Positions 1 to 64,000 of a stretch of DNA of 64,000 nucleotides are shown one piece after another. Each line of letters begins with the position of its first letter. The first letter of the stretch is position 1. The stretch covers positions 10,923,081 to 10,987,080 of the forward strand of contig NC_057750.1 in the NCBI RefSeq assembly GCF_004010195.1, read 5' to 3'. The notes under the pieces are model-generated. The model did no database searches. It saw only the letters and a list, made by a program, of their open reading frames with translations, and was not told the origin of the DNA. The position numbers and the translations under genes were made by a program. Origin of the DNA: Chiloscyllium plagiosum. Lineage: Eukaryota.

Positions 1-368
1 TGGCTGTTTGTGCTACATTTCCCTGAGAATCCATCACCCCCTACATTTTCCAAAACAGCATACCTGTTTGAAATGCGTATATCCACAAAAGACTCCTGCA
101 CTAGCTGCCTACCTCTCTTACCCTTCCTGGAGTTAACCCATCTATGTGACTGTATCTGAGACTTTCCCCCCTTTCTATAACTGCCATTCATCACATCCTG
201 TTGCTGTTGCAAATTCCTCATCGCTTCTAACTGTCTCTCCAACTGATCCACTTGATCTGATAAGATTCGCATCCAACAGCATTTATGGCAGATATAATCC
301 GCAGTAACCCTTGAACTCTCTTTAAACTCCCACATCTGACAAGAAGTACATATCACTGTAAAGGCCAT
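1..368 (-). CDS. CR1 LINE ORF1 N-terminus (partial; runs off window edge)
   Basis: 122 open codons from ATG 368 to base 1. Not in the ORF track, probably because it has no stop inside the window. Confidence 0.7.
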   Translation of the reverse strand, partial: MAFTVICTSCQMWEFKESSRVTADYICHKCCWMRILSDQVDQLERQLEAMRNLQQQQDVMNGSYRKGGKSQIQSHRWVNSRKGKRGRQLVQESFVDIRISNRYAVLENVGGDGFSGKCSTNS

Positions 369-941
369 TTTTGTTCCTTCACAATCTACAGACCCAGAAA
401 ATAACACTGTCTTATTCCTCTACAAACACTGCCACAGTTAAATTAATAGCTATGGCTTATATTTTAAGTTTAATCAAGAGCCTTATCTCCAAAAACATAT
501 AATCAAGAAAGAATCCACTGTACCCACTACTGCAGCCCTTCTCTTGGACAGACTTAAAACAACAAGTAACTTATCTGATTCTGTGCTGTGAACTTTGCCC
601 AACAGTTCCTCCAGTGAATTTCACTGTTTGTTAATTTTCCCAGTTGCACTCCGATGTCCAGCAATACATGAATTCAAACAGCAAAGGAAGTAACTGTGCA
701 GGTTTTCTCTCTCTCTCTCTCCTGCACTGTCTTCACCATGTGCTTCCTTTGTCTGCTCTTCTCCCTTTTAAACCGCTGTTGTTTTGACTTTTTTTCCCCA
801 AAGTTCCAAAACAATGCAACAGCATATAAAACAGCATATATGCTGCTCCTGGAATTCGAGGAAATCACCTCCAGCACCTAAAATACCTCAAAAAAAGGAG
901 CAGCTGTTACAGTCAGAAATTTTCCCCGTCCTCCATCTTGG
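1..941 (-). mobile_element. 5' end of a CR1-clade LINE: 5' UTR (~369-941) plus start of ORF1
   Basis: Minus-strand ATG at 368 opens a frame with no stop to the window edge: MAFTVICTSCQMWEF...YICHKC...LSDQVDQLERQLEAMRNLQ...RWVNSRKGKR...DIRISNRYAVLE. This is a CxxC..CxxC zinc finger, a coiled coil and the 'ISNRY' motif typical of vertebrate CR1 ORF1. The 5' boundary near 941 is approximate. Confidence 0.75.
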
Positions 942-1099
942 AACTGTTGTGGAAAAATGTGTTGTTAATTCCGCATTAACATCGTATCATCAGTCAGGGA
1001 ATGGTGAAAATCATCTCACTGCTGAATTGTTCACATTGTTTGTCAAAATTGCCCTGGGGGTAGGTGGGGAGAAACCAAGAACTCAAAGGGAGAATGCAA

Positions 1100-1580
1100 A
1101 GAGAGACAACCAGAATTAAAATGGACAGACAGGAATTATTCTATAAAATATGGCCGCCCTTTCTGAACTATATATATACACAGATGTTTCAGCCATTTTG
1201 TCAAGGGCTTTTGTCTAGCTGTGGTAGTAGTTCTGGCAGGTCAGGGGGGCCCCGGGGGGGGGGGAGGAATCACATATAAATATGGGTTTTGTCATGACTT
1301 GATGTTAATCCATTTTGAGTATATACTTAACTATTTAATTATTACATTATTTCTTCCTAGAAATGTAAGATATGTTATTTTATGCTTTGGTTGTTTGTAG
1401 GAAAGATTAGTAGTTAGCTGAGGTTTTTTTCTCTTTTTTCTTTTGTTGTATTTTCATTATTATTTATTTCTTTTTTATATATTTAATTGTATATTAGTGT
1501 TTATACTTGTTTGTATTACTTTATAATTTTGTAAAAAATGTTAAAAAATTTCTTTTTTTCTTTCAATAAAAATATCTATA
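1100..1580 (+). mobile_element. L1/Tx1-like LINE 3' end fragment
   Basis: ELFYKIWPPFLNYI resembles the C-terminal motif of fish L1-clade ORF2. It is followed by a G-run, a T-rich 3' UTR and AATAAA (~1565). Confidence 0.45.
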
Positions 1581-2067
1581 ACATAAACGGACAAACAGAA
1601 AAAATTGAAAAGGAGAGAGGAAGAGAGAGAGACTCAATTGAAATGAGAGGGAGACAGAGCGCAGAGGGAGATAAAAAGTAAAATGAGCCACAGATGCCCA
1701 GCAGGTGGTGATAGTGAGCCTGCAGCGGGGGAGAGAACAAGGAAACCTTGTCATCTGATCTATGATAAATTTGTATTTCTGCCACATTCAGTTTGTGCAT
1801 GCTATTTCAGTTTGGAATGCATACATTATTTCTGCTTGGGATGCAGTACTGCACCCTGTATTTTTGTGTTTCCAGTCAAGAAAAGGCTTCAATGAACTTG
1901 ATTATGGATTTAACATCGATTTCCATGGGAACCCATGTTTTCACTTCAAGTTGTTTCGCTCAGTGTTTCTCAGCAAACTATCTGGAGCAGTTTTTGTTGA
2001 ATACAGCCAGATGTAAAAGGATGGGAGGAGGTTCGGATGGACCATAAATACTGGTATAGATCAGTTG

Positions 2068-2422
2068 CAACCACAGGGGATAAATGTGGATTTCAACAGC
2101 TTTCTCATTTCCCCTCCCCCCACATTATCCCAGTCCCAAGCCTCCAACTCGGCACCACACTCCAGACCTGTCCATCACTGCCCCCTCTGACCTATTACCT
2201 TCTCCCTCACCTTCATCCACCTATCACTTTCCCAGCTACCTCCCTCCAACCCCACCACCCTCCTATTATCTCTCACCCTGACCCACAAGCCTCATTCCTG
2301 ATGAAGGGCTTATGCCTGAAACGTCGATCCTCCTGCTCCTCGGATGCTGCCTGACCTGCTGTGCTTTTCCAGCACCACACTCTCGACTCTAATCTCCAGC
2401 GTCTGCAGTCCTCACTTTCTAC
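2068..2422 (+). mobile_element. Penelope-like element 3' end / pseudo-LTR (family A) carrying a hammerhead motif
   Basis: ORF tail LQPQGINVDFNSF, C-rich tract, then CTGATGA-A-GGGC-TTAT-GCCT-GAAACGTC (2298-2325) and the shared tail GATGCTGCCTGACCTGCTGTGCTTTTCCAGC. Flanked by a CAGTTG duplication (2062-2067 / 2423-2428). Confidence 0.7.
2294..2329 (+). ncRNA. Minimal type-I hammerhead ribozyme motif (family A)
   Basis: CUGAUGA (2298-2304), stem II GGGC/GCCU, GAAAC-GUC (2318-2325). Stem I is weak (2 bp). Confidence 0.6.
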
Positions 2423-3359
2423 CAGTTGGGCTGAATGGCCATTTTCTTTGCTCTACGTTACATGTAATTCATCTAACATTCTTCTGTCCACTTGCAAATA
2501 CTTCTATAGCTGTCCTCAGACTTTATTGCCCCTTAATGTGGTATTGTGTGTTAATTTAAACAGTTTACATTTGCAAACTCACATCATTTATGTACATCAG
2601 AAACAGCAGGAATCTGAGCAGCACTCCCTGAGCCATGACATTCCATCTAATTCCCTCATTTGACATTATTCTTCTAAACAGCGCACGCTAGTTTCCTGTT
2701 TTAGCCAATTCCTTACCCACTTCCCAACTCGATCAAGAATACTCAATATCTTAAGCTGAAGTAACAGCCTTTCATGTGGAACTTTACAAAAGACGATCTG
2801 TCAATGCAAGTATTTAAGTGGACATTTAATTGTTCTTGGGAAAGCAAAATTACCCAAATCGAAATAAACAGAGATGAAAGATGCAGTAACCCTTTAGTCC
2901 AGGCTTCTTTCCAATAGCCAGGGAACCAATGTGAATTATTTATATTCTTCTTGGTGGACTAATCCAGCGTCTGAAGCACCCTGGCCAAACTGACAGGATT
3001 TGTTATTTTGGAGATGCTCAGCAAGTTCTGAGAGTTGCAAGCTGCAAGTCACCAGGAAGGGCCAGATGCTCAGCTTTGAATAATCACCTGTGGTGCACAT
3101 TACATCTTTTGAAACATCTCTCCTCAAGCTTTGCAATTCACTCCTCATTCACTCTTCTGCTGAGGAGCAGAGGGTGATGCTTCAGATTTCAATCCTGCTC
3201 CAAGGCACCAGGTAATGCCAGAGTGAAACTGATCCTAACACATGGCCTCTATCCAGTCTCTCATAGAAATGACACCCTCCCCACTCCTTCATTTCTGCAG
3301 CAGGATCTCCTCCACAACTGATTAGCACATCTCAATGAGGGCCACCACTAGGAAATATC

Positions 3360-5520
3360 CCTTTAGTCCTAGAACTATATCTACATCTGTCTTGAAAGCC
3401 TTCAATGTTTTGACCTCAATAGTTTCTTGTGGCAGAGAATTCCACAGGCTCACCACTCATTGGGTGAAGATATTCTTCCTCATTTCAGTCCTAAATGACC
3501 CATCCTTAATGCTTAGACTACAACTCTTGGTTCTGGACTCCTCGATCATTGAAAACTTCCTTTCTACATTTACACCGTCTAATCCCTTTAGAATTCTATA
3601 GATTTCTATAAGATTGCCACCCATTTTTCTAAACGCCAATGAATATAGTCCTAACCAATCAAGTCTCTCCTTATATATCAGTCCTACCATCCCAGGAATC
3701 AGTATGGAAAACCTCCTTTGCACTCCCTCCATAGCCAGAACATCCTTCCTCAGACAAGGAGACCAAAACTGTGCAACATTCTCCAGGTGTGGTCTGACCA
3801 TGGTACTGTACAGTTGCAGCAACACATCCTAGCTTGTGTACTCGAATCTTCACACTATGAAAGCCAATATCATTTACCTTCTTCACCATCTGCTTTACAT
3901 GCAGTGCTTACTTTCAGGGACTGGTGTACAAGGACACCAAGGTCTTTTTTCACATCCTGTTTCCCAACCTACCCCCACTTAGATAATAATCTGCCTTCCT
4001 GTTTACATTTATCCACATTATACTGCAACTGCCATGCATTTGGCCATTTCCTTGTACAAACCACACTGAAGCTTCACTGCATCCTCCTCACAGCATACCC
4101 TGCCATTCAGATTTGTGTCATCTGCAAATTTGGAGATGTGTTTCCCCATCTAAATCATATTATTAAGCTGGAAAGGGTTCAACAGAGATTTACCAGGATG
4201 TCGTTGGATATGGAAGGTTTGAGTTATAAAGATAGGCTGGGACTTTCTTCACTGGAGCATAGGAGGTTGAGAGGTGACCTTATAGAACTTTGTAAAATAA
4301 TGAGGGTTATAGATAGAGTTAATAGTAGTTGTCATTTCCCTAGGGTGGGGGTTTTCAAGTCTAGGGGGCATATTTGTAAGATGAGAGGATAGAAACTTTA
4401 AAAAGACAATTTTTTTACAGAGGGTGGTTTGCATGTGGAATGAACTTCCTGAGGAAATGGTGGATGTGGGAAAAATTACAATGTTTAAAAGACATTTGGT
4501 TAAGTACTTGAATAGGAAAGGTTAGGTGAGATATGGGTCAGGAGTAGGCAGGTGGGCCTAGTTTAGTTTGGGATAGAGTTCGGCCTGGACTGCTTGTACT
4601 GAAGGGTCTGTTTCTGTGCTGTATGACTCTATAATAGCTGGAGTCCAAGCTCTGATCCCTGTGATACACCACTGGTCACTGGATGCCACTCAGAAAAAAA
4701 TCCTTTTCTTTATTTCCTGTCTGCCGACCAGTTCTCAATCCATTTCTGTGTGCAATCTCCAATCCCATACACTTTAATCTTACATGCTGATCTCTTATGT
4801 AGGATATTATTGAAAGCCTTCTGAAAATCAAAGTAAACCACATCCACTGGCTCTTCCTTATCCACTCTACTAGTTACATCCTCAAAACATTCCAAGTATA
4901 CTTGTCAAGCATGACTTCTCATTTGTAAGTTATTGCTGACTGTATCTGATCCTGTCACTGTTTTCCAAATGCTATGCTATGCTATTACATCTTTTTATAA
5001 TGAAGTCTGGCATTTTCCCTACTACCAATGTCAATTTAACCAGTCCACAATTCACTGATTTCTTTCTGTCTCCTTCCTTAAATAGTGGGGTTACATTAGC
5101 TCCCCTACAATCTTTAGGAACTGTTCTAGAGTCTGTAGAATTCTGGAAAATTACCATTAGCCCACCTGTCTTTTCTAGGGCCACTTCCTCAAGTGCTGTG
5201 GGATGAAGGTTATCAGGCCATAAGGATTTATTTGCTTTTAATCTCATTAGTTTCCCCCAAATCATTTCGCTACTAATTTATTTCAATTCCTCCTTCCCAC
5301 TACACCCCGAGATCTCCCATATTTTTTGGGATGTTATTTGTCTCTTCCTTTGTGAAGAACAAAACTAAAGTATGTATTTAGTTTGTCTGTCATCTCTTTG
5401 TGCCCAATTATAAGTTCCCCTGTTTCTGACTGCAGGGGACCTGTAATCGTTTTTACAGAGCTTTTTCTCTTCATGTATCAACAGAAGCTTTTGCCCTCGA
5501 TCTGTATGTTTCCTGCATGC
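3360..5520 (-). mobile_element. Degenerate CR1 LINE ORF2 (RT) fragment, with a nested + strand CR1 3' fragment at ~4158-4632
   Basis: ORFs LYSTMVRPHLENVAQFWSP, VDVVYFDFQKAF and KSLWPDNLHP are CR1 RT/C-terminal motifs. The nested copy has KLERVQQRFTRM...RRLRGDLIE and a ctgtatgactctat tail. Confidence 0.85.
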
Positions 5521-5829
5521 TCACCTAGTCACACAACAAGGGAAAGCCATTCTGTTACAAAATTCCATTAGATCATTTCTGATCGTTGCCTTAAGTCCAT
5601 CTAACTGTCTTGGCTCCATATCCCTTAATACATTTATACAACAAAAAGTTATCAATCTCAGTTTTGAAAGTTTTGACCCAAGCCTGAACAGATTTTGAGG
5701 CAACAATGATGAGCGGTAATGTCACTGGAATTCAGGTGTTTATTTTTGAAGCTGCAATAGTGCAGAGGTTGTATTTTTCGATATGAAAGCCCAGAATCAA
5801 ATCCATCCCAATCCAGTGAGTATTGTATT

Positions 5830-6735
5830 TTGGTAAAACAAACAAGGGCAGGACTTATACAGTTAAAAGTAGGGCCTTGGGTAGTGTTAAACCTAATGAT
5901 GGAGCAGCGCTTCGAAAGCTTGTGATTTCAAATAAACCTGTTGGACTATAACCTGGTGTTGCATGATGTCTGACTTTGTCCACCCTAGTCCAACACCGAT
6001 ACCTCCACATCACAATAAAAAGTAGGACCTTGGGTAGTATTGTAGAATAAACAGAAACTTTGGGGTTCAGGTACACAATTCTTTGAAGTTTGCATCACAT
6101 ATAGATAGGATGGTTAAGAAGGCCTTCAGCAGACTTGCCTTCATTGCTCAGACCTTTTGAGTGTAGGAGTTAAGAAGTTATGTTAAGGTTATACAGGACA
6201 TTGATGAGGCCTCTTCTGAAGTACTGTGTCCAGTTCTGGTTGCCCTGTTATAGGAAGGATATTATTAAGCTGAAAAGGATTCAGAAGAGATTTACCAGGA
6301 TGTTGCTGGGAATGGAGGGTTTGAATTATAAGGAGAGGCTGGATAGGCTAGGAGTGTAGGAGGTTGAGGGGTGATCTTATTGAGGTTTATGAAATAATGA
6401 CAGCTATAGATAATGTGAATGGCAGGTGTCGTTTCCTTAGCATTGGGGATTTCAAGACTGGTGACATATTTGTAAGGTGAAAGGAGAAAGATTTAAAAAT
6501 ATGTGAGGAGCAGTTTGTTTACACAGAGTTTGTGTGCGGAATGAACTTCTAAGGGAAGTGGTGAATGCAGGTACAGTTACAACATTTAAAATATTTTTAG
6601 ATAAGTACATGAATAAGAAATGTTTGGAGGAATATGGACCCAGTACAGGCAGGTGGGATTAGATTAGTTTGGGATTGTGTTCGGCATGGACTGGTTGAAC
6701 CGAAGGGTCTGTGTCTGTGCTATCTGACTCTATGA
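5830..6735 (+). mobile_element. CR1 LINE 3' fragment, interrupted by a short Penelope-type insert (~5889-6015)
   Basis: CR1 3' motifs and tail gactctatgac. The insert is flanked by an imperfect ~25-bp duplication, taaaagtagggccttgggtagtgtt / taaaaagtaggaccttgggtagtatt. Confidence 0.8.
5889..6015 (+). mobile_element. Short Penelope pseudo-LTR (family B) with a mutated hammerhead motif
   Basis: CTAATGA-T-GGAGC-AGC-GCTTC-GAAAGCTT-GTG (5893-5924), followed by AATAAACCTGTTGGACTATAACC as at 31940. Confidence 0.65.
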
Positions 6736-7559
6736 CTTTACCGAGTGACACACAAATAAAGAGAAGGCCATTTAGCCTCTTCAGCCAAGTCTGGCTAATG
6801 CTCTGGGAACGTGTGTTCAAGGAGAAAATGTAATCAATAATCTGGGATATAAATTAATCTCAAAGTAATGGTGATCATGACAAATATTATTGATTATCAA
6901 AAAAAATTGGTTGCAGTATACTTGAAGGAGGGAAATCTGCTGACCTTCCCATAGGCGAACACGTCACTCCAGTCCCACAGCACTGTAGTTGACTCCCTCC
7001 GGAATGGCCTTTGTGAGCCACTCTGCTCAAGGGTGTTGAAGGAAGGGCAACGAATGCTGGCCTTGACAGTGATGCCACATCTACTGCAACACTGAGAGGC
7101 GGATAGGAATGTCAATAACGAGATTCCGAGAGGTCTGGTAGAATAAAGAAATCTACAGACAGAGGGACATTATTTATACCGCAGAAGTGGAACGTTGGAT
7201 GCATGTAAAGCTATTAACATCTGCTTCAGGGGGGTAATTGAAGTGTTCTGCAATTCCTGGCAGGTATGTTTTTTTGAATGCAGTAATGAGGCTCTAAGAA
7301 ATCCTTAATTGCCTACAATCAGTGCTATTCACAGCTTTCATCCTGCAAGTGCTAGCAATTGAAGCTGAAGCCCCCATGGGCTAAGAGGAAATGTGTATTA
7401 CAGCAAATTACAAAATGCCGTGGAACTCAAATCATCCCTGTGGGTGGGAGGAAGAGACGCTTGGAATAATGTACTTTGTAATTTAGTGACAAGAAAGAGA
7501 TTAGAGTCAGAATATAGGCAGATATTTGATCGGGACAGTTAGGGAGATGTGCTTCAATA

Positions 7560-7692
7560 AAAGTAAAGTTCTGCAAATGCCCGAGATCTGAAATAAAAAC
7601 AGAAATTGCTGGAGAAACTCACCAGGTCTGGCAGCATCTGTAGAGAGAGAAACAGAATTAACCATTTGGGTCCAGTCTGATTTCTACAGAAC
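7560..7692 (-). mobile_element. Degenerate Penelope pseudo-LTR (family C)
   Basis: Reverse complement of the ctctccacagatgctgccagacctgctgag tail seen at 21030-21070 and 12170-12250. Hammerhead core decayed. Confidence 0.55.
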
Positions 7693-9115
7693 AGGAGTAC
7701 TCCAGACTATTAAAATATGGAGATGTGTTTCACCAGTACCTAGGAACAGGAGGAGGCCATTCACCCTTGAACTTGTTCTCCCATTCAATAAAGATATACT
7801 ATAGTTACTCTGTATCTTAACTCCATCCACCCACCTAAGTTCAGTACTCCTCAATACCCTCACTGAATAAAAATCAATCAATCTGAGGTTTGAAATTTTC
7901 AGTTAATCAGCAATGTCTGGAGAATTTTTTTGATTTTGATTTGATTTATTATTGTCACATGTACCCTGGTACAGTGCAAAGTTTTGTTTTGTGTGCAATA
8001 CAGGGGCAGATCATACCATACAACGATTATAGAGTGATAGAACAAAGCAAGGCACACAATGCAATAGCTGCAAAGAAAGTGCATAAAAGACGAGATCAAC
8101 ATTAGATCTGAATTCTGAGAGGTCCATTCAGAAGTCTAATAACAGCGGGGAAGAAGCTGTTCTTAAACCTGTTGGTACGTCTGTTTAAGATTTTGCATCT
8201 TCTGCTTGATGGAAGAGGTTATAACCGGGTTGGGCGGGGTCTTTGGTGATGTTGGCTGCCTTTCCGAGGCAGCGAGAAGTGTAGATAGGGACAATGGATG
8301 GAAAGTCTCCTCCCCTTTGGTGGGGGATGAGTTCAGAGATTTCCAGTCTCCGTTGTGCTTCCTGATATCAGCTCTCAACAGCCTGCCTTGAAATTTAACA
8401 TAAAGCACCCCCTCTACTCTCTTGCTCTGGAGTGCCCCTCCCCAACCTGACAAGGTAGCTTCTCACTGTCTCCCACAACCTTCACTCATGTAGAGCGCTT
8501 CAATTTGACCTTCAATCCTCAATAGCCATGGGAATACAAATCTGGTATGTCCAATGGAAGCCTTACTGGGACTTTTAAAGGCACTTTATAATTGAAGAAA
8601 GTTGTTGTTTAAGTCAAGTGACTTAATTATGAACCTATGCCAGCTCAGTTAGATGGGGGGATAGCAGACAGGAAACTGTTGTCATGGATCTAAGTGGTTC
8701 TTAGCACCACTCACTATGATGATATTATATGAACTTGTGAGCAGAACAGCTAAGGTTCTTGAAGAAGGGAAATCCAACATCCAGAACCTCCTCAAAGTAT
8801 CCATAACTGTGTCTATCCTATCTATGTAGCTTATAATTTGCTGATGTGAAATAAACTACATCTTGACAATGACAAGAGTTAGACAAGGAAGTGGTTTTCC
8901 TATCCCACATGAAACCAGGCAGTTCCCGACACTTAATGGGAATGGAGGCTGCAATCTCCACCATGAGCAGCAGCTCACACAGCACCATGATTTGACATGG
9001 CCGGACAACAGACTATCAAGTCAGCCACTATCTTATTGAATAGCAGAGCAGACTCAAGGGCTGAATGGCCTCCACCTGCTCCTTGGTCCTGTGTTCCCAT
9101 CAACTCTCCATTGAA

Positions 9116-9263
9116 GAGGAGAAAGTGAGGACTGCAGATGCTGGAGATCAGAGCTGAAAATGTATTGCTGGAAAAACGCTGAAGAAGGGTTTATGCCCGA
9201 AACATCGATTCTCCCGCTCCTTGGATGCTGCCTGACCTGCTGTGTTTTTCCAGCAACACATTT
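9116..9263. mobile_element. Fold-back Penelope-derived insert (family A) with hammerhead motif and 16-bp TSD
   Basis: An inverted tail copy is followed by CTGAAGA-A-GGGT-TTAT-GCCC-GAAACATC (9179-9206). TCAACTCTCCATTGAA is duplicated at 9100-9115 and 9264-9279. Confidence 0.75.
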
Positions 9264-12200
9264 TCAACTCTCCATTGAAACCTCATTGAATCCAAACTCC
9301 ATATTATTAGAGAGTTAGAAGCCATGCAAGTTTTCTGTACATTTTTAATTGACCTGTTGAGATACATCATGACACTCTCGGGTAGGAGGACCTTTTGTCT
9401 TAAACCAATATTGTGAAAGGAGTGTTCAAGTCATCAGATGAAGGAGACCTATTGAGGATTTTTGCTTTACAAATGGGCTAAATCAGTCATGATAAAAAAA
9501 AACAGCATTAATTACCAAAAAGATTCTGTTATGATTTCCTGAGGCTGAGAGAATGCTCCTCAAACTGGGCCTTGAGCCACTTGTCTCATTACATCCGTGC
9601 TGCTATTTGCTCCCATTTTGATTCACATACATACTCCATACAGGGCTAACGGGCAGCTCATATCGCACGCCTGATGGTGGGGTGGAACAAAAATGAGAGG
9701 CTAGAAAGAGAGGGTGAAAACTAACTGGAGAATGAAGGAGGGAGTAAGAAAGTGAGAAAAATGCAGAATGAAGACAAATGAATTAAACTGAAGAGACTTG
9801 CAGCAGGAGGGAGGGAGCAAGGAAGAGTCATAGAGACATAGAGATGTAGAGCATGGAAATAGACCCTTCGGTCCAACTCATCAATGCTGACCTGATATTC
9901 TCGTGATGGAGAATATGAGATTAAGAGAGAATGTGGGATTTGTGTTGATAGACAATTTTTTTATCATCAGTGTAATCTCGATGGGCCGAATGGTTTATTC
10001 TGTACTATATGCTTCAGTTTATCTAAAGATAAAGGGGTGAGGACTCAGTAGAAAGGTGGAAGCGGGAAGCAGTAGTGAGATATAGAGGGGAAAAGAGGAA
10101 TGGGAAGAGAGATCAAAGAGGTATGAGAAGATAAAGGATGGATGGAGGGAGGCTTGGCTGTTGTGAGTCAGCGTCCCTGGAACATTTTCCATGTCTAGGG
10201 TCACACGAGGCAGACAAAATGCTTAGAGCTGCTTTTCATGGCTTATTTTTCCTGTAGGGGGCTATGAAATTGAAAACAGGATCTGTATGAGAGGATCCAG
10301 ACCACATCATGTATAACTAAAACAGGAATCTCTTGCTCTCTTACTGCCTACCATTCGCAAGTGATGGAAGGGTTGGCGCGTCAATCCACACAGATCTGAC
10401 CATGTTATAAAAACACCTTGCTTGACCATCAAGGCCTGGAGGGTCTGACTCAGAGGCAGGGATGACACCCTTCGTCCTTGGAACTGCACCCAGTAACGTC
10501 ATCCCCCCCCCCCCCCAGCCCCACTTCCCCAGGGGAGGGGTTGAGGTTGCAGTTATGGAACCTGAGCTTGGGTTAGCATCTCAACCTTGCAAGCAGTGAT
10601 CAAAGCTGGCAGAAACTTGCAGGACTTTGCTCCAGTTCTGAACCTGCAGCCAGTGCCCATCCCCAGTACTTAGTGCAGAAATACAGCTGAGCACTGGTTC
10701 CAGGGAGCAATCCTTGGCACCCCAAGCTCGCGTGTAGGAGTAGTGCAATTTGCCACAGAAGTGGCCACAGAAAGGGAACAGCCCCGTTTTGTTGGCACAT
10801 CCCCTGACAGGAGCAGGGTGGGCACTAGGACCAAGGAGAAGCCCTGCAGTTAGTGGCAAGTCTAGGATTAATTGGAGAGGTAGTTTGACAAGACTGCTCT
10901 TGATGATTGTCTGGATTCAGAGGTCTTTATTTCAGAAAACTTTCAATAGATAAACCCTGTTGCTGCTCACCTGGGTGCCAGAAAGCTCATTCTTGATGGG
11001 GGTTTGTTTAAAGAAACGGAAATCCTAATAGCGAAGCTCATTGCCACATCTCTCCCAGCGTCTCCTGGTAAGTCGTTCAGTTATCTCTGTGTTCCTACAT
11101 CCCCTTCATTCCTAACCAAATAGCCAGCCAACCGATACCCCCTCCGGTCTAACCCCTACTCTCCAACACTTGGTCCATATCCCTGTGGGTTACAGCACTC
11201 CACAACCACATCCAAGCAATTTCATTTAATGTGCTGAGGGTCTCTGCTCCCATATCGCTCTCTCCCTCTGTGGGAACAATGCCCCCTTAAATCCACTCTC
11301 CTGCGTCTTATTCTCAGTCTGTGGGGAGAAATTCCGCAGCCAAATTGGTGAAAACAAGTTCAACTTGCAGCATCTAAAAACCCAGGCAAAAAAATGCTGC
11401 AAGTGCCTGTGTGAGGAGTGAGGGTCAGAAAAGCTACGCACACAATTAGTTTGCATGACTCCCACATTCTCTGTCCGTCTTGTTTGGACCCTTTCTCTCG
11501 ATACCATCCTCACTTTAATCTCTCTCTTGCAGTTCTCGTTCCCTACGCCCCCCTCTCCCGCTATCCCGTTCTGCTTGTCCACCTCTTCCTTCTCATTTCA
11601 ACACCAATCCGTGTTGGTGTAGCTTAAATGCGCCCCAAGGTGTTTCACGGAAGCTGCCATGAAACAAATTTTGCAAACTACCTAAGGAGATTTTAGGTCA
11701 AGTGGTTAAAGAGATAGATTTTAAAGAAAATATTAAAAGAGGAAAAGGAGGCAGAGAGACAAAGCGGGGTGGGGGGTGGGGGGGTGTTTTACGTATGTAT
11801 GTATCCATATTAGATTAGATTTCCTACAGTGTGAAAACAAGCCCTTCGGACCAACAAGTCAACACCGACCCTCCGAACAGTAACCCACCCGCCTCTGACT
11901 AATGCACCTAACAACTATGGACAGAGATGCTGTCTTTGACTGTATATCTATTTGTGCGATTATGTCTATATATCCTCATCAGATCCGGCTGGATTTGGGT
12001 TTTAAAGGACATCTGGTTAGATAAGAAAAAAACTCGATCTCCTCAGGGTTGGAGTGCCTTCCTCCTCAATTGTAGCTCTATTCTTTTCACCCATGGTAAT
12101 GCCCACCCCAGAGCTCTGTGGTATAAAGGAATGTCCCAGTTCTGATAAAGAATCACTGGACTCTGTTTTCTCCCAACTGATGCTGCCAGGTCTGCTGAGT

Positions 12201-12279
12201 TTCTCTAGCAATTTCTGCATTTCTTTTCAGATCTCCAGCATCCAGAGTTCTTTGTTTTATATTTATCTGTTTAGCTTGT

Positions 12280-12990
12280 CTGTCAGTGTGTGTTTTTGCA
12301 TCTCTGATTTTACATGTGTGTCTGCCTGAATCTGAATCTGTGTGTATCTCTGTGTACATGTGAAAATGTGTGGCTGTGAGGATGTGTGTCCGTGTCTCAC
12401 TGTGTCTGTCTGTGTGAAACTGTCTTTGTGTATATCTCTGTACACATGTGAAAGTGTGTGCAGGTGTGTGGGTATGGATTTGTCTGTGTAGAGGGATTAT
12501 ACGTCTGTGTGTATCTATCTCTGTGTGTTTGCCAATGTGACTGTCTCTGTGCAAATCTCTGCGTACACGTCTCTGTGTATGTGTTGGGTGTGGGAGTTAT
12601 GTATCTGTGTCTTTCTATGTCTCTGTGTGGATGAATGTGCATGTGGGAGAGGTTGTGTGTCTCCCTACACCTGTCTGTATGTCAGGTAGTGTAGGTATGA
12701 GAGTGTGTCTATGTGACTGTCTATGCGTATGTGTCTCTGTGAATCACTATATACATGTCTCTGTCTTTATCTTGGGGAGTATGGGCAGGGAGTTATGTGT
12801 CTGTATTGGGGTGAGTTTTGTCTCTACATCTGTGTATGTGTGGGTGTGTTCGCCTGTGTGTTGAAGTTTGTATGGGTTTGTCTGTGTCTCACTCTGTGTT
12901 GGGGAATGTTGGGTGTGGATGTGTAAATGTAGGAAGGTGTTGATTGTTTTCCTGTCTCTATAAGTACATCTATCTGCTGTTGTGTGGGAG
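12280..12990. repeat. Degenerate TG/TGTC-rich low-complexity tract
   Basis: Visible (TG)n/(TGTC)n composition. It generates spurious His/Thr- and Cys/Val-rich ORFs. Confidence 0.85.
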
Positions 12991-14055
12991 TGTGTAACTT
13001 TTTTTGCTGTGCTATTTCACTGCTTTTTCCACCTGCTAACTACTGATTCATGCAGTCTTGCAAAGGCCTCATTATTCACAAGAGTGCTTGGCATAGCTCT
13101 GTTAAACTGTACACTCTCTGCACTTTAAGTTAATTGAGTCATTGGCAAAATTGATGGAACTGGTTCCCACACAGAAAGGCGACAGTTTCAGAGGAGAGCT
13201 ATTTTTGAGATACTAATGAGAAAACTAGGAAGAGAGACATGATCCAGAGTGCAGGATAAGGCCAAGGGTGAGAAGAGTTGAGTGGAAATCAGAAAGAAGG
13301 AAGGCAGCCCCATCCCTGAGGAGATGGTTGTCTTTTCATTCCTAAGCACATTGTCCTCTAAATGTCAACCCCAAACCTTCCCTAAGATCCCAAACCACCA
13401 CCTACTGCCCCAAGCCCGCGACTTACCTGGGTATGGGGTTCGATGGGCCTCCTCTTTCACGAGTCTGCCCACAGTCCTGGCAGTGCCCACTATGCGGTAT
13501 AAGGAACGTCCCCATTACAGTCAGTTTGAACTTGAAGCATTAACTCTGTCTCACTCTCCACAGATGCTGCTGGACTTGGTGAGTTTCTCCAGCATTTAAG
13601 TTGTTACCACCAGAACAGATTATCTGCCCATTAGCTGTTATTGGGAGCTTGCTGTGTGCATTTGGCTCTTACATTTCTTATATTTTATCAATGGACCCAC
13701 TTATAAAAAGCAGAGAATTGATCATAAAGTAAGCTGACCAATAATGTTTTTCATCAGCCAGTTCACACACATCTCAAGAACAGGTGAAACTTAAGCCTTT
13801 TGGCTCACAGGTAGGGTCACTACCATTATGTAACAAGAGCTCTGAAAACTCTGAAGCAACATCTCCTTTGCTGAACATGTTCAGATATGTTTTGAGATTC
13901 CCCCGGGGCAAATGGAACTTGAACCCAGACCTTGTAGCCCAGAAGCAGGGAAAGGTACCAGCATGCCACAGGAATGGTACTACATCTTTTACGAAAACTT
14001 GAAGATTTCAATTGTTCAATTTCTAAAAAAAAACTTACTTTGTTTGACAGACACA

Positions 14056-14073
14056 ATGCAGGGCATCTATTAA
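14056..14073 (+). promoter_or_regulatory. Upstream ORF (MQGIY*) in the 5' UTR part of the first coding exon of TMEM91
   Basis: ATG CAG GGC ATC TAT TAA lies between the acceptor ttgacag (14050) and the main ATG (14100). Confidence 0.45.
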
Positions 14074-14099
14074 CATTGGGAGGAAGACACTCTTACGGA

Positions 14100-14540
14100 A
14101 TGGATGATCTGTGTGAGCTTCAGAGACCCCTGTTAGGAAAGCAGGTGAGTGGCAAACTGTTTAGTCATGTACTGCCTGGCGGAGCCTCAGCCAAGGAGGG
14201 GCCCACATCTCCCCATGGCCTCACGCCAATCTGCAACCAGCTGGTACCAGGCAGCTCTCCTGCCAGCACGGACTCCCAGTTGGTCCCACAGCTCTTGGAC
14301 ACATGCTCACTGCAGAACACTGTCGAGTCTCTCTACTGTCCAAGCCTAACGCCGCATGCAGATCTGAGGGTCTGGGCTAGCTCGAAACACTGCACCGAGA
14401 CCACTTTCACTGAGAATGGACCTGGGGAGCAGAAGGTAGGAAATTCGAAAGAGCCCAAGGTTCTGGAATCGGAGGCTGGTCAGGCAAAAGTTCCGACTGT
14501 CTCAGTCGATGTGGAGGACCTTCCATATCTGGACACACAG
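14100..14540 (+). CDS. TMEM91: TMEM91 / SynDIG-family (CD225, dispanin) protein, coding exon 1 (147 codons)
   Basis: MDDLCELQRPLLGK resembles the TMEM91/SYNDIG1L start motif (ELQxPLL). Acceptor at 14049-14050; donor CAG|gtaaat after 14540, phase 0. Confidence 0.85.
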
Positions 14541-15591
14541 GTAAATGGTTCCTTGTTTGGAATGTGGGAAAAGCTTTCCACAATATTCTTGAATCCCTAG
14601 ATACCTTTAATATTGTATTTAGAAATCTATCAATCTCTGCCTTAAACATAAGACTATAAGATATAGGAGCAGAATTAGGCCATTTGCCCAATGAGTCTAT
14701 TCCACCTTTCAATCATGGCTGATATGCTTCTCAACCTGCCTTCTCTCTGTAACCTTTGATCCCCTTAGTAATCAACAAACTATCTGTCTCTGTCTTAAAT
14801 ACACTCAATAACTTGACCTTCTGGGGCAATGAGTTCCACAGATTCACCACCCTCTGGCTGAAGAAATTCCATCTCATCTCAATACTGAAGGGCTGTCCCT
14901 TCACTCTGGGGCTGTGCTGTCAGGGCCTAGTCTCTCCTACAGACACATTCAGTGACTGAGGCACCACAGCCCTCCTGACTGAAAAGATCAGTCCTAATGT
15001 TAAATTTTCTTTCAAAGTAGCTCTCAATGCCTAGGAAATTCAAAATATGAAATTCATGAAGTGATTATAAAATTATGCTTCCCTCACTCAATATTAAACT
15101 CACTTTTATGAATTTATCTTCAGTATTGTTGATTTTTGCAATAATTCCCTAATTATTCATGTCTGTGAAATAAAGCAATAATTCACATGATTGAAATAAC
15201 TGGGATTTATTTTAATTAGTTCCCTTAGGAATACAGTAACATTAGACAGAAATTTACAGCAGCAAAAACCCAATAAGATCTGTAAGCACTTTATAAATAG
15301 CACAGGTAGTGTGAGAAAAAGAAAGAAGCAAAGGAATGAAAAGAGACAGGGCAAGAGAGAGGGAGAAAGAGAGATTAGATGAAGAGGAAGAAATATAGAA
15401 AATAGGAGCAGGAATAGGCCAGTTTGTCCTTCCAGCGTGCTCCGCCATTCAATAGCAACCAAAATCATACTGAATGGTGGAACTGGCTCAAAGGGCCAAA
15501 TGGCCTACTCCTGCTCCTATTTTCTATGTTTCAATATGATCATGGTTCCCACTTTCTCCCCACACCTTTTGATTCCTTTAGCCTTAAGAAC

Positions 15592-15896
15592 TACGGTGGC
15601 TCAGTGGTTATCACTGCTGCCTCACTGCACCAGGGTCCCAGGTTTGATTCCAGCCTTGGCGACTGTCTGTGTGGAGTTTGCACATGCTCCCCGTGTCTGG
15701 GTTTCCTCTGGGTGCTACGGTTTCCTCCCACAGTCCAAAGATGTGCTGGTCAGGTAAACTGGACATGCTAAATTACCCATAGTGTTAGGTGCATTAGTCA
15801 GAGGGAAATGGGACTGGGTGGGTTACTCTTTGGACGGTTGGTGTGGACTTGTTGGGCTGAAGGGCCTGTTTCCACACTGCAGGGAATCTAATCTAA
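15592..15896 (+). mobile_element. tRNA-derived SINE (HE1/V-SINE type)
   Basis: A box TGGCTCAGTGG, B-box-like GGTTTGATTCC, core GTGTGGAGTTTGCAC...TTCCTCCCACAGTCCAAAGA, tail GGGAATCTAATCTAA. Confidence 0.85.
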
Positions 15897-15899
15897 AAA

Positions 15900-16605
15900 A
15901 AACTATATCTAACATTTTCTTGAAAACATTCACTGTTTTCCCCTCAACCGCTTTCTGTGACAGAGAATTCCACAGGCTCCTCCACTCTCTGGGTGAAGAC
16001 ATCTCTCTAAACTGGAGACGATTCAGAAAAGATTTACCAGGATGTTGCTGGGAATGAAGGATCTGAGATATAAAAATAGATTGGAAAGACTGGGACATTT
16101 TATTCACTGGAGTGACCTTATGAGGTTTATAGAATCATGAGGGGCATAGATAAGGTGAATAACAAAGGTGGGAGATTTCAAGGCTAGGGGACATATTTTT
16201 AAGGTGAGATGAGAAAGATTTAAAAAGGATATGAGGGGCAACATTTTCCACAGAGGGCAGTTTTCGTGTGGAATGAAATGTCAGAGGAAGTGGTGAATGC
16301 AGGTACAGTTACAACGTCTAAAAGAAATTTGGATAAGTTCATAATTAGGAAAGGTTTGGAGGGCTATGAGCCAAGCACAGGCAGGTGGGACTAGTTTAGT
16401 TTGGGAACATGGTAGGCATGGACTGGTTGGACCGAAGGGTCTGTTTTCATGCTGTATGACTCTATGACTCAGTCTTAAATGGCCTACTCTGTATCCTTAG
16501 ACTGTGACCCCTGGTTCTCGACTCCCTGGAATCTGGAACATCCTTCTTGTGTTTAGTCTGTCTAGTCCTGTTGTAATTTTATAGATTTCTACAAGATCTC
16601 TCCCT
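15900..16605. mobile_element. Nested CR1 fragments (+ copy 16012-16470 inside a - copy)
   Basis: CR1 3' motifs on both strands; tatgactctatgactc tail at ~16455-16470. Confidence 0.75.
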
Positions 16606-17344
16606 CATTCAACAGAGAAAGAGATGAGAGAAAGGAAGGGAGAGAAGGTTAATTAGGAGAGAAATTAATGGAGAGAAAGACAAATGGAGAGAGACAGAGG
16701 GATATAGAAAGATAGAATGAAAGAGAGAGGAAGAGATAGATGGACAGAACAGCAGAGGTGAAAAAAAATCAGCGAGACAGAGGCAGGAACCTTCTGTCCT
16801 TCCCTGTGATAGGTTTAGCATTTGGGTCGGGGGTGCACTTAATCAGGCAGCAGATTATTAGGAGCTTCCTTTCACTTCCTTCCTCCTTCCATTTTGGGCA
16901 AGTCTTCCCATTCTGATTGAGGCCCTTCAGTGCCCACTTAATGCTTAAATAAGGGCTTCATCCCCCTACCTGGGTATTAACCCAGCAGTGGGCAGGGGGG
17001 ATTGGCCATGTGGGGAGAACAAGCAAACTGCTGGGTGGAATTTGCAGGGTCTCTGAGTGGTGGTGGTTGGGGTTAGGGGTTGGAGATGCACGTGGCCCTC
17101 ATTCATAGGCATTCGGTGCTAAATCGAGGGACCTTAGAGATATTCCGCACACCCTTGCTGACTTGACCGTCAGCTGCAGCTGGGATCCACTGATGATCCT
17201 AGCCTGGCTTTGTACTGGCAGATGGCACTGCCTCACCACTGGCACTGTGGCCCAATAGAGGTGCCAGGCTCTGAGCAGCTGGCAGGTCTTAGTGAGCAGG
17301 TTGGGAGCACCTAAAACCACATCCATAATCCTTCAACCAACATT

Positions 17345-17520
17345 GTTAATACAGATGATCTGGTCACTATCACTTTCTCTTTGTGGGAGCTTGCTATGTG
17401 AAAATTGGTTCTCATGTTTCCTCCAATAGTGACTGCACTTCAAAAGTGTCCCATTGGCTGTCAAGCAATTCAGAGTGTCCTACAGTCAGGAGAGGTGCTA
17501 TTTAAATGCTAAGCCTTTCT
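17345..17520 (+). mobile_element. Deu-domain SINE (SacSINE1/AmnSINE1-like) remnant
   Basis: TGGGAGCTTGCTATGTGAAAATTGG...AGTGACTGCACTTCAAAAG...CATTGGCTGT matches the DeuSINE central domain as recalled. Similar copies at ~13615, 18795, 24780, 26240(-), 36970, 42790 and 63700. Confidence 0.55.
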
Positions 17521-17954
17521 TTATGTCAGTGATAATTTTCCTTGACTTAAGTTGGTGACACAAAATCAGGATAGGTTTAGCTAAGATTGACTAAGAATAG
17601 CTGTTCCCTTTAGCTGATGGTACACAGGACATAGGAACACAGATATAAGGTTCTGGGCAAGAGGTGCAGTGAGAATTTGATGAAGAACTCTTCGATACAG
17701 TGAGTGGTAATGACTCAGAAAGCCTATCTCTACAGAGAAATCTTTTTTACCTTCTGTTTCTGAAGTGTGTTTGTGTGTATTTGACTGTGTCATTTGGAGA
17801 TGTTTGTAGTTGGAAATTTTTCTGTATTACTGACTGTGTAAGTTCATCTATATTGGATATTTTTTGATTAAATAATAAAACCATAATTGTTTAATAAGAA
17901 ACCTGGTTGATAGATCCTTTTAAGTTTCAAACCAGTTATAGAAACAGGGAGACT

Positions 17955-18640
17955 AAGGTTCAGGTATATAATTCTTTGGAAGTTGCATCACAGGTATACA
18001 GGGTATTAAACAAGGCATTTGAGACACTTGCCTTCAGTCCTGAGACTACTGGGTAGAGGAGTTGGGATGTCATGTTATGGCTGTACAGGACGTTGGTGAG
18101 GCCAATTTTGGAGTATTGTGTACAGTTTTGGTCACCCTGCTATAGGAAGAATATTATTAAATTGGAGAGGGTGCAGAAAAGATTTATGAGGAAGTTACCA
18201 GGATTGGAGGGTTTGAGTTATAGGGAGAGGCTGGATAGGCTGCAACTTCTTTCACTGGAGCGTTGGAGGTTGAGGGATTACTTTATAGACATTTATGAAA
18301 TCATGAGGGGTATAGATAGGGGAATAGCAAAGGTCTTTTCCCTAGGTTAGGGGAGCCCAAAACCAGAGAGCAGTGGAAAGATTTAAAAGGAATCTGAAGG
18401 ACAACTTTTTCACAAAGAGGGTGGTTCACACATGAAATGAGCAGCCAGTGAAAGTGGTAAATGCATTTACAGTTTCAACATTTAAAAAACATTTGGACAG
18501 ATACATGAATAGGAAACGTTTAGAGGAATATGGGCCAAAGACAAGCAAATGGGACTAATTTAGTTTAGGAAACTTGGTTGGCACGAATGAGTTGGACCAA
18601 AGGGTTTGTTTCTGTGCTGTATGGCTCTAAGACTCTGTGA
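17955..18640 (+). mobile_element. CR1 LINE 3' fragment
   Basis: LYRTLVRPILEYCVQFWSPCYRK...LERVQKRF. Confidence 0.85.
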
Positions 18641-19655
18641 CTGTGGAACCCACTACTTACGAAGGTGGTAGAAGTGAAGACATTCAACGATTTGGGAATG
18701 GGAATGGGACCGGGATTGCTTTACTCCACAGACAGCCAACATGGACTCAATGAGCCGAATGCTGTCCTATGTTGTAATGACTCCATGGTTCGATTTGCTA
18801 TTGGTGGGATCTTGCTATGTACCAATTGCCTGTTCTCCTGTCTTGTCTTAATTTCATAGTAATTAATTGGCTACTAATCGCTTTGGAATGTCCTGAGGTA
18901 GTGCTGGGTTGTTACGTAAATGCCTTAGTTTCTTACAATAAACCTCTTTAAAATACCTCTTTTTAAAATAAATTCTATCTGGTTCTGATTAATGTATTTG
19001 GACATTTTATGTTGAGCTAATATGAATCAGTCTCAAGAACACAGCAAACGGAATCACAGAAGTGGCATAGTATAGAAATAGGCTATCATGTCTGAATTGG
19101 CTCTTCAAGTGAGCATCGTTGCCTACTGCTAATTTCTTGCCTTTTTCCCATACCCTTCCATGTTACTTCTATCTAAATAATCATCCAATGTCCTCTTGAA
19201 TGCCTCAATGAAAGAGGAGCAGGGATAAACCAATTGGCCCCTCAGGCCTGTTCTACCATTCAATACAATCATGGTCCTTGGGCTTCAACTTCACTTTCCC
19301 ATCCACTCTCTGTGTCCCTCGATTCTCTGAGAGAACAAAGACCTGTTTATCCCAGCCTTAAATATATTCAACAGTAGAGAATCCAAGGCCCTCAGGGCTA
19401 CAGAATTCCAAAGATTCACAACCCTTTGAGTGACCACAGCTCTTCCCAACTCAGTCTTAAATGATCATCCCAATCACCAACCTTTTGGTTACCAGTCTTA
19501 ATTTGACTGGACATCCAGCAAGATAACGCACTATATAAATAGTGGCCATTGTTAGAGTTTGTGGTGTATTTGAACGTGGATCCATCGGTGAAGACCACTC
19601 CTCCATTATGTCATTTCTTACTCTGGGAGTATTTGTGGACATGACGGTCAGAGGT

Positions 19656-20394
<739 letters not shown>

Positions 20395-20571
20395 TAAAAG
20401 ATTGAGGGGTGACTTAATTGAGCTGTTTAATAAAACTGAGGAGGTCTTTCCTTGCATAGTACGCAGCACCTCTGCCTCTGAGCCAGAAGGTCCAAGTTCA
20501 AGTTCCACTCCAGGACTTGACGGCAAAGGGAGATGTGTTCACAATGCGGCCAAACAAGTTGACCATTAAAT

Positions 20572-21085
20572 AAAAACCAAAAGATGTGCAGATGCTGGAA
20601 GTCAGAAACAAAAACAGAAATTGCCAGAAAAGCTCAGGTCTGGCAGCATCTGTGGAGAGAAATCAGAGCTACGTTTCAGATCCAGTTCTGAGGAAGGGTC
20701 ACGGGACCTTTATTTTTTAGATTAGATTCCCTACAGTGTGGAAACAGGCCCTTCAGCCCAACAAGTCCACACTGACCCTCTAAAGAGTAACCCACCCAGA
20801 CCGTTCCCCTACCCTACATTTACCCCTGACTAATGCACCTCACACTATGGGCATTTTAGCATGACCAATTCACATCTTTTTTGGAATTGTGGGAGGAAAC
20901 CCACGCAGACACGGGGAGAAGGTGCAAACTTCACATAGACAGTCACCCGAGGTGGAATCAAACCTGGGTCCTGGCACCGTGAGGCAGCAGTGCTAACCAC
21001 CAAGCCACCGTGCTGACCTGAAATGTTAACTCCAATTTCCCTCCACAGATGCTGCCAGAACTGCTGAGCTTTCTATTTTTGCTTG
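20572..21085. mobile_element. Fold-back Penelope pseudo-LTR (family C) whose hammerhead is split by a minus-strand HE1-type SINE (20710-21014)
   Basis: AGTT-CTGAGGA-A-GGGTC-ACGG-GACCT [SINE] GACCT-GAAATGTT-AACT. TSD GACCT at 20705-20709 and 21015-21019. Confidence 0.7.
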
Positions 21086-21613
21086 TGTTTGGGGTTGAAT
21101 ATTAACTTGTAAATCTGACCATAAGATGGAGGAGCAGAAGTTGGCCTTTCAACCCATTGAAACTGCTCCACTATTCAATAAGTTCATGTCTGATCCGATA
21201 ATCCTCAATTCCACTTGAGGGCCTTTTCCCGGTAATCTTTTATTATGTTACTGATTAATAATCTGTCTATCAGAGCCTTGACTATACTTAATGACCCAGC
21301 CTCAACTGCCCTCTATGGTAAAGAATTCCACAGATTCACTACCCACTGAGAAGAATTCCTTCATTCTCTTCCATTGGCAGGAGGTAAGAGTGGAGAAAGT
21401 CCTGATTTGCCCTGATAGAAAGAAATTGGAGCCTCTACAACTGTCACTATTCATAGGTCCAGGCTACAATTTGCAAGTAAGAATGTATGATACCTCAGTA
21501 ACTTGAACGCCTTGGATGCAACGGATGGGAGAACTGGAGAACCCAATTAAAGAATAGATACAGAGAAACTACCTCCATTGCTCTGGGCACGCAAACCTGA
21601 AATGAGAAGTGAA

Positions 21614-21895
21614 TTTCCAGCTCAGCACTGTCCCCATGACTTCTCCTACCTGCCTACCTTCTTTTGCACCTATCCACTCCACCCTCCTCCCTGACCTATC
21701 ACCTTCATCCCCTACCCCACTCACCTATTGTACTCCATGCTAATTTCTCCCCAACCCCACCCTCCTCTAGCTTATTTCTCCACGCTTCAGGCTCTCTGCC
21801 TTTATTCCTGATGAAGGGCTTTTGCCCGAAACGTCGATTTTGCTGCTCCTCGGATGCTGCCTGAACTGCTGTGCTCTTCCAGCACCACTAATCCA
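21614..21895 (+). mobile_element. Penelope-derived non-coding insert (family A) with intact hammerhead core and 14-bp TSD
   Basis: AAATGAGAAGTGAA is duplicated at 21600-21613 and 21896-21909. C-rich body; core at 21808-21835. Confidence 0.8.
21804..21839 (+). ncRNA. Minimal type-I hammerhead ribozyme (best-preserved copy)
   Basis: AUUC-CUGAUGA-A-GGGC-UUUU-GCCC-GAAAC-GUC^GAUU. All invariant core residues are present, stem II is perfect, stem III is the loopless palindrome ACGU, and stem I pairs 3 of 4 positions. Confidence 0.7.
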
Positions 21896-22409
21896 AAATG
21901 AGAAGTGAACAGTCAAGGCCTGAAATCACATAGTGCGTTTTCCCACTCTGAAAGCTCCTCCTTTAAATGTCAGTAGGTTCTGGTTGTCAATTGGAGCTTT
22001 CCAGAGGTATAGATAAGAGTTTTATCAGGAATAACAGATATTGTTGGTGCAGATAGGATGGGCCAAATTGCCTTCTTAAGCACTGTAACAATTCTGTAAA
22101 CAGATATGAAGCAAAGACAGGTAAATGGAGTTGAGGTACAGAGGAAGTTTGATCCAATAAATGGGCAGTGACTAGGGCCTGAAGAACCTGCTCTAGCTCC
22201 TGCACTTCCAGCTACCTGCTTCATTAAAGGTGAGAGGGCATCTTAGCAGTCACAGCTCTGCTTATTGCTGTGGACAGTATGGAATCGCAGTAGTCAAACT
22301 CCATCAGCCATTCAGCTCTTTTAAATAGAATGAACTTCTCCAACTGTGGTCTTTTGAACATGCCCAGTTTTAACTGCCCCACCACTGTTAATTGAGTGTC
22401 TAGAACTCC

Positions 22410-23787
22410 CCCTTGTTCAAGAAGGGGAGTAGAGACAACCCTGGTAATTATAGGCAAGTGAGCCTTACTTCGGTTATGGGTAAAGTGTTGGAAAAAGCTG
22501 GAAGAGATAGGTTTATAATCATCGAGAGAAGAATAAGTTTATCAGGGATAAGAACACGGCTTTGTGAAATGTAGGTCGTGCCTGGCAAACCTTATTGAGT
22601 TCTTTGAGAAGAAGACTAAACAGTTGGATGAGGATAAAGCAGTTGATGTGGTGTTTATGGATTTCAGTAAGGCATTTGATAAGATTCCTCATGGTAGGCT
22701 ATTGCTCAAAATACAGAGGCATGGGATTGAGGGTGATTTAGTGGTTTGGATTAGAAATTGGCTAGCCGAAAGAAGACAGAGGGCAGTGGTTGTTGGTAAA
22801 TGTTCATCCTGGAGTTCCGTTACTAGTGGTGTACCGCAGGGATCTGTTTTGGAGCCACTGCTATTTTTCATTTTTATAAATGACCTAGATGAGTGCATAG
22901 AAGGATGGGTTAGTAAATTTGCGGATGATACTAAGGTCAGTGGAGTTGTGGATCGTGCTGAAGGATGTTGCAGGTTACAGAGGGACATAGATAAGCTCCA
23001 GACCTGGGCTGAGAGGTGGTAAATGGAGTTTAATGCAGAAAAGTGTGAGGTGATTCACTTTGGAAGGAGCAACAAAAATAAAGAGTACAGGGCTAATGGT
23101 AAGATTCTTGATAGTGTAGAAAAGCAGAGCGATCTTGGTGTCCACGTACCATCCCTGAAAGTTGCTACCCAGGTTGATAGAGTTGTTAAGAAGGCATACC
23201 GAGTGTTAGTTTTTCATTGGGAGAGGGATTGGGTTTTGGAGCCACAAGGTCATGCTGTAGCTGTACAAAACTCTAGTGCGGCCACATTTGGAGTGTTACA
23301 TACAGTTCTGTTCACCGTATTATAGGGAATGTGGAAGCTTTGGAAAGAAATTTACGAGGATATTGCCTGGTATGGAGGGAAGGTCTTATGAGGAAAGGCT
23401 GAGGGACTTGAGGCTGTTTTCGTTAGAGAGAAGGTTGAGAGGTGATTTAATTGAGACATATAAGATAATCAGAGGGTTAGATAGGGTGGGCAGTGAGAAC
23501 CTTATTCCTCCGATGGTGATGGCTAGCACGAGGGGACATAGCTTTAAATTGAAGGGTGATAGATATAGGTCAGAGATAGTTTCATTACTCAAAGTAATAG
23601 GAGTGTGGAACGCACTGCCTGCAACAGTAGTAGACTCACCAACCTTAAGGGTATTTAAATGGTCATTGGATAAACATATGGATGGAAGTGAAATAGTGTA
23701 GTTAGATAGGTTTCAGATTCCTTCCACAGGTCGGCACACCATCGAGGGCCAAAAGGCCTGTACTGTGGTATAGTGTTCTATGTTCTA
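22410..23787 (+). mobile_element. 5'-truncated CR1 LINE (RT domain to 3' tail)
   Basis: [28 protein letters not shown] and WxMEFNAEKC motifs, with stops and frameshifts; tail tgttctatgttcta. Confidence 0.9.
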
Positions 23788-24068
23788 ATTCCCTCCCTCA
23801 ACCTCCCTGCTTACAACCTCCTCCTTTAAGATGTTTCCTAAAAAAGAATTGAGTTTTTTAATATTTCCTTATATGGTTCACCATTAAGTTTTGTCTCCTG
23901 TGAGGCCCCTCGGAATGTTTTAACATTGAAGGTACTATATAAATATCGGCTGTTGTTGAACAAGCAGCTTTGGTTACCCTCATTTCTCATGACATTGTAT
24001 TAACTTTGGCAACTTCTGTTTTTTGTTCCTTCTATGTAACAATTTCCTTCTCACCTCGTACTCTGCAG

Positions 24069-24227
24069 ACCAGCAAAGCTACAGCCAAAGGAGACTATCG
24101 GCAGGCCAGCTCTGCCTCCAGGAAAGCTCTGTGCACAGCCATCTGCTCTATTGCTCTTGGGGTCTGCACCTACATCGGAGGCATGGTGGCTCTGGTGATA
24201 TACTTGGCAAAGAATGGGCACTCGTAG
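24069..24227 (+). CDS. TMEM91: TMEM91 coding exon 3 (second half of CD225 domain, stop TAG)
   Basis: ctctgcag|ACC: TSKATAKGDYRQASSASRKALCTAICSIALGVCTYIGGMVALVIYLAKNGHS*. Phase 0 with exon 2; total 251 aa. Confidence 0.93.
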   Translation, partial: TSKATAKGDYRQASSASRKALCTAICSIALGVCTYIGGMVALVIYLAKNGHS

Positions 24228-24467
24228 TGCCAGAGCCTGGCAGGGTCTAGGCTCCACAGGAGCAGAGACTGAGAGAAGAGACTTGCTGGGCAGGTTCTGA
24301 CTCCCACAGGGCTGTGATACCAGACAACCCATCAGGAGAACCATCTACTATCTCTCAAAAGGTAACCAACTCTTAGCTGCAAGGTCTGAATGGAGCTCAA
24401 GCTGCTTTGTGGAACATCTTGTTAGTGTCTCAGCCATTTCGCTGATCCAACAATTGTTTTGATCAAC

Positions 24468-24473
24468 AATAAA
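24468..24473 (+). terminator. Candidate polyadenylation signal for TMEM91
   Basis: First AATAAA, ~240 nt after the stop; further copies near 25252 and 25278. Confidence 0.4.
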
Positions 24474-25609
24474 TGGAAGGTTTCATCTTCAGGGAACCTA
24501 GACTAAATCAGGGATCAGAATTCCCATCATGTTGTATGTATATAATTGTCTGTAACAGAGTTACAAAAATCTGGTTGTGGTTTCAAGCCCAAGTTCACAC
24601 CCAATGCCATTCCTGACAGCATGCTGCACTGTTGGACCTGTCACCTTCTGAATGAGATATTTAACTAATAGCCATTCTCAGATGGTTGTAACAGCTATCA
24701 TAGCACTCTTAAGGGCAAAGGAGTTCACCTCAATTGTACTGACTAATATTTATGTATCAACTACCAGTCAAAAACCGGTAATTTGGTCATTGTCACATGG
24801 GAGCTTGCTGTATGCAAATAGGTTACTATATTTCCTACATTACCACAGTGGCTATTGCAAAGCAAATGAGTATAAATATAGGGAGATCTTGCTAATGCCA
24901 TACAATACTCTAGTTAGAACCTACCTGCAATACTGTGTTAAAGATTCCAACACTTGCAAAATATCGGCAGCCAAAGTAAAACATTCCTTGGAATAGAGTG
25001 CAACTCCCATTGCAACTAAGAGCATTGAAAGCTATCCCACAGATTCAGTGCACTCTTTCTAAAGCTCCACATCGAGGGCTCAAATTATTTTCTCCTCCCC
25101 CAGTGCCAGAAATGCGTACATTAACTGCAGTGAAGATTATAACACTCTGCTGCTGCTAATCACTTGGAATAGACTGCAGCAACTAAGATAAGTGCAAGAG
25201 CGAAAAGCTTTTAGGTTTCAAGGTGGGATTATAGTATTTGACAGAGAAGGGAATAAAGAATGGAGCAATTTACGTTTGAATAAACACTAGATTCACTGAA
25301 AGCGTTTTAAAATGAGAAATGTGACATCAACTATATTCACCAGCATAATATTACACAAATTTTTTTGGAAAATTCATTCCAGAGATGTGGGTGTCATTAG
25401 CAAGGTCGATATTTATGGCTCATCCCTAGTTACTGTTGAGTAGGTGATGATGATGATGGTTTCTTTCTTAAAGCTTTTTTGTCTTTTGTGAAAGCAAGTC
25501 CCTGCGATATTGGGGTGGAGTGTTAGGATTTGGATCTAGCAACAAAGGAGGTACTTAATGTTACCTTGTCCAAATTGGGGTGGAGTGACAGTTGTGGTGT
25601 TTTCACTGA

Positions 25610-26180
25610 CCATGCCGACCTGATATCCTCAATAAATTTAACAGTGTTTGCCAGCATTTGACCCATGTCCCTCTCAACCTTTCCTATTCGTATACCCACC
25701 CAGATGCCTTTTCAATGTTGTAATTGTACCAGCCTCTACCACGCCCTCTGGCAGTTCATTGCATACACACACCACCCTCTGCATGAAAAATTTGTCCATA
25801 GGTTCCTTGTAAATCTTTCCCTTCTCACCTTAAACCTAATGCCCTCTAGTTTTGGGCTGCCCCACCCCAGGAAAGACCTTGTCTATTTACCCTATCCACA
25901 CCCCTCATGATTTTGTGAGCCTCTATAAAGGTCACCCCTGACACTCCCAGGAAAACAGCCCCAGTCTCTCCCTATAGCTCAAAGCCTCCAACCCTGGCAG
26001 CATCCTTGTAAATCTTTTCTGAACCCTCTCAAGTTTTACAACATCCTTCCAATTAGCAAGGAGACCAGGATTGCACACTGTATTCCAATACTGGCCTCAC
26101 CAGTATTGTGTCTCTACAGGACAAGAGCTCCCAACTCCTATTCTCAATGGTCTGAACAATAAAGGCAAGCATTTCAAATG
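25610..26180 (-). mobile_element. CR1 LINE 3' fragment
   Basis: LVRPVLEYSVQSWSPC and CR1 3' UTR motifs on the minus strand. Confidence 0.8.
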
Positions 26181-27488
26181 CCACCTTCACTCCACATTTA
26201 AAGAAAGAATCCACATTTCCATAGCTTTCTCCATGACTATAGGGCATTCTAAAACCTTCCCAGCCAAATAAGTTACTTTCACTGTTGCAATGCAGGAGAT
26301 GCGGCAGCTACTTTGTGCATAGCAAGATACCCAAAGATCATATGACAATGAAAGTTATCATCCTCACAAATACAAACGTGGGGAAATCCTGCTGCAGCTA
26401 CCATCACACACAGCTTGGCCGCATGTAGTTCAAGGGCAGAAGCAAGAAAATTTAAATCCAATTGGGTTCCATCAAGACAGGTACAGTATGGGTTAGATAC
26501 TCAGAGTAAAGTTCCTCTCTGGTGCTAAGGGCATACTTTTCAGTGGTAAACTGTGATCTCGTGGGAGACCTGATTTGGGTTGATCAATCCTTTGCATTTC
26601 TTTCAAAATAATTTCCAAAGCAGCTGGAGACACTACTGTGATCAGCAGGTAAGTTGTTGGGACTGGTCAATAGTAATCTTCACCCTGCTCAGTCCTTGGA
26701 AGAGGACATTTGTTTCCCAAATTATAATAATCTCTATTAATCCCAAACCCCACAGAGGCCACGTGTTTTATGCATTCACTCATTGATAGGGGAATTGAGG
26801 AACATTTATCGGCCCTACTCATGTTGAAGACCAGTTAACATTAGAAGCACAAACTGCCCCACTTGCAGCTTCACCAGTTTCAATAAGATCTACTGTTGCA
26901 TCTTCCCTGTCCCATACAGTCGTGTTATCCTGGGCAATACGATTTGGATCCCAAGGGACAGAGTGCCCCAGACAATGCTTATCCTGGGCATCCTATACCC
27001 AGTGAGTGTGAGTGCTCCAGCCAACTCAGTGCGTCAGGGAGAGAGAGTGCCCTGGGGGCAAGCTGGGTGCCAGGGTGAGACAATGCCAAAGGGAACCCCT
27101 ACCCTTGGGAGAGACGTCACCCAGACAGCCTGCACCTTGGGGGATAGCGAGTACCCAAGGCAAGCTGTACCATGAGGAGAGACAGTGCCCCAGGGAGAGT
27201 GGACATCCCAATTGCCTATCCCCTGAAGACAGTTAGTACCATCAGGGTGGAAAGAGAAAACTGGCACAGGACTGCATTTCTATTACTGAGATACAGAAGG
27301 CAGGAACAACCAAACAAACACCCTTTAAATCTCACAAGAAAGCAGTGATTCCAGGGCTGGCACTTTGACCAGATTTGCCAATGACTGCAATGGGTTTTCA
27401 TTTGTTGAAACCATTATTTCTCAGATCTGAAGAGAATGGAAATTGTAAAACTAGCATGAAACAAAACTGTAATTCTTCACCATTAAAC

Positions 27489-27494
27489 TTTATT
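27489..27494 (-). terminator. Candidate polyadenylation signal for EXOSC5
   Basis: TTTATT on + (AATAAA on -), ~310 nt beyond the EXOSC5 stop. Confidence 0.55.
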
Positions 27495-27801
27495 TTTTAA
27501 AAAAAGTTCGTTCTTCCTGACTCCCAGATACATGCTTTGCAAGTGTTCAAAGTACAGTGCCAAAGTAATGTGCCAAAGTGCTGAAACAGCTCAGAGTTAC
27601 TGTTTCTTTCAGACCAGCTCAGAATACCCACAGCTATCCACAGGATTGATCATCGAGGGCTCAGTGATCATGGAAGGCTCAGGACCAGGATATAAACAGA
27701 ATATTCACTGCTCTCCATCAGAGACTGTCCATTGGCTTCATTCTGAACTTGATGGCTCTTGGCTTTCCTGAAGGCCCTTAAGCACTCTACTGCTCCCATC
27801 T

Positions 27802-27900
27802 CTAGTCACTCATTTTCGAGTATTTCCTGCTCACCGAATCCCTGTAGAATTGGAAGATTTTCTCTGCAGCTTTCTGGCACATTGCGACACACTGTTGGAG
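27802..27900 (-). CDS. EXOSC5: EXOSC5 (Rrp46) coding exon 6
   Basis: ctctcttacatag|LQQCVAMCQKAAEKIFQFYRDSVSRKYSKMSD*, matching the human C-terminus [30 protein letters not shown]. Confidence 0.93.
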   Translation of the reverse strand, partial: LQQCVAMCQKAAEKIFQFYRDSVSRKYSKMSD

Positions 27901-30900
27901 CTATGTAAGAGAGATAAGCGCATTAGCAATATCATGGAGATGGCCTTTTCCCTCCTCTTCCTAACAGAACTCCAGCCAGAAGGATAGGCCTCTGTAAAAT
28001 CTTAACATTGAAAAAGGAAACTGTACAAATATAAAACATCAGCAGTATAAGAGACATGTTTGGGATGATTAGTAAATTGTACAGAGAGGAATGGGAAGGC
28101 AGGGGACTGACTAAACTACACCTATTATCCAGAATTTACAGCACAGAAATAAGCTGTTCATCACAACACCTATACATACCCTATCTCTGAAACCATGTCC
28201 AGTTCTAAAACTGATATTCCTTATAACTGGCCAAGTGCCTCCAAGTTACTGGATGTGCGGCTGTACAAAAAGGTTTGAAGGTTCATATACTTTAATGAGT
28301 GGACTTACTAACAAAAAATATTAGAAGGAATGTTACCACTGTGGCCGGACAGACCACCCGAAATAATGAACTTATGATGGACAATAATAAACTTACCATG
28401 GAGTTACAAAAGAATGGACAATAATTAAAGTAGGTTGGGAAATGGAAACCAACCTCGACTAAAGTGACTGTATCAATCCCCATGCTGCAGAATCCAGACA
28501 ATCTGCAGTTGCCCATAGACGGTTTGCAAACAAACCCAACAGCTGCAGACTCTGCAATAATACACACCTGAAGATGGACTTAAATGGGACAAAAGAATGT
28601 CGCCCTCGGGACAATTAGGAGCAGTGAGTCATTCCTTAGACACGGAGGCGCCCAGCACCTTTATTTGGAGGAGGCTACGTGCACCCTGCACCTACCATAA
28701 TGGACACCTAAGGGTCACCCTGCCAACAATGAGCCAACACCTGTTTGGGTCTGATTGATCAAGGTAATCGAACCTGATCAATCCATTGGCAGATTCTCAC
28801 GATCCTCCAAAAAGGGCGCGAAGACTCGGAAGGATAACAATCACATCATCACATGGAGTCCGGCCATGTTCTCATGTGGTGGTACACGATTGCACAAAAT
28901 TAAGTTAAAGCATTTAACTTAGTATTGTAGTATTTTTCATTAGTTTATAGTATACTTTATTGCTCTAATATTAAGTGTGTTCAAATACCAAATATTATTG
29001 TTGATAAGAGTCGACTCACAATTCTATTGCTGAACATAAGAATTTAAGCACACCGTGTGGCAGGTCCAACACCTCCAACTCTGAGATCAGTGCACACCTC
29101 CAATTTTGATCTCTTGCACTTTCTTGACTTTAGATTATCATGGAAAGTCTATGTCATCAGCTGCCAATCCCCCAAGATTGCTTTCCCAAAATCTTGCCAG
29201 CTCTTTCTTAAATTTAGATGCTCTTTAACCAAACTTCTGAGTCACCTCGACATCACTCAGCATCGAATGTTGTTTGGAAACACTGCTGCACAGACCATGA
29301 GATGTCTGACTACATTTGAAACTCATTACAAATATAAGCAATCATTTGTTGTTGCTAGAGTTAATGCTCCCTATGACCCTTCCTGTCCTTCCATCATCTA
29401 ATTCCATCAACAAAATTTTCAATTACTTTCTCACTTGTGTATATTGAGATTTCATTTACATGCAGCTATGTCATTTGCCCCAAACACTCCATGTTCCTTC
29501 AATTTGCACATTCTGACCATTCTCTAAGGAAATACATTTCTCCACATCTCTTTATCAAAATTATTAGTGACTATTTTATAACTATGTCCCCTACATTGTG
29601 GATTCTTGAGAATTGGAAACAGCTTATTTACATCCATTTTATCGAACCAATCAGAATTATCAAGATTTCTATTAAAAGTCACCCTTTGTCATTTCTTTGT
29701 TAAAAAAAAGAAAATAGAGAAGTAATCAGTTCAATATTCCCAGACAGTTACAACTTCAGAGTTTTGGTAACATCCTTTTGCACATTCAACAGGAGGATGC
29801 ACACTTCCAGCTGTGCACTGAGAGTGTAGTTCACCAAGCATGCAAGTTTCCAGCCATTTCGAGTCACACCTCAGACTATGTCTTTTCTGAGAAAGTGGCT
29901 AAAGAATGAGAAAGTTCACAGAGGTCAGACAGCAATGAACCTGTTGATGAAACCACATCTGTTGATGAAACCACATGCCACACAGCCTGTTCACAGCAGG
30001 CGACAGACTGCTTCACTCTGCCCAACATCAAACAGGAGGTGCATAGAATTCTACCCCACAGTACTTTATAAGTAATCAGTTTGCAATTCAAACTACATAC
30101 TTGCAGATTATTAAGGGGTAATTAGAACTGACAGATTCTGGATGCAGAGAGGCTTTCATTACAATGAGTCATAGAGATGTACAGCATGGAAACAGACCCT
30201 TTGGTCCAACCTGTCCATGGCGACCAGATATCCCAACCCAATCTAGTCCCAGCACCCAGCCCATATCCCTCCAAACCCTTCCTATTCATATATCCATCCA
30301 AATGCCTCTTAAATGTTGAAAATGTTCCAGCCTCCACTACTTCCTCTGGCAGCTCATTCTATACACGTACCACCTTCTGCATGAAAAAGATGAAAACAGC
30401 CCCAGCCTGTTCAGCCTCTCCTTATAACTCAAATCCTCCAACCCTGGCAACATCCTTGTAAATCTTTTCTGAACGGAAACACCAAAACCGAGAGACTATT
30501 TGGACAATGAGCAACATTATTATCCTATGGGTGAAGGCAGTGTTGAGTCACACTGACCTAGCAAGATGCTAGGTACCATCCCTGGCCTGTACTCCGTTGG
30601 TGAGCATCAGCTACACGAGGAAACAAGGTCATTACAAACAGCCCCAGCTAATTTAAGTTTCAGTTGGGGCTAAGTAGGTATCACGCTCACTTTGGAGTCA
30701 GATTGGGTTCTAATTGTAGTTCAGGGACTGCAGTATAATATCTCCTGATGGAATGCTGCATTGCGGGAGGTGCCAACTTATAAATGAGACATCACTAACC
30801 AGAATGGTATAGTACCTCAACAACAGGACAAGTGTTCAATTTGATGTTATATCTCTTAATTTTTAATTGGGCAATTTATATTCAACAAGAGGATAGTGGA

Positions 30901-31224
30901 AAGACTGTAGATGAAAAGAAATAATCAAAGCCCAGTTCTCTAACAGAACTAATTTGCATTGAAGTGCCAATTACAGCAAGGCACCCGTTGTACAATCTAA
31001 TTAACAGATTTTCATCACTAGCTAGTGGCCAGAGTGGGATAGGCTGACAATAGACTTCAGTATCCAACACAAGTGCTTACTTAGCTTTTCAAATTCTGTT
31101 TTAACCCTTCAAACAGGGTGTGCACAGTATAATCTGCATTGTCAGTGCCCTGCCTACCTCACAACGGCACACTGCAACCAGCACTGTCTTCACATGGCCT
31201 TCTCTGTCTGACAAGCTACTTACT

Positions 31225-31506
31225 GGGGCAGCATGGTGGCTCAGTGGTTAGCACTGCTGCCTCACAGCACCAGGGTCCCAGGTTCGATTCCAGCCTCGGG
31301 TGACTGTCTGTGTGGAGTTTGCACATTCTCCCTGTGGATGCGTGGGTTTCCTCCCACAGTCCAAAGATGTGCAGGTCAGGTAAATTGTCCATAGTGTCAG
31401 GTTCATTAGTCAGAGGGAAACGGGTCTGGGTGGGTTACTCTTCGGAAGGTCAGTGTGGACTGGTTGGGCCCAAGGGCCTGTTTTCACACTGTAGGGAATC
31501 TAATCA
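31225..31506 (+). mobile_element. tRNA-derived SINE (HE1/V-SINE type)
   Basis: A box TGGCTCAGTGG (31237-31247), B box GGTTCGATTCC (31281-31291), tail GTAGGGAATCTAATC. Confidence 0.9.
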
Positions 31507-31565
31507 TACGTAAGAACATGTGATTTGGAAGCAATGGAGCCTGCACAATTTCCAATACAACCATG

Positions 31566-31984
31566 ATGTGGAGGTGCTGGACTGGGTGAACAAATTTAAA
31601 AATCACACAACACCAAGTTATAATCCAACAAGTTTAATTGGGAGTAATAGCTTCTGGAGCACTGCTCCTTCATCAGATAGCTGTGGAGCAGGATCATAAG
31701 ACCTAGAACTAAATTATCTCGGGAATGTGATTTGAAAGAAGTTCTGAGATTTACATATTAATGAACCAAAATCTGCAACCCATTCTAAAAGATGAACGAC
31801 TTAACAGCAATTTAGGTTTGTTCAATATATTGTATCAGTTGAATGCATGACAGTGATCTTTTGCTATAAATTCTGTGTCTGATGATCCTGCTCCACAGCT
31901 ACTGATGAAGGAGCAGCACTCTGAAAGCTAGTGCTTCCAAATAAACCTGTTGGACTATAACCTAGTTGTGAGTGATTTTTAACT
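31566..31984. mobile_element. Inverted-repeat Penelope-derived insert (family B) with one hammerhead on each strand
   Basis: Plus: CTGATGA-A-GGAGC-AGC-ACTCT-GAAAGCTA-GTG (31902-31933). Minus: CTGATGA at 31676-31670, then A-GGAGC-AGT-GCTCC-AGAAGCTA. TSD CAATA(C/A)AACCATG at 31553-31565 and 31985-31997. Confidence 0.75.
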
Positions 31985-31999
31985 CAATAAAACCATGGC

Positions 32000-34500
32000 T
32001 GTACTGATTTCTTCACATTCCTGTCTATCCTCAATCATCTTTCATGTTTTGCTTACAACGAATCTATCCACCTCTGCCTTAAAAACATTCAAAGACTCTA
32101 CTTCCACCACCTCAAGGAAGACAGTTCCAAATACTTGCGACCCTCAGAGAAAATTAAAATCTTCACGTCTTAAATGTGTGACCTGTTATTTTTAAAATAA
32201 TGAGCCCTCGTTCTCGGTTCTTCCACAAGACAAAGCACTCTTTTGACATCCACTCTGTCAAGACTCCCCAAACATCACAAGACAACTCGCCCAATCCAGA
32301 TTTTAGTTGAGTAAACCTTTTCTAAACTTTAAATTTACATCCATGTTTAGGAAAGACTAATACTGTACACACTACTCCAGAAGTACTATACAACCACCCT
32401 ACTTTTGTATTCAATTCCACTTGCAATAAACTATAACATTTATATTCACTTCTCAAATTACTTGCTGTACCTGCATAGGAACCTTTTGCAATTCATGCAC
32501 TAGACACCCAGATTCCTCTGCTTTCTCAGAACTCTAATCTCATAATATTTCAGACTGATCTGACATCCCTCATGTCCACTTTCCTGCGTTTTCCCATAAC
32601 GCTCGATTCCCCTATTTGTGAGGAATCTATTAAATATACACAAGGTACCTGCTGTCACAGTTCTCTGTGGAAAGCAATTCCAAAGACACTCAATCCTTGA
32701 AGAGAAGAAATTCCTCCTTATCTCGGTCTTAAATTGGTGCCCATTTATGGAGACTATGCCACCAGACTGTCCCATGAAGGAAACATCTCTCAGCATTTAC
32801 CCTGTCAAGTCCTTTAAAAATCCAATATGTTTCAATGAGACCATCTCTCATTCTTCTAAACGCCAGTGAATAGAGACCCAACCTACTTAGCCTTTGCTCA
32901 TAAGGCAATCCTACATGGGATCATCATAGTGAACCTTCTCTGAACTGTTTCCAATGAAATAACACAGTTCTCTAAATAAGGGAACCAAAGCTGCTCACAT
33001 TATTCCAGATATGTTCTCATCAGCACCTGTACAGTTGCAGTAAAACTTCACTACTCTTATAATCCAAACCTGTTGAAATAAGGGCCAACATTCCTGATTA
33101 CCTGCTGCACCAGTAAACTAGCTTTCTGTTATTCATGCACAAGTTCTCCAAGTCCCTTTGTGCTGCAGCTTTCTGCAGATTTTCGCTGTTTAAATAATAG
33201 TTTGTTTGTTCTCCCTTCCAAAATGAACTTCATGTTTTCCTACATTATACTGTTTGCCAACTTTCTGCCTACTTACTTTTCAATCAATATCTCTGTAGAC
33301 TGCTTGTATCCATCTTACAGCTTGCCTTTCCATCTATTTTTATGTCATGTACAAATGTGATTAAAGTACATTCATTTCTTTCCTCCAAGTCACTAATACT
33401 TATTGTAAATGGTTGTAACCCCAGCACTGATCCCTGTGTAATCCCACCGGTTACAGGTGGCCAACCTGAAAAAGAATTCCTTATTCCTACTCACTGTTTC
33501 CTGTTCATTAGCTAATTTTCTATTCACCACACACTATTTCAAAAAATATGCTTACCATCTTTTCTTGCTACCAAAAGTGGAAAATCTGCTATCACCTTAT
33601 TTTCTGTAGGACCAATGCTCGCTTTGTTAAACTCTTATAAATCTTTATAGAAACTGGTTTCAAATTTTAGTTAGCTTTCTCTCCTACTCTAATTTAACCC
33701 TTCTTTTCATCTCTTGATCACTCTTTGCTGTTGTATTTTCTGTCCAATCTCTGACCTCCAACCCACACCTGCACCATTATACACATTCTCTTTAAATCTG
33801 ATATAAGCTGTAACACTTTTAGTTAACCACAGAATGTGAAACCTCCGATAGAATTTTTCTTTCTTGTTGAAATGTAACTATTCTATGTATTCCAAAATAT
33901 CTGCCATTGCATCTCTATCCCTTAACCCCTAGTTGCCAGTTCATTTTAGTTCCCTCCGCACTACTGGCCTCATAATTGGCCTTTAGTCAACTTTAAAACA
34001 CCAGACTTGGATCCACTTGTCTCCTTCAAAATGAAAGGAAAATCTAATTATATTCATTGCTACCTTGGAGGTCATTTCACTATAGAAGTCCTAATTAATT
34101 CGACTGCACTTCTTAATACCAGATCTAGTGTAGCCTGCTCTCTGGTTGACTCCAGAGTATGACATACCAAGAGCTATCTCAAAAACATTCTTGATTTACC
34201 CAGGCTACTTTGGCCCATCTGATTTTTCAGTCTTTATGTCGATTAAATCCACATGCGATACCTTTCTAATAAGCTCCCATGGTTTCTTCTTTTATGCTTT
34301 GGTTGTGTGGTTACTATTAGGAGGTCTGTGTCCCGCAAGACACTTCTTGCCTTTGTCTTTTCTCACATCTCAACCTAAATCACTTATACATCCTCATTTC
34401 CTGAATCTGGGTCATGCCTCTCTATTGTGTTCATGTCATCATTAATTAACAGAACCACCCCTCCAACTTCTCCTAGCTTCCTGTACTTTCTAAATGACAT
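32000..34500 (-). mobile_element. Old, degenerate CR1 LINE fragments
   Basis: FKTEIRRNFFS and related CR1 motifs; heavily decayed. Confidence 0.6.
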
Positions 34501-36111
34501 ATGCCTTTCATCTTGCAGCTATTTCACTATGCGACAACTGATGAAATTCAGTGACAATCTGGCTCTGAGCCACTGAAGAAGGATGGGTGAGAGGACCAGG
34601 TTTGACCCCTTTCCCACTGACTTCAATCCTGTGCTACATGCTCAACTGTCAACCTCGGTCACTGCGGTAACAAGATTGCTTACATTGGTCTACATTTCCT
34701 GGGCTACAACAACTCAGTAACCCACCCCCTTCAAAATAAACTCAGACAAGGCTCTGCTCTTGATCGCTACCCAGAACATCTCACTGGTGGGTGTCCACAC
34801 GTGTCCTTGAATGCAGAGTGGAGCACAGCTACATTGTTGCCATAATTGGCTGTGACACTTCCAAGGTGGAGACATTAAGAATTAGCATGGGAGAAGCAGG
34901 GGAAAGTGCTCATTGGAATTGTAAAACTGAAAGACACAGTTGTGAAGAAAAGGGGGAAAACATGGAGATTTAGCCTAGCTCTCAAAATTATATTTCTCCA
35001 GTGGCTGCTCGTGGAGCATTCTCTGGAACAGAGTGGTGTTTCATCTGGTCTACCCTTTAATCTGTGGTTCTTGCATGCACCCAAGGGCAAATAGTCAAAA
35101 GACATATAATAAGCACGCAATATTGGAAACAGTTAACCCAAACCACCCGTGCTCCAAGTCTCATTCCCAATCTCTCTTCACTGGGGAATAACAGAAATTG
35201 ATATCGTTAGATGAGGTAGGATGGGATGAGGTTTGAATAAAGCAAAAGGTAACAAAATGGACATGCTTGGCTAATGGTTTATTCCTGTGCTGCACAATCT
35301 ATGTAAGTCTTCATATAATGGATCAAAGGATCCACATGTGGAAGTTCTTTTTAATATAGAGATATTAACAGAGAGTAAGCACCTAAAGACACTCAAACTT
35401 GTTAAGCAGAAAATTTCAGAATTTGGGCTCTGTAATAATTAAAGAATGGTAATAGAAGTCCAAACCGAGTTGATATATTATTTGAAGGCTGTGGTGTTTC
35501 CATGTGCCTGTCCTTCCAGATTCAGGTGGTTATGGATTTGGTGCTGTTAAAGATGCCTCGGTGAGTTGTTACATTGCATCCTGTATAGTGTACACAGTGA
35601 AACTGAGGTGTGCGGGTGGTGGAGAGAGTCACAGTTAAAGGTGGTGGACTGGGTCTTAACAAGTCAGCTGTTGTGTCCTCAATGGTGTCCAACTTCTTGA
35701 GTGTTATGAAGCTGCCCTCCTAGTCATGGCTGGATGCACTTTTGGAAAGCATGAGATGGTAACCTACTTATCACCGGATCTCAGACCTGGAGGACACTGC
35801 TGAAACCTGTCAATCCCTCTTAACTTCTTGTTATCTGATTTGCTGTAATTGCCAAAACTTGTGAGCTGTAATCTATATCACTGAAGTTGATGCATGTGAG
35901 GTACAGCCTGAAATGCAATAGATAAACTAACACAAAATCCATGCAGGTCACTGAACATGAAATATATATAGCTCTGCCCTTTCATTACATGGAGCCATAA
36001 CCCTCTTGTATCATGTCATTCAGCTGTGATAGGAATGTGTAGCTGGCATCAGGATTTGACAGAACCTTGTGGAAAGAAACAAAGGCTGCGATAACTTTCC
36101 CTAAAGCTTAC

Positions 36112-36201
36112 CTCTTCAACAGAGTATAACCCTTTTGTGGACGACATCAGCAATTGCTTCTCAACACTGTCGATGGAAAATGTCAGAACAGCAGCAGCCT
36201 C
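36112..36201 (-). CDS. EXOSC5: EXOSC5 coding exon 5 (90 nt)
   Basis: tttcag|[30 protein letters not shown]|gtaagc. Confidence 0.95.
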
Positions 36202-37174
36202 CTGAAACCAACATGCAATTAGACAGGGAGTTTTCAGCACAGTGAAGCTAGCAGCAGTTTCATATAGGATTAACAGCTTTCAATAATGCTCGTCAAACCA
36301 GCCACAACTGACTCCTCACATGTAACCTTTCACACGTCAGCTTGGTTCAGTTGGCAGCAATGTTGCCCAGATCAGAGGATATGGCTTTGGATTCCACCAG
36401 TGCTTCCTGTAAGCTGAGTGGGTGCACAACTGCACAGAACTCACTGTGCAACACAGTAAGTTAGGCCAGGCACAACCAAAACTCCCTTTAAGGTACACAT
36501 GGGCAACCATGCAGCAATATTTAAGGGACAATGCACTGCAACAAATAAGCCACACAAAGGAAAACTGGTGGTACATAACATTACTTCTAAGCTGCACACT
36601 TATACAGCCACACAGCAATGAAAAGTACAGTGCAGACACTGGTCATAAAATATGGATGTGCTCAAGTGTTCAAAAAAATTCAAAACATCACACATTGTCA
36701 TGAACATATCATGTAAAAACAAAACAAAATTGGGAAGTTTTTTTGGGGGGGGGGGGGATATGATTGAGCACATAGACTTAAGCTAGTAAGTTAACTGACA
36801 CTTAAATGTGGTACTGAAGGAGTGTGCATTGTCAGGAGGTAGCATATTTCAGATGAAAACCAAGTTCCACAGAGGACCTGGGGCATGAACTGAAAGGGCC
36901 ATTCAGCCCAGTATTTCTCCTTGAGTCCAAATCTCGAGAAACAGACAGCCTGGCCTCTCATCCAGTTACAGACTGTGTGCAAATTGTGTTTGCTACATTA
37001 CAAAAGGAAATCATTCACTCTAAAAGCACTTTGAGATGCCCCGAGGAGGTGATATAAATGCAAATTCCTAAACACAATGTGGAGGCATCATTTTCCAATG
37101 CTTCAGAGGAGATATTTTTAATCAGGCTCATTGCCTGCTGAGATTTTACTGCCCTGGTGTTTCACACCACTAAC

Positions 37175-37315
37175 CTTCTCCATCTTTGATGTTGGATCTA
37201 AAAGGATATCTCCATTGGAGTCAATCACACACGTGACCCCGCAGAAAACACTTTTCATCGGCAGCCCAGCATCCATTAGTGCCATGCAGGCTGCATTCAG
37301 GCAGCAAGCCAATAG
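37175..37315 (-). CDS. EXOSC5: EXOSC5 coding exon 4 (141 nt)
   Basis: [47 protein letters not shown]|gttag; RNase PH-like domain. Confidence 0.95.
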
Positions 37316-37429
37316 CTATTCCAGTCAGTTAAGGATGTCCTCATGGAAGCTTCGAAATAAAAGTTCATGCAACACAGACTAGCAAACAGTCAGGGTAGGG
37401 GATAAAAGATATTTAAAGCATTCAAGAAC

Positions 37430-38945
37430 ATACAGTCATAGAAATATACAGCACGGCAACAGTCCCTTCGATCCAACTTGCCCATGCAAACCAGATATCT
37501 TAAATTAATCTAATCCCATTTAGAGTCATAGAGTCAGAAATGTACAGCACGGAAACAGACCCATCGGTCCACCTCGTCCATGCTGACCTGATATCCCAAC
37601 CCAATCTATTCCCACCCTGCCCATATCCCTCCAAAGCCTTCCTATATTCAGGTGACTTTTAAATGTTGCAATCGTACTAGCCTCCACCACTTCCTCTGGC
37701 AACTCATTCTATACAGGCACCACCCTCTGCGTGAAGATGTTGCCCCATAGGTCTCTTTTATATCTCTCCCCTCTCACTGTAAACCTATGCCCTCTCGTTC
37801 TGGACTCCCCAACCCCAGGGAAAAGACTTTGCCTATTTATCCTATCCATGCCCCTCACGATTTTGTAAACCGCTATAAGGCCACCCGTTAGTCTCCGACA
37901 CTTCAGGTAAAACAGCCCCAGCCTATTCAACCTTTCCCTATAGCTCAAATCCTCAAACCCTGGTAACATGCTTGTAAATCTTTTCTGAACGCTTTCAAGT
38001 TTCACAACATCCTTCTGATAGGAAGGAGACCAGAATTGCACACAATGTTCCAAAAGTGGCCTAACCAATGTCCTGTACATCCACAACATGACCTCCCAAC
38101 TCCTGTACTCAATACTCTGACCAATAAATACCAAACACCTTCTTCACTATCCTATCTATCTGCGACTCCACTTTCAAGGAGCTATGAACCTGCACTCCAA
38201 GGTCTTTGTTCAGCAACATTTCCTAGGACTTTACTATTAAGTGTATAAGTCCTGCTAAGATTTGCTTTCCCAAAATGCAGCACCTTGCATTTATCTAAAT
38301 TAAACTCCATCTGCCACTCCTCAGCCCATTGTAATCTGAGGTAACGTTCTTTCAATACACCTCCAATTTTGGTGTCATCTGCAAACTTACTAACTGTACC
38401 TCTTATGCTCACATCCAAATCATTTATATAAATGATGAAAAGTAGTGGACCCAGCACCAATCCTTGTGGCACTCCAGTGGTCACAGGCCTCCAGTCTGAA
38501 AACAACCCTCCACTACTATCCTCGGTCTTCTACCTTCAAGCCAGTTCTGTATCTAAATGCCTAGTTTTGCCAGCATTTGGCCCTATCCCTTTAAACCTTT
38601 CCTACATATGTACCCATCCAGATGCCTTTTAAATGTTATAGTAGTAACTGTCTCCACCACCTATTGGCAGCTCATTCCAGACATATACCACCCTCTGCAT
38701 GAAAAAGTTGCCCTTCAGGTCTCCTTTATATCTTTCCCTTCTCACCTTAAATGTACATCCTTTACTATTGAACTCACCCCCACCCTGTGGAAAAGACCTT
38801 GGCTATCCACTCTATTCATGCCCCTCATGATTTTATAATCCTTTATAAGGTCAATCCTCAGCCTCTGACGCTCCAGGATAACCACAGCCAACTCAGCTTC
38901 TATTGATAGCTCAAACCCTCCAACCTTGGCAACATCCTTGTTGAG
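37430..38945 (-). mobile_element. Stacked CR1 LINE 3' fragments
   Basis: GVPQGLVLGP, KFADDTK, LVRPLLEHCVQFWSP; several tails. Confidence 0.88.
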
Positions 38946-40260
38946 ATCAATTTCCATTTTCACTATGGGCATCCTTTCCACCTTACACCACCAAAACTGG
39001 GCCACAGTGGATGTTTAACACCTTTCTCACACATCAAACGTGGCAAGCTGCAAAATTAAAGCTGTGCCAAAGCACCAGCCATGTTTCAGTGGGCAGCATG
39101 CTCATCTACATTATAACATTGTGGGTTCAAGTCTCAATCTATAGTCACGAGACAAGAGCCCAGGGTGAAACTCCAGTGCAGTATTGAGAGAGCACAGCTC
39201 TGATAGAGGTGCTGGCATTCAGATGGGATGCCAGACCAAGGTCCTTTCTGTCATAAAAGACTCTACGTACTACATTGGCCTGAAGTTATGAGAAGTGCTA
39301 TACAAATGTAAGGTTTTTTGTTCAGATATTTTGTTTGCTTCAACCTGAAAATTTTGATGCAAAGAAACAATACAAGTCACAGATTCCCTGAGCAACTATG
39401 TCACAGCATCACTGACAGGCAATGCAACAGGTAATCTTGTCGATTCTGTGCATTAAGGTTTGACCGCTGGACCATTACAAAGTGTTTTGCAAGCAATTGC
39501 ATACTTTGACCTATAATTACCTATATTTAAGGCACATAACGTCCAATTTGTGCACAACTTCCCACAAACAGTGAAATGATAATGACCAGATAACCAATCC
39601 TATAAAGCTGATTGAAGGATAAATATCAAACAGGGAACCAGGGACAATTCCCAGCATACCCCCAAAACAGTGCCATTTCACATCCACCTGGTAGCCCTCA
39701 CCTGAAAGCCCTATCCAAAAAGGTGGCAACTCCAACAATGCAGCACTCAATCTGTATTGTGCCAGGGTATTGGCCTTGATTTTTGAGCTCACATCCTGAA
39801 GTGGGATTTGAACTCAAAACTTACCTCCTGACTCAGTGACAGGAGTGCTTCTCACGCAGCCACAGCAGATTACCTGTTGCTAACAATGGTTCATCCAATC
39901 CGAACCAGTTGGTGAAGAATGCATTACACCTGCTTCTTACCCAACATCTACCCACTCTCCCAGCAGTCTCACTTCACACATGTGTGAAGCACCTGATGCC
40001 TTTCATCTCTGTGTCTTAACAATTTAATTAAGATGTTATTAACAGGAACTAATGGCTCTAGTTGATGGCCTGTAACACTGCTTGAGGACACAATGACCAC
40101 ATTTCAAGCTTCTCAAACAGCGATCTAGCTATGTTAATCTTGTTGACTGCCTAAGTGTGAAAACTATCTTCAACCGACCTTGATTCAAACCCTTCCAAGA
40201 GGCCCACACCGCAGCTTATGGTTACATCTCCTGACCTGCAATTGGCACTTAACTGTACAT

Positions 40261-40468
40261 AGGCAAAAGTACATAAGCTGGAGGTTAGAGTCAAGAGTGC
40301 GGTGCTGGAAAAGCACAGCAGGTCAGGCTGCATCTGAGGAGCAGGAAAATCGACGTATCAGGCAAAAGCCCTTCCGACAGCCTGTTTTGAACTTTTGCCC
40401 AAAACGTCAATTTTCCTGCTCCTTGGATGCTGCCTGACTTGCTGTGCTTTTCCAGCACCACACTCTTG
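40261..40468. mobile_element. Fold-back Penelope-derived insert (family A) with 14-bp TSD
   Basis: ~80-bp inverted arms (~40290-40372 and ~40392-40470), each with a partial hammerhead (stem II plus mutated GAAACGTC). ACTTAACTGTACAT is duplicated at 40247-40260 and 40469-40482. Confidence 0.75.
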
Positions 40469-42985
40469 ACTTAACTGTACATTGCAATCAGGCTCTGGAG
40501 CTTGTAGGTTCTCCCAACCACCATTGCCAAGGCACACAGTGAGCAACAGGGTGCTTATATACTTAACTGGCATCAAATATTGGCAGAGGCAAAGCGCTGT
40601 TTAGTAATGATTTTGAGTCCTTCACCTTTCATACTGCATTAACTCCATCCAAAATGGTTTACCCATCACCTGACTGTCACTAGAATTAAAAGTCTCACTT
40701 TGGTGTTCAAAACCCTGCCCCTCCGAGCACACATTTTTGCTCACCTCTTCTTCCAGGCCTATTGTGTATCTCTGATTTCCTTTGCCCACTAGAAGTTTAA
40801 TTGCCTAGGCTCTAAATGCTCTAATTGCATTCTTACACCTCTTCACTTATGTCCTGATGCCTAATTTGTGAAAAATTCTTTCATGGGATGTGGATATCAC
40901 CAGCTGGACCACTGCTTTGATTGCCCATCTCTAACTGCCTTGTTGAAGGTGGTGGTGAGCTGCCCTCTTGAAAGGCTGCAGTGTGCGAGATACAGGAACA
41001 CTCACACTGCTGGGGAGTGTGTTCTGGGAATGTGATCCAGTGATAGCAGAGGAGCAATGATATCTTTCCAAGTCAGGACAGTGAATAGCTTGGATGGGAA
41101 CTTGCAGGTTCCTTTGTATTTGCTACCCTTGTTCTACTAAATGGTAGAGGTCACAGGTTTGGAAAGTGCTGTCAAAGGAACTTTGGTGAGTAGCTGCAAC
41201 TTATCTTTTAGATGGTCCACATTGCTGTGTACCAATGTGTCAATGGTGAAAGAAGTGAATATTTAAGATGATGTATAGGGTGCTAATGAAGTGGAAAGCT
41301 GTGTCCTCATTGGTATGGAGCTTCTCAAGTCTTAGTTGTGTCCTACTCAACTATGCAAGTACTGTGTAGTCTGTTACACTCTAACTTGTGGTTTTCGACA
41401 GCGCTCAAACTTTGGAGAGGCAGGAGGCAAGTTACGCACCAGAGAATTCCTGGATTCTATGCGCTCTTGTAGGTACAGTATGCTTATGGCTGGCCCCATT
41501 CAGTTTCTGGTAAATAGTTAACCTCGGATGTTGATAATGGGGGATTCACGGATGTCAATGACAGCACTTGTCAAGTGCCTTCTAACATTGAAGGCACTAT
41601 AAAAATCCAAGTTGCTGTTGCTTCCACAGTGTTTGCATCGCCCAAGCTGCCATGGGTGCTTGGAGCAGGAGTGATTTAGTAAGTAGGATCCAAACTCTTT
41701 GAAATAATTTGTTTTCTTCAGCTTCTTAAAAAAAACATAATACTGAAACATTTGTTATGAACTGTTTCAAAATAAATGAGATTATTTAAAGCCGAGAATG
41801 GTATCAGGAATAAAAAGCACTTACACCTCCTTCTTCAATGAGTCACTAGCTATCAAAGTGGAACAGCAGGTGAATCATAATTCCTGGCCTCTTTCACTGA
41901 TTGGGACTAAAATAAAGTCTATATTTTCCACCATAAACAAAACATGATCAGTTGATGAAAGCGTCAAGAGAAGCAATCTCGCCACACTGACTGAGCCCTT
42001 CCAGCTCCTGGAGGAGGGAGCTGACATCTTGCAAATGCACAAACAAATCGGCAGAACTGTACTAATTGGATAATCATTTGCTTTTTCTAAGTTACATGTT
42101 GAAGGGAAATTATTGATAAGAACATGTGCTTACATGGTGGTGGTGGTGGAGGAAAACTCCCCCAATCTGCTTTGAAATAGCAGCAATTGGATGCTTTATT
42201 TTCACCTGGGGAGGCAGACAAGGACTTTGTTTTAAACATTGATTGAAAGATTAGTCAGTGTCTGCTAGGTTTATCGTGCTCAAGTCACTACAGTGGACCT
42301 GAAGCTCACTATTTTACAACTCAGATAGATGACTCTCATGCACTGAGCCACAGTTTAAGGGTTTACTGTACCATTAGGTATTCCCCAGTCTAGTGGCAAA
42401 TATTAAATGGGATGGCTTTTGTCATAGTGGTATTATTGCTGGACTATTAATTCAGAAAAGCAGGTAATGTTCTGGGGACCCAGTTTTGGATCCAACCATG
42501 GCAGATAGTAAAGTTTCAATTCAAATTTATAAAAAACATGGAATTAAGAGTCTAATGAAGATCATGAAACCATTGTCGATTGGAAAAATCCCTCTGCTTC
42601 ACTAATGTCCTTTAGGAAGTAAACTGCCACCCTCACCTGGTCTGGCCTATATATGACTTCAGACCCACAGCAATGTAGCTGATGCTTACCAGCCCTCCGG
42701 GCAATTAGAGATTGCAAGTGTCACCCATATCCCATCAGTGAATAGAAAAATAAAATCATCCCTAAACCAACATTGCCAAAAGGTGATGATTGTAGGATGT
42801 TTCTGTACACGGGATCTTGCAGGATGTAACCTGGCTGCGAGGCATCCGACATAAGTTATAACATTTCAAAATGTATTTCATTGACCAGAAAGCACTTTGG
42901 GTTACTGAGGACAGATACTGTTTAAATGTGACGACAGACATTTCGCAGTTGGAGACTGGCTGAACCATCACCGCTGTCAGGATAC

Positions 42986-43107
42986 AGATCCAGAGTCATG
43001 GATGACTTGCAGCACGACTGTGATAGAAGAGCGCGGATGGAGAGCAGTCAGGATGGTGGCTTCGCACGTGTTTCGAATCATCTGCTCCTTGCTCTTCTCA
43101 GAGACAC
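42986..43107 (-). CDS. EXOSC5: EXOSC5 coding exon 3 (122 nt)
   Basis: (S)[40 protein letters not shown]|gtatcctg. Confidence 0.95.
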
Positions 43108-44129
43108 CTTCGCAAAAACAGAGAAAAAGGCCCGAGTGAGTGGGGAGTTTGCAAAAGACATATGAAATGATCAGTAAACTCAAATTTATTGCAGCCCATA
43201 GTCTAAAAGGCGACAACAGGATAGCAAACACAAGTTTCTTTCAGAACATCTTTAAGATGCAGCTTGTTGCCAGAGAACCAATGTTGATTCATTTTGGGCC
43301 ATCAACTATGACCCAATGGTAATACAATACAGTAGCCCCATCTTTTAAAAACAGAGGGACTCCTTCCCTATCAGAGAAAAACACTGATGCACTCTCTGGG
43401 GCCCACAATAAGTTTTTGCTAAGTTAGAACCTTCACCAATTAACATTTTGAAGTATTTTTATGTTTAAAATCTGGAATGCAATGGCATGGTGGAGGCAAA
43501 TTCAATTCAAAGGGTTTTGGATAAATATCTGCAGAAAATAAACTTTCCAGGATAGAGACAGTGAAGTGCAAGTTCGCACAGAGCCAGCATGGACCTGAAA
43601 GATTAAATGGCCTCCTTCTGTGTAACATTTATTCTACTAAGCTCTTACTTGGCTCCATTCACCAAACATTCTGCATCCAGTTCCACCAGGTACCCTGACT
43701 GCTCATTGAGCTGAATGTGCTACCTCGAGTGATTGGGTTGAGAGGCCCAATATCCAAACTGGTATTGAAGTATCTCAGTTGCATTTCTACAACACTGCCA
43801 GCACTAGTACCTTATCCCATCAGCCGAGTGCTGCTAACACCCTTCACATTTAAATACTGAAGATGATTTAAAAAGATATTCCTTTGTGTCAGCATATTGA
43901 GTGTTTGACTAGATGAAGGCACCATAGTCTTACCAGACCATACGGCAGCTCTCTCATTACGGAGACACAATTCTGATAGCATTACAGTTGAGAGAGGGAA
44001 GAGGTCAAGGAGGAGATGGTAACCTCAACCTGAACCCTGTAGGCATCACTTTGTATTGCACACCAGCCTCTGGTAGACTAAATTTAATTTTCTCTCTCTA
44101 CACAAACAGCAGGTATAGGGAGTAAGGCA

Positions 44130-45875
44130 AACATAGAACATAGAAAAGTACAGCACAGAACAGGCCCTTTGGCCCACGATGTTGTGCCGAGGTTTAATCC
44201 TAATGTAAAATATAGTAACTTAATCTACGCACCCCTCAACTCACTGCTATCCATGTGCATGTCCAGCAGTCACTTAAATGTCCCTAATGACTCTGCTTCC
44301 ACCACCACAGCTGGCAACGCATTCCTTGCATTCACAACTCTCTGCATAAAGAACCTACCTCTGACGTCTCCTTTACACCTTCCTCCTAATACCTTCAAAC
44401 TATGATTTCTCATACCAGTCAATCCTGCCCTGGGGAAAAGTCTCTGGCTATTGACTCTATCTATTCCTCTCATTATTTCGTACACCTTGATCAGGTCTCC
44501 TCTCTTCCTCCTTCTATCCAGAGAGGAAAGTTCGAGTTTATTCAACCTTTCTTCATAAGGCAAGCCCTCCAGTCCAGGCAGCATACTGGTAAACCTTTTT
44601 TGCACCCTCTCCAAAGCCTCTGTATCTTTCCTACAGTAGAGCGACCAGAACTGGACACAATATTCCAAGTGTGGTCTCACCAGGGACACCAGGAACTTGT
44701 AGAGCTGCAACAAAACCTTGCGGCTCTTAAACTTGATCCCCCTGTTAATGAAAGCCAAAACACCATATGCTTTCTGAACAATCCTATCTGTTTGGGTGGC
44801 AACTTTGAGGGATCTATGTACTTGCACACCCAGATCCTTCTGTTCCTCCACACTGCCAAGAATCCTGTCTTTAATCCAATATTCAGCATTCGAGTTCGAC
44901 CTTCCAAAATGCACCACTTCGCATTTATCCAGGTTGAACTCCATCTGCCATTTCTCAGCCCAGCTCTGCATCCTATCTATGTCGCCCTGCAGTAGCCCAC
45001 TATACTATCGACGACACCTCCAACCTTTGTGTGATTTGCAAATTTACTAACCCACCCCTCAACTTCCTCTTCCAAGTAATTTATAAAAACTACAAAGAGC
45101 AGAGGCCCAAGAACAGAGCCCTGCAGGACAGCACTCAACACTGACCTCAGGCAGAATACTTTCCATCTACAACCACTCTCTGCCTGCTGTCAGCCAGCCA
45201 ATTCGGAATCCAGATAGCCAAATCTCCCTGTATCCCATACTTCCTGACTTTATGAATGAGCCTACCATGGGGAACCCTATCAAATGCCTTGCTGAAATCC
45301 ATATACACCACATCTACTGCTCGACTGTCGTCGAGCTCCTCAAAGAACTTAATAAGATTTGTGAGACATGACCTGCCCCTCACAAAGCCATGCTGACTGC
45401 CTTTAATCACACTATGCTTTGCCAAATAGTCATAAATCCTGTCCTTCAGAATTCTTTCCAAAACTTTGCTGACCACAGACGTAAGACTGACCTGGTCTGT
45501 AATTGCTAGGGATTTCCCTATTCTCCTTCTTGAAAAGAGGAACAACATTCGCCTCCTTCCAATCCTCCGGTACGACTCCTGTGGAGAGTGAGGCGGCAAA
45601 TATCCTCGCCAGTGGCTTAGCATCCTCCTTTCTCACTTCCCAGAGCAGCCTAGGATAAATCTGGTCTGGCCCTGGGGACTTATCAATCATAATGTTCTCC
45701 AAAATTTCTAGCACATCAACTTCATCAATTTTGATCTGGTCAAGACTGTATCCCAGCTCCTCTAAGTTTTCATTTACAACAAGTTCCCTTTCCTTGGTGA
45801 AAACCGAAGCAAAAAACTCATTTAGGTCATCCCCTATCTGCTCAGACTCCACGCACAAGTTCCCTACGCTATCCC
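44130..45875 (-). mobile_element. Relatively young 5'-truncated CR1 LINE (ORF2 RT region)
   Basis: Long ORF pieces [53 protein letters not shown]; tail (ttctatg)n. Confidence 0.92.
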
Positions 45876-48125
45876 TACATTTGGCCTAAGCTCTTACAAA
45901 AGAAGCTTTAGCTCAAGGCAATGGCTGAAAAGGATCAAAGCTGACATCTCAATAAAACATGCAAAACATGTATTACATAAACAGTGATATTATGGAAGAA
46001 TAGAGCCATATCACATTTAACCTTGGTTTGACATCGGCTCAGAAGCAATACAACTACATGGAGGGTCGGAAGGCCGGGAGCAGGTCCCTGCAGTATGTGT
46101 GCTGTTCTCTCTGACATCAGAGAATATTCTATAAAGTGGTCAGAGTCTGGGAAACTGTGTTGTGTTATTCATATATCACTCAGTATGAATGGAAGACGAA
46201 ATCAGTCACTGGAATGATGCTTATCATATTAAGCACTCATGCACGAATTGTAATCAAATTTTTTGTCAGCAGACTAACAACTTCATTGCACTAGTTAGTA
46301 GTAAGAAATCCTCTGATGAGTATGCTTTTGTTGCTGTTAACCCACCCCTGGACTCCCAGGTTCCATGTTTTGTGACCTGTAACTTTAATAAGTTCCACTG
46401 GTTCTTTATATCCTGCACTGTATCCACTGCCTATTCCACACACCAAACCAACAAGTTCTTGGTCACGGGGCTTCCACTTTTTCCCCTTGATACACAACAC
46501 ATGTTTTGAAAAAATTCTTGATATTTAAATATAGCTCTGTGGGATCTTTCCCCATTTCCATGTCAGTTCTCTTCCATAAGTCCTCTGACTTCAGATCTCA
46601 TGTGTGCATCTCTTCCAGCCATTCAGTAGTCTCAGTTCCACTCTCTCAAACAAACTCCCTAATTCCTGTTCCGTTGTTGTTTCCTTACAAAACCTTTCCA
46701 ACACAATTTTTACTTCGAATTTTGTTATTTTGGTCAGCTCATCTAATTATTCAGTGGCCCCCGCTACCCCGAACCATACAATTATATGGAACTCTGTTCA
46801 TAAGTGGAACTTCTTGCTGTGCACCAAAAAAAAACACTTAAAATCCAGGATGTACCACACATTCCACTCTGACCAGCGCTGCCAGTAAACCTAATGTTTA
46901 GGACGCCCTCTACTGCTAGTATTTGTGGATACTCAATGACCTCCAGCAAATGAACTGCAGGAGTCGACTTAAAATACAGTAATCTTATCATCACAGAGCT
47001 ATTCCCAATTCAGAAATGGTCCAAGAGAGCGCTAATGTGTTTGGAATACGAAACAAAAAAAATCAGCACGTCTTAGACTTCTCGTGGAAATAGATTCCAA
47101 TTAGGTGAAAATTATCTGTCGCAAACCAGCTACAAACACAAGTACCCATGTAATAACTTCCAACCTCTCATCTTGCAACAATACAACACCACATCAATTT
47201 GTTTAATCCTCACATCTTATGGAGCTCTACTCTCTCTGGTGTTTCAAAGTATTGCTCTCACAGAATATTATAAAATTCTACAACAGTGCCAGTACTATCT
47301 ACAGCTATGAGCTATACGCTTAGGATTAGCGTCAGCTTTAGCTGAGTTGGTAGCACTCTGACTTCTGAGCCACAAGGTCCCTGATTGAAGTCCCAATCCA
47401 CATTAAAAACCAAGGCAGACACTCCTCTGCAGTACTGAGGAACAACTGCACCAGAGGGGGCCTCTTCCAGCTGATACATTAAATCATGAACCCATCTATT
47501 TCGGGTGGATGTAAAGAGACTTAGTGGTACAGCTCTGAGGATTCAAAGGATGTTCTGGTCATTGTCTAGCCTCAATTAGCACCTCAATCAGAGAGTCATT
47601 ACTATAATATTTATTGAGTTCACAACTCTTCAAAAAAATGTTGGTGGAAAAAGGGTATTAGACTGTGAAGGTAGAAGGCAAGGACACTATAATTTCAAAC
47701 TGTATTGAGGTCTCTTAACTCAGAGTTGACAGTCTTTGATTTTCTGTGCCCTCGAGGTCGGTGGGTGCTCATCATTGGGTGCATATCTAAGATCAAATTG
47801 ATACAGATCCTAAAAGAATCAATGGATATGGAGATCTAACAGGAAAACAGATCTAAGATCAAGCATCATCTATCATCTTATTACATGGTGGAACAAGCTC
47901 AAGAGAATGCAAAGCTCCTTTTTCTTACATTCTTAACCTTATATATGCTCCCTACATTCTTTAGATATCTCAGCATCCTTATTCATCCCCAGAACTATCA
48001 CACAAAATCCCTGTTACTACCCATATTTCAACACACTCATCGCTTATGCAACTTCATAGAGTTTTCACCCAGGAACCTCACTTAAACTCTCTCTCCTAAA
48101 AAGGTCTCTGAAATTCATCACTTAC

Positions 48126-48239
48126 TCGGCAATCCAACTTTTGGCTTCAGGAGGACATCTAGCGTGGCCTTGTCGAAGATTTCTTTGCTGACTTTCACCT
48201 CTGCTGGCCCATACACTGCAGCCAGGACGGTCGTGTCCC
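48126..48239 (-). CDS. EXOSC5: EXOSC5 coding exon 2 (114 nt)
   Basis: cctag|(G)[37 protein letters not shown](S)|gtaag. Confidence 0.95.
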
Positions 48240-48652
48240 CTAGGATTTACAAAGAAAACACCCAAGAGGTTGTAAACATAAGTTGACATTGCTTAGTGGG
48301 AACATTGCAACACACGGACAACGTGACTTTACAGAGTTGCTCCTTCACCAATGCGAAAATTGCAGAATATTTAATTCTTTAAAAAAAGTTAGTTCCACTT
48401 TTTAAATCAAACCTCTGTGAAGCATTTACAAGATTTAAAAAAAGACGGTTGTTTAAATAGGATAGCAACTTTCAAGGCCCAAGGACACCTCAAGGCACTT
48501 TCGTTCTTTTTGATGTGCAGGCTTTTTTATGACTTATTGATCAGGGAGACTTTGAGTTTGACAGGGTGGGTGCCAGGAGGATGCGTCTCTTTCTGGTAGA
48601 ATAAAGACCAGGGATCTCTTATTTAAGATAGAGAGAAGGAGGAATTTCAAAG

Positions 48653-49262
48653 TTTGTGAGAAGATTTATAGCTCGGGTGCTCGTTGTTGTCGTTCTGTTC
48701 GCCGAGTTGGGAATTTGTGTTGCAGACATTTCGTCCCCTGTCTAGGTGACAACCTCAGTGCTTGGGAGCCTCCTGTGAAGTGCTTCTGTGATCTTTCCTC
48801 TGGCATTAGTAGTGGTTTGAATCTGCCGCTTCCGGTTGTCAGTTCCAGCTGTCAGTTGCAGTGGTCGGTATATTGGGTCCAGATCGATGTGCTTATTGAT
48901 TGAATTTGTAGATGAGTGCCATGCCTCTGGAATTCCCTGGCTGTTCTCTGTTTAGCTTGTCCTATAATAGTAGTGTTGTCCCAGTCGAATTCATGTTGCT
49001 TGTCATCTGTGTGGGTGGCTACTAAGGATAGCTGGTCGTGTCGTTTCGTGGCTAGTTGGTGTTCATGGATGCAGATCATTAGCTGTCTTCCTGTTTGTCC
49101 TATGTAGTGTTTTGTGCAGTCCTTGCATGGGATTTTGTACTCTACATTGGTTTTGCTCATGCTGGGTATCGGGTCCTTCGTTCTGGTGAGTTGTTGTCTG
49201 AGAGTGGCTGTTGGTTTGTGTGCTGGTATAAGTCCTAGTGGTCGCAGGAGTCTTGCTGTCAG
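48653..49262 (-). mobile_element. Penelope-like retroelement 3' fragment (GIY-YIG endonuclease plus pseudo-LTR with hammerhead)
   Basis: KTNVEYKIPCKDCTKHYIGQTGRQL...HEHQ is a GIY-YIG domain with the PLE CxxC insert. Hammerhead at 48761-48722. Confidence 0.9.
48722..48761 (-). ncRNA. Hammerhead ribozyme motif (family D, mutated)
   Basis: GCA-CUGAGGU-U-GUCACCU-AGAC-AGGGGAC-GAAAU-GUC^UGC. Stem I is GCA/UGC; A9 and C15.2 are altered. Confidence 0.6.
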
Positions 49263-49854
49263 GAAGACAGGAAAACAGGTCATGATGACTGAATTACCCA
49301 TCATGTTCAGGTTCGTGTGGGTTAGGTGCTTTAACAATGGGAAAATGCAGGAGGATAGGGTAGGGGGATGGGTCTGGGTGGGACACTGTTTGGAGGATGG
49401 GTGTGAACCCATTGGGTTGAATGGCCTGTTTCCACACTGTCGGGATTCTAAGGGCTTGAGGGAGATGAGCAGGAAGATGGAGGTTAGGCTCAACAGATCA
49501 GTCATGACCTTACTGACTGGCAGAGCAAGTGTCCATGAGCTGAAATGGCCTACTCCTGCTCCTAAATTTTATGTTAAAACACGGCAGTAACAAATCATGC
49601 ATAGCTCCCACAAACAGCAGTGTGATAACCAGATCATCCAATCGAGATAAATGTTGTGCAAGATAGCAAGCAAAATAGTCTTCAGTCATAGGTTCTGTTT
49701 TAGTTGTGTTGGTATCACAGACTAATGTATTTCACCAACATATCTACAGGTAGTGTTAATGAAACCAAGGATGACCTTCCAATCTGGCCACTCTGATTAT
49801 GAAAATTTATCAATGGGAATAATCAAATGTTGATTCTTGAAGATTTCAAGCAAT

Positions 49855-50040
49855 GGCCAATCCACCTTACCTGCACATCTTTGGACTACAGGAGGAAACT
49901 GGAGCACCCGGAGAAAACCGACACAGATAGAGAGAGAATGTGCAAACTCCACTTAGACCTGTCGCCAGAGGCTGGAACCGAACCTGGGATTCCTGGCACT
50001 TTGAGGCAAGAGTGCTAATCACTGACTCATCATGCTACCC
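49855..50040 (-). mobile_element. tRNA-derived SINE (HE1 type), partial
   Basis: Reverse complement of the SINE head and core (ACATCTTTGGACT...GCAAACTCCAC...GTGCTAA). Confidence 0.7.
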
Positions 50041-50790
50041 CCAACAAAGGCTTGTTGGGCCAAATGGGCCACGTTCACATTGCATCCATGTCACAATGGG
50101 CCAAAAGGCCTTCTTGCTTTAATGACTCTATAACTGTGTGGGATTTTTAAAAGGCTATGGGCACAACCAGTGATATTGGCTGTGGATGATACAATGCAAT
50201 GGGAAAGAGAGTGGTACAGTAGAATTACCAGTGTATGAGATTGATAGAGGGTGGAACTGTTAACTTTATTTTAAAATTGACACAATGCTGTTGGGGAAAA
50301 AGCAAGGAGCAGTATAATTAGTTTGGGATTTACACAGAACTATGGGAGAAATAAACATTCCGATCAAAGGGAAGATAACCTGGCATTGGATGCAGTTGAA
50401 TTAAGAGGTGGAGATTGTCTGAGGAGGAGGGATTGAGTAGGCTGGACTTGTACACATTGGGGCAGAGAAGAATGAGAGGAGAGCGTATTGAAACACCAGA
50501 AACGTGGGAGAATGAGAATTGAGTAATTTGAGAGGGAATGGAAGATTGAGAGGGAATGCAAGACTGAGAGTGGATCAGAAGAGGGACGATAATATTGTGA
50601 CTCCAGAAGATAAATGATAATTTAAATTGTCTTTAATGAGCCTCCTTCTTACAACCTTCCAGAAACTCCCCACACCACCCCCCTCCTCCCCCCCTGTCAT
50701 CCCACAGAGAGTGTCCCACATTCCAATAAGAGATGGTGAGGCTAGGCAGGTTCTGAAAGAGACTTCCCAAAGCGAAGGACTATCACCCAC

Positions 50791-50887
50791 CTTGTGTGAA
50801 GCAAGCCGAGCCATCAGGCCTGGAGAGGAGACTGTGTTCACTGCCAAAAGGCCTCAATTGCTGCTGGCTCTCAGCACTAGCCTCCAT
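50791..50887 (-). CDS. EXOSC5: EXOSC5 coding exon 1 (97 nt)
   Basis: MEASAESQQQLRPFGSEHSLLSRPDGSACFTQ(G)|gtgggt; LLSRPDGSA is the Rrp46 motif. Exons sum to 663 nt = 220 aa plus stop. Confidence 0.93.
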
Positions 50888-51233
50888 ACCGAGCAGCGTC
50901 GGTCGTCAAGTCCCCGCTCCTGACTGACAATGCTATGCACCAATCAAAGATCAGCGTTCCCCAAGGTCAACCAATCAATATCTAGATGAGGTGGGACTTC
51001 CATGCCATTCACTGATGGAGGCAACTGCCCCTCACTGAGGGCCCCCATCCTCTAGGCAACTTACTGTACGCCTTTACACAATTACAGCAATTGGATCGTA
51101 TTCTTTTCCTATTTAAATTGTTGTGGCTTCTGCTGTTGTTCGGTCCGTATGCAGGGGCCCCCGCACTTGTTCTTGCTCTTCCTCAGAAGGCGGTGATAAT
51201 GTGGGACAGGCAGTGGCCGGACAGACAGCAAAC
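50888..51233. promoter_or_regulatory. Bidirectional promoter, EXOSC5 / BCKDHA
   Basis: 346 bp between divergent ATGs. CCAAT boxes at 50940 and 50971, GC-box-like AGTCCCCGCTCC (~50909), CCAAGGTCA (50961-50969), CTAGGCAAC (~51052), YY1-type AACATGGCG over the BCKDHA ATG. Locally CpG-enriched. Confidence 0.7.
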
Positions 51234-51344
51234 ATGGCGGCGGTCGTCAGGCAGTTGGGAGTAAGATGGTGTGGCCTCTGGAACAGCCGTGTCTCCCGAG
51301 CTCAGCTTGCTCTCTCCGTGTCTCGGTGTCTCCTGTCTACCGGG
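51234..51344 (+). CDS. BCKDHA: Probable BCKDHA exon 1 (mitochondrial transit peptide); rest of gene outside the window
   Basis: Strong Kozak aacATGG. MAAVVRQLGVRWCGLWNSRVSRAQLALSVSRCLLSTG is Arg/Leu/Ser-rich with no acidic residues. Donor GGG|gtgagt, phase 0. Identity rests on synteny (BCKDHA is head-to-head with EXOSC5 in human), not on catalytic-domain sequence. Confidence 0.7.
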
Positions 51345-51494
51345 GTGAGTAACTTCCCAGCGCCTGACCAAATGTTAAAATGACCCTGACCTGACACCGG
51401 GCTGAGGTTCCAGACCATCTTCAGCTGATTGGTCAGGAGAGGGGGTGGGAACCTGGGTCTGGCTAGTCAGTGGGTGTCTTAGCCTAAACATACA

Positions 51495-51850
51495 ATCAGA
51501 GTTTTACTGTGATTCATAACGTGATATCATAACTTTATTAGATTTACTGATTGCTTCATTTTAACTTAACTCATAAGTTAACGAGACTTACTGATTGCTG
51601 CAAAACTTTAACTATGAGTAATTATATTCCTGTATTTTCTGCTTCATGACCAATAAATCATAATTTACACTTTACTGATTGTCATAATGTGTATATCGTA
51701 ACTATTGATCGCTTAATAACTTAGAATTCCTAACCTTTTACTGTATTATTATATCATAACCTTACTAGGTGTGCTGATTGCTTCATGACATAACATAAAC
51801 TTTACTTTTCTGTATTTTTAATTAATAACTTATAAATCCATAATTACTTT
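51495..51850. repeat. Degenerate AT-rich tandem repeat
   Basis: Recurrent TTACTGATTG(CTTCAT) and CATAAC units. Confidence 0.6.
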
Positions 51851-52527
51851 TTAAAACAAATTGTCTGTTAATAATTTGGAATGTGAATCCAAATCCCAGC
51901 ACTCTAGTTGGGAATTTTGATTTCAGTTTATTTTCAGTATTTATTTATGCAGCGACAGTATCACTTTGTTCAACCTCCCTTTTTACCCTTGTGAAGGTGG
52001 TGGTGAGCCATCTTATTGAACTTCTGTAGTGTATGTGGTGCTTGTACATCTACATCCCTGGTCAGTAAGGAAATCCAGAATTTTGATGCAAGTACAGTGA
52101 GATATTTTCAAGTCAAGATGGCTTGTGGGTTGAATGAAAACTTTGAGGTGGGAGTCTTCCATGCACTGTCAGCTGTTGTTATTCCTCTGAAAGTGGAATC
52201 AGCCTCTATTTAAATGTGAATGTCCAGAAATTGCTATCAGTAATTCTGTGCTTCTCCATAAAGTGATTCATTTTCATGAGGAGAATGCAGAGTGGCAATA
52301 TAAAATGAAGTTTACAGTTTTAAAATAGACCAGAGGGACCTGGAATAGCAGGGGTGTGTGAGCACATATGGGATCCTAGATTTCATAAATGCAGCATAGA
52401 GTACAAAGACAAGGAAGTTATGAGAAAGTTGAATGAGTTACTAGTTTGCAGTATTGTATCCAATTTTAGGCAACACACTTAAGGCATTAGATCAGATGTA
52501 AGAAAAGATCATGTTTCCAGGATATGA

Positions 52528-53118
52528 TTTTTGAGAAGATTTGTGGCTCAGGTTGACGTTCAAATTGTAAGATTGCTCGCTGAGCTGGTAGGTTTGTTCT
52601 CAGACGTTTTGTCACCAAGCTAGGTAACATCATCAGTGAGCCTCCAGTGAAGCGCTGGTGATCTGTCCCGCTTTCTATTTATGTGTCTTGGTCTCTTAGG
52701 GGAGTGATATCTTTTCTGATTTTTTTTTTCTCAGAGATCGATTTGGGCCCCATTTACCAATGTGTTTGTTGATGGAGTTCCGGTTTGATTGCTAGGCCTC
52801 TTGGAATTCCTGTGCGTATCACTGTTTTGCCTGTCCTAGGATGAATGTGTTGTCCCAGGCAAAGTGGTGCCCTTCTTCATCTGTGTGTAAGAATACTAGT
52901 GATAGTTGGTCATGTCTTTTGGTGGTTAGTTGATGTTCATATACCCTGGTAGCTAGTTTCCTGCCTGTCTGTCCGCTGTAGTGTTTATTGCAGTGCTTGC
53001 AGGGTATTTTGTGAATGACATTCGTTTTGCTGGTAGTTGGCACAGGGTCCTTTAGGTTCTTTAGTAGCTGTTTCAGTGTGTTGGTAGGTTTGTGGGCTAC
53101 CATGATGCCAAGGGGTCA
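52528..53118 (-). mobile_element. Penelope-like retroelement 3' fragment (GIY-YIG plus hammerhead pseudo-LTR)
   Basis: KTNVIHKIPCKHCNKHYSGQTGRKLATRVYEHQ; hammerhead at 52640-52599. Confidence 0.9.
52599..52640 (-). ncRNA. Hammerhead ribozyme motif (family D; G12->A)
   Basis: CUCA-CUGAUGA-U-GUUACC-UAGCUU-GGUGAC-AAAAC-GUC^UGAG. Perfect 4-bp stem I and 6-bp stem II; only G12 is mutated (52610). Confidence 0.75.
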
Positions 53119-54289
53119 AACCAAACCCTGACATTAAAGTACACCTTCTGAAGTGCTACATAGGTTATTGTGGCTCAGGTCTCTGGAGTGAGGCTTGAAC
53201 CCACAACCTGAAACAGGGGTGAGAGTGTTAAGCCTTGGCTCACTTTCTCTTGTAGCATGACGGTCATTTCATCTTCAATGTGCACAGCTCTTCAAAATAA
53301 TTTGGATAATTTAAAAGTATTGTGATGAATGTGAACATTGGCTTGTTGTAATAGCCTGGAGCACATACGAGGTATGAATTATTTCTTTATTACAAAAGTA
53401 CTAAAATTGACGGAACCGGTTTGTCTACTGCAGAAAATGTTTCACAAAAGAATGTAGGCGAGGATGAGACAGAAGACTACTTTGTTCTCTTGCAACATGT
53501 ATTACGAGTTTGCATTTTCTTTTGGTCCCACATTGTTTGGAATCATCACTATTTAAGGATGCAAAATTGAGAGCTCTGTTCAATTCTACCTTCCCATGCT
53601 GTCTGGCTAGGTCAGTGCTTAGGCAAGTGTCATATTGCATATGTGACCTGGCTGTTCTGTGCAGCCATGTATGTTGCTCACTGGAACACAATGCACACAT
53701 GCACAACTGCGTATTAGTCCCTAGCTCGTTACAGACAATGCAAAAAATATAACAGCAACTGGAATATGCACCTGTGACAAGAGATGATTTTGAATTTAAG
53801 TTTGAAGCCAAAATGAAATGTGAGAGAGAAACATAGCCATGAGTGAACTTGAATGTGTGGACAACTCTTATACTTATTCAGCAGGCACAAGACAGCAAGG
53901 AAGGCAGCTTGGGACACCTACCAATAATAATTCATGAACAACTTGCATTAACATTGTCCTTCAACATAGCAAAGTTTTCTCAGGTTCACACAAAATGTGA
54001 CAAGCAACGAGGGGGTATTAGGTCAGGTGATGAAAGAGTTGGTCAAAGATACAAGTTTTCATGAACATTTTTAACCAATGGAGTGAGAGGCAGAGTGGTT
54101 TAGGGAAAGAACTCCAGAGCTTAGGGCATAGGCAGCAGGAGGCATAACTTCCAATGGTGAACTATTGCAAATCCAGGGTCACGCAAGGGGCCAGAATTGA
54201 TGAAATGTAGAGTTGCAAGACTGAAGAAGATTGCAAGGATTAGGAGGGGACAAGGTGATTGAGGTATTTGAAAGAAAAAAAAGGTATTT

Positions 54290-54850
54290 TTTTAAAAGGG
54301 AATGGAGGTTTTGCTAAAACTATGCAAGCCATTAGTCAGACCACAACTGGAAAACTGTGAGCCCCTTATCCAAAGAAAGATTTATTGGCTTTACAGGAAG
54401 TCCAGGGACTGATATCAGATATGGAGGGACTGTCCTTTTGAGGAGAGATTGAGTATGTTCGGCATGTACGCATTGGAATGTAGAAGAATGGGAACAATCC
54501 TAACAAAACATACAAAATTCTTAGGGGATTTAACACCGTAGATATGAAAAGACTATGTCTGCTATTAGAACCTCAGGCATAATCTTAGCGGGTATAATCT
54601 CAGATTAAGGGGTTGCAAATTAAAGAGAGGGATAACAAGAAATTTCTGCTGTCAGAGGGTAGTGGGCATGTGGAGTTGTTTACTGCAGAGGGCTATCGTC
54701 AAGGCTGAGATGGACAAATTTTTAATCAGTAAGAGAATCATGAGCTATCAAGGCAAGAGAGTGGAGTTAAGGATCACTGCTTAGCCATGATCTCATTGAG
54801 TGAAGGAGCAGGCTAAATAGGCTGAATGGCCTTTTTCTGCTCCTACTTAA
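54290..54850 (+). mobile_element. Degenerate CR1 LINE 3' fragment
   Basis: LVRPQLE-like motif and 3' UTR (ggctgaatggcct...ctgctcct). Confidence 0.65.
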
Positions 54851-57049
54851 GATCATAAAATCTGGTCTTATGAAATGTTAGAGTCAGAATGCTGCAGGAT
54901 CGTGAGTCAGTATAAATCAGAAAGCACAGGAGCTTTAGATCTGACATAAGTCAGACTGGACAACTTTCTTGTAAGTAGTAGTCCTGTGCATCCCCTCCAC
55001 TGCTGTGCACTCTTTGCCTCAAGAGCTGACATGCTGGATTGAGGGGCATCTAGCAACAAACCCTTGCCCCAGATGAGGTATTTCAGTTCCTCCAGTTTAG
55101 AAGAATGTGTAGGGAATAAGTCATGGTAGATGCATCTGAGCATTCAGCAAGGGCAGCACTGGCCTGGCTGCGATACAGTCCACAATCGAATAGCTGACCG
55201 ACTGACTGATTCACATACAAAGGACATCAACATCTGAGTTATAGTGGACCTGAACAAATAGAATTAAATTCAGTCATTCACAGGAGTGGATATAGGCAAC
55301 TGGTAACAAAAAAATACAATGCATTTCTTACACATACACTAACGTTAGCAAGTCTTGTCTCCACCACCGTTTGCAATTGAGCAGAACTGCAAAAATCATA
55401 CAGGATCAACAGAAATCCAATCTCTGAACAAGCTGATTAGACGAGTATTTGTACCTGGTATCGGAGGTACCTTGGTACCTTGGCTCAAGGTTATGTCTAT
55501 TCTTGTATCCTTCAGTCCTTTTCCTGAATGTCACCTTTACTCCCAACTCCGAGTCAATAAACTGTGGCTTCAGCTCATGCCAAAGGTTTCAGCACGTATA
55601 CGAGGGTGACACTTTGGTGGTGTACTGAGGGGGTACTGCATGTCAAGAATGCTATCTGTCAGAAAAGGCGTTGTTCTGAGACCCCAAAAGGATATAATGG
55701 ATCCCCTAGCCCTATGGGATTTCTCCCATCAGCTGGTCAATACTTATCTCACAATCAGCATCATGATTTTACAGAGCTTGAAGTAGATTACGACACACAA
55801 AGTAGAAATGGAAAAAACAACAAATTTGATACAAACAAGTTGTATATTTTAATATAATGCAGAAGTTTTCCATTTAGTTGGTAAGATTGCTCAGTACTGA
55901 TTATGAATATTGAGCTTTTAACGAAGTATTGTTTTACTTTATTCCACAAAAATCACAGATTAGAATTGTAGAACAGTTAAATAAAGAAGAACATTCAGCT
56001 CACTGTGCACATGTCAACTACTTGCAAGAGAAATTCACTTTTTCGATGGGGGCATGCAAAGCTTTTCTCTTCAAAATAATTATCCAACTCTGTCTTCAAA
56101 GCCAAGATTGATCCAGTCTCTTCCACAGTTCTAGATACAGCATTCCAATTAGTGCATGAAAAGGTTTCTCTTCATGTCATCATTGCTTCTTTTGCCAATA
56201 ACTTTCATTAACCTTCCAGCATTGGGAACATTTTCCTCGGAGTCTTCCCGATTTAGAAATATGGAAAATAGGAGCAGAATGCGGCTATTTGGCCATCGAG
56301 CTCAGTCCAACGTTCAGTTTGATCATGCTGATACTGTAGCTTGACGCTCTACTCCTGCTCTCTCCAACTGACACGTTTAGCCTGTAGAAATGTTAAATAG
56401 TGTCTTGGACTCCACAGCCATCTGTTGTAAAGAATTCTATGAGTTCAGCATCCTCTAAGTAAATTTCTCCTCATCTCAGTCCAAAATTGCGATCAAATAT
56501 CTTGCATTATGACCCCTTGTTCTGAAGCCCTTGCACTCAATCTGTGTAATCACTTTTAAATCTTCTATGAAATCACCTCTCATTCCTCTGAATTTCAGCA
56601 CAGTCCACAAGTAAAATCTACCCAATCTCTTCTGATTTGACAAAAGCTGCTGTTGCAGGAATCAGACTGGTGCACTTTCACTGCACTCCCCCATGGCAAG
56701 TATTTTTTTTGGTAAAGAGACCAAATCCGCACACAATGCTCCACTTGTAATCAAACTAAGACCCTGTACAGCTACAGTAAGACTTCTCTGCTCCTGCACA
56801 CAAACCATCCTGCAATGAAGCCAACATAATGTTTTCCTTCCTAACTGCTTGCTGTACATGCATGTTGGCTCTCAGTAAACAGTGTAAAAAGGACACCCAG
56901 GCCCCTTTTCACATACGTTCCTATTCTATGACCATTCAAATAATACTCTGAATTCTGATATTTTTCTACCAAAATGAACAACTTCACATTTATCCACATT
57001 ACCCAATTTCTCCAATCTATCTAATTTATATTTCCTAGTTCCTGCAAAC

Positions 57050-57525
57050 ATTCAGGTTGTAGGTTTGCTCGCTGAGCTGGTAGGTTTGTTCTCAGACCTC
57101 ATCATCAATGAGCCTCCAGTGAAGCGCTGGTGTTTTGCCCCGTATTCTATTGATGCATCTTGGTCTATAAGGTGATATCATTTCTAGTTCTTTTTCTCAG
57201 AGGTTGGTAAATGGGGTCCAAATCGATGTGTTTGTGTTTTTTTGGAGTTCCAATTTGAATGCCAGGCCTCGAGGAATTCCCGCGCGTGTCTCTGTTTTTC
57301 ATGCCTGAGGATGGATGTGTTATCCCAGTTGAAGTGGTGTTCTCCTTCATCTCTGTGTAAGGATACTAATGATAGTTGGTCATGTCTTTTGATGGCTAGT
57401 TGGTGTTTGTGTATCCTGTTAGCTAGTTTCCTGCCTGTCTGTCCAATGTAGTGTTTGTTGCAATCCATGCAGGGTATTTTGTAAATGACATTCGTTTTGC
57501 TGGTTGTTGGTAAAAGGTCCTTTTG
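57050..57525 (-). mobile_element. Penelope-like retroelement 3' fragment (GIY-YIG; hammerhead internally deleted)
   Basis: KTNVIYKIPCMDCNKHYIGQTGRKL...REFLEAWHSN. The pseudo-LTR reads CTCA-TTGATGATGAG-GTC-TGAG, so stem II and GAAAC are lost. Confidence 0.88.
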
Positions 57526-57557
57526 GTAAACCAAGGCCCCATTTACCCTCTTAGGTG

Positions 57558-60500
57558 TGTTATGAAGTTGAAGGCGTGTACCTTTTGAGAGAGTGAATGC
57601 TGCAAGCACCTGTCATATGACTGACTAGCAATCTGAGTGTACTGGAAAATTGAAAATATGTAACATTTGGCTGTGAAATAGATACCTGAGTTGGTTGCTG
57701 TTTTGACAACAATTCGAATCTAACCAATCAATTTAAATTATGCCCCAGGATACTAAAACCCAATTGATTTTGAATTAATTGTTCTTGCCAAACTTGAACC
57801 GATGAGACAATCTGATATTGGGCGGTATAAAAAGGCAGCGTCAAATTGTGTGCTGCTGAAAAAGCACAGTTGGTCAGGCAGCCTTTCTAGCACCACACAC
57901 TTCGACTCTGATCTCCAGCGTTTGCAGTCCTCACTTTCTCCTAGTTCAGTATAAAAAGGCAGGCAGTTTGAAAGTCAGACAGAGTAACTGCCATTGAGAC
58001 AGACCCAAATGCTCTCTACCAAAGGTACCTTTTCATATAAAAAATATTAAATTGATATTATTTTCGTTAAATAGTGGAATTTGGGAGTTCTCTGTTACTC
58101 ATATTTTAACTTTTTTTGAAGCGAGGTGCGTTTTTCTGGGTAGAGTCATAGCAGAAGGGTTCACTACTGTGTCGTAACAGTTTGGGGGCTTGGGTCCATG
58201 ATTTGGACAGGTTTAGACAGATCTGAATAGATTTGGGGTACAAAAGAGCCCAGCAGATTTAAACACTTGCCAATTAGTGTCCTAGATCTTTAAATAAAAC
58301 ATAGGTGAGATAAATTATTTAATTTCAGTTTCTTGTCGTTGGTTAAATTAAAAGTGAGAGAAATGGCTCTTAAGATTGCTAAAGAGGTTCTGGGGTTCGA
58401 AGACGATTCCCAAATTTGTCAAGAAAATTTAGAAAGACAGAAGAAGGACTTACTTTTAGAATTAGCAAAGAGGTTAGAATTGGGTCTAACCAGGGACAAA
58501 AGGAAAGCTGAAATTGTAACGGAGTTCATCAAACACTTGGATGTGTCAGAGAAACAGACAAGTGCAGTAGAGTTAGAAAAAAACCTAAATTACAATTGAG
58601 GAAAATGGAGTTAGAAGATAAAGGAAGAGAAAGAAGAGCCATGAGAGAGAGAGCGAAGAGAGAGAGCGAAGAGAGAGAGCGAGGCACAGACAGAGAGACA
58701 GAGACAGAGACAGAGAGAGGAATCTTAGCTGAGCAAAGAGAGAGAGAAGAAAGAGAATTTGAACTTCAGAAGTTACAAATTAATCAGAAAAGTCAAGTTA
58801 ACAGGATGGAGATGAAGAGAGAAGGTAGTGATGTATGCAAATATGTTAAAACATTGCCACATTTTGATGAGAAAGATGTCGAAATCTCCTTTACTTAATT
58901 TGAAAAACTGGTGAGGCAGATGGAGTGGTCAGAGAATTGTGGGTAATGCTCGTTCAGACTCAGCTGTTAAGCAGAGCTAGTGAGATGTTTGCAACTCTGT
59001 CAGATGAGGTTACGCAGATATAAACAGGCTATTTTGAGTGCTTGTGAATTGGTACCAGAAGCGTATAGACAGAGGTTCAGAAACATAAAGAAGGTCAGAC
59101 TTGTGCTGAGTTCAAAAGAATTAAACATAGTAATTTTGATAGATGGGTGCAGGCCTTAAAAATAGGTAAAACCTATGAGGCTGTAAGAGATTATTCTGCT
59201 GGAGGAGTTTTAAAAACTCACTTCCAGAGATGATAAGAATTCATGTGGATGAACAGAAAGTTCAAGAAGTGAGAAGAGCAGCAGAGATGGTAGATGTATA
59301 TGTATTGGTGCATAAGGCAAAATTTAACTTCTGGCAAGAATTTCATCCTGTGAAGGATAGAAATTGGCAGAAGGGGAGATTCTACACTACGAAGAGTAGA
59401 GCACACTGGTAATTCTTTACCACAGGCTAAAAAAGAAGCCCAAGACGGTGGAAAGGAGGTGAAAGGCCTCGGGTGTTTTCAACTGTAATGGAGTGGGACA
59501 CAGAAAATTATAGTGCCACTGGTTTAAGAAGGGCACTGGGAAAAGTGTTTTCACTGCCAGAAAGTGGGACGCCTAAAGTCACAGTGCTGGTCATTAAAGA
59601 GAGGCAGTGTAGGAAAAGATGTAAAAGAGACAGAGCCAGTGGCATTATTGAAAGTAGTAAAGGAAACCCCAAAAAAAGTTCAGGAGCTGCAGGAGAGTGC
59701 ACAGCCTGAGCAGGGGCTGGGTATGGAGTTAGTGCCTGATCTCTATAAAGACTTCACCTCTGTGAAAGAGTGGTAATTTGTGGGATCGATGGACAGAAGT
59801 TTAGCATTCCCCTATGTAAGAGCAGGTTGGAGTGCCAACTCAAGACTGGGGAAGTAACAATGGGAGTGATTGACAGAGTCTGGATTAGTGGTGCTGGAAG
59901 AGCACAGCAGTTCAGGCAGCATCCACGGAGCAGCGAAATCGACGTTTTGGGCAAAAGCCCTGACAGAGTGTCAGTTCCAGGAATACAGTTTATTCTTGGG
60001 AATGATTTAGCACGATCCAAGGTGGGAGTGATACCCCTTGTTGTGGAGAAGCCAAAGAAACACCAGGGAACTGAGGAGTTAAAAGAAAAATACCCTGGAA
60101 TTTTCCCTGACTGTGTACTAACAAGATCCCACTATCATAAGTCACAGCAAGAAGCAAAGACTAAAGAGAAAGATGAGTTGAGGTTCAGTTAGCGGGCACC
60201 CTGTTTGATGTAATGGTGTGGGAAAAACCTGCGGGTCAGGCAGAAGTGTTTAATCCTGAAAGGCTAATGAACTTACAACAGAAAGAGGAGACAATAAAAG
60301 ATATATATGTGGACGCACACTCCGAAAAGGAGTCCGAATGTATTCCTGAGCGTTATTATCTTAAAGATAGAATCCTAAGATGAAAATGGAGACCAACAGC
60401 AGGTTAGTGCAGAGGAGAAATAGGGAGAAGTGCACTAGATTGTGTTGCCGGTAGCATACAGACAGGATGTGCTATGGGTAGTGCATGGATTACCAGTAGG

Positions 60501-61356
60501 AGGTCACCTTGGTGTGAGGAAGACTCCGGCTAAGGTACATAAGCATTTCTACTGGCGTGGAATGCACAAGGATGTGGTTAACTTTTGCCGTATGTGTCAG
60601 GTGCTGTTTACCTAACTCACCAACCCAATTTAATCTCTTCCTCACCTCAGGTACATAACCCAAGAGTGAGATCTCTGATTTTCGTCAATTTCTCTTTAAT
60701 TAATTTCACAGGCCCTCTCTCTTCATGTCTGAATTTTAACCCAAAGGGAGTCAACTGAGTAGATTCACTTGGGGAATCTCTAATGGCAAATATTACAAAT
60801 GGGATATCTTTATCCCAATCATTCGGGTAATTCTTAGTACGCTCTTCACATGGTCTTCAGGGTCTGATGCCACCTTTCCAAAGCTCCTGGGATTCAGGAT
60901 GGTATGCACTTGATTTAAAGTGCTGCATGCTTAAACTATCCATGACTTCCTTAAACAGCCCATGACTTCCTTAAACAGCCTAAAATTACACCCTCGCTCT
61001 GACTGAATCTCTCTGGATAGCCCATACCGCGTGAAGAAAGCTACTAACTCCTCTACCATCCTTGTTGCCTTAATACTCCATAATGGAATTGCCTCTGGAA
61101 ATCTGGTAGACACATCCATTATGGTTAACAAGTACTGGTCCCCACTTTTGGTTTTAGGGAAGGGACCTGCACAATCAATTATAACTCGCATGAAAGGCTC
61201 TTCGAATGTGGGGATTGGCAACAAAGATGCTGGTTTTATTACTGCCTGTATGTATTGGGTATGTCATGTGAATATGTTGAAACCTTATTATATGAGTGAC
61301 AGAGAACTCCCAAATTTGGTTTAATTAACAGAAGGGTTCACCACTGTGTTGTAACA
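57558..61356 (+). mobile_element. Defective Gmr1-like Ty3/gypsy LTR retrotransposon
   Basis: TGTTA...TAACA termini; 4-bp TSD GGTG (57554-57557 / 61357-61360); 5' LTR 57558-58179; tRNA-Pro-like PBS TGGGGGCT at 58183. Gag starts at ATG 58363 with a SCAN-like region (ELVPEAYRQRFR, LLEEF) and a decayed zinc knuckle. A protease-region ORF is followed by integrase HHCC (GGHLG...HFYW...C..C) and integrase core. No RT/RNase H; only ~30 bp of 3' LTR remain. Confidence 0.88.
60600..61248 (-). pseudogene. Integrase catalytic core of the gypsy element, inverted relative to the rest
   Basis: Minus strand: KPASLLPIPTFEEPFMRVIIDCAGPFPKTKSGDQYLLTIMDVSTRFPEAIPL...AYHPESQGALERWHQTLK. Contains a 20-bp tandem duplication (60941-60980). 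Confidence 0.85.
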
Positions 61357-61854
61357 GGTGGCTGTAACAGATGCCATGGCAGTGTTTGAATCTACAAGGA
61401 GAAATCCCTTTGATCTGTTGAGCAATTCTGTTCTTTCGGTTCAACCACAGAACCTCCCCTTTGTTTGCAGAGTACCGCAGACGCATCCCCTAGAGTGCTG
61501 AATCTGTGGCAGACCTCTTTCAGATGGCCCTCACTGTTAACTTTAGCATCTAGCATCCATCTCCATTACCACTATGTCAGGCCTGGTCACATAGCATAGT
61601 ATGATGGTGGCAGTGGCTGAGTTCCCAGAGAACCAGCTCAAATAGACACAAAGGTCCAGTTCGGTGGTACCATGCTGACTGAATCACTCCCCTCCCTTCC
61701 TGGCCCCCTCTCTCACAGCCTGCAGCTTCTGGTTTTAATGCGTTGGGAATTCCGGCTTTGGATTCCTGGTCTACCCTCAGTGCCTCAGGCTGCTATAGGA
61801 CCCTAGCCTCTCTCTTGGCTCTCCAGTGTAGCCATGAATGGATCACATACATGC

Positions 61855-63585
61855 ACCGCTGGGCCGAGGAGTGGCAGATGGCATTGAATTTAGATAAATG
61901 TGAGGTGCTGCATTTGAAAAGGCAAATCAGGGTAGGACTTGTACACGCAATGGTAAGGCCTTGGGGTGTGTTGCTAAACAAAGAGACCTTGGAGTGCTGG
62001 TTCATGGTTCCTTGAAAGTGGAGTCACGACAGGATAGTGAAGAAGGCATTTGGCACACTTGTCTTTAGTATCATGAATTGAGTATAGGAGTTGGGAGCCA
62101 TGTTGTGTGGCTGTACAGGACATTGGTTAGGCCACTTTTGGAATATTGTATTCAATTCTGGTCTCCCTCCTATCAGAAGGATGTTGTGAAACTTGAAAGG
62201 GTTCAGAAAAGATTTACAAGGATGTTGCCAGTGTTGGACTGTTGAAGCTGCAGGGAGAGGCTGAGTAGGCTGGGGTCTGGAGTGTCGGGGCCTGAGGGTG
62301 ACATTATAGAGATTTATAAAATCATGAGGGGCATGGATAGGATGAATGTTTAAGGTCTTTTCCCTAGGGAAGGGGAGTCCAAAAATAGAAGGCATTAGGT
62401 TTAACGTGAGAGGGATAAGGTTTAAAAGGAACCTCAGGGACATCTTTTTCATACTTTGTGGTGTGTGTATGGAATGAGCTGCCAGAAGAGGTGATGAAGG
62501 CTGGTACAATTACAGCTTTTAAAAGGCATCTGGATGGGTATATGAATAGGAAGGACTTAGAGGGATATGTGTGAAATGCTGGTAAATGGGACTAGATTAA
62601 TTTAGGATATCTGGTTGGCATGGACAAGTTGGACCAAAGGCTGTGTTTCCGTGCTGCATAGCTCTGACTCTATTTTGCCAGATCTGTTATGGGTTTGCAG
62701 CAATTTCTCGTTTTGCTTAAGATTTATGGAGTTGAAAAGGTATTTGCAGAAAATGTCTTTCCCCTTGTGGGAAAGTTTAGGATTAGAGGACATAATCTCA
62801 GAGTAAAGGATCATCCACTTGAGGCAGAGATGAGGAGGAATTTCTTCTTTTAGAGGGAATCAAATTTGTGGAATGTTTTATTGCAGAGGGCTAGGTTGCT
62901 AAGCATATTCAAGGCTGGTGTAGATTTTTTAAAATCAGTGAGGGAATCAAGGGTTATGGAGAAAAAGCAGCAAAGTGGAATTGAGGATGACCTGATCAAC
63001 CATGATCTCATTTAGTGGCAGAGAATACTTAATACACTGAATCGCTTTCTTCTTCTCCTGAGTCATAGAGATATACAGCACGGAAACAGATCTTTGAATC
63101 CAACTCATCCATGTCAACCAGATGTCCTAATCTAGTCCCATTTGCCAGCACTTGGTCCATATCCCTCAAACCTTTCCTATTCACCTATCTGTCCAGATGC
63201 CTTTTAAATGTTGTAATTGTACCAGCCTCCACCACTTCCTCTGGCTGCTTATTCCATACATGCACCACCCTCTGTGTGAAAAAGTTGCCCCTTAGGTCCC
63301 TTTTATATCTTTCCCCTCTCCCCCTAAACCTATGTCCTCTATTTCTGGACTTCCCCAACTCGGGGAAAAGACCTTGTCTGTTTATCCTATCCATGCCCCT
63401 CATGATTTTATAAACCTCCATAAGGTAACCCCTCAGCTTCCAATGCTGCAGGGAAAACAGCCCCACCTATTCAGTCTCTCCCTATAGCTCAAATCCTCCA
63501 AGCTTTTGCAACATCCTTGTAAATCTTTTCTGAACCCTTTCAATTTTCACAACATCCTTCCGATAGGAAAGAGACCAGAATTCTA
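61855..63585. mobile_element. Cluster of CR1 LINE 3' fragments (+ 61855-62670, + ~62750-63057, - 63058-63585)
   Basis: WAEEWQMALNLDKCEVLH, RGNFFTQRVVHVWN and CR1 tails. Confidence 0.85.
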
Positions 63586-64000
63586 GTGGTCTTCTGTGTT
63601 TTGAATAAGGATGCCTGTCTTGCTGTCCTGACCAATATTGATCCCATACCAACATGGTGTTTGAAGAAAGGGATTATGTGATCCACTACCTTATTGGTGT
63701 TTTTGGTAGCTTGGTGTGTGCAAACTGGCTGCAGTATCTCTTCCATTAGCACTTCATTGACTGAAATGTGCTGTGGGATATCCTGAGGTGCTTACTGCAA
63801 AAAACATAGCTGTTTGAAAGAACAAAATCAGATTAGTTTTATAGACTTCTCTTTCTTTCATTCTCAAGTACATCCAGTTTTCTTGTGGAAGTGACTACTA
63901 TATCTGTTTTCACTAGCATTTCAGTTGGCGCATTCCACACAATAGCCCCATATTTCAATTCAAAAAATCATCTCTTTCTTTCATTTTCTTCCACTCACTA

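Follow-up and report, generated by a model that had tools for sequence, protein, structure and literature searches.

The 64-kb window (the whole stretch of DNA analysed) carries introns of a CD225 (TMEM91-like), an EXOSC5-like and a BCKDHA-like gene, and Pfam scans of 243 of its 402 non-repeat frames gave credible matches only to CD225 and RNase_PH. Scattered across it are nine recognisable hammerhead motifs, three of them with an intact core. An earlier note on this DNA had listed 14 positions with such motifs; its description is borne out at all of them, but the core is intact only at 2298+, 21808+ and 31902+. Copies had also been placed within host introns, and 11 of the 14 positions are indeed intronic, 21808 being the only one of these at which an intact core lies in sense orientation to the host gene.

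Searching the window with a minimal-hammerhead descriptor (catalytic core CUGANGA / GAAA / UH) returned those three positions as the only perfect matches, compared with 0.0 in thirty dinucleotide shuffles of the window. Allowing up to one deviation gave six matches, adding 5893+, 9179+ and 52636−, compared with 1.7 in the shuffles (maximum 4), and allowing up to two gave 36, compared with 19.5 (maximum 32). Thus, the perfect class exceeds chance, the one-deviation class does so modestly, and about half of the loosest class is expected by chance. An Rfam scan of the window yielded no hammerhead model among its 8 matches at E ≤ 5; the best match, mir-1791 (E 0.005), falls on the inverted pair at 40277-40471, whose two arms form a single long predicted hairpin (−135.8 kcal/mol).

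Table 1 Copies of hammerhead-bearing elements and their remnants in the window.
Positions	Strand	Family and content	Remarks
2066..2423	+	A (Neptune-type) PLE copy: final endonuclease codons, pLTR, intact core 2298-2325, tail	Predicted cut after 2325
5891..6011	+	B, short copy, begins at helix I	Core 5893 G5>A; target duplication ~25 bp
7565..7676	−	Old C-type copy, decayed hammerhead	Not in earlier note
9121..9177	−	A, inverted tail remnant	Head to head with 9179..9269 copy
9179..9269	+	A, short copy, begins at C3	G16.2>A; 15-bp target duplication flanks whole head-to-head unit
12140..12254	+	Old C-type copy, decayed hammerhead	Not in earlier note
13520..13605	+	Old C-type copy, decayed hammerhead	Not in earlier note
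20580..20686	−	C, inverted arm with tail, without CUGANGA box	Intron of CD225 (TMEM91-like) gene
20684..21090	+	C, arm; 20688/21020 is a single motif split after stem II by a ~300-nt SINE-like insert (~20712-21012)	C15.2>T
21612..21899	+	A, 5'-truncated pLTR, intact core 21808-21835	14-bp target duplication
31561..31702	−	B, inverted arm with tail	Core 31676, two deviations (AGAA replaces GAAA); EXOSC5-like last intron
31703..31984	+	B, pLTR, TATAAA 36 nt 5' of intact core 31902	First stem I pair broken (A-G)
40277..40374	−	A, inverted arm, begins at +6, without CUGANGA (40351)	EXOSC5-like intron 3
40392..40471	+	A, arm, begins at +12, without CUGANGA (40392)	Partner of 40277..40374 arm
48646..49283	−	E (Penelope/Poseidon-type): GIY-YIG fragment, pLTR, core 48758, tail	Two deviations (A9>T, C15.2>T); EXOSC5-like intron 1
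52528..53124	−	D (Penelope/Poseidon-type): GIY-YIG fragment, pLTR, core 52636 (G12>A), tail	Antisense, BCKDHA-like intron 1
57049..57534	−	D, with GIY-YIG fragment (Pfam E 0.007, below cut-off)	Hammerhead stem II deleted (57100)
57881..57946	+	A, tail remnant without hammerhead
59874..59961	−	A, short copy, begins at +8, without CUGANGA (59941)	8-bp target duplication; within decayed LTR-retroelement-like stretch

Ribozyme structure and the elements that carry it

Positions are numbered here from C3 (+1), with the predicted cut after +28. All families compared have an extra base 5' of stem II, the G10.1-C11.1 pair and a stem II of at least four pairs; the 10.1-11.1 pair varies, being G-C, G-U after CpG decay, or, in one copy, A-C. 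The 15.2-16.2 palindrome, without loop 3, is C-G in families A, C3, D and E, G-C in B, and T-G after CpG decay in C, and the ACGU palindrome is common to four families. Helix I is short: among 49 intact cores, contiguous pairs number at least four in 10, three in 13, two in 22 and fewer in 4. The stems had been described as base-paired, which holds between families, where three different Watson-Crick pairs occur at each of positions 1-3 of stem I; it holds less well for the commonest family, whose stem I consists of two Watson-Crick pairs, a U-U and an A-U. Covariation within families is weak. Two copies (L066 and L143) have a U3-A8 core, and subfamily variation sits at free positions (N7, loop II, and A or U at H17), sparing the core. 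Inserted copies decay neutrally: conservation is similar in core and flank (0.932 vs 0.954 at G/C; 0.993 vs 0.971 at A/T). The flank at +46 to +76 is conserved to the same degree as the core. When folded in silico, monomers and homodimers formed other hairpins, and the hammerhead fold was not adopted.

Each of five families lies 3' of a GIY-YIG endonuclease of a Penelope-like element (PLE). The family A hammerhead is found ~265 nt downstream of an endonuclease with a CX2-5CxxC linker (CHRRNCKTC) and a PLE-type RT; RT and endonuclease were found for A and D, and endonuclease ends for B, C and E, with Pfam scores throughout below the cut-off. Together with the descriptor matches, these adjacent endonuclease ends uphold the original assignment to minimal type-I hammerheads, with stem III a loopless palindrome, in PLE terminal repeats, and, as judged from sequence, the motifs almost certainly represent such hammerheads in the pLTRs of at least five PLE families. 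Where four or more unrelated families had been proposed, we count five, 48758 being distinct from 52636, and they are not unrelated, as A and C have downstream sequence in common and D and E are related. The endonuclease end of family C resembles that of A, and the linker is absent from D and E and was not seen for B. Family A is classed as Neptune-type, its clade being set by the linker motif alone, a motif found in Nematis too and not only in Neptune.

The copies have two alternative 3' ends, near +85-95 and +121-127 (~35 nt apart), and target duplications of 7-25 bp. Exactly one arm carries the tail in 32 of 35 inverted pairs, an arrangement described as a PLE signature (PMC8557442). Open frames of 865 and 949 aa were reported, and the copies read included no complete ORF together with both direct pLTRs; L025, an element with an internal deletion, has two direct pLTRs that lie 776 bp apart.

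These motifs are of an already published kind, the minimal hammerheads (min-HHR) of metazoan PLE pLTRs, and not a new system (Cervera and de la Pena 2014, PMC4209133). Like the min-HHR described there, they combine a type-I core with an extra nucleotide between 9 and 10.1, a G10.1-C11.1 pair, a palindromic 15.2-16.2 without loop 3, a short helix I and a U3-A8 variant, and occur mostly as single dispersed copies with opposite-strand pairs nearby. Helix I has 4-5 pairs in the min-HHR criteria and only 2-4 here, and the main-text passages of that paper name no shark among PLE hammerhead hosts. Family A is further like Neptune-clade PLEs (PMC8557442) in its PLE-type RT, CHRRNCKTC linker, GIY-YIG domain, pLTR, tail and inverted 5'-truncated arm. 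Families D and E resemble Penelope/Poseidon PLEs such as PAc of anole (PMC11167929) in having a GIY-YIG endonuclease without zinc-finger linker, a pLTR hammerhead and two 3' ends; unlike those, they have a predicted start 16-22 nt 5' of the core, sampled short copies are rare, and copies are old and broken.

Counting copies by sequence patterns in a wider genome sample gave 49 intact cores in 957 kb, or ~51 per Mb (0 in the reversed sequence), which bears out the very high copy number proposed. Extrapolated from these 957 kb, intact cores number roughly 10^5 per genome, whereas PMC4209133 gives ~4,000 for coelacanth and ~9,000 for Xenopus, counts made with a different descriptor. Most copies are short, worn inserts without any ORF, and about half are arranged as inverted pairs, some with GAATTC-type junctions. 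In a ~1-Mb sample, neighbours at most 1 kb apart lie on the same strand in 5 cases and on opposite strands in 42. No tandem arrays are present in the window, and the five same-strand neighbours of the ~1-Mb sample (417-870 bp apart) form no array.

The 5' boundary of short copies

The 5' ends of family A copies (n=139) cluster around helix I, with 84 at -10 to +14 and 31 at -4 to -2, and only 2 at +27 to +31, around the predicted cut. In family B (n=55), 13 ends lie at -7 to -4, five of them limited by a short reference, and none at the cut site. Purine-flanked starts make up 7.1% at the first base of helix I vs 1.3-1.6% nearby and at the cut site, where 1.6% compares with 0.6% one base later; a small cleaved fraction is therefore possible. 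A TATA-like box is found ~30 nt upstream: in families A2, A3, B, C and C3 such hexamers begin between -32 and -39, while A1 copies, the type found in the window, have no hexamer from the TATA list as aligned for 21808, and the A-family boxes are weak (TTAT). Boxes in D and E predict a start 16-22 nt 5' of the core, and 1 of the 12 D/E copies listed is short.

A cap copied during reverse transcription is expected to leave an excess of G at the boundary only. In solo copies, flanking G:A is 29:10 at -3 vs 12:17 at three control positions (background 41% G; p=0.006), a result to be read with the fact that a first control, at start +1, could be told apart from the test set only once continuations that were point mutants had been taken out and two further controls included. 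Among 13 solo copies bearing a target duplication, a single extra G lies outside the duplication in 3 and a G lies inside it in 6. An RNA run (X21, polyA single-cell) contains 1,975 reads of the element on both strands, 94% of which continue into unlike sequence; read starts and ends form no pile, in a library type that cannot map 5' ends. A second run (X22) yielded 0 reads.

Two further origins of the boundary were considered and rejected. A splice acceptor would leave an AG, which family A lacks there and family C copies retain, and a reverse transcriptase stalled at the structure is at odds with ends that cluster at its far (5') edge. The boundary might instead be set by DNA or structure, through an endonuclease cut at a site resembling ATT or through self-priming by fold-back on a short palindrome, and not by a transcription start. 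The endonuclease of the anole PLE favours 5'-ATT-3' (PMC11167929) and family A starts at ATTC, while the inverted pairs and their GAATTC-type junctions recall self-priming at such palindromes, which has already been proposed (PMC3846280). Nevertheless, the peak is the same in solo copies (18 of 59 at -5 to +4), families B and C start at other sequences, and neither the TATA spacing nor the position-specific G excess is predicted by such a boundary, which we consider unlikely.

Run-off copying of uncleaved RNA as the likely source of short copies

We consider it likely that the short copies are dead by-products, formed when the reverse transcriptase, having begun at the tail, ran off an uncleaved RNA at its capped 5' end, this RNA likely beginning with the first base of the ribozyme. 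RNA polymerase II would start at the TATA-like box and an initiator overlapping helix I. In the full element, the two pLTR hammerheads would pair via their palindromes (ACGU or AGCU) and cut 3' of GUC or CUA, a reaction that, by analogy with published PLEs, probably needs the element's protein. Inserts of 85-130 nt would result when priming occurs at the 5' pLTR tail, and longer copies, 5'-truncated and retaining ORF ends, when it occurs at the 3' pLTR tail; once inserted, copies would decay neutrally and be mostly inert. Internal priming at the tail with unprocessed RNA as template is what the anole PLE does in vitro (PMC11167929). As a whole, motif identity combined with run-off origin explains the data with good probability; the run-off step taken singly is rather probable, and hammerhead cleavage in the cycle of the parent element is somewhat favoured.

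Cleavage would play no part if the motif were kept as a promoter or protein-binding element, or were a non-cleaving relic, never cut in the cell. In line with this, the motif overlaps the likely transcription start, the +46 to +76 flank is conserved like the core, stem I is weak in the commonest subfamily, and ribozyme mutants left in vitro insertion unimpaired (PMC11167929). Compensatory stems and the switch from C3-G8 to U3-A8, however, make sense only for a catalytic RNA fold, and the cut-site nucleotide varies inside the allowed set, making this reading improbable.

The ribozyme-only inserts had been taken for a separate class of non-autonomous retrozymes, in other words a family of non-coding RNAs in its own right, self-cleaving, circularising and spreading. 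Non-LTR retrozymes (bioRxiv 10.64898/2026.07.22.740005) share with the copies here a non-coding nature, a type-I hammerhead and an origin in PLE pLTRs, and they have been reported in one sampled chondrichthyan; the scarcity of ORFs and the two direct pLTRs of L025 would also fit. By definition, however, a retrozyme is a tandem array of two or more complete ribozymes, whereas copies here are solo or head-to-head, opposite-strand neighbours far outnumber same-strand ones, and window copies are never tandem. The inserts have the PLE tail, target-site duplications and an inverted head-to-head arrangement; they stop at PLE tail sites and are missing the TATA-like region upstream, while a unit cut from a circle would start at +29, where starts are rare. 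The separate class is therefore not supported, and a retrozyme origin is very unlikely.

It is also very unlikely that dispersed intronic copies are active ribozymes cutting host pre-mRNAs in cis or trans via shared palindromes and thereby affecting host genes: the density of intact cores, the ACGU common to four families and the presence of copies in RNA on both strands would favour it, but an intact sense-strand core occurs at 1 of 11 intronic positions, core and flank decay alike, published monomers were uncleaved and dimers slow (PMC4209133), and the EXOSC5-like gene is spliced across introns holding such copies. The related proposal of an active self-cleaving system made up of the dispersed copies is likewise unsupported, as most are mutated, truncated or in inverted hairpins and cut-site starts are rare.

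Returning to run-off copying, we moderately favour the reading that Neptune-type PLEs keep their core promoter inside the ribozyme and are transcribed from the first base of helix I, the inserts being a fossil 5'-RACE library with a cap-derived G. If true, the promoter-in-ribozyme layout would explain the very short helix I, hundreds of thousands of short inserts would show capped, uncleaved RNA to be the in vivo template, and no more than a few percent of insertions would derive from ribozyme-cut RNA. The RNA would lose its cap through a cut 32 nt away from it, and its priming site through a cut in the 3' repeat; the ribozyme may therefore restrict transposition or set its timing and not make its template.

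Intact cores seem to be considerably denser than in the 2014 vertebrate counts, with the difference in descriptors applying here too, and provide a large natural data set. The copy boundaries lend in-genome support to the in vitro finding that PLEs prime internally on RNA that is not processed; by pointing to a precise start of transcription that overlaps the ribozyme, they also narrow the ribozyme's possible role. Should the promoter indeed lie within the ribozyme, the role of PLE hammerheads would become directly testable.

Hammerhead cores and their abundance

A scan of the window with a descriptor that combines the CUGANGA box and a stem II of four or more pairs with GAAA, a palindromic pair and UH returned three perfect matches, six matches with up to one deviation and 36 with up to two, against 0.0, 1.7 and 19.5 in 30 dinucleotide shuffles; an Rfam scan of the window matched no hammerhead model. 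A copy is present at every position listed in the earlier note, but all except the three perfect ones are damaged.

Hammerhead copies, other repeats and host genes in the window
Position	Strand	Feature
2298	+	perfect core
5893		core with G5>A
9179		core with G16.2>A
20688/21020		hammerhead split by SINE-like insert, with C15.2>T
21808	+	perfect core
31676, 48758		cores with two changes each
31902	+	perfect core
40351, 40392, 59941		copies without first box
52636		core with G12>A
57100		copy without stem II
5864-5890, 6018-6043		unusually long target duplication (~25 bp) of the family B insert at 5891
15593-15900, 19653-19973, 20712-21012, 31225-31505, 49853-50041		SINE-like repeat, ~300 nt; one copy interrupts a family C hammerhead
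3373-6740, 15901-18642, 22416-23700, 25607-26191, 37427-38941, 44270-45632, 61851-63582		LINE fragments, presumably CR1/L2-type
22552, 45150		RVT_1 matches within LINE fragments
15382-15541		inverted repeat belonging to a different repeat family; weak miRNA-like matches in Rfam, no hammerhead match
58500-61300		decayed LTR-retroelement-like stretch enclosing the 59874-59961 insert; integrase rve E 0.007 (-), gag- and protease-like frames (+) by eye, no Pfam match for these
near 20149-20304, 24069-24227	+	CD225 gene exons (translation and Pfam)
50890 to about 27800	-	RNase_PH gene (translation and Pfam)
51234	+	gene start; next exon 16 kb past window end

In the 3.56-Gb genome, one pattern of 28 letters from family A has 19,641 occurrences, and its backwards control has 0. 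Across 100 stretches of 10 kb chosen regardless of motif (957,207 readable bases in 20 blocks, two flanking the window), we counted 49 perfect cores, and 0 in the reversed sequence, a density of 51 per Mb that corresponds to about 1.1-2.5 x 10^5 per genome, the range reflecting block spread; only 10 of the 49 have at least four contiguous stem I pairs. Comparison with the intact hammerheads reported for coelacanth (~4,000) and Xenopus (~9,000) is rough, because those counts used a different descriptor (PMC4209133). Copies of families A and B of any completeness number 197 in the sampled stretches, about 1 per 5 kb, which fits the earlier estimate of about one motif per 6 kb. The placing of copies within host introns is likewise borne out, with 11 of 14 motif positions intronic. 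Expansion of PLEs in whale shark introns has been described (PMC6765202, 10.1101/443036).

The core at 21808 is the only intact one on the sense strand of a host gene. Three contig runs, which we guess to be RNA, contain four of the RNase_PH gene's splice joints. From 13938 to 51345 and through the flanking loci L148-L153, the gene order is B9D2-like, TMEM91-like, EXOSC5-like, BCKDHA-like, as on human chromosome 19; the names follow human synteny and sequence motifs. Between the EXOSC5-like and BCKDHA-like genes, which lie head to head, there are 350 bp.

Carrier elements and insertion anatomy

In family A, the C-terminus of a GIY-YIG domain lies ~265 nt upstream of the core, and longer copies encode a PLE-type RT and a linker, CHRRNCKTC, that corresponds to the CX2-5CxxC motif described for the Neptune and Nematis clades (PMC8557442). 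Families B and C likewise lie downstream of endonuclease ends, and families D and E downstream of GIY-YIG domains without this linker, which would make them Penelope/Poseidon type; the GIY-YIG matches score below the Pfam cut-off. First-look candidates from a protein search numbered 140,867; the 150 that were scored included open frames as long as 949 aa, but none of the element copies read has a complete ORF flanked by both pseudo-LTRs (pLTRs).

The insertion anatomy is of PLE type. With C3 as +1, copies end near +85-95 or +121-127, and target duplications span 7-25 bp. Among 146 family A copies (16 of 162 aligned matches were left out for low score), 70 form head-to-head pairs, 10 have inverted remnants and 66 are solo; one arm is tailed in 32 of 35 inverted pairs. 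The earlier note had brought up non-autonomous retrozymes, the definition of which requires tandem arrangement (preprint 10.64898/2026.07.22.740005); neighbours within 1 kb are on the same strand in 5 cases and on opposite strands in 42, so the copies here do not show that arrangement.

Elsewhere in the genome, a family A element (L025:1500-2400) has ~110 nt past its tail fused to an ORF end and two direct hammerheads 776 bp apart; it is a retrozyme-like derivative that arose by internal deletion. Copies at L143:4100-4230 and L066:4825 represent a sixth family, in which the core is U3-A8 and helix I is AGCU/AGCU. At L143 this family sits head to head with an arm of family A, which shows that the two arms of an inversion can derive from different families and hints at template switching in trans. 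Further variants that differ in stem II, and that follow or resemble Neptune-type ends (L023:~700, L220:2572), show that there are more hammerhead families than these six.

Selection on the fold

Subfamily differences, read from 105 copies of family A and 42 of family B, lie at N7, H17 (A or U in family B), loop II and the flanks, and the only core changes are those at CpG sites or those no more frequent than background. Between families, the compensatory changes anticipated in the earlier note are evident: at each of stem I positions 1-3 the Watson-Crick pair takes three different forms, stem III has either C-G or G-C, and U3-A8 replaces C3-G8 in two sixth-family copies, a switch also reported from Schistosoma (PMC4209133). 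Within families the stems covary only weakly, as at position 2.3-1.3 of family B (26 C-G, 4 U-A, 4 U-G, 3 C-A). Identity to the commonest letter of each column is 0.932 in the core vs 0.954 in the flank for G/C, and 0.993 vs 0.971 for A/T. The core is not more conserved than the flank, contrary to the expectation in the earlier note, because the flank at +46 to +76 is itself constrained; the values count against host-level selection, indicating that selection acted on parent elements and that inserted copies drift.

Copy starts at helix I, a probable transcription start

Of 139 readable family A 5' ends (7 copies left out), 84 fall between -10 and +14, 31 of the 139 lie at -4 to -2, 28 beyond -20 and 2 at +27 to +31, the predicted cut being after +28. 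In family B, 27 of 55 fall between -12 and +15 and 13 at -7 to -4, although the reference was too short to extend 5 of these 13; none lies at the cut. Genome-wide, purine-flanked starts at -3, the first base of helix I, reach 7.1% (1,136/15,263; 86/90 true breaks), compared with 1.3% at 0, 1.4% at +1, 1.6% at +2 and 1.6% at +29; counts were corrected by inspection of 30-90 loci per position, and the denominator for 0 to +2 comes from the separate genome-wide count of the 28-letter pattern. The cut site is therefore favoured no more than first-box positions, and a small excess remains over pyrimidine-flanked starts at +30 (0.6%).

The context of -3 is initiator-like, and a TATA-like hexamer starts at -33 (A3), -35 (A2), -36 to -39 (B), -32 (C) and -34 (C3); the 21808 copy of A1 has none among the hexamers listed. 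Families D and E have their boxes at -46 and -52, predicting a start further upstream, with which 1 short copy among the 12 listed agrees. In rotifers, pLTRs contain TATA and initiator-like motifs (PMC3846280), and Drosophila Penelope has a TATA-less internal promoter (PMC2377424). The flanking purine of solo copies starting at -3 is G in 29/39, vs 12/29 at three control positions (one-sided Fisher p=0.006; background 41% G), and 3/13 duplication-bearing solo copies vs 0/10 controls have one additional G beyond the duplication; untemplated G is a recognised mark of cap copying (PMC9341517). One raw single-cell run contains the family on both strands as a passenger; its depth steps up at -3, and read ends do not pile up.

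A monomer is unable to form a stem III that lacks its loop; predicted folds of these sequences adopt hairpins other than the hammerhead, and inverted pairs fold into long duplexes. In published work, hammerhead monomers showed no cleavage and that of dimers was slow (PMC4209133). For an anole PLE, reverse transcription begins at two internal sites matching the genomic tail, the main substrate is unprocessed RNA and the hammerhead cleaves only in the presence of protein (PMC11167929). By analogy, if the RNA begins at helix I, priming at its 5' pLTR tail would yield 85-130-nt "ribozyme-only" inserts, and priming at the 3' tail would yield copies with ORF ends (e.g. 2066, 48646, 52528, 57049).

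A literature search, with most subscription papers outside its coverage, returned nothing on shark PLE hammerheads and no start site overlapping helix I; preprint 10.64898/2026.07.22.740005 sampled one chondrichthyan, and its supplements may already list the present families. The motifs are real, of a kind already known and with new members, and most of the dispersed copies are probably inert by-products; the evidence for the start site and the cap G is the one addition that merits bench work.
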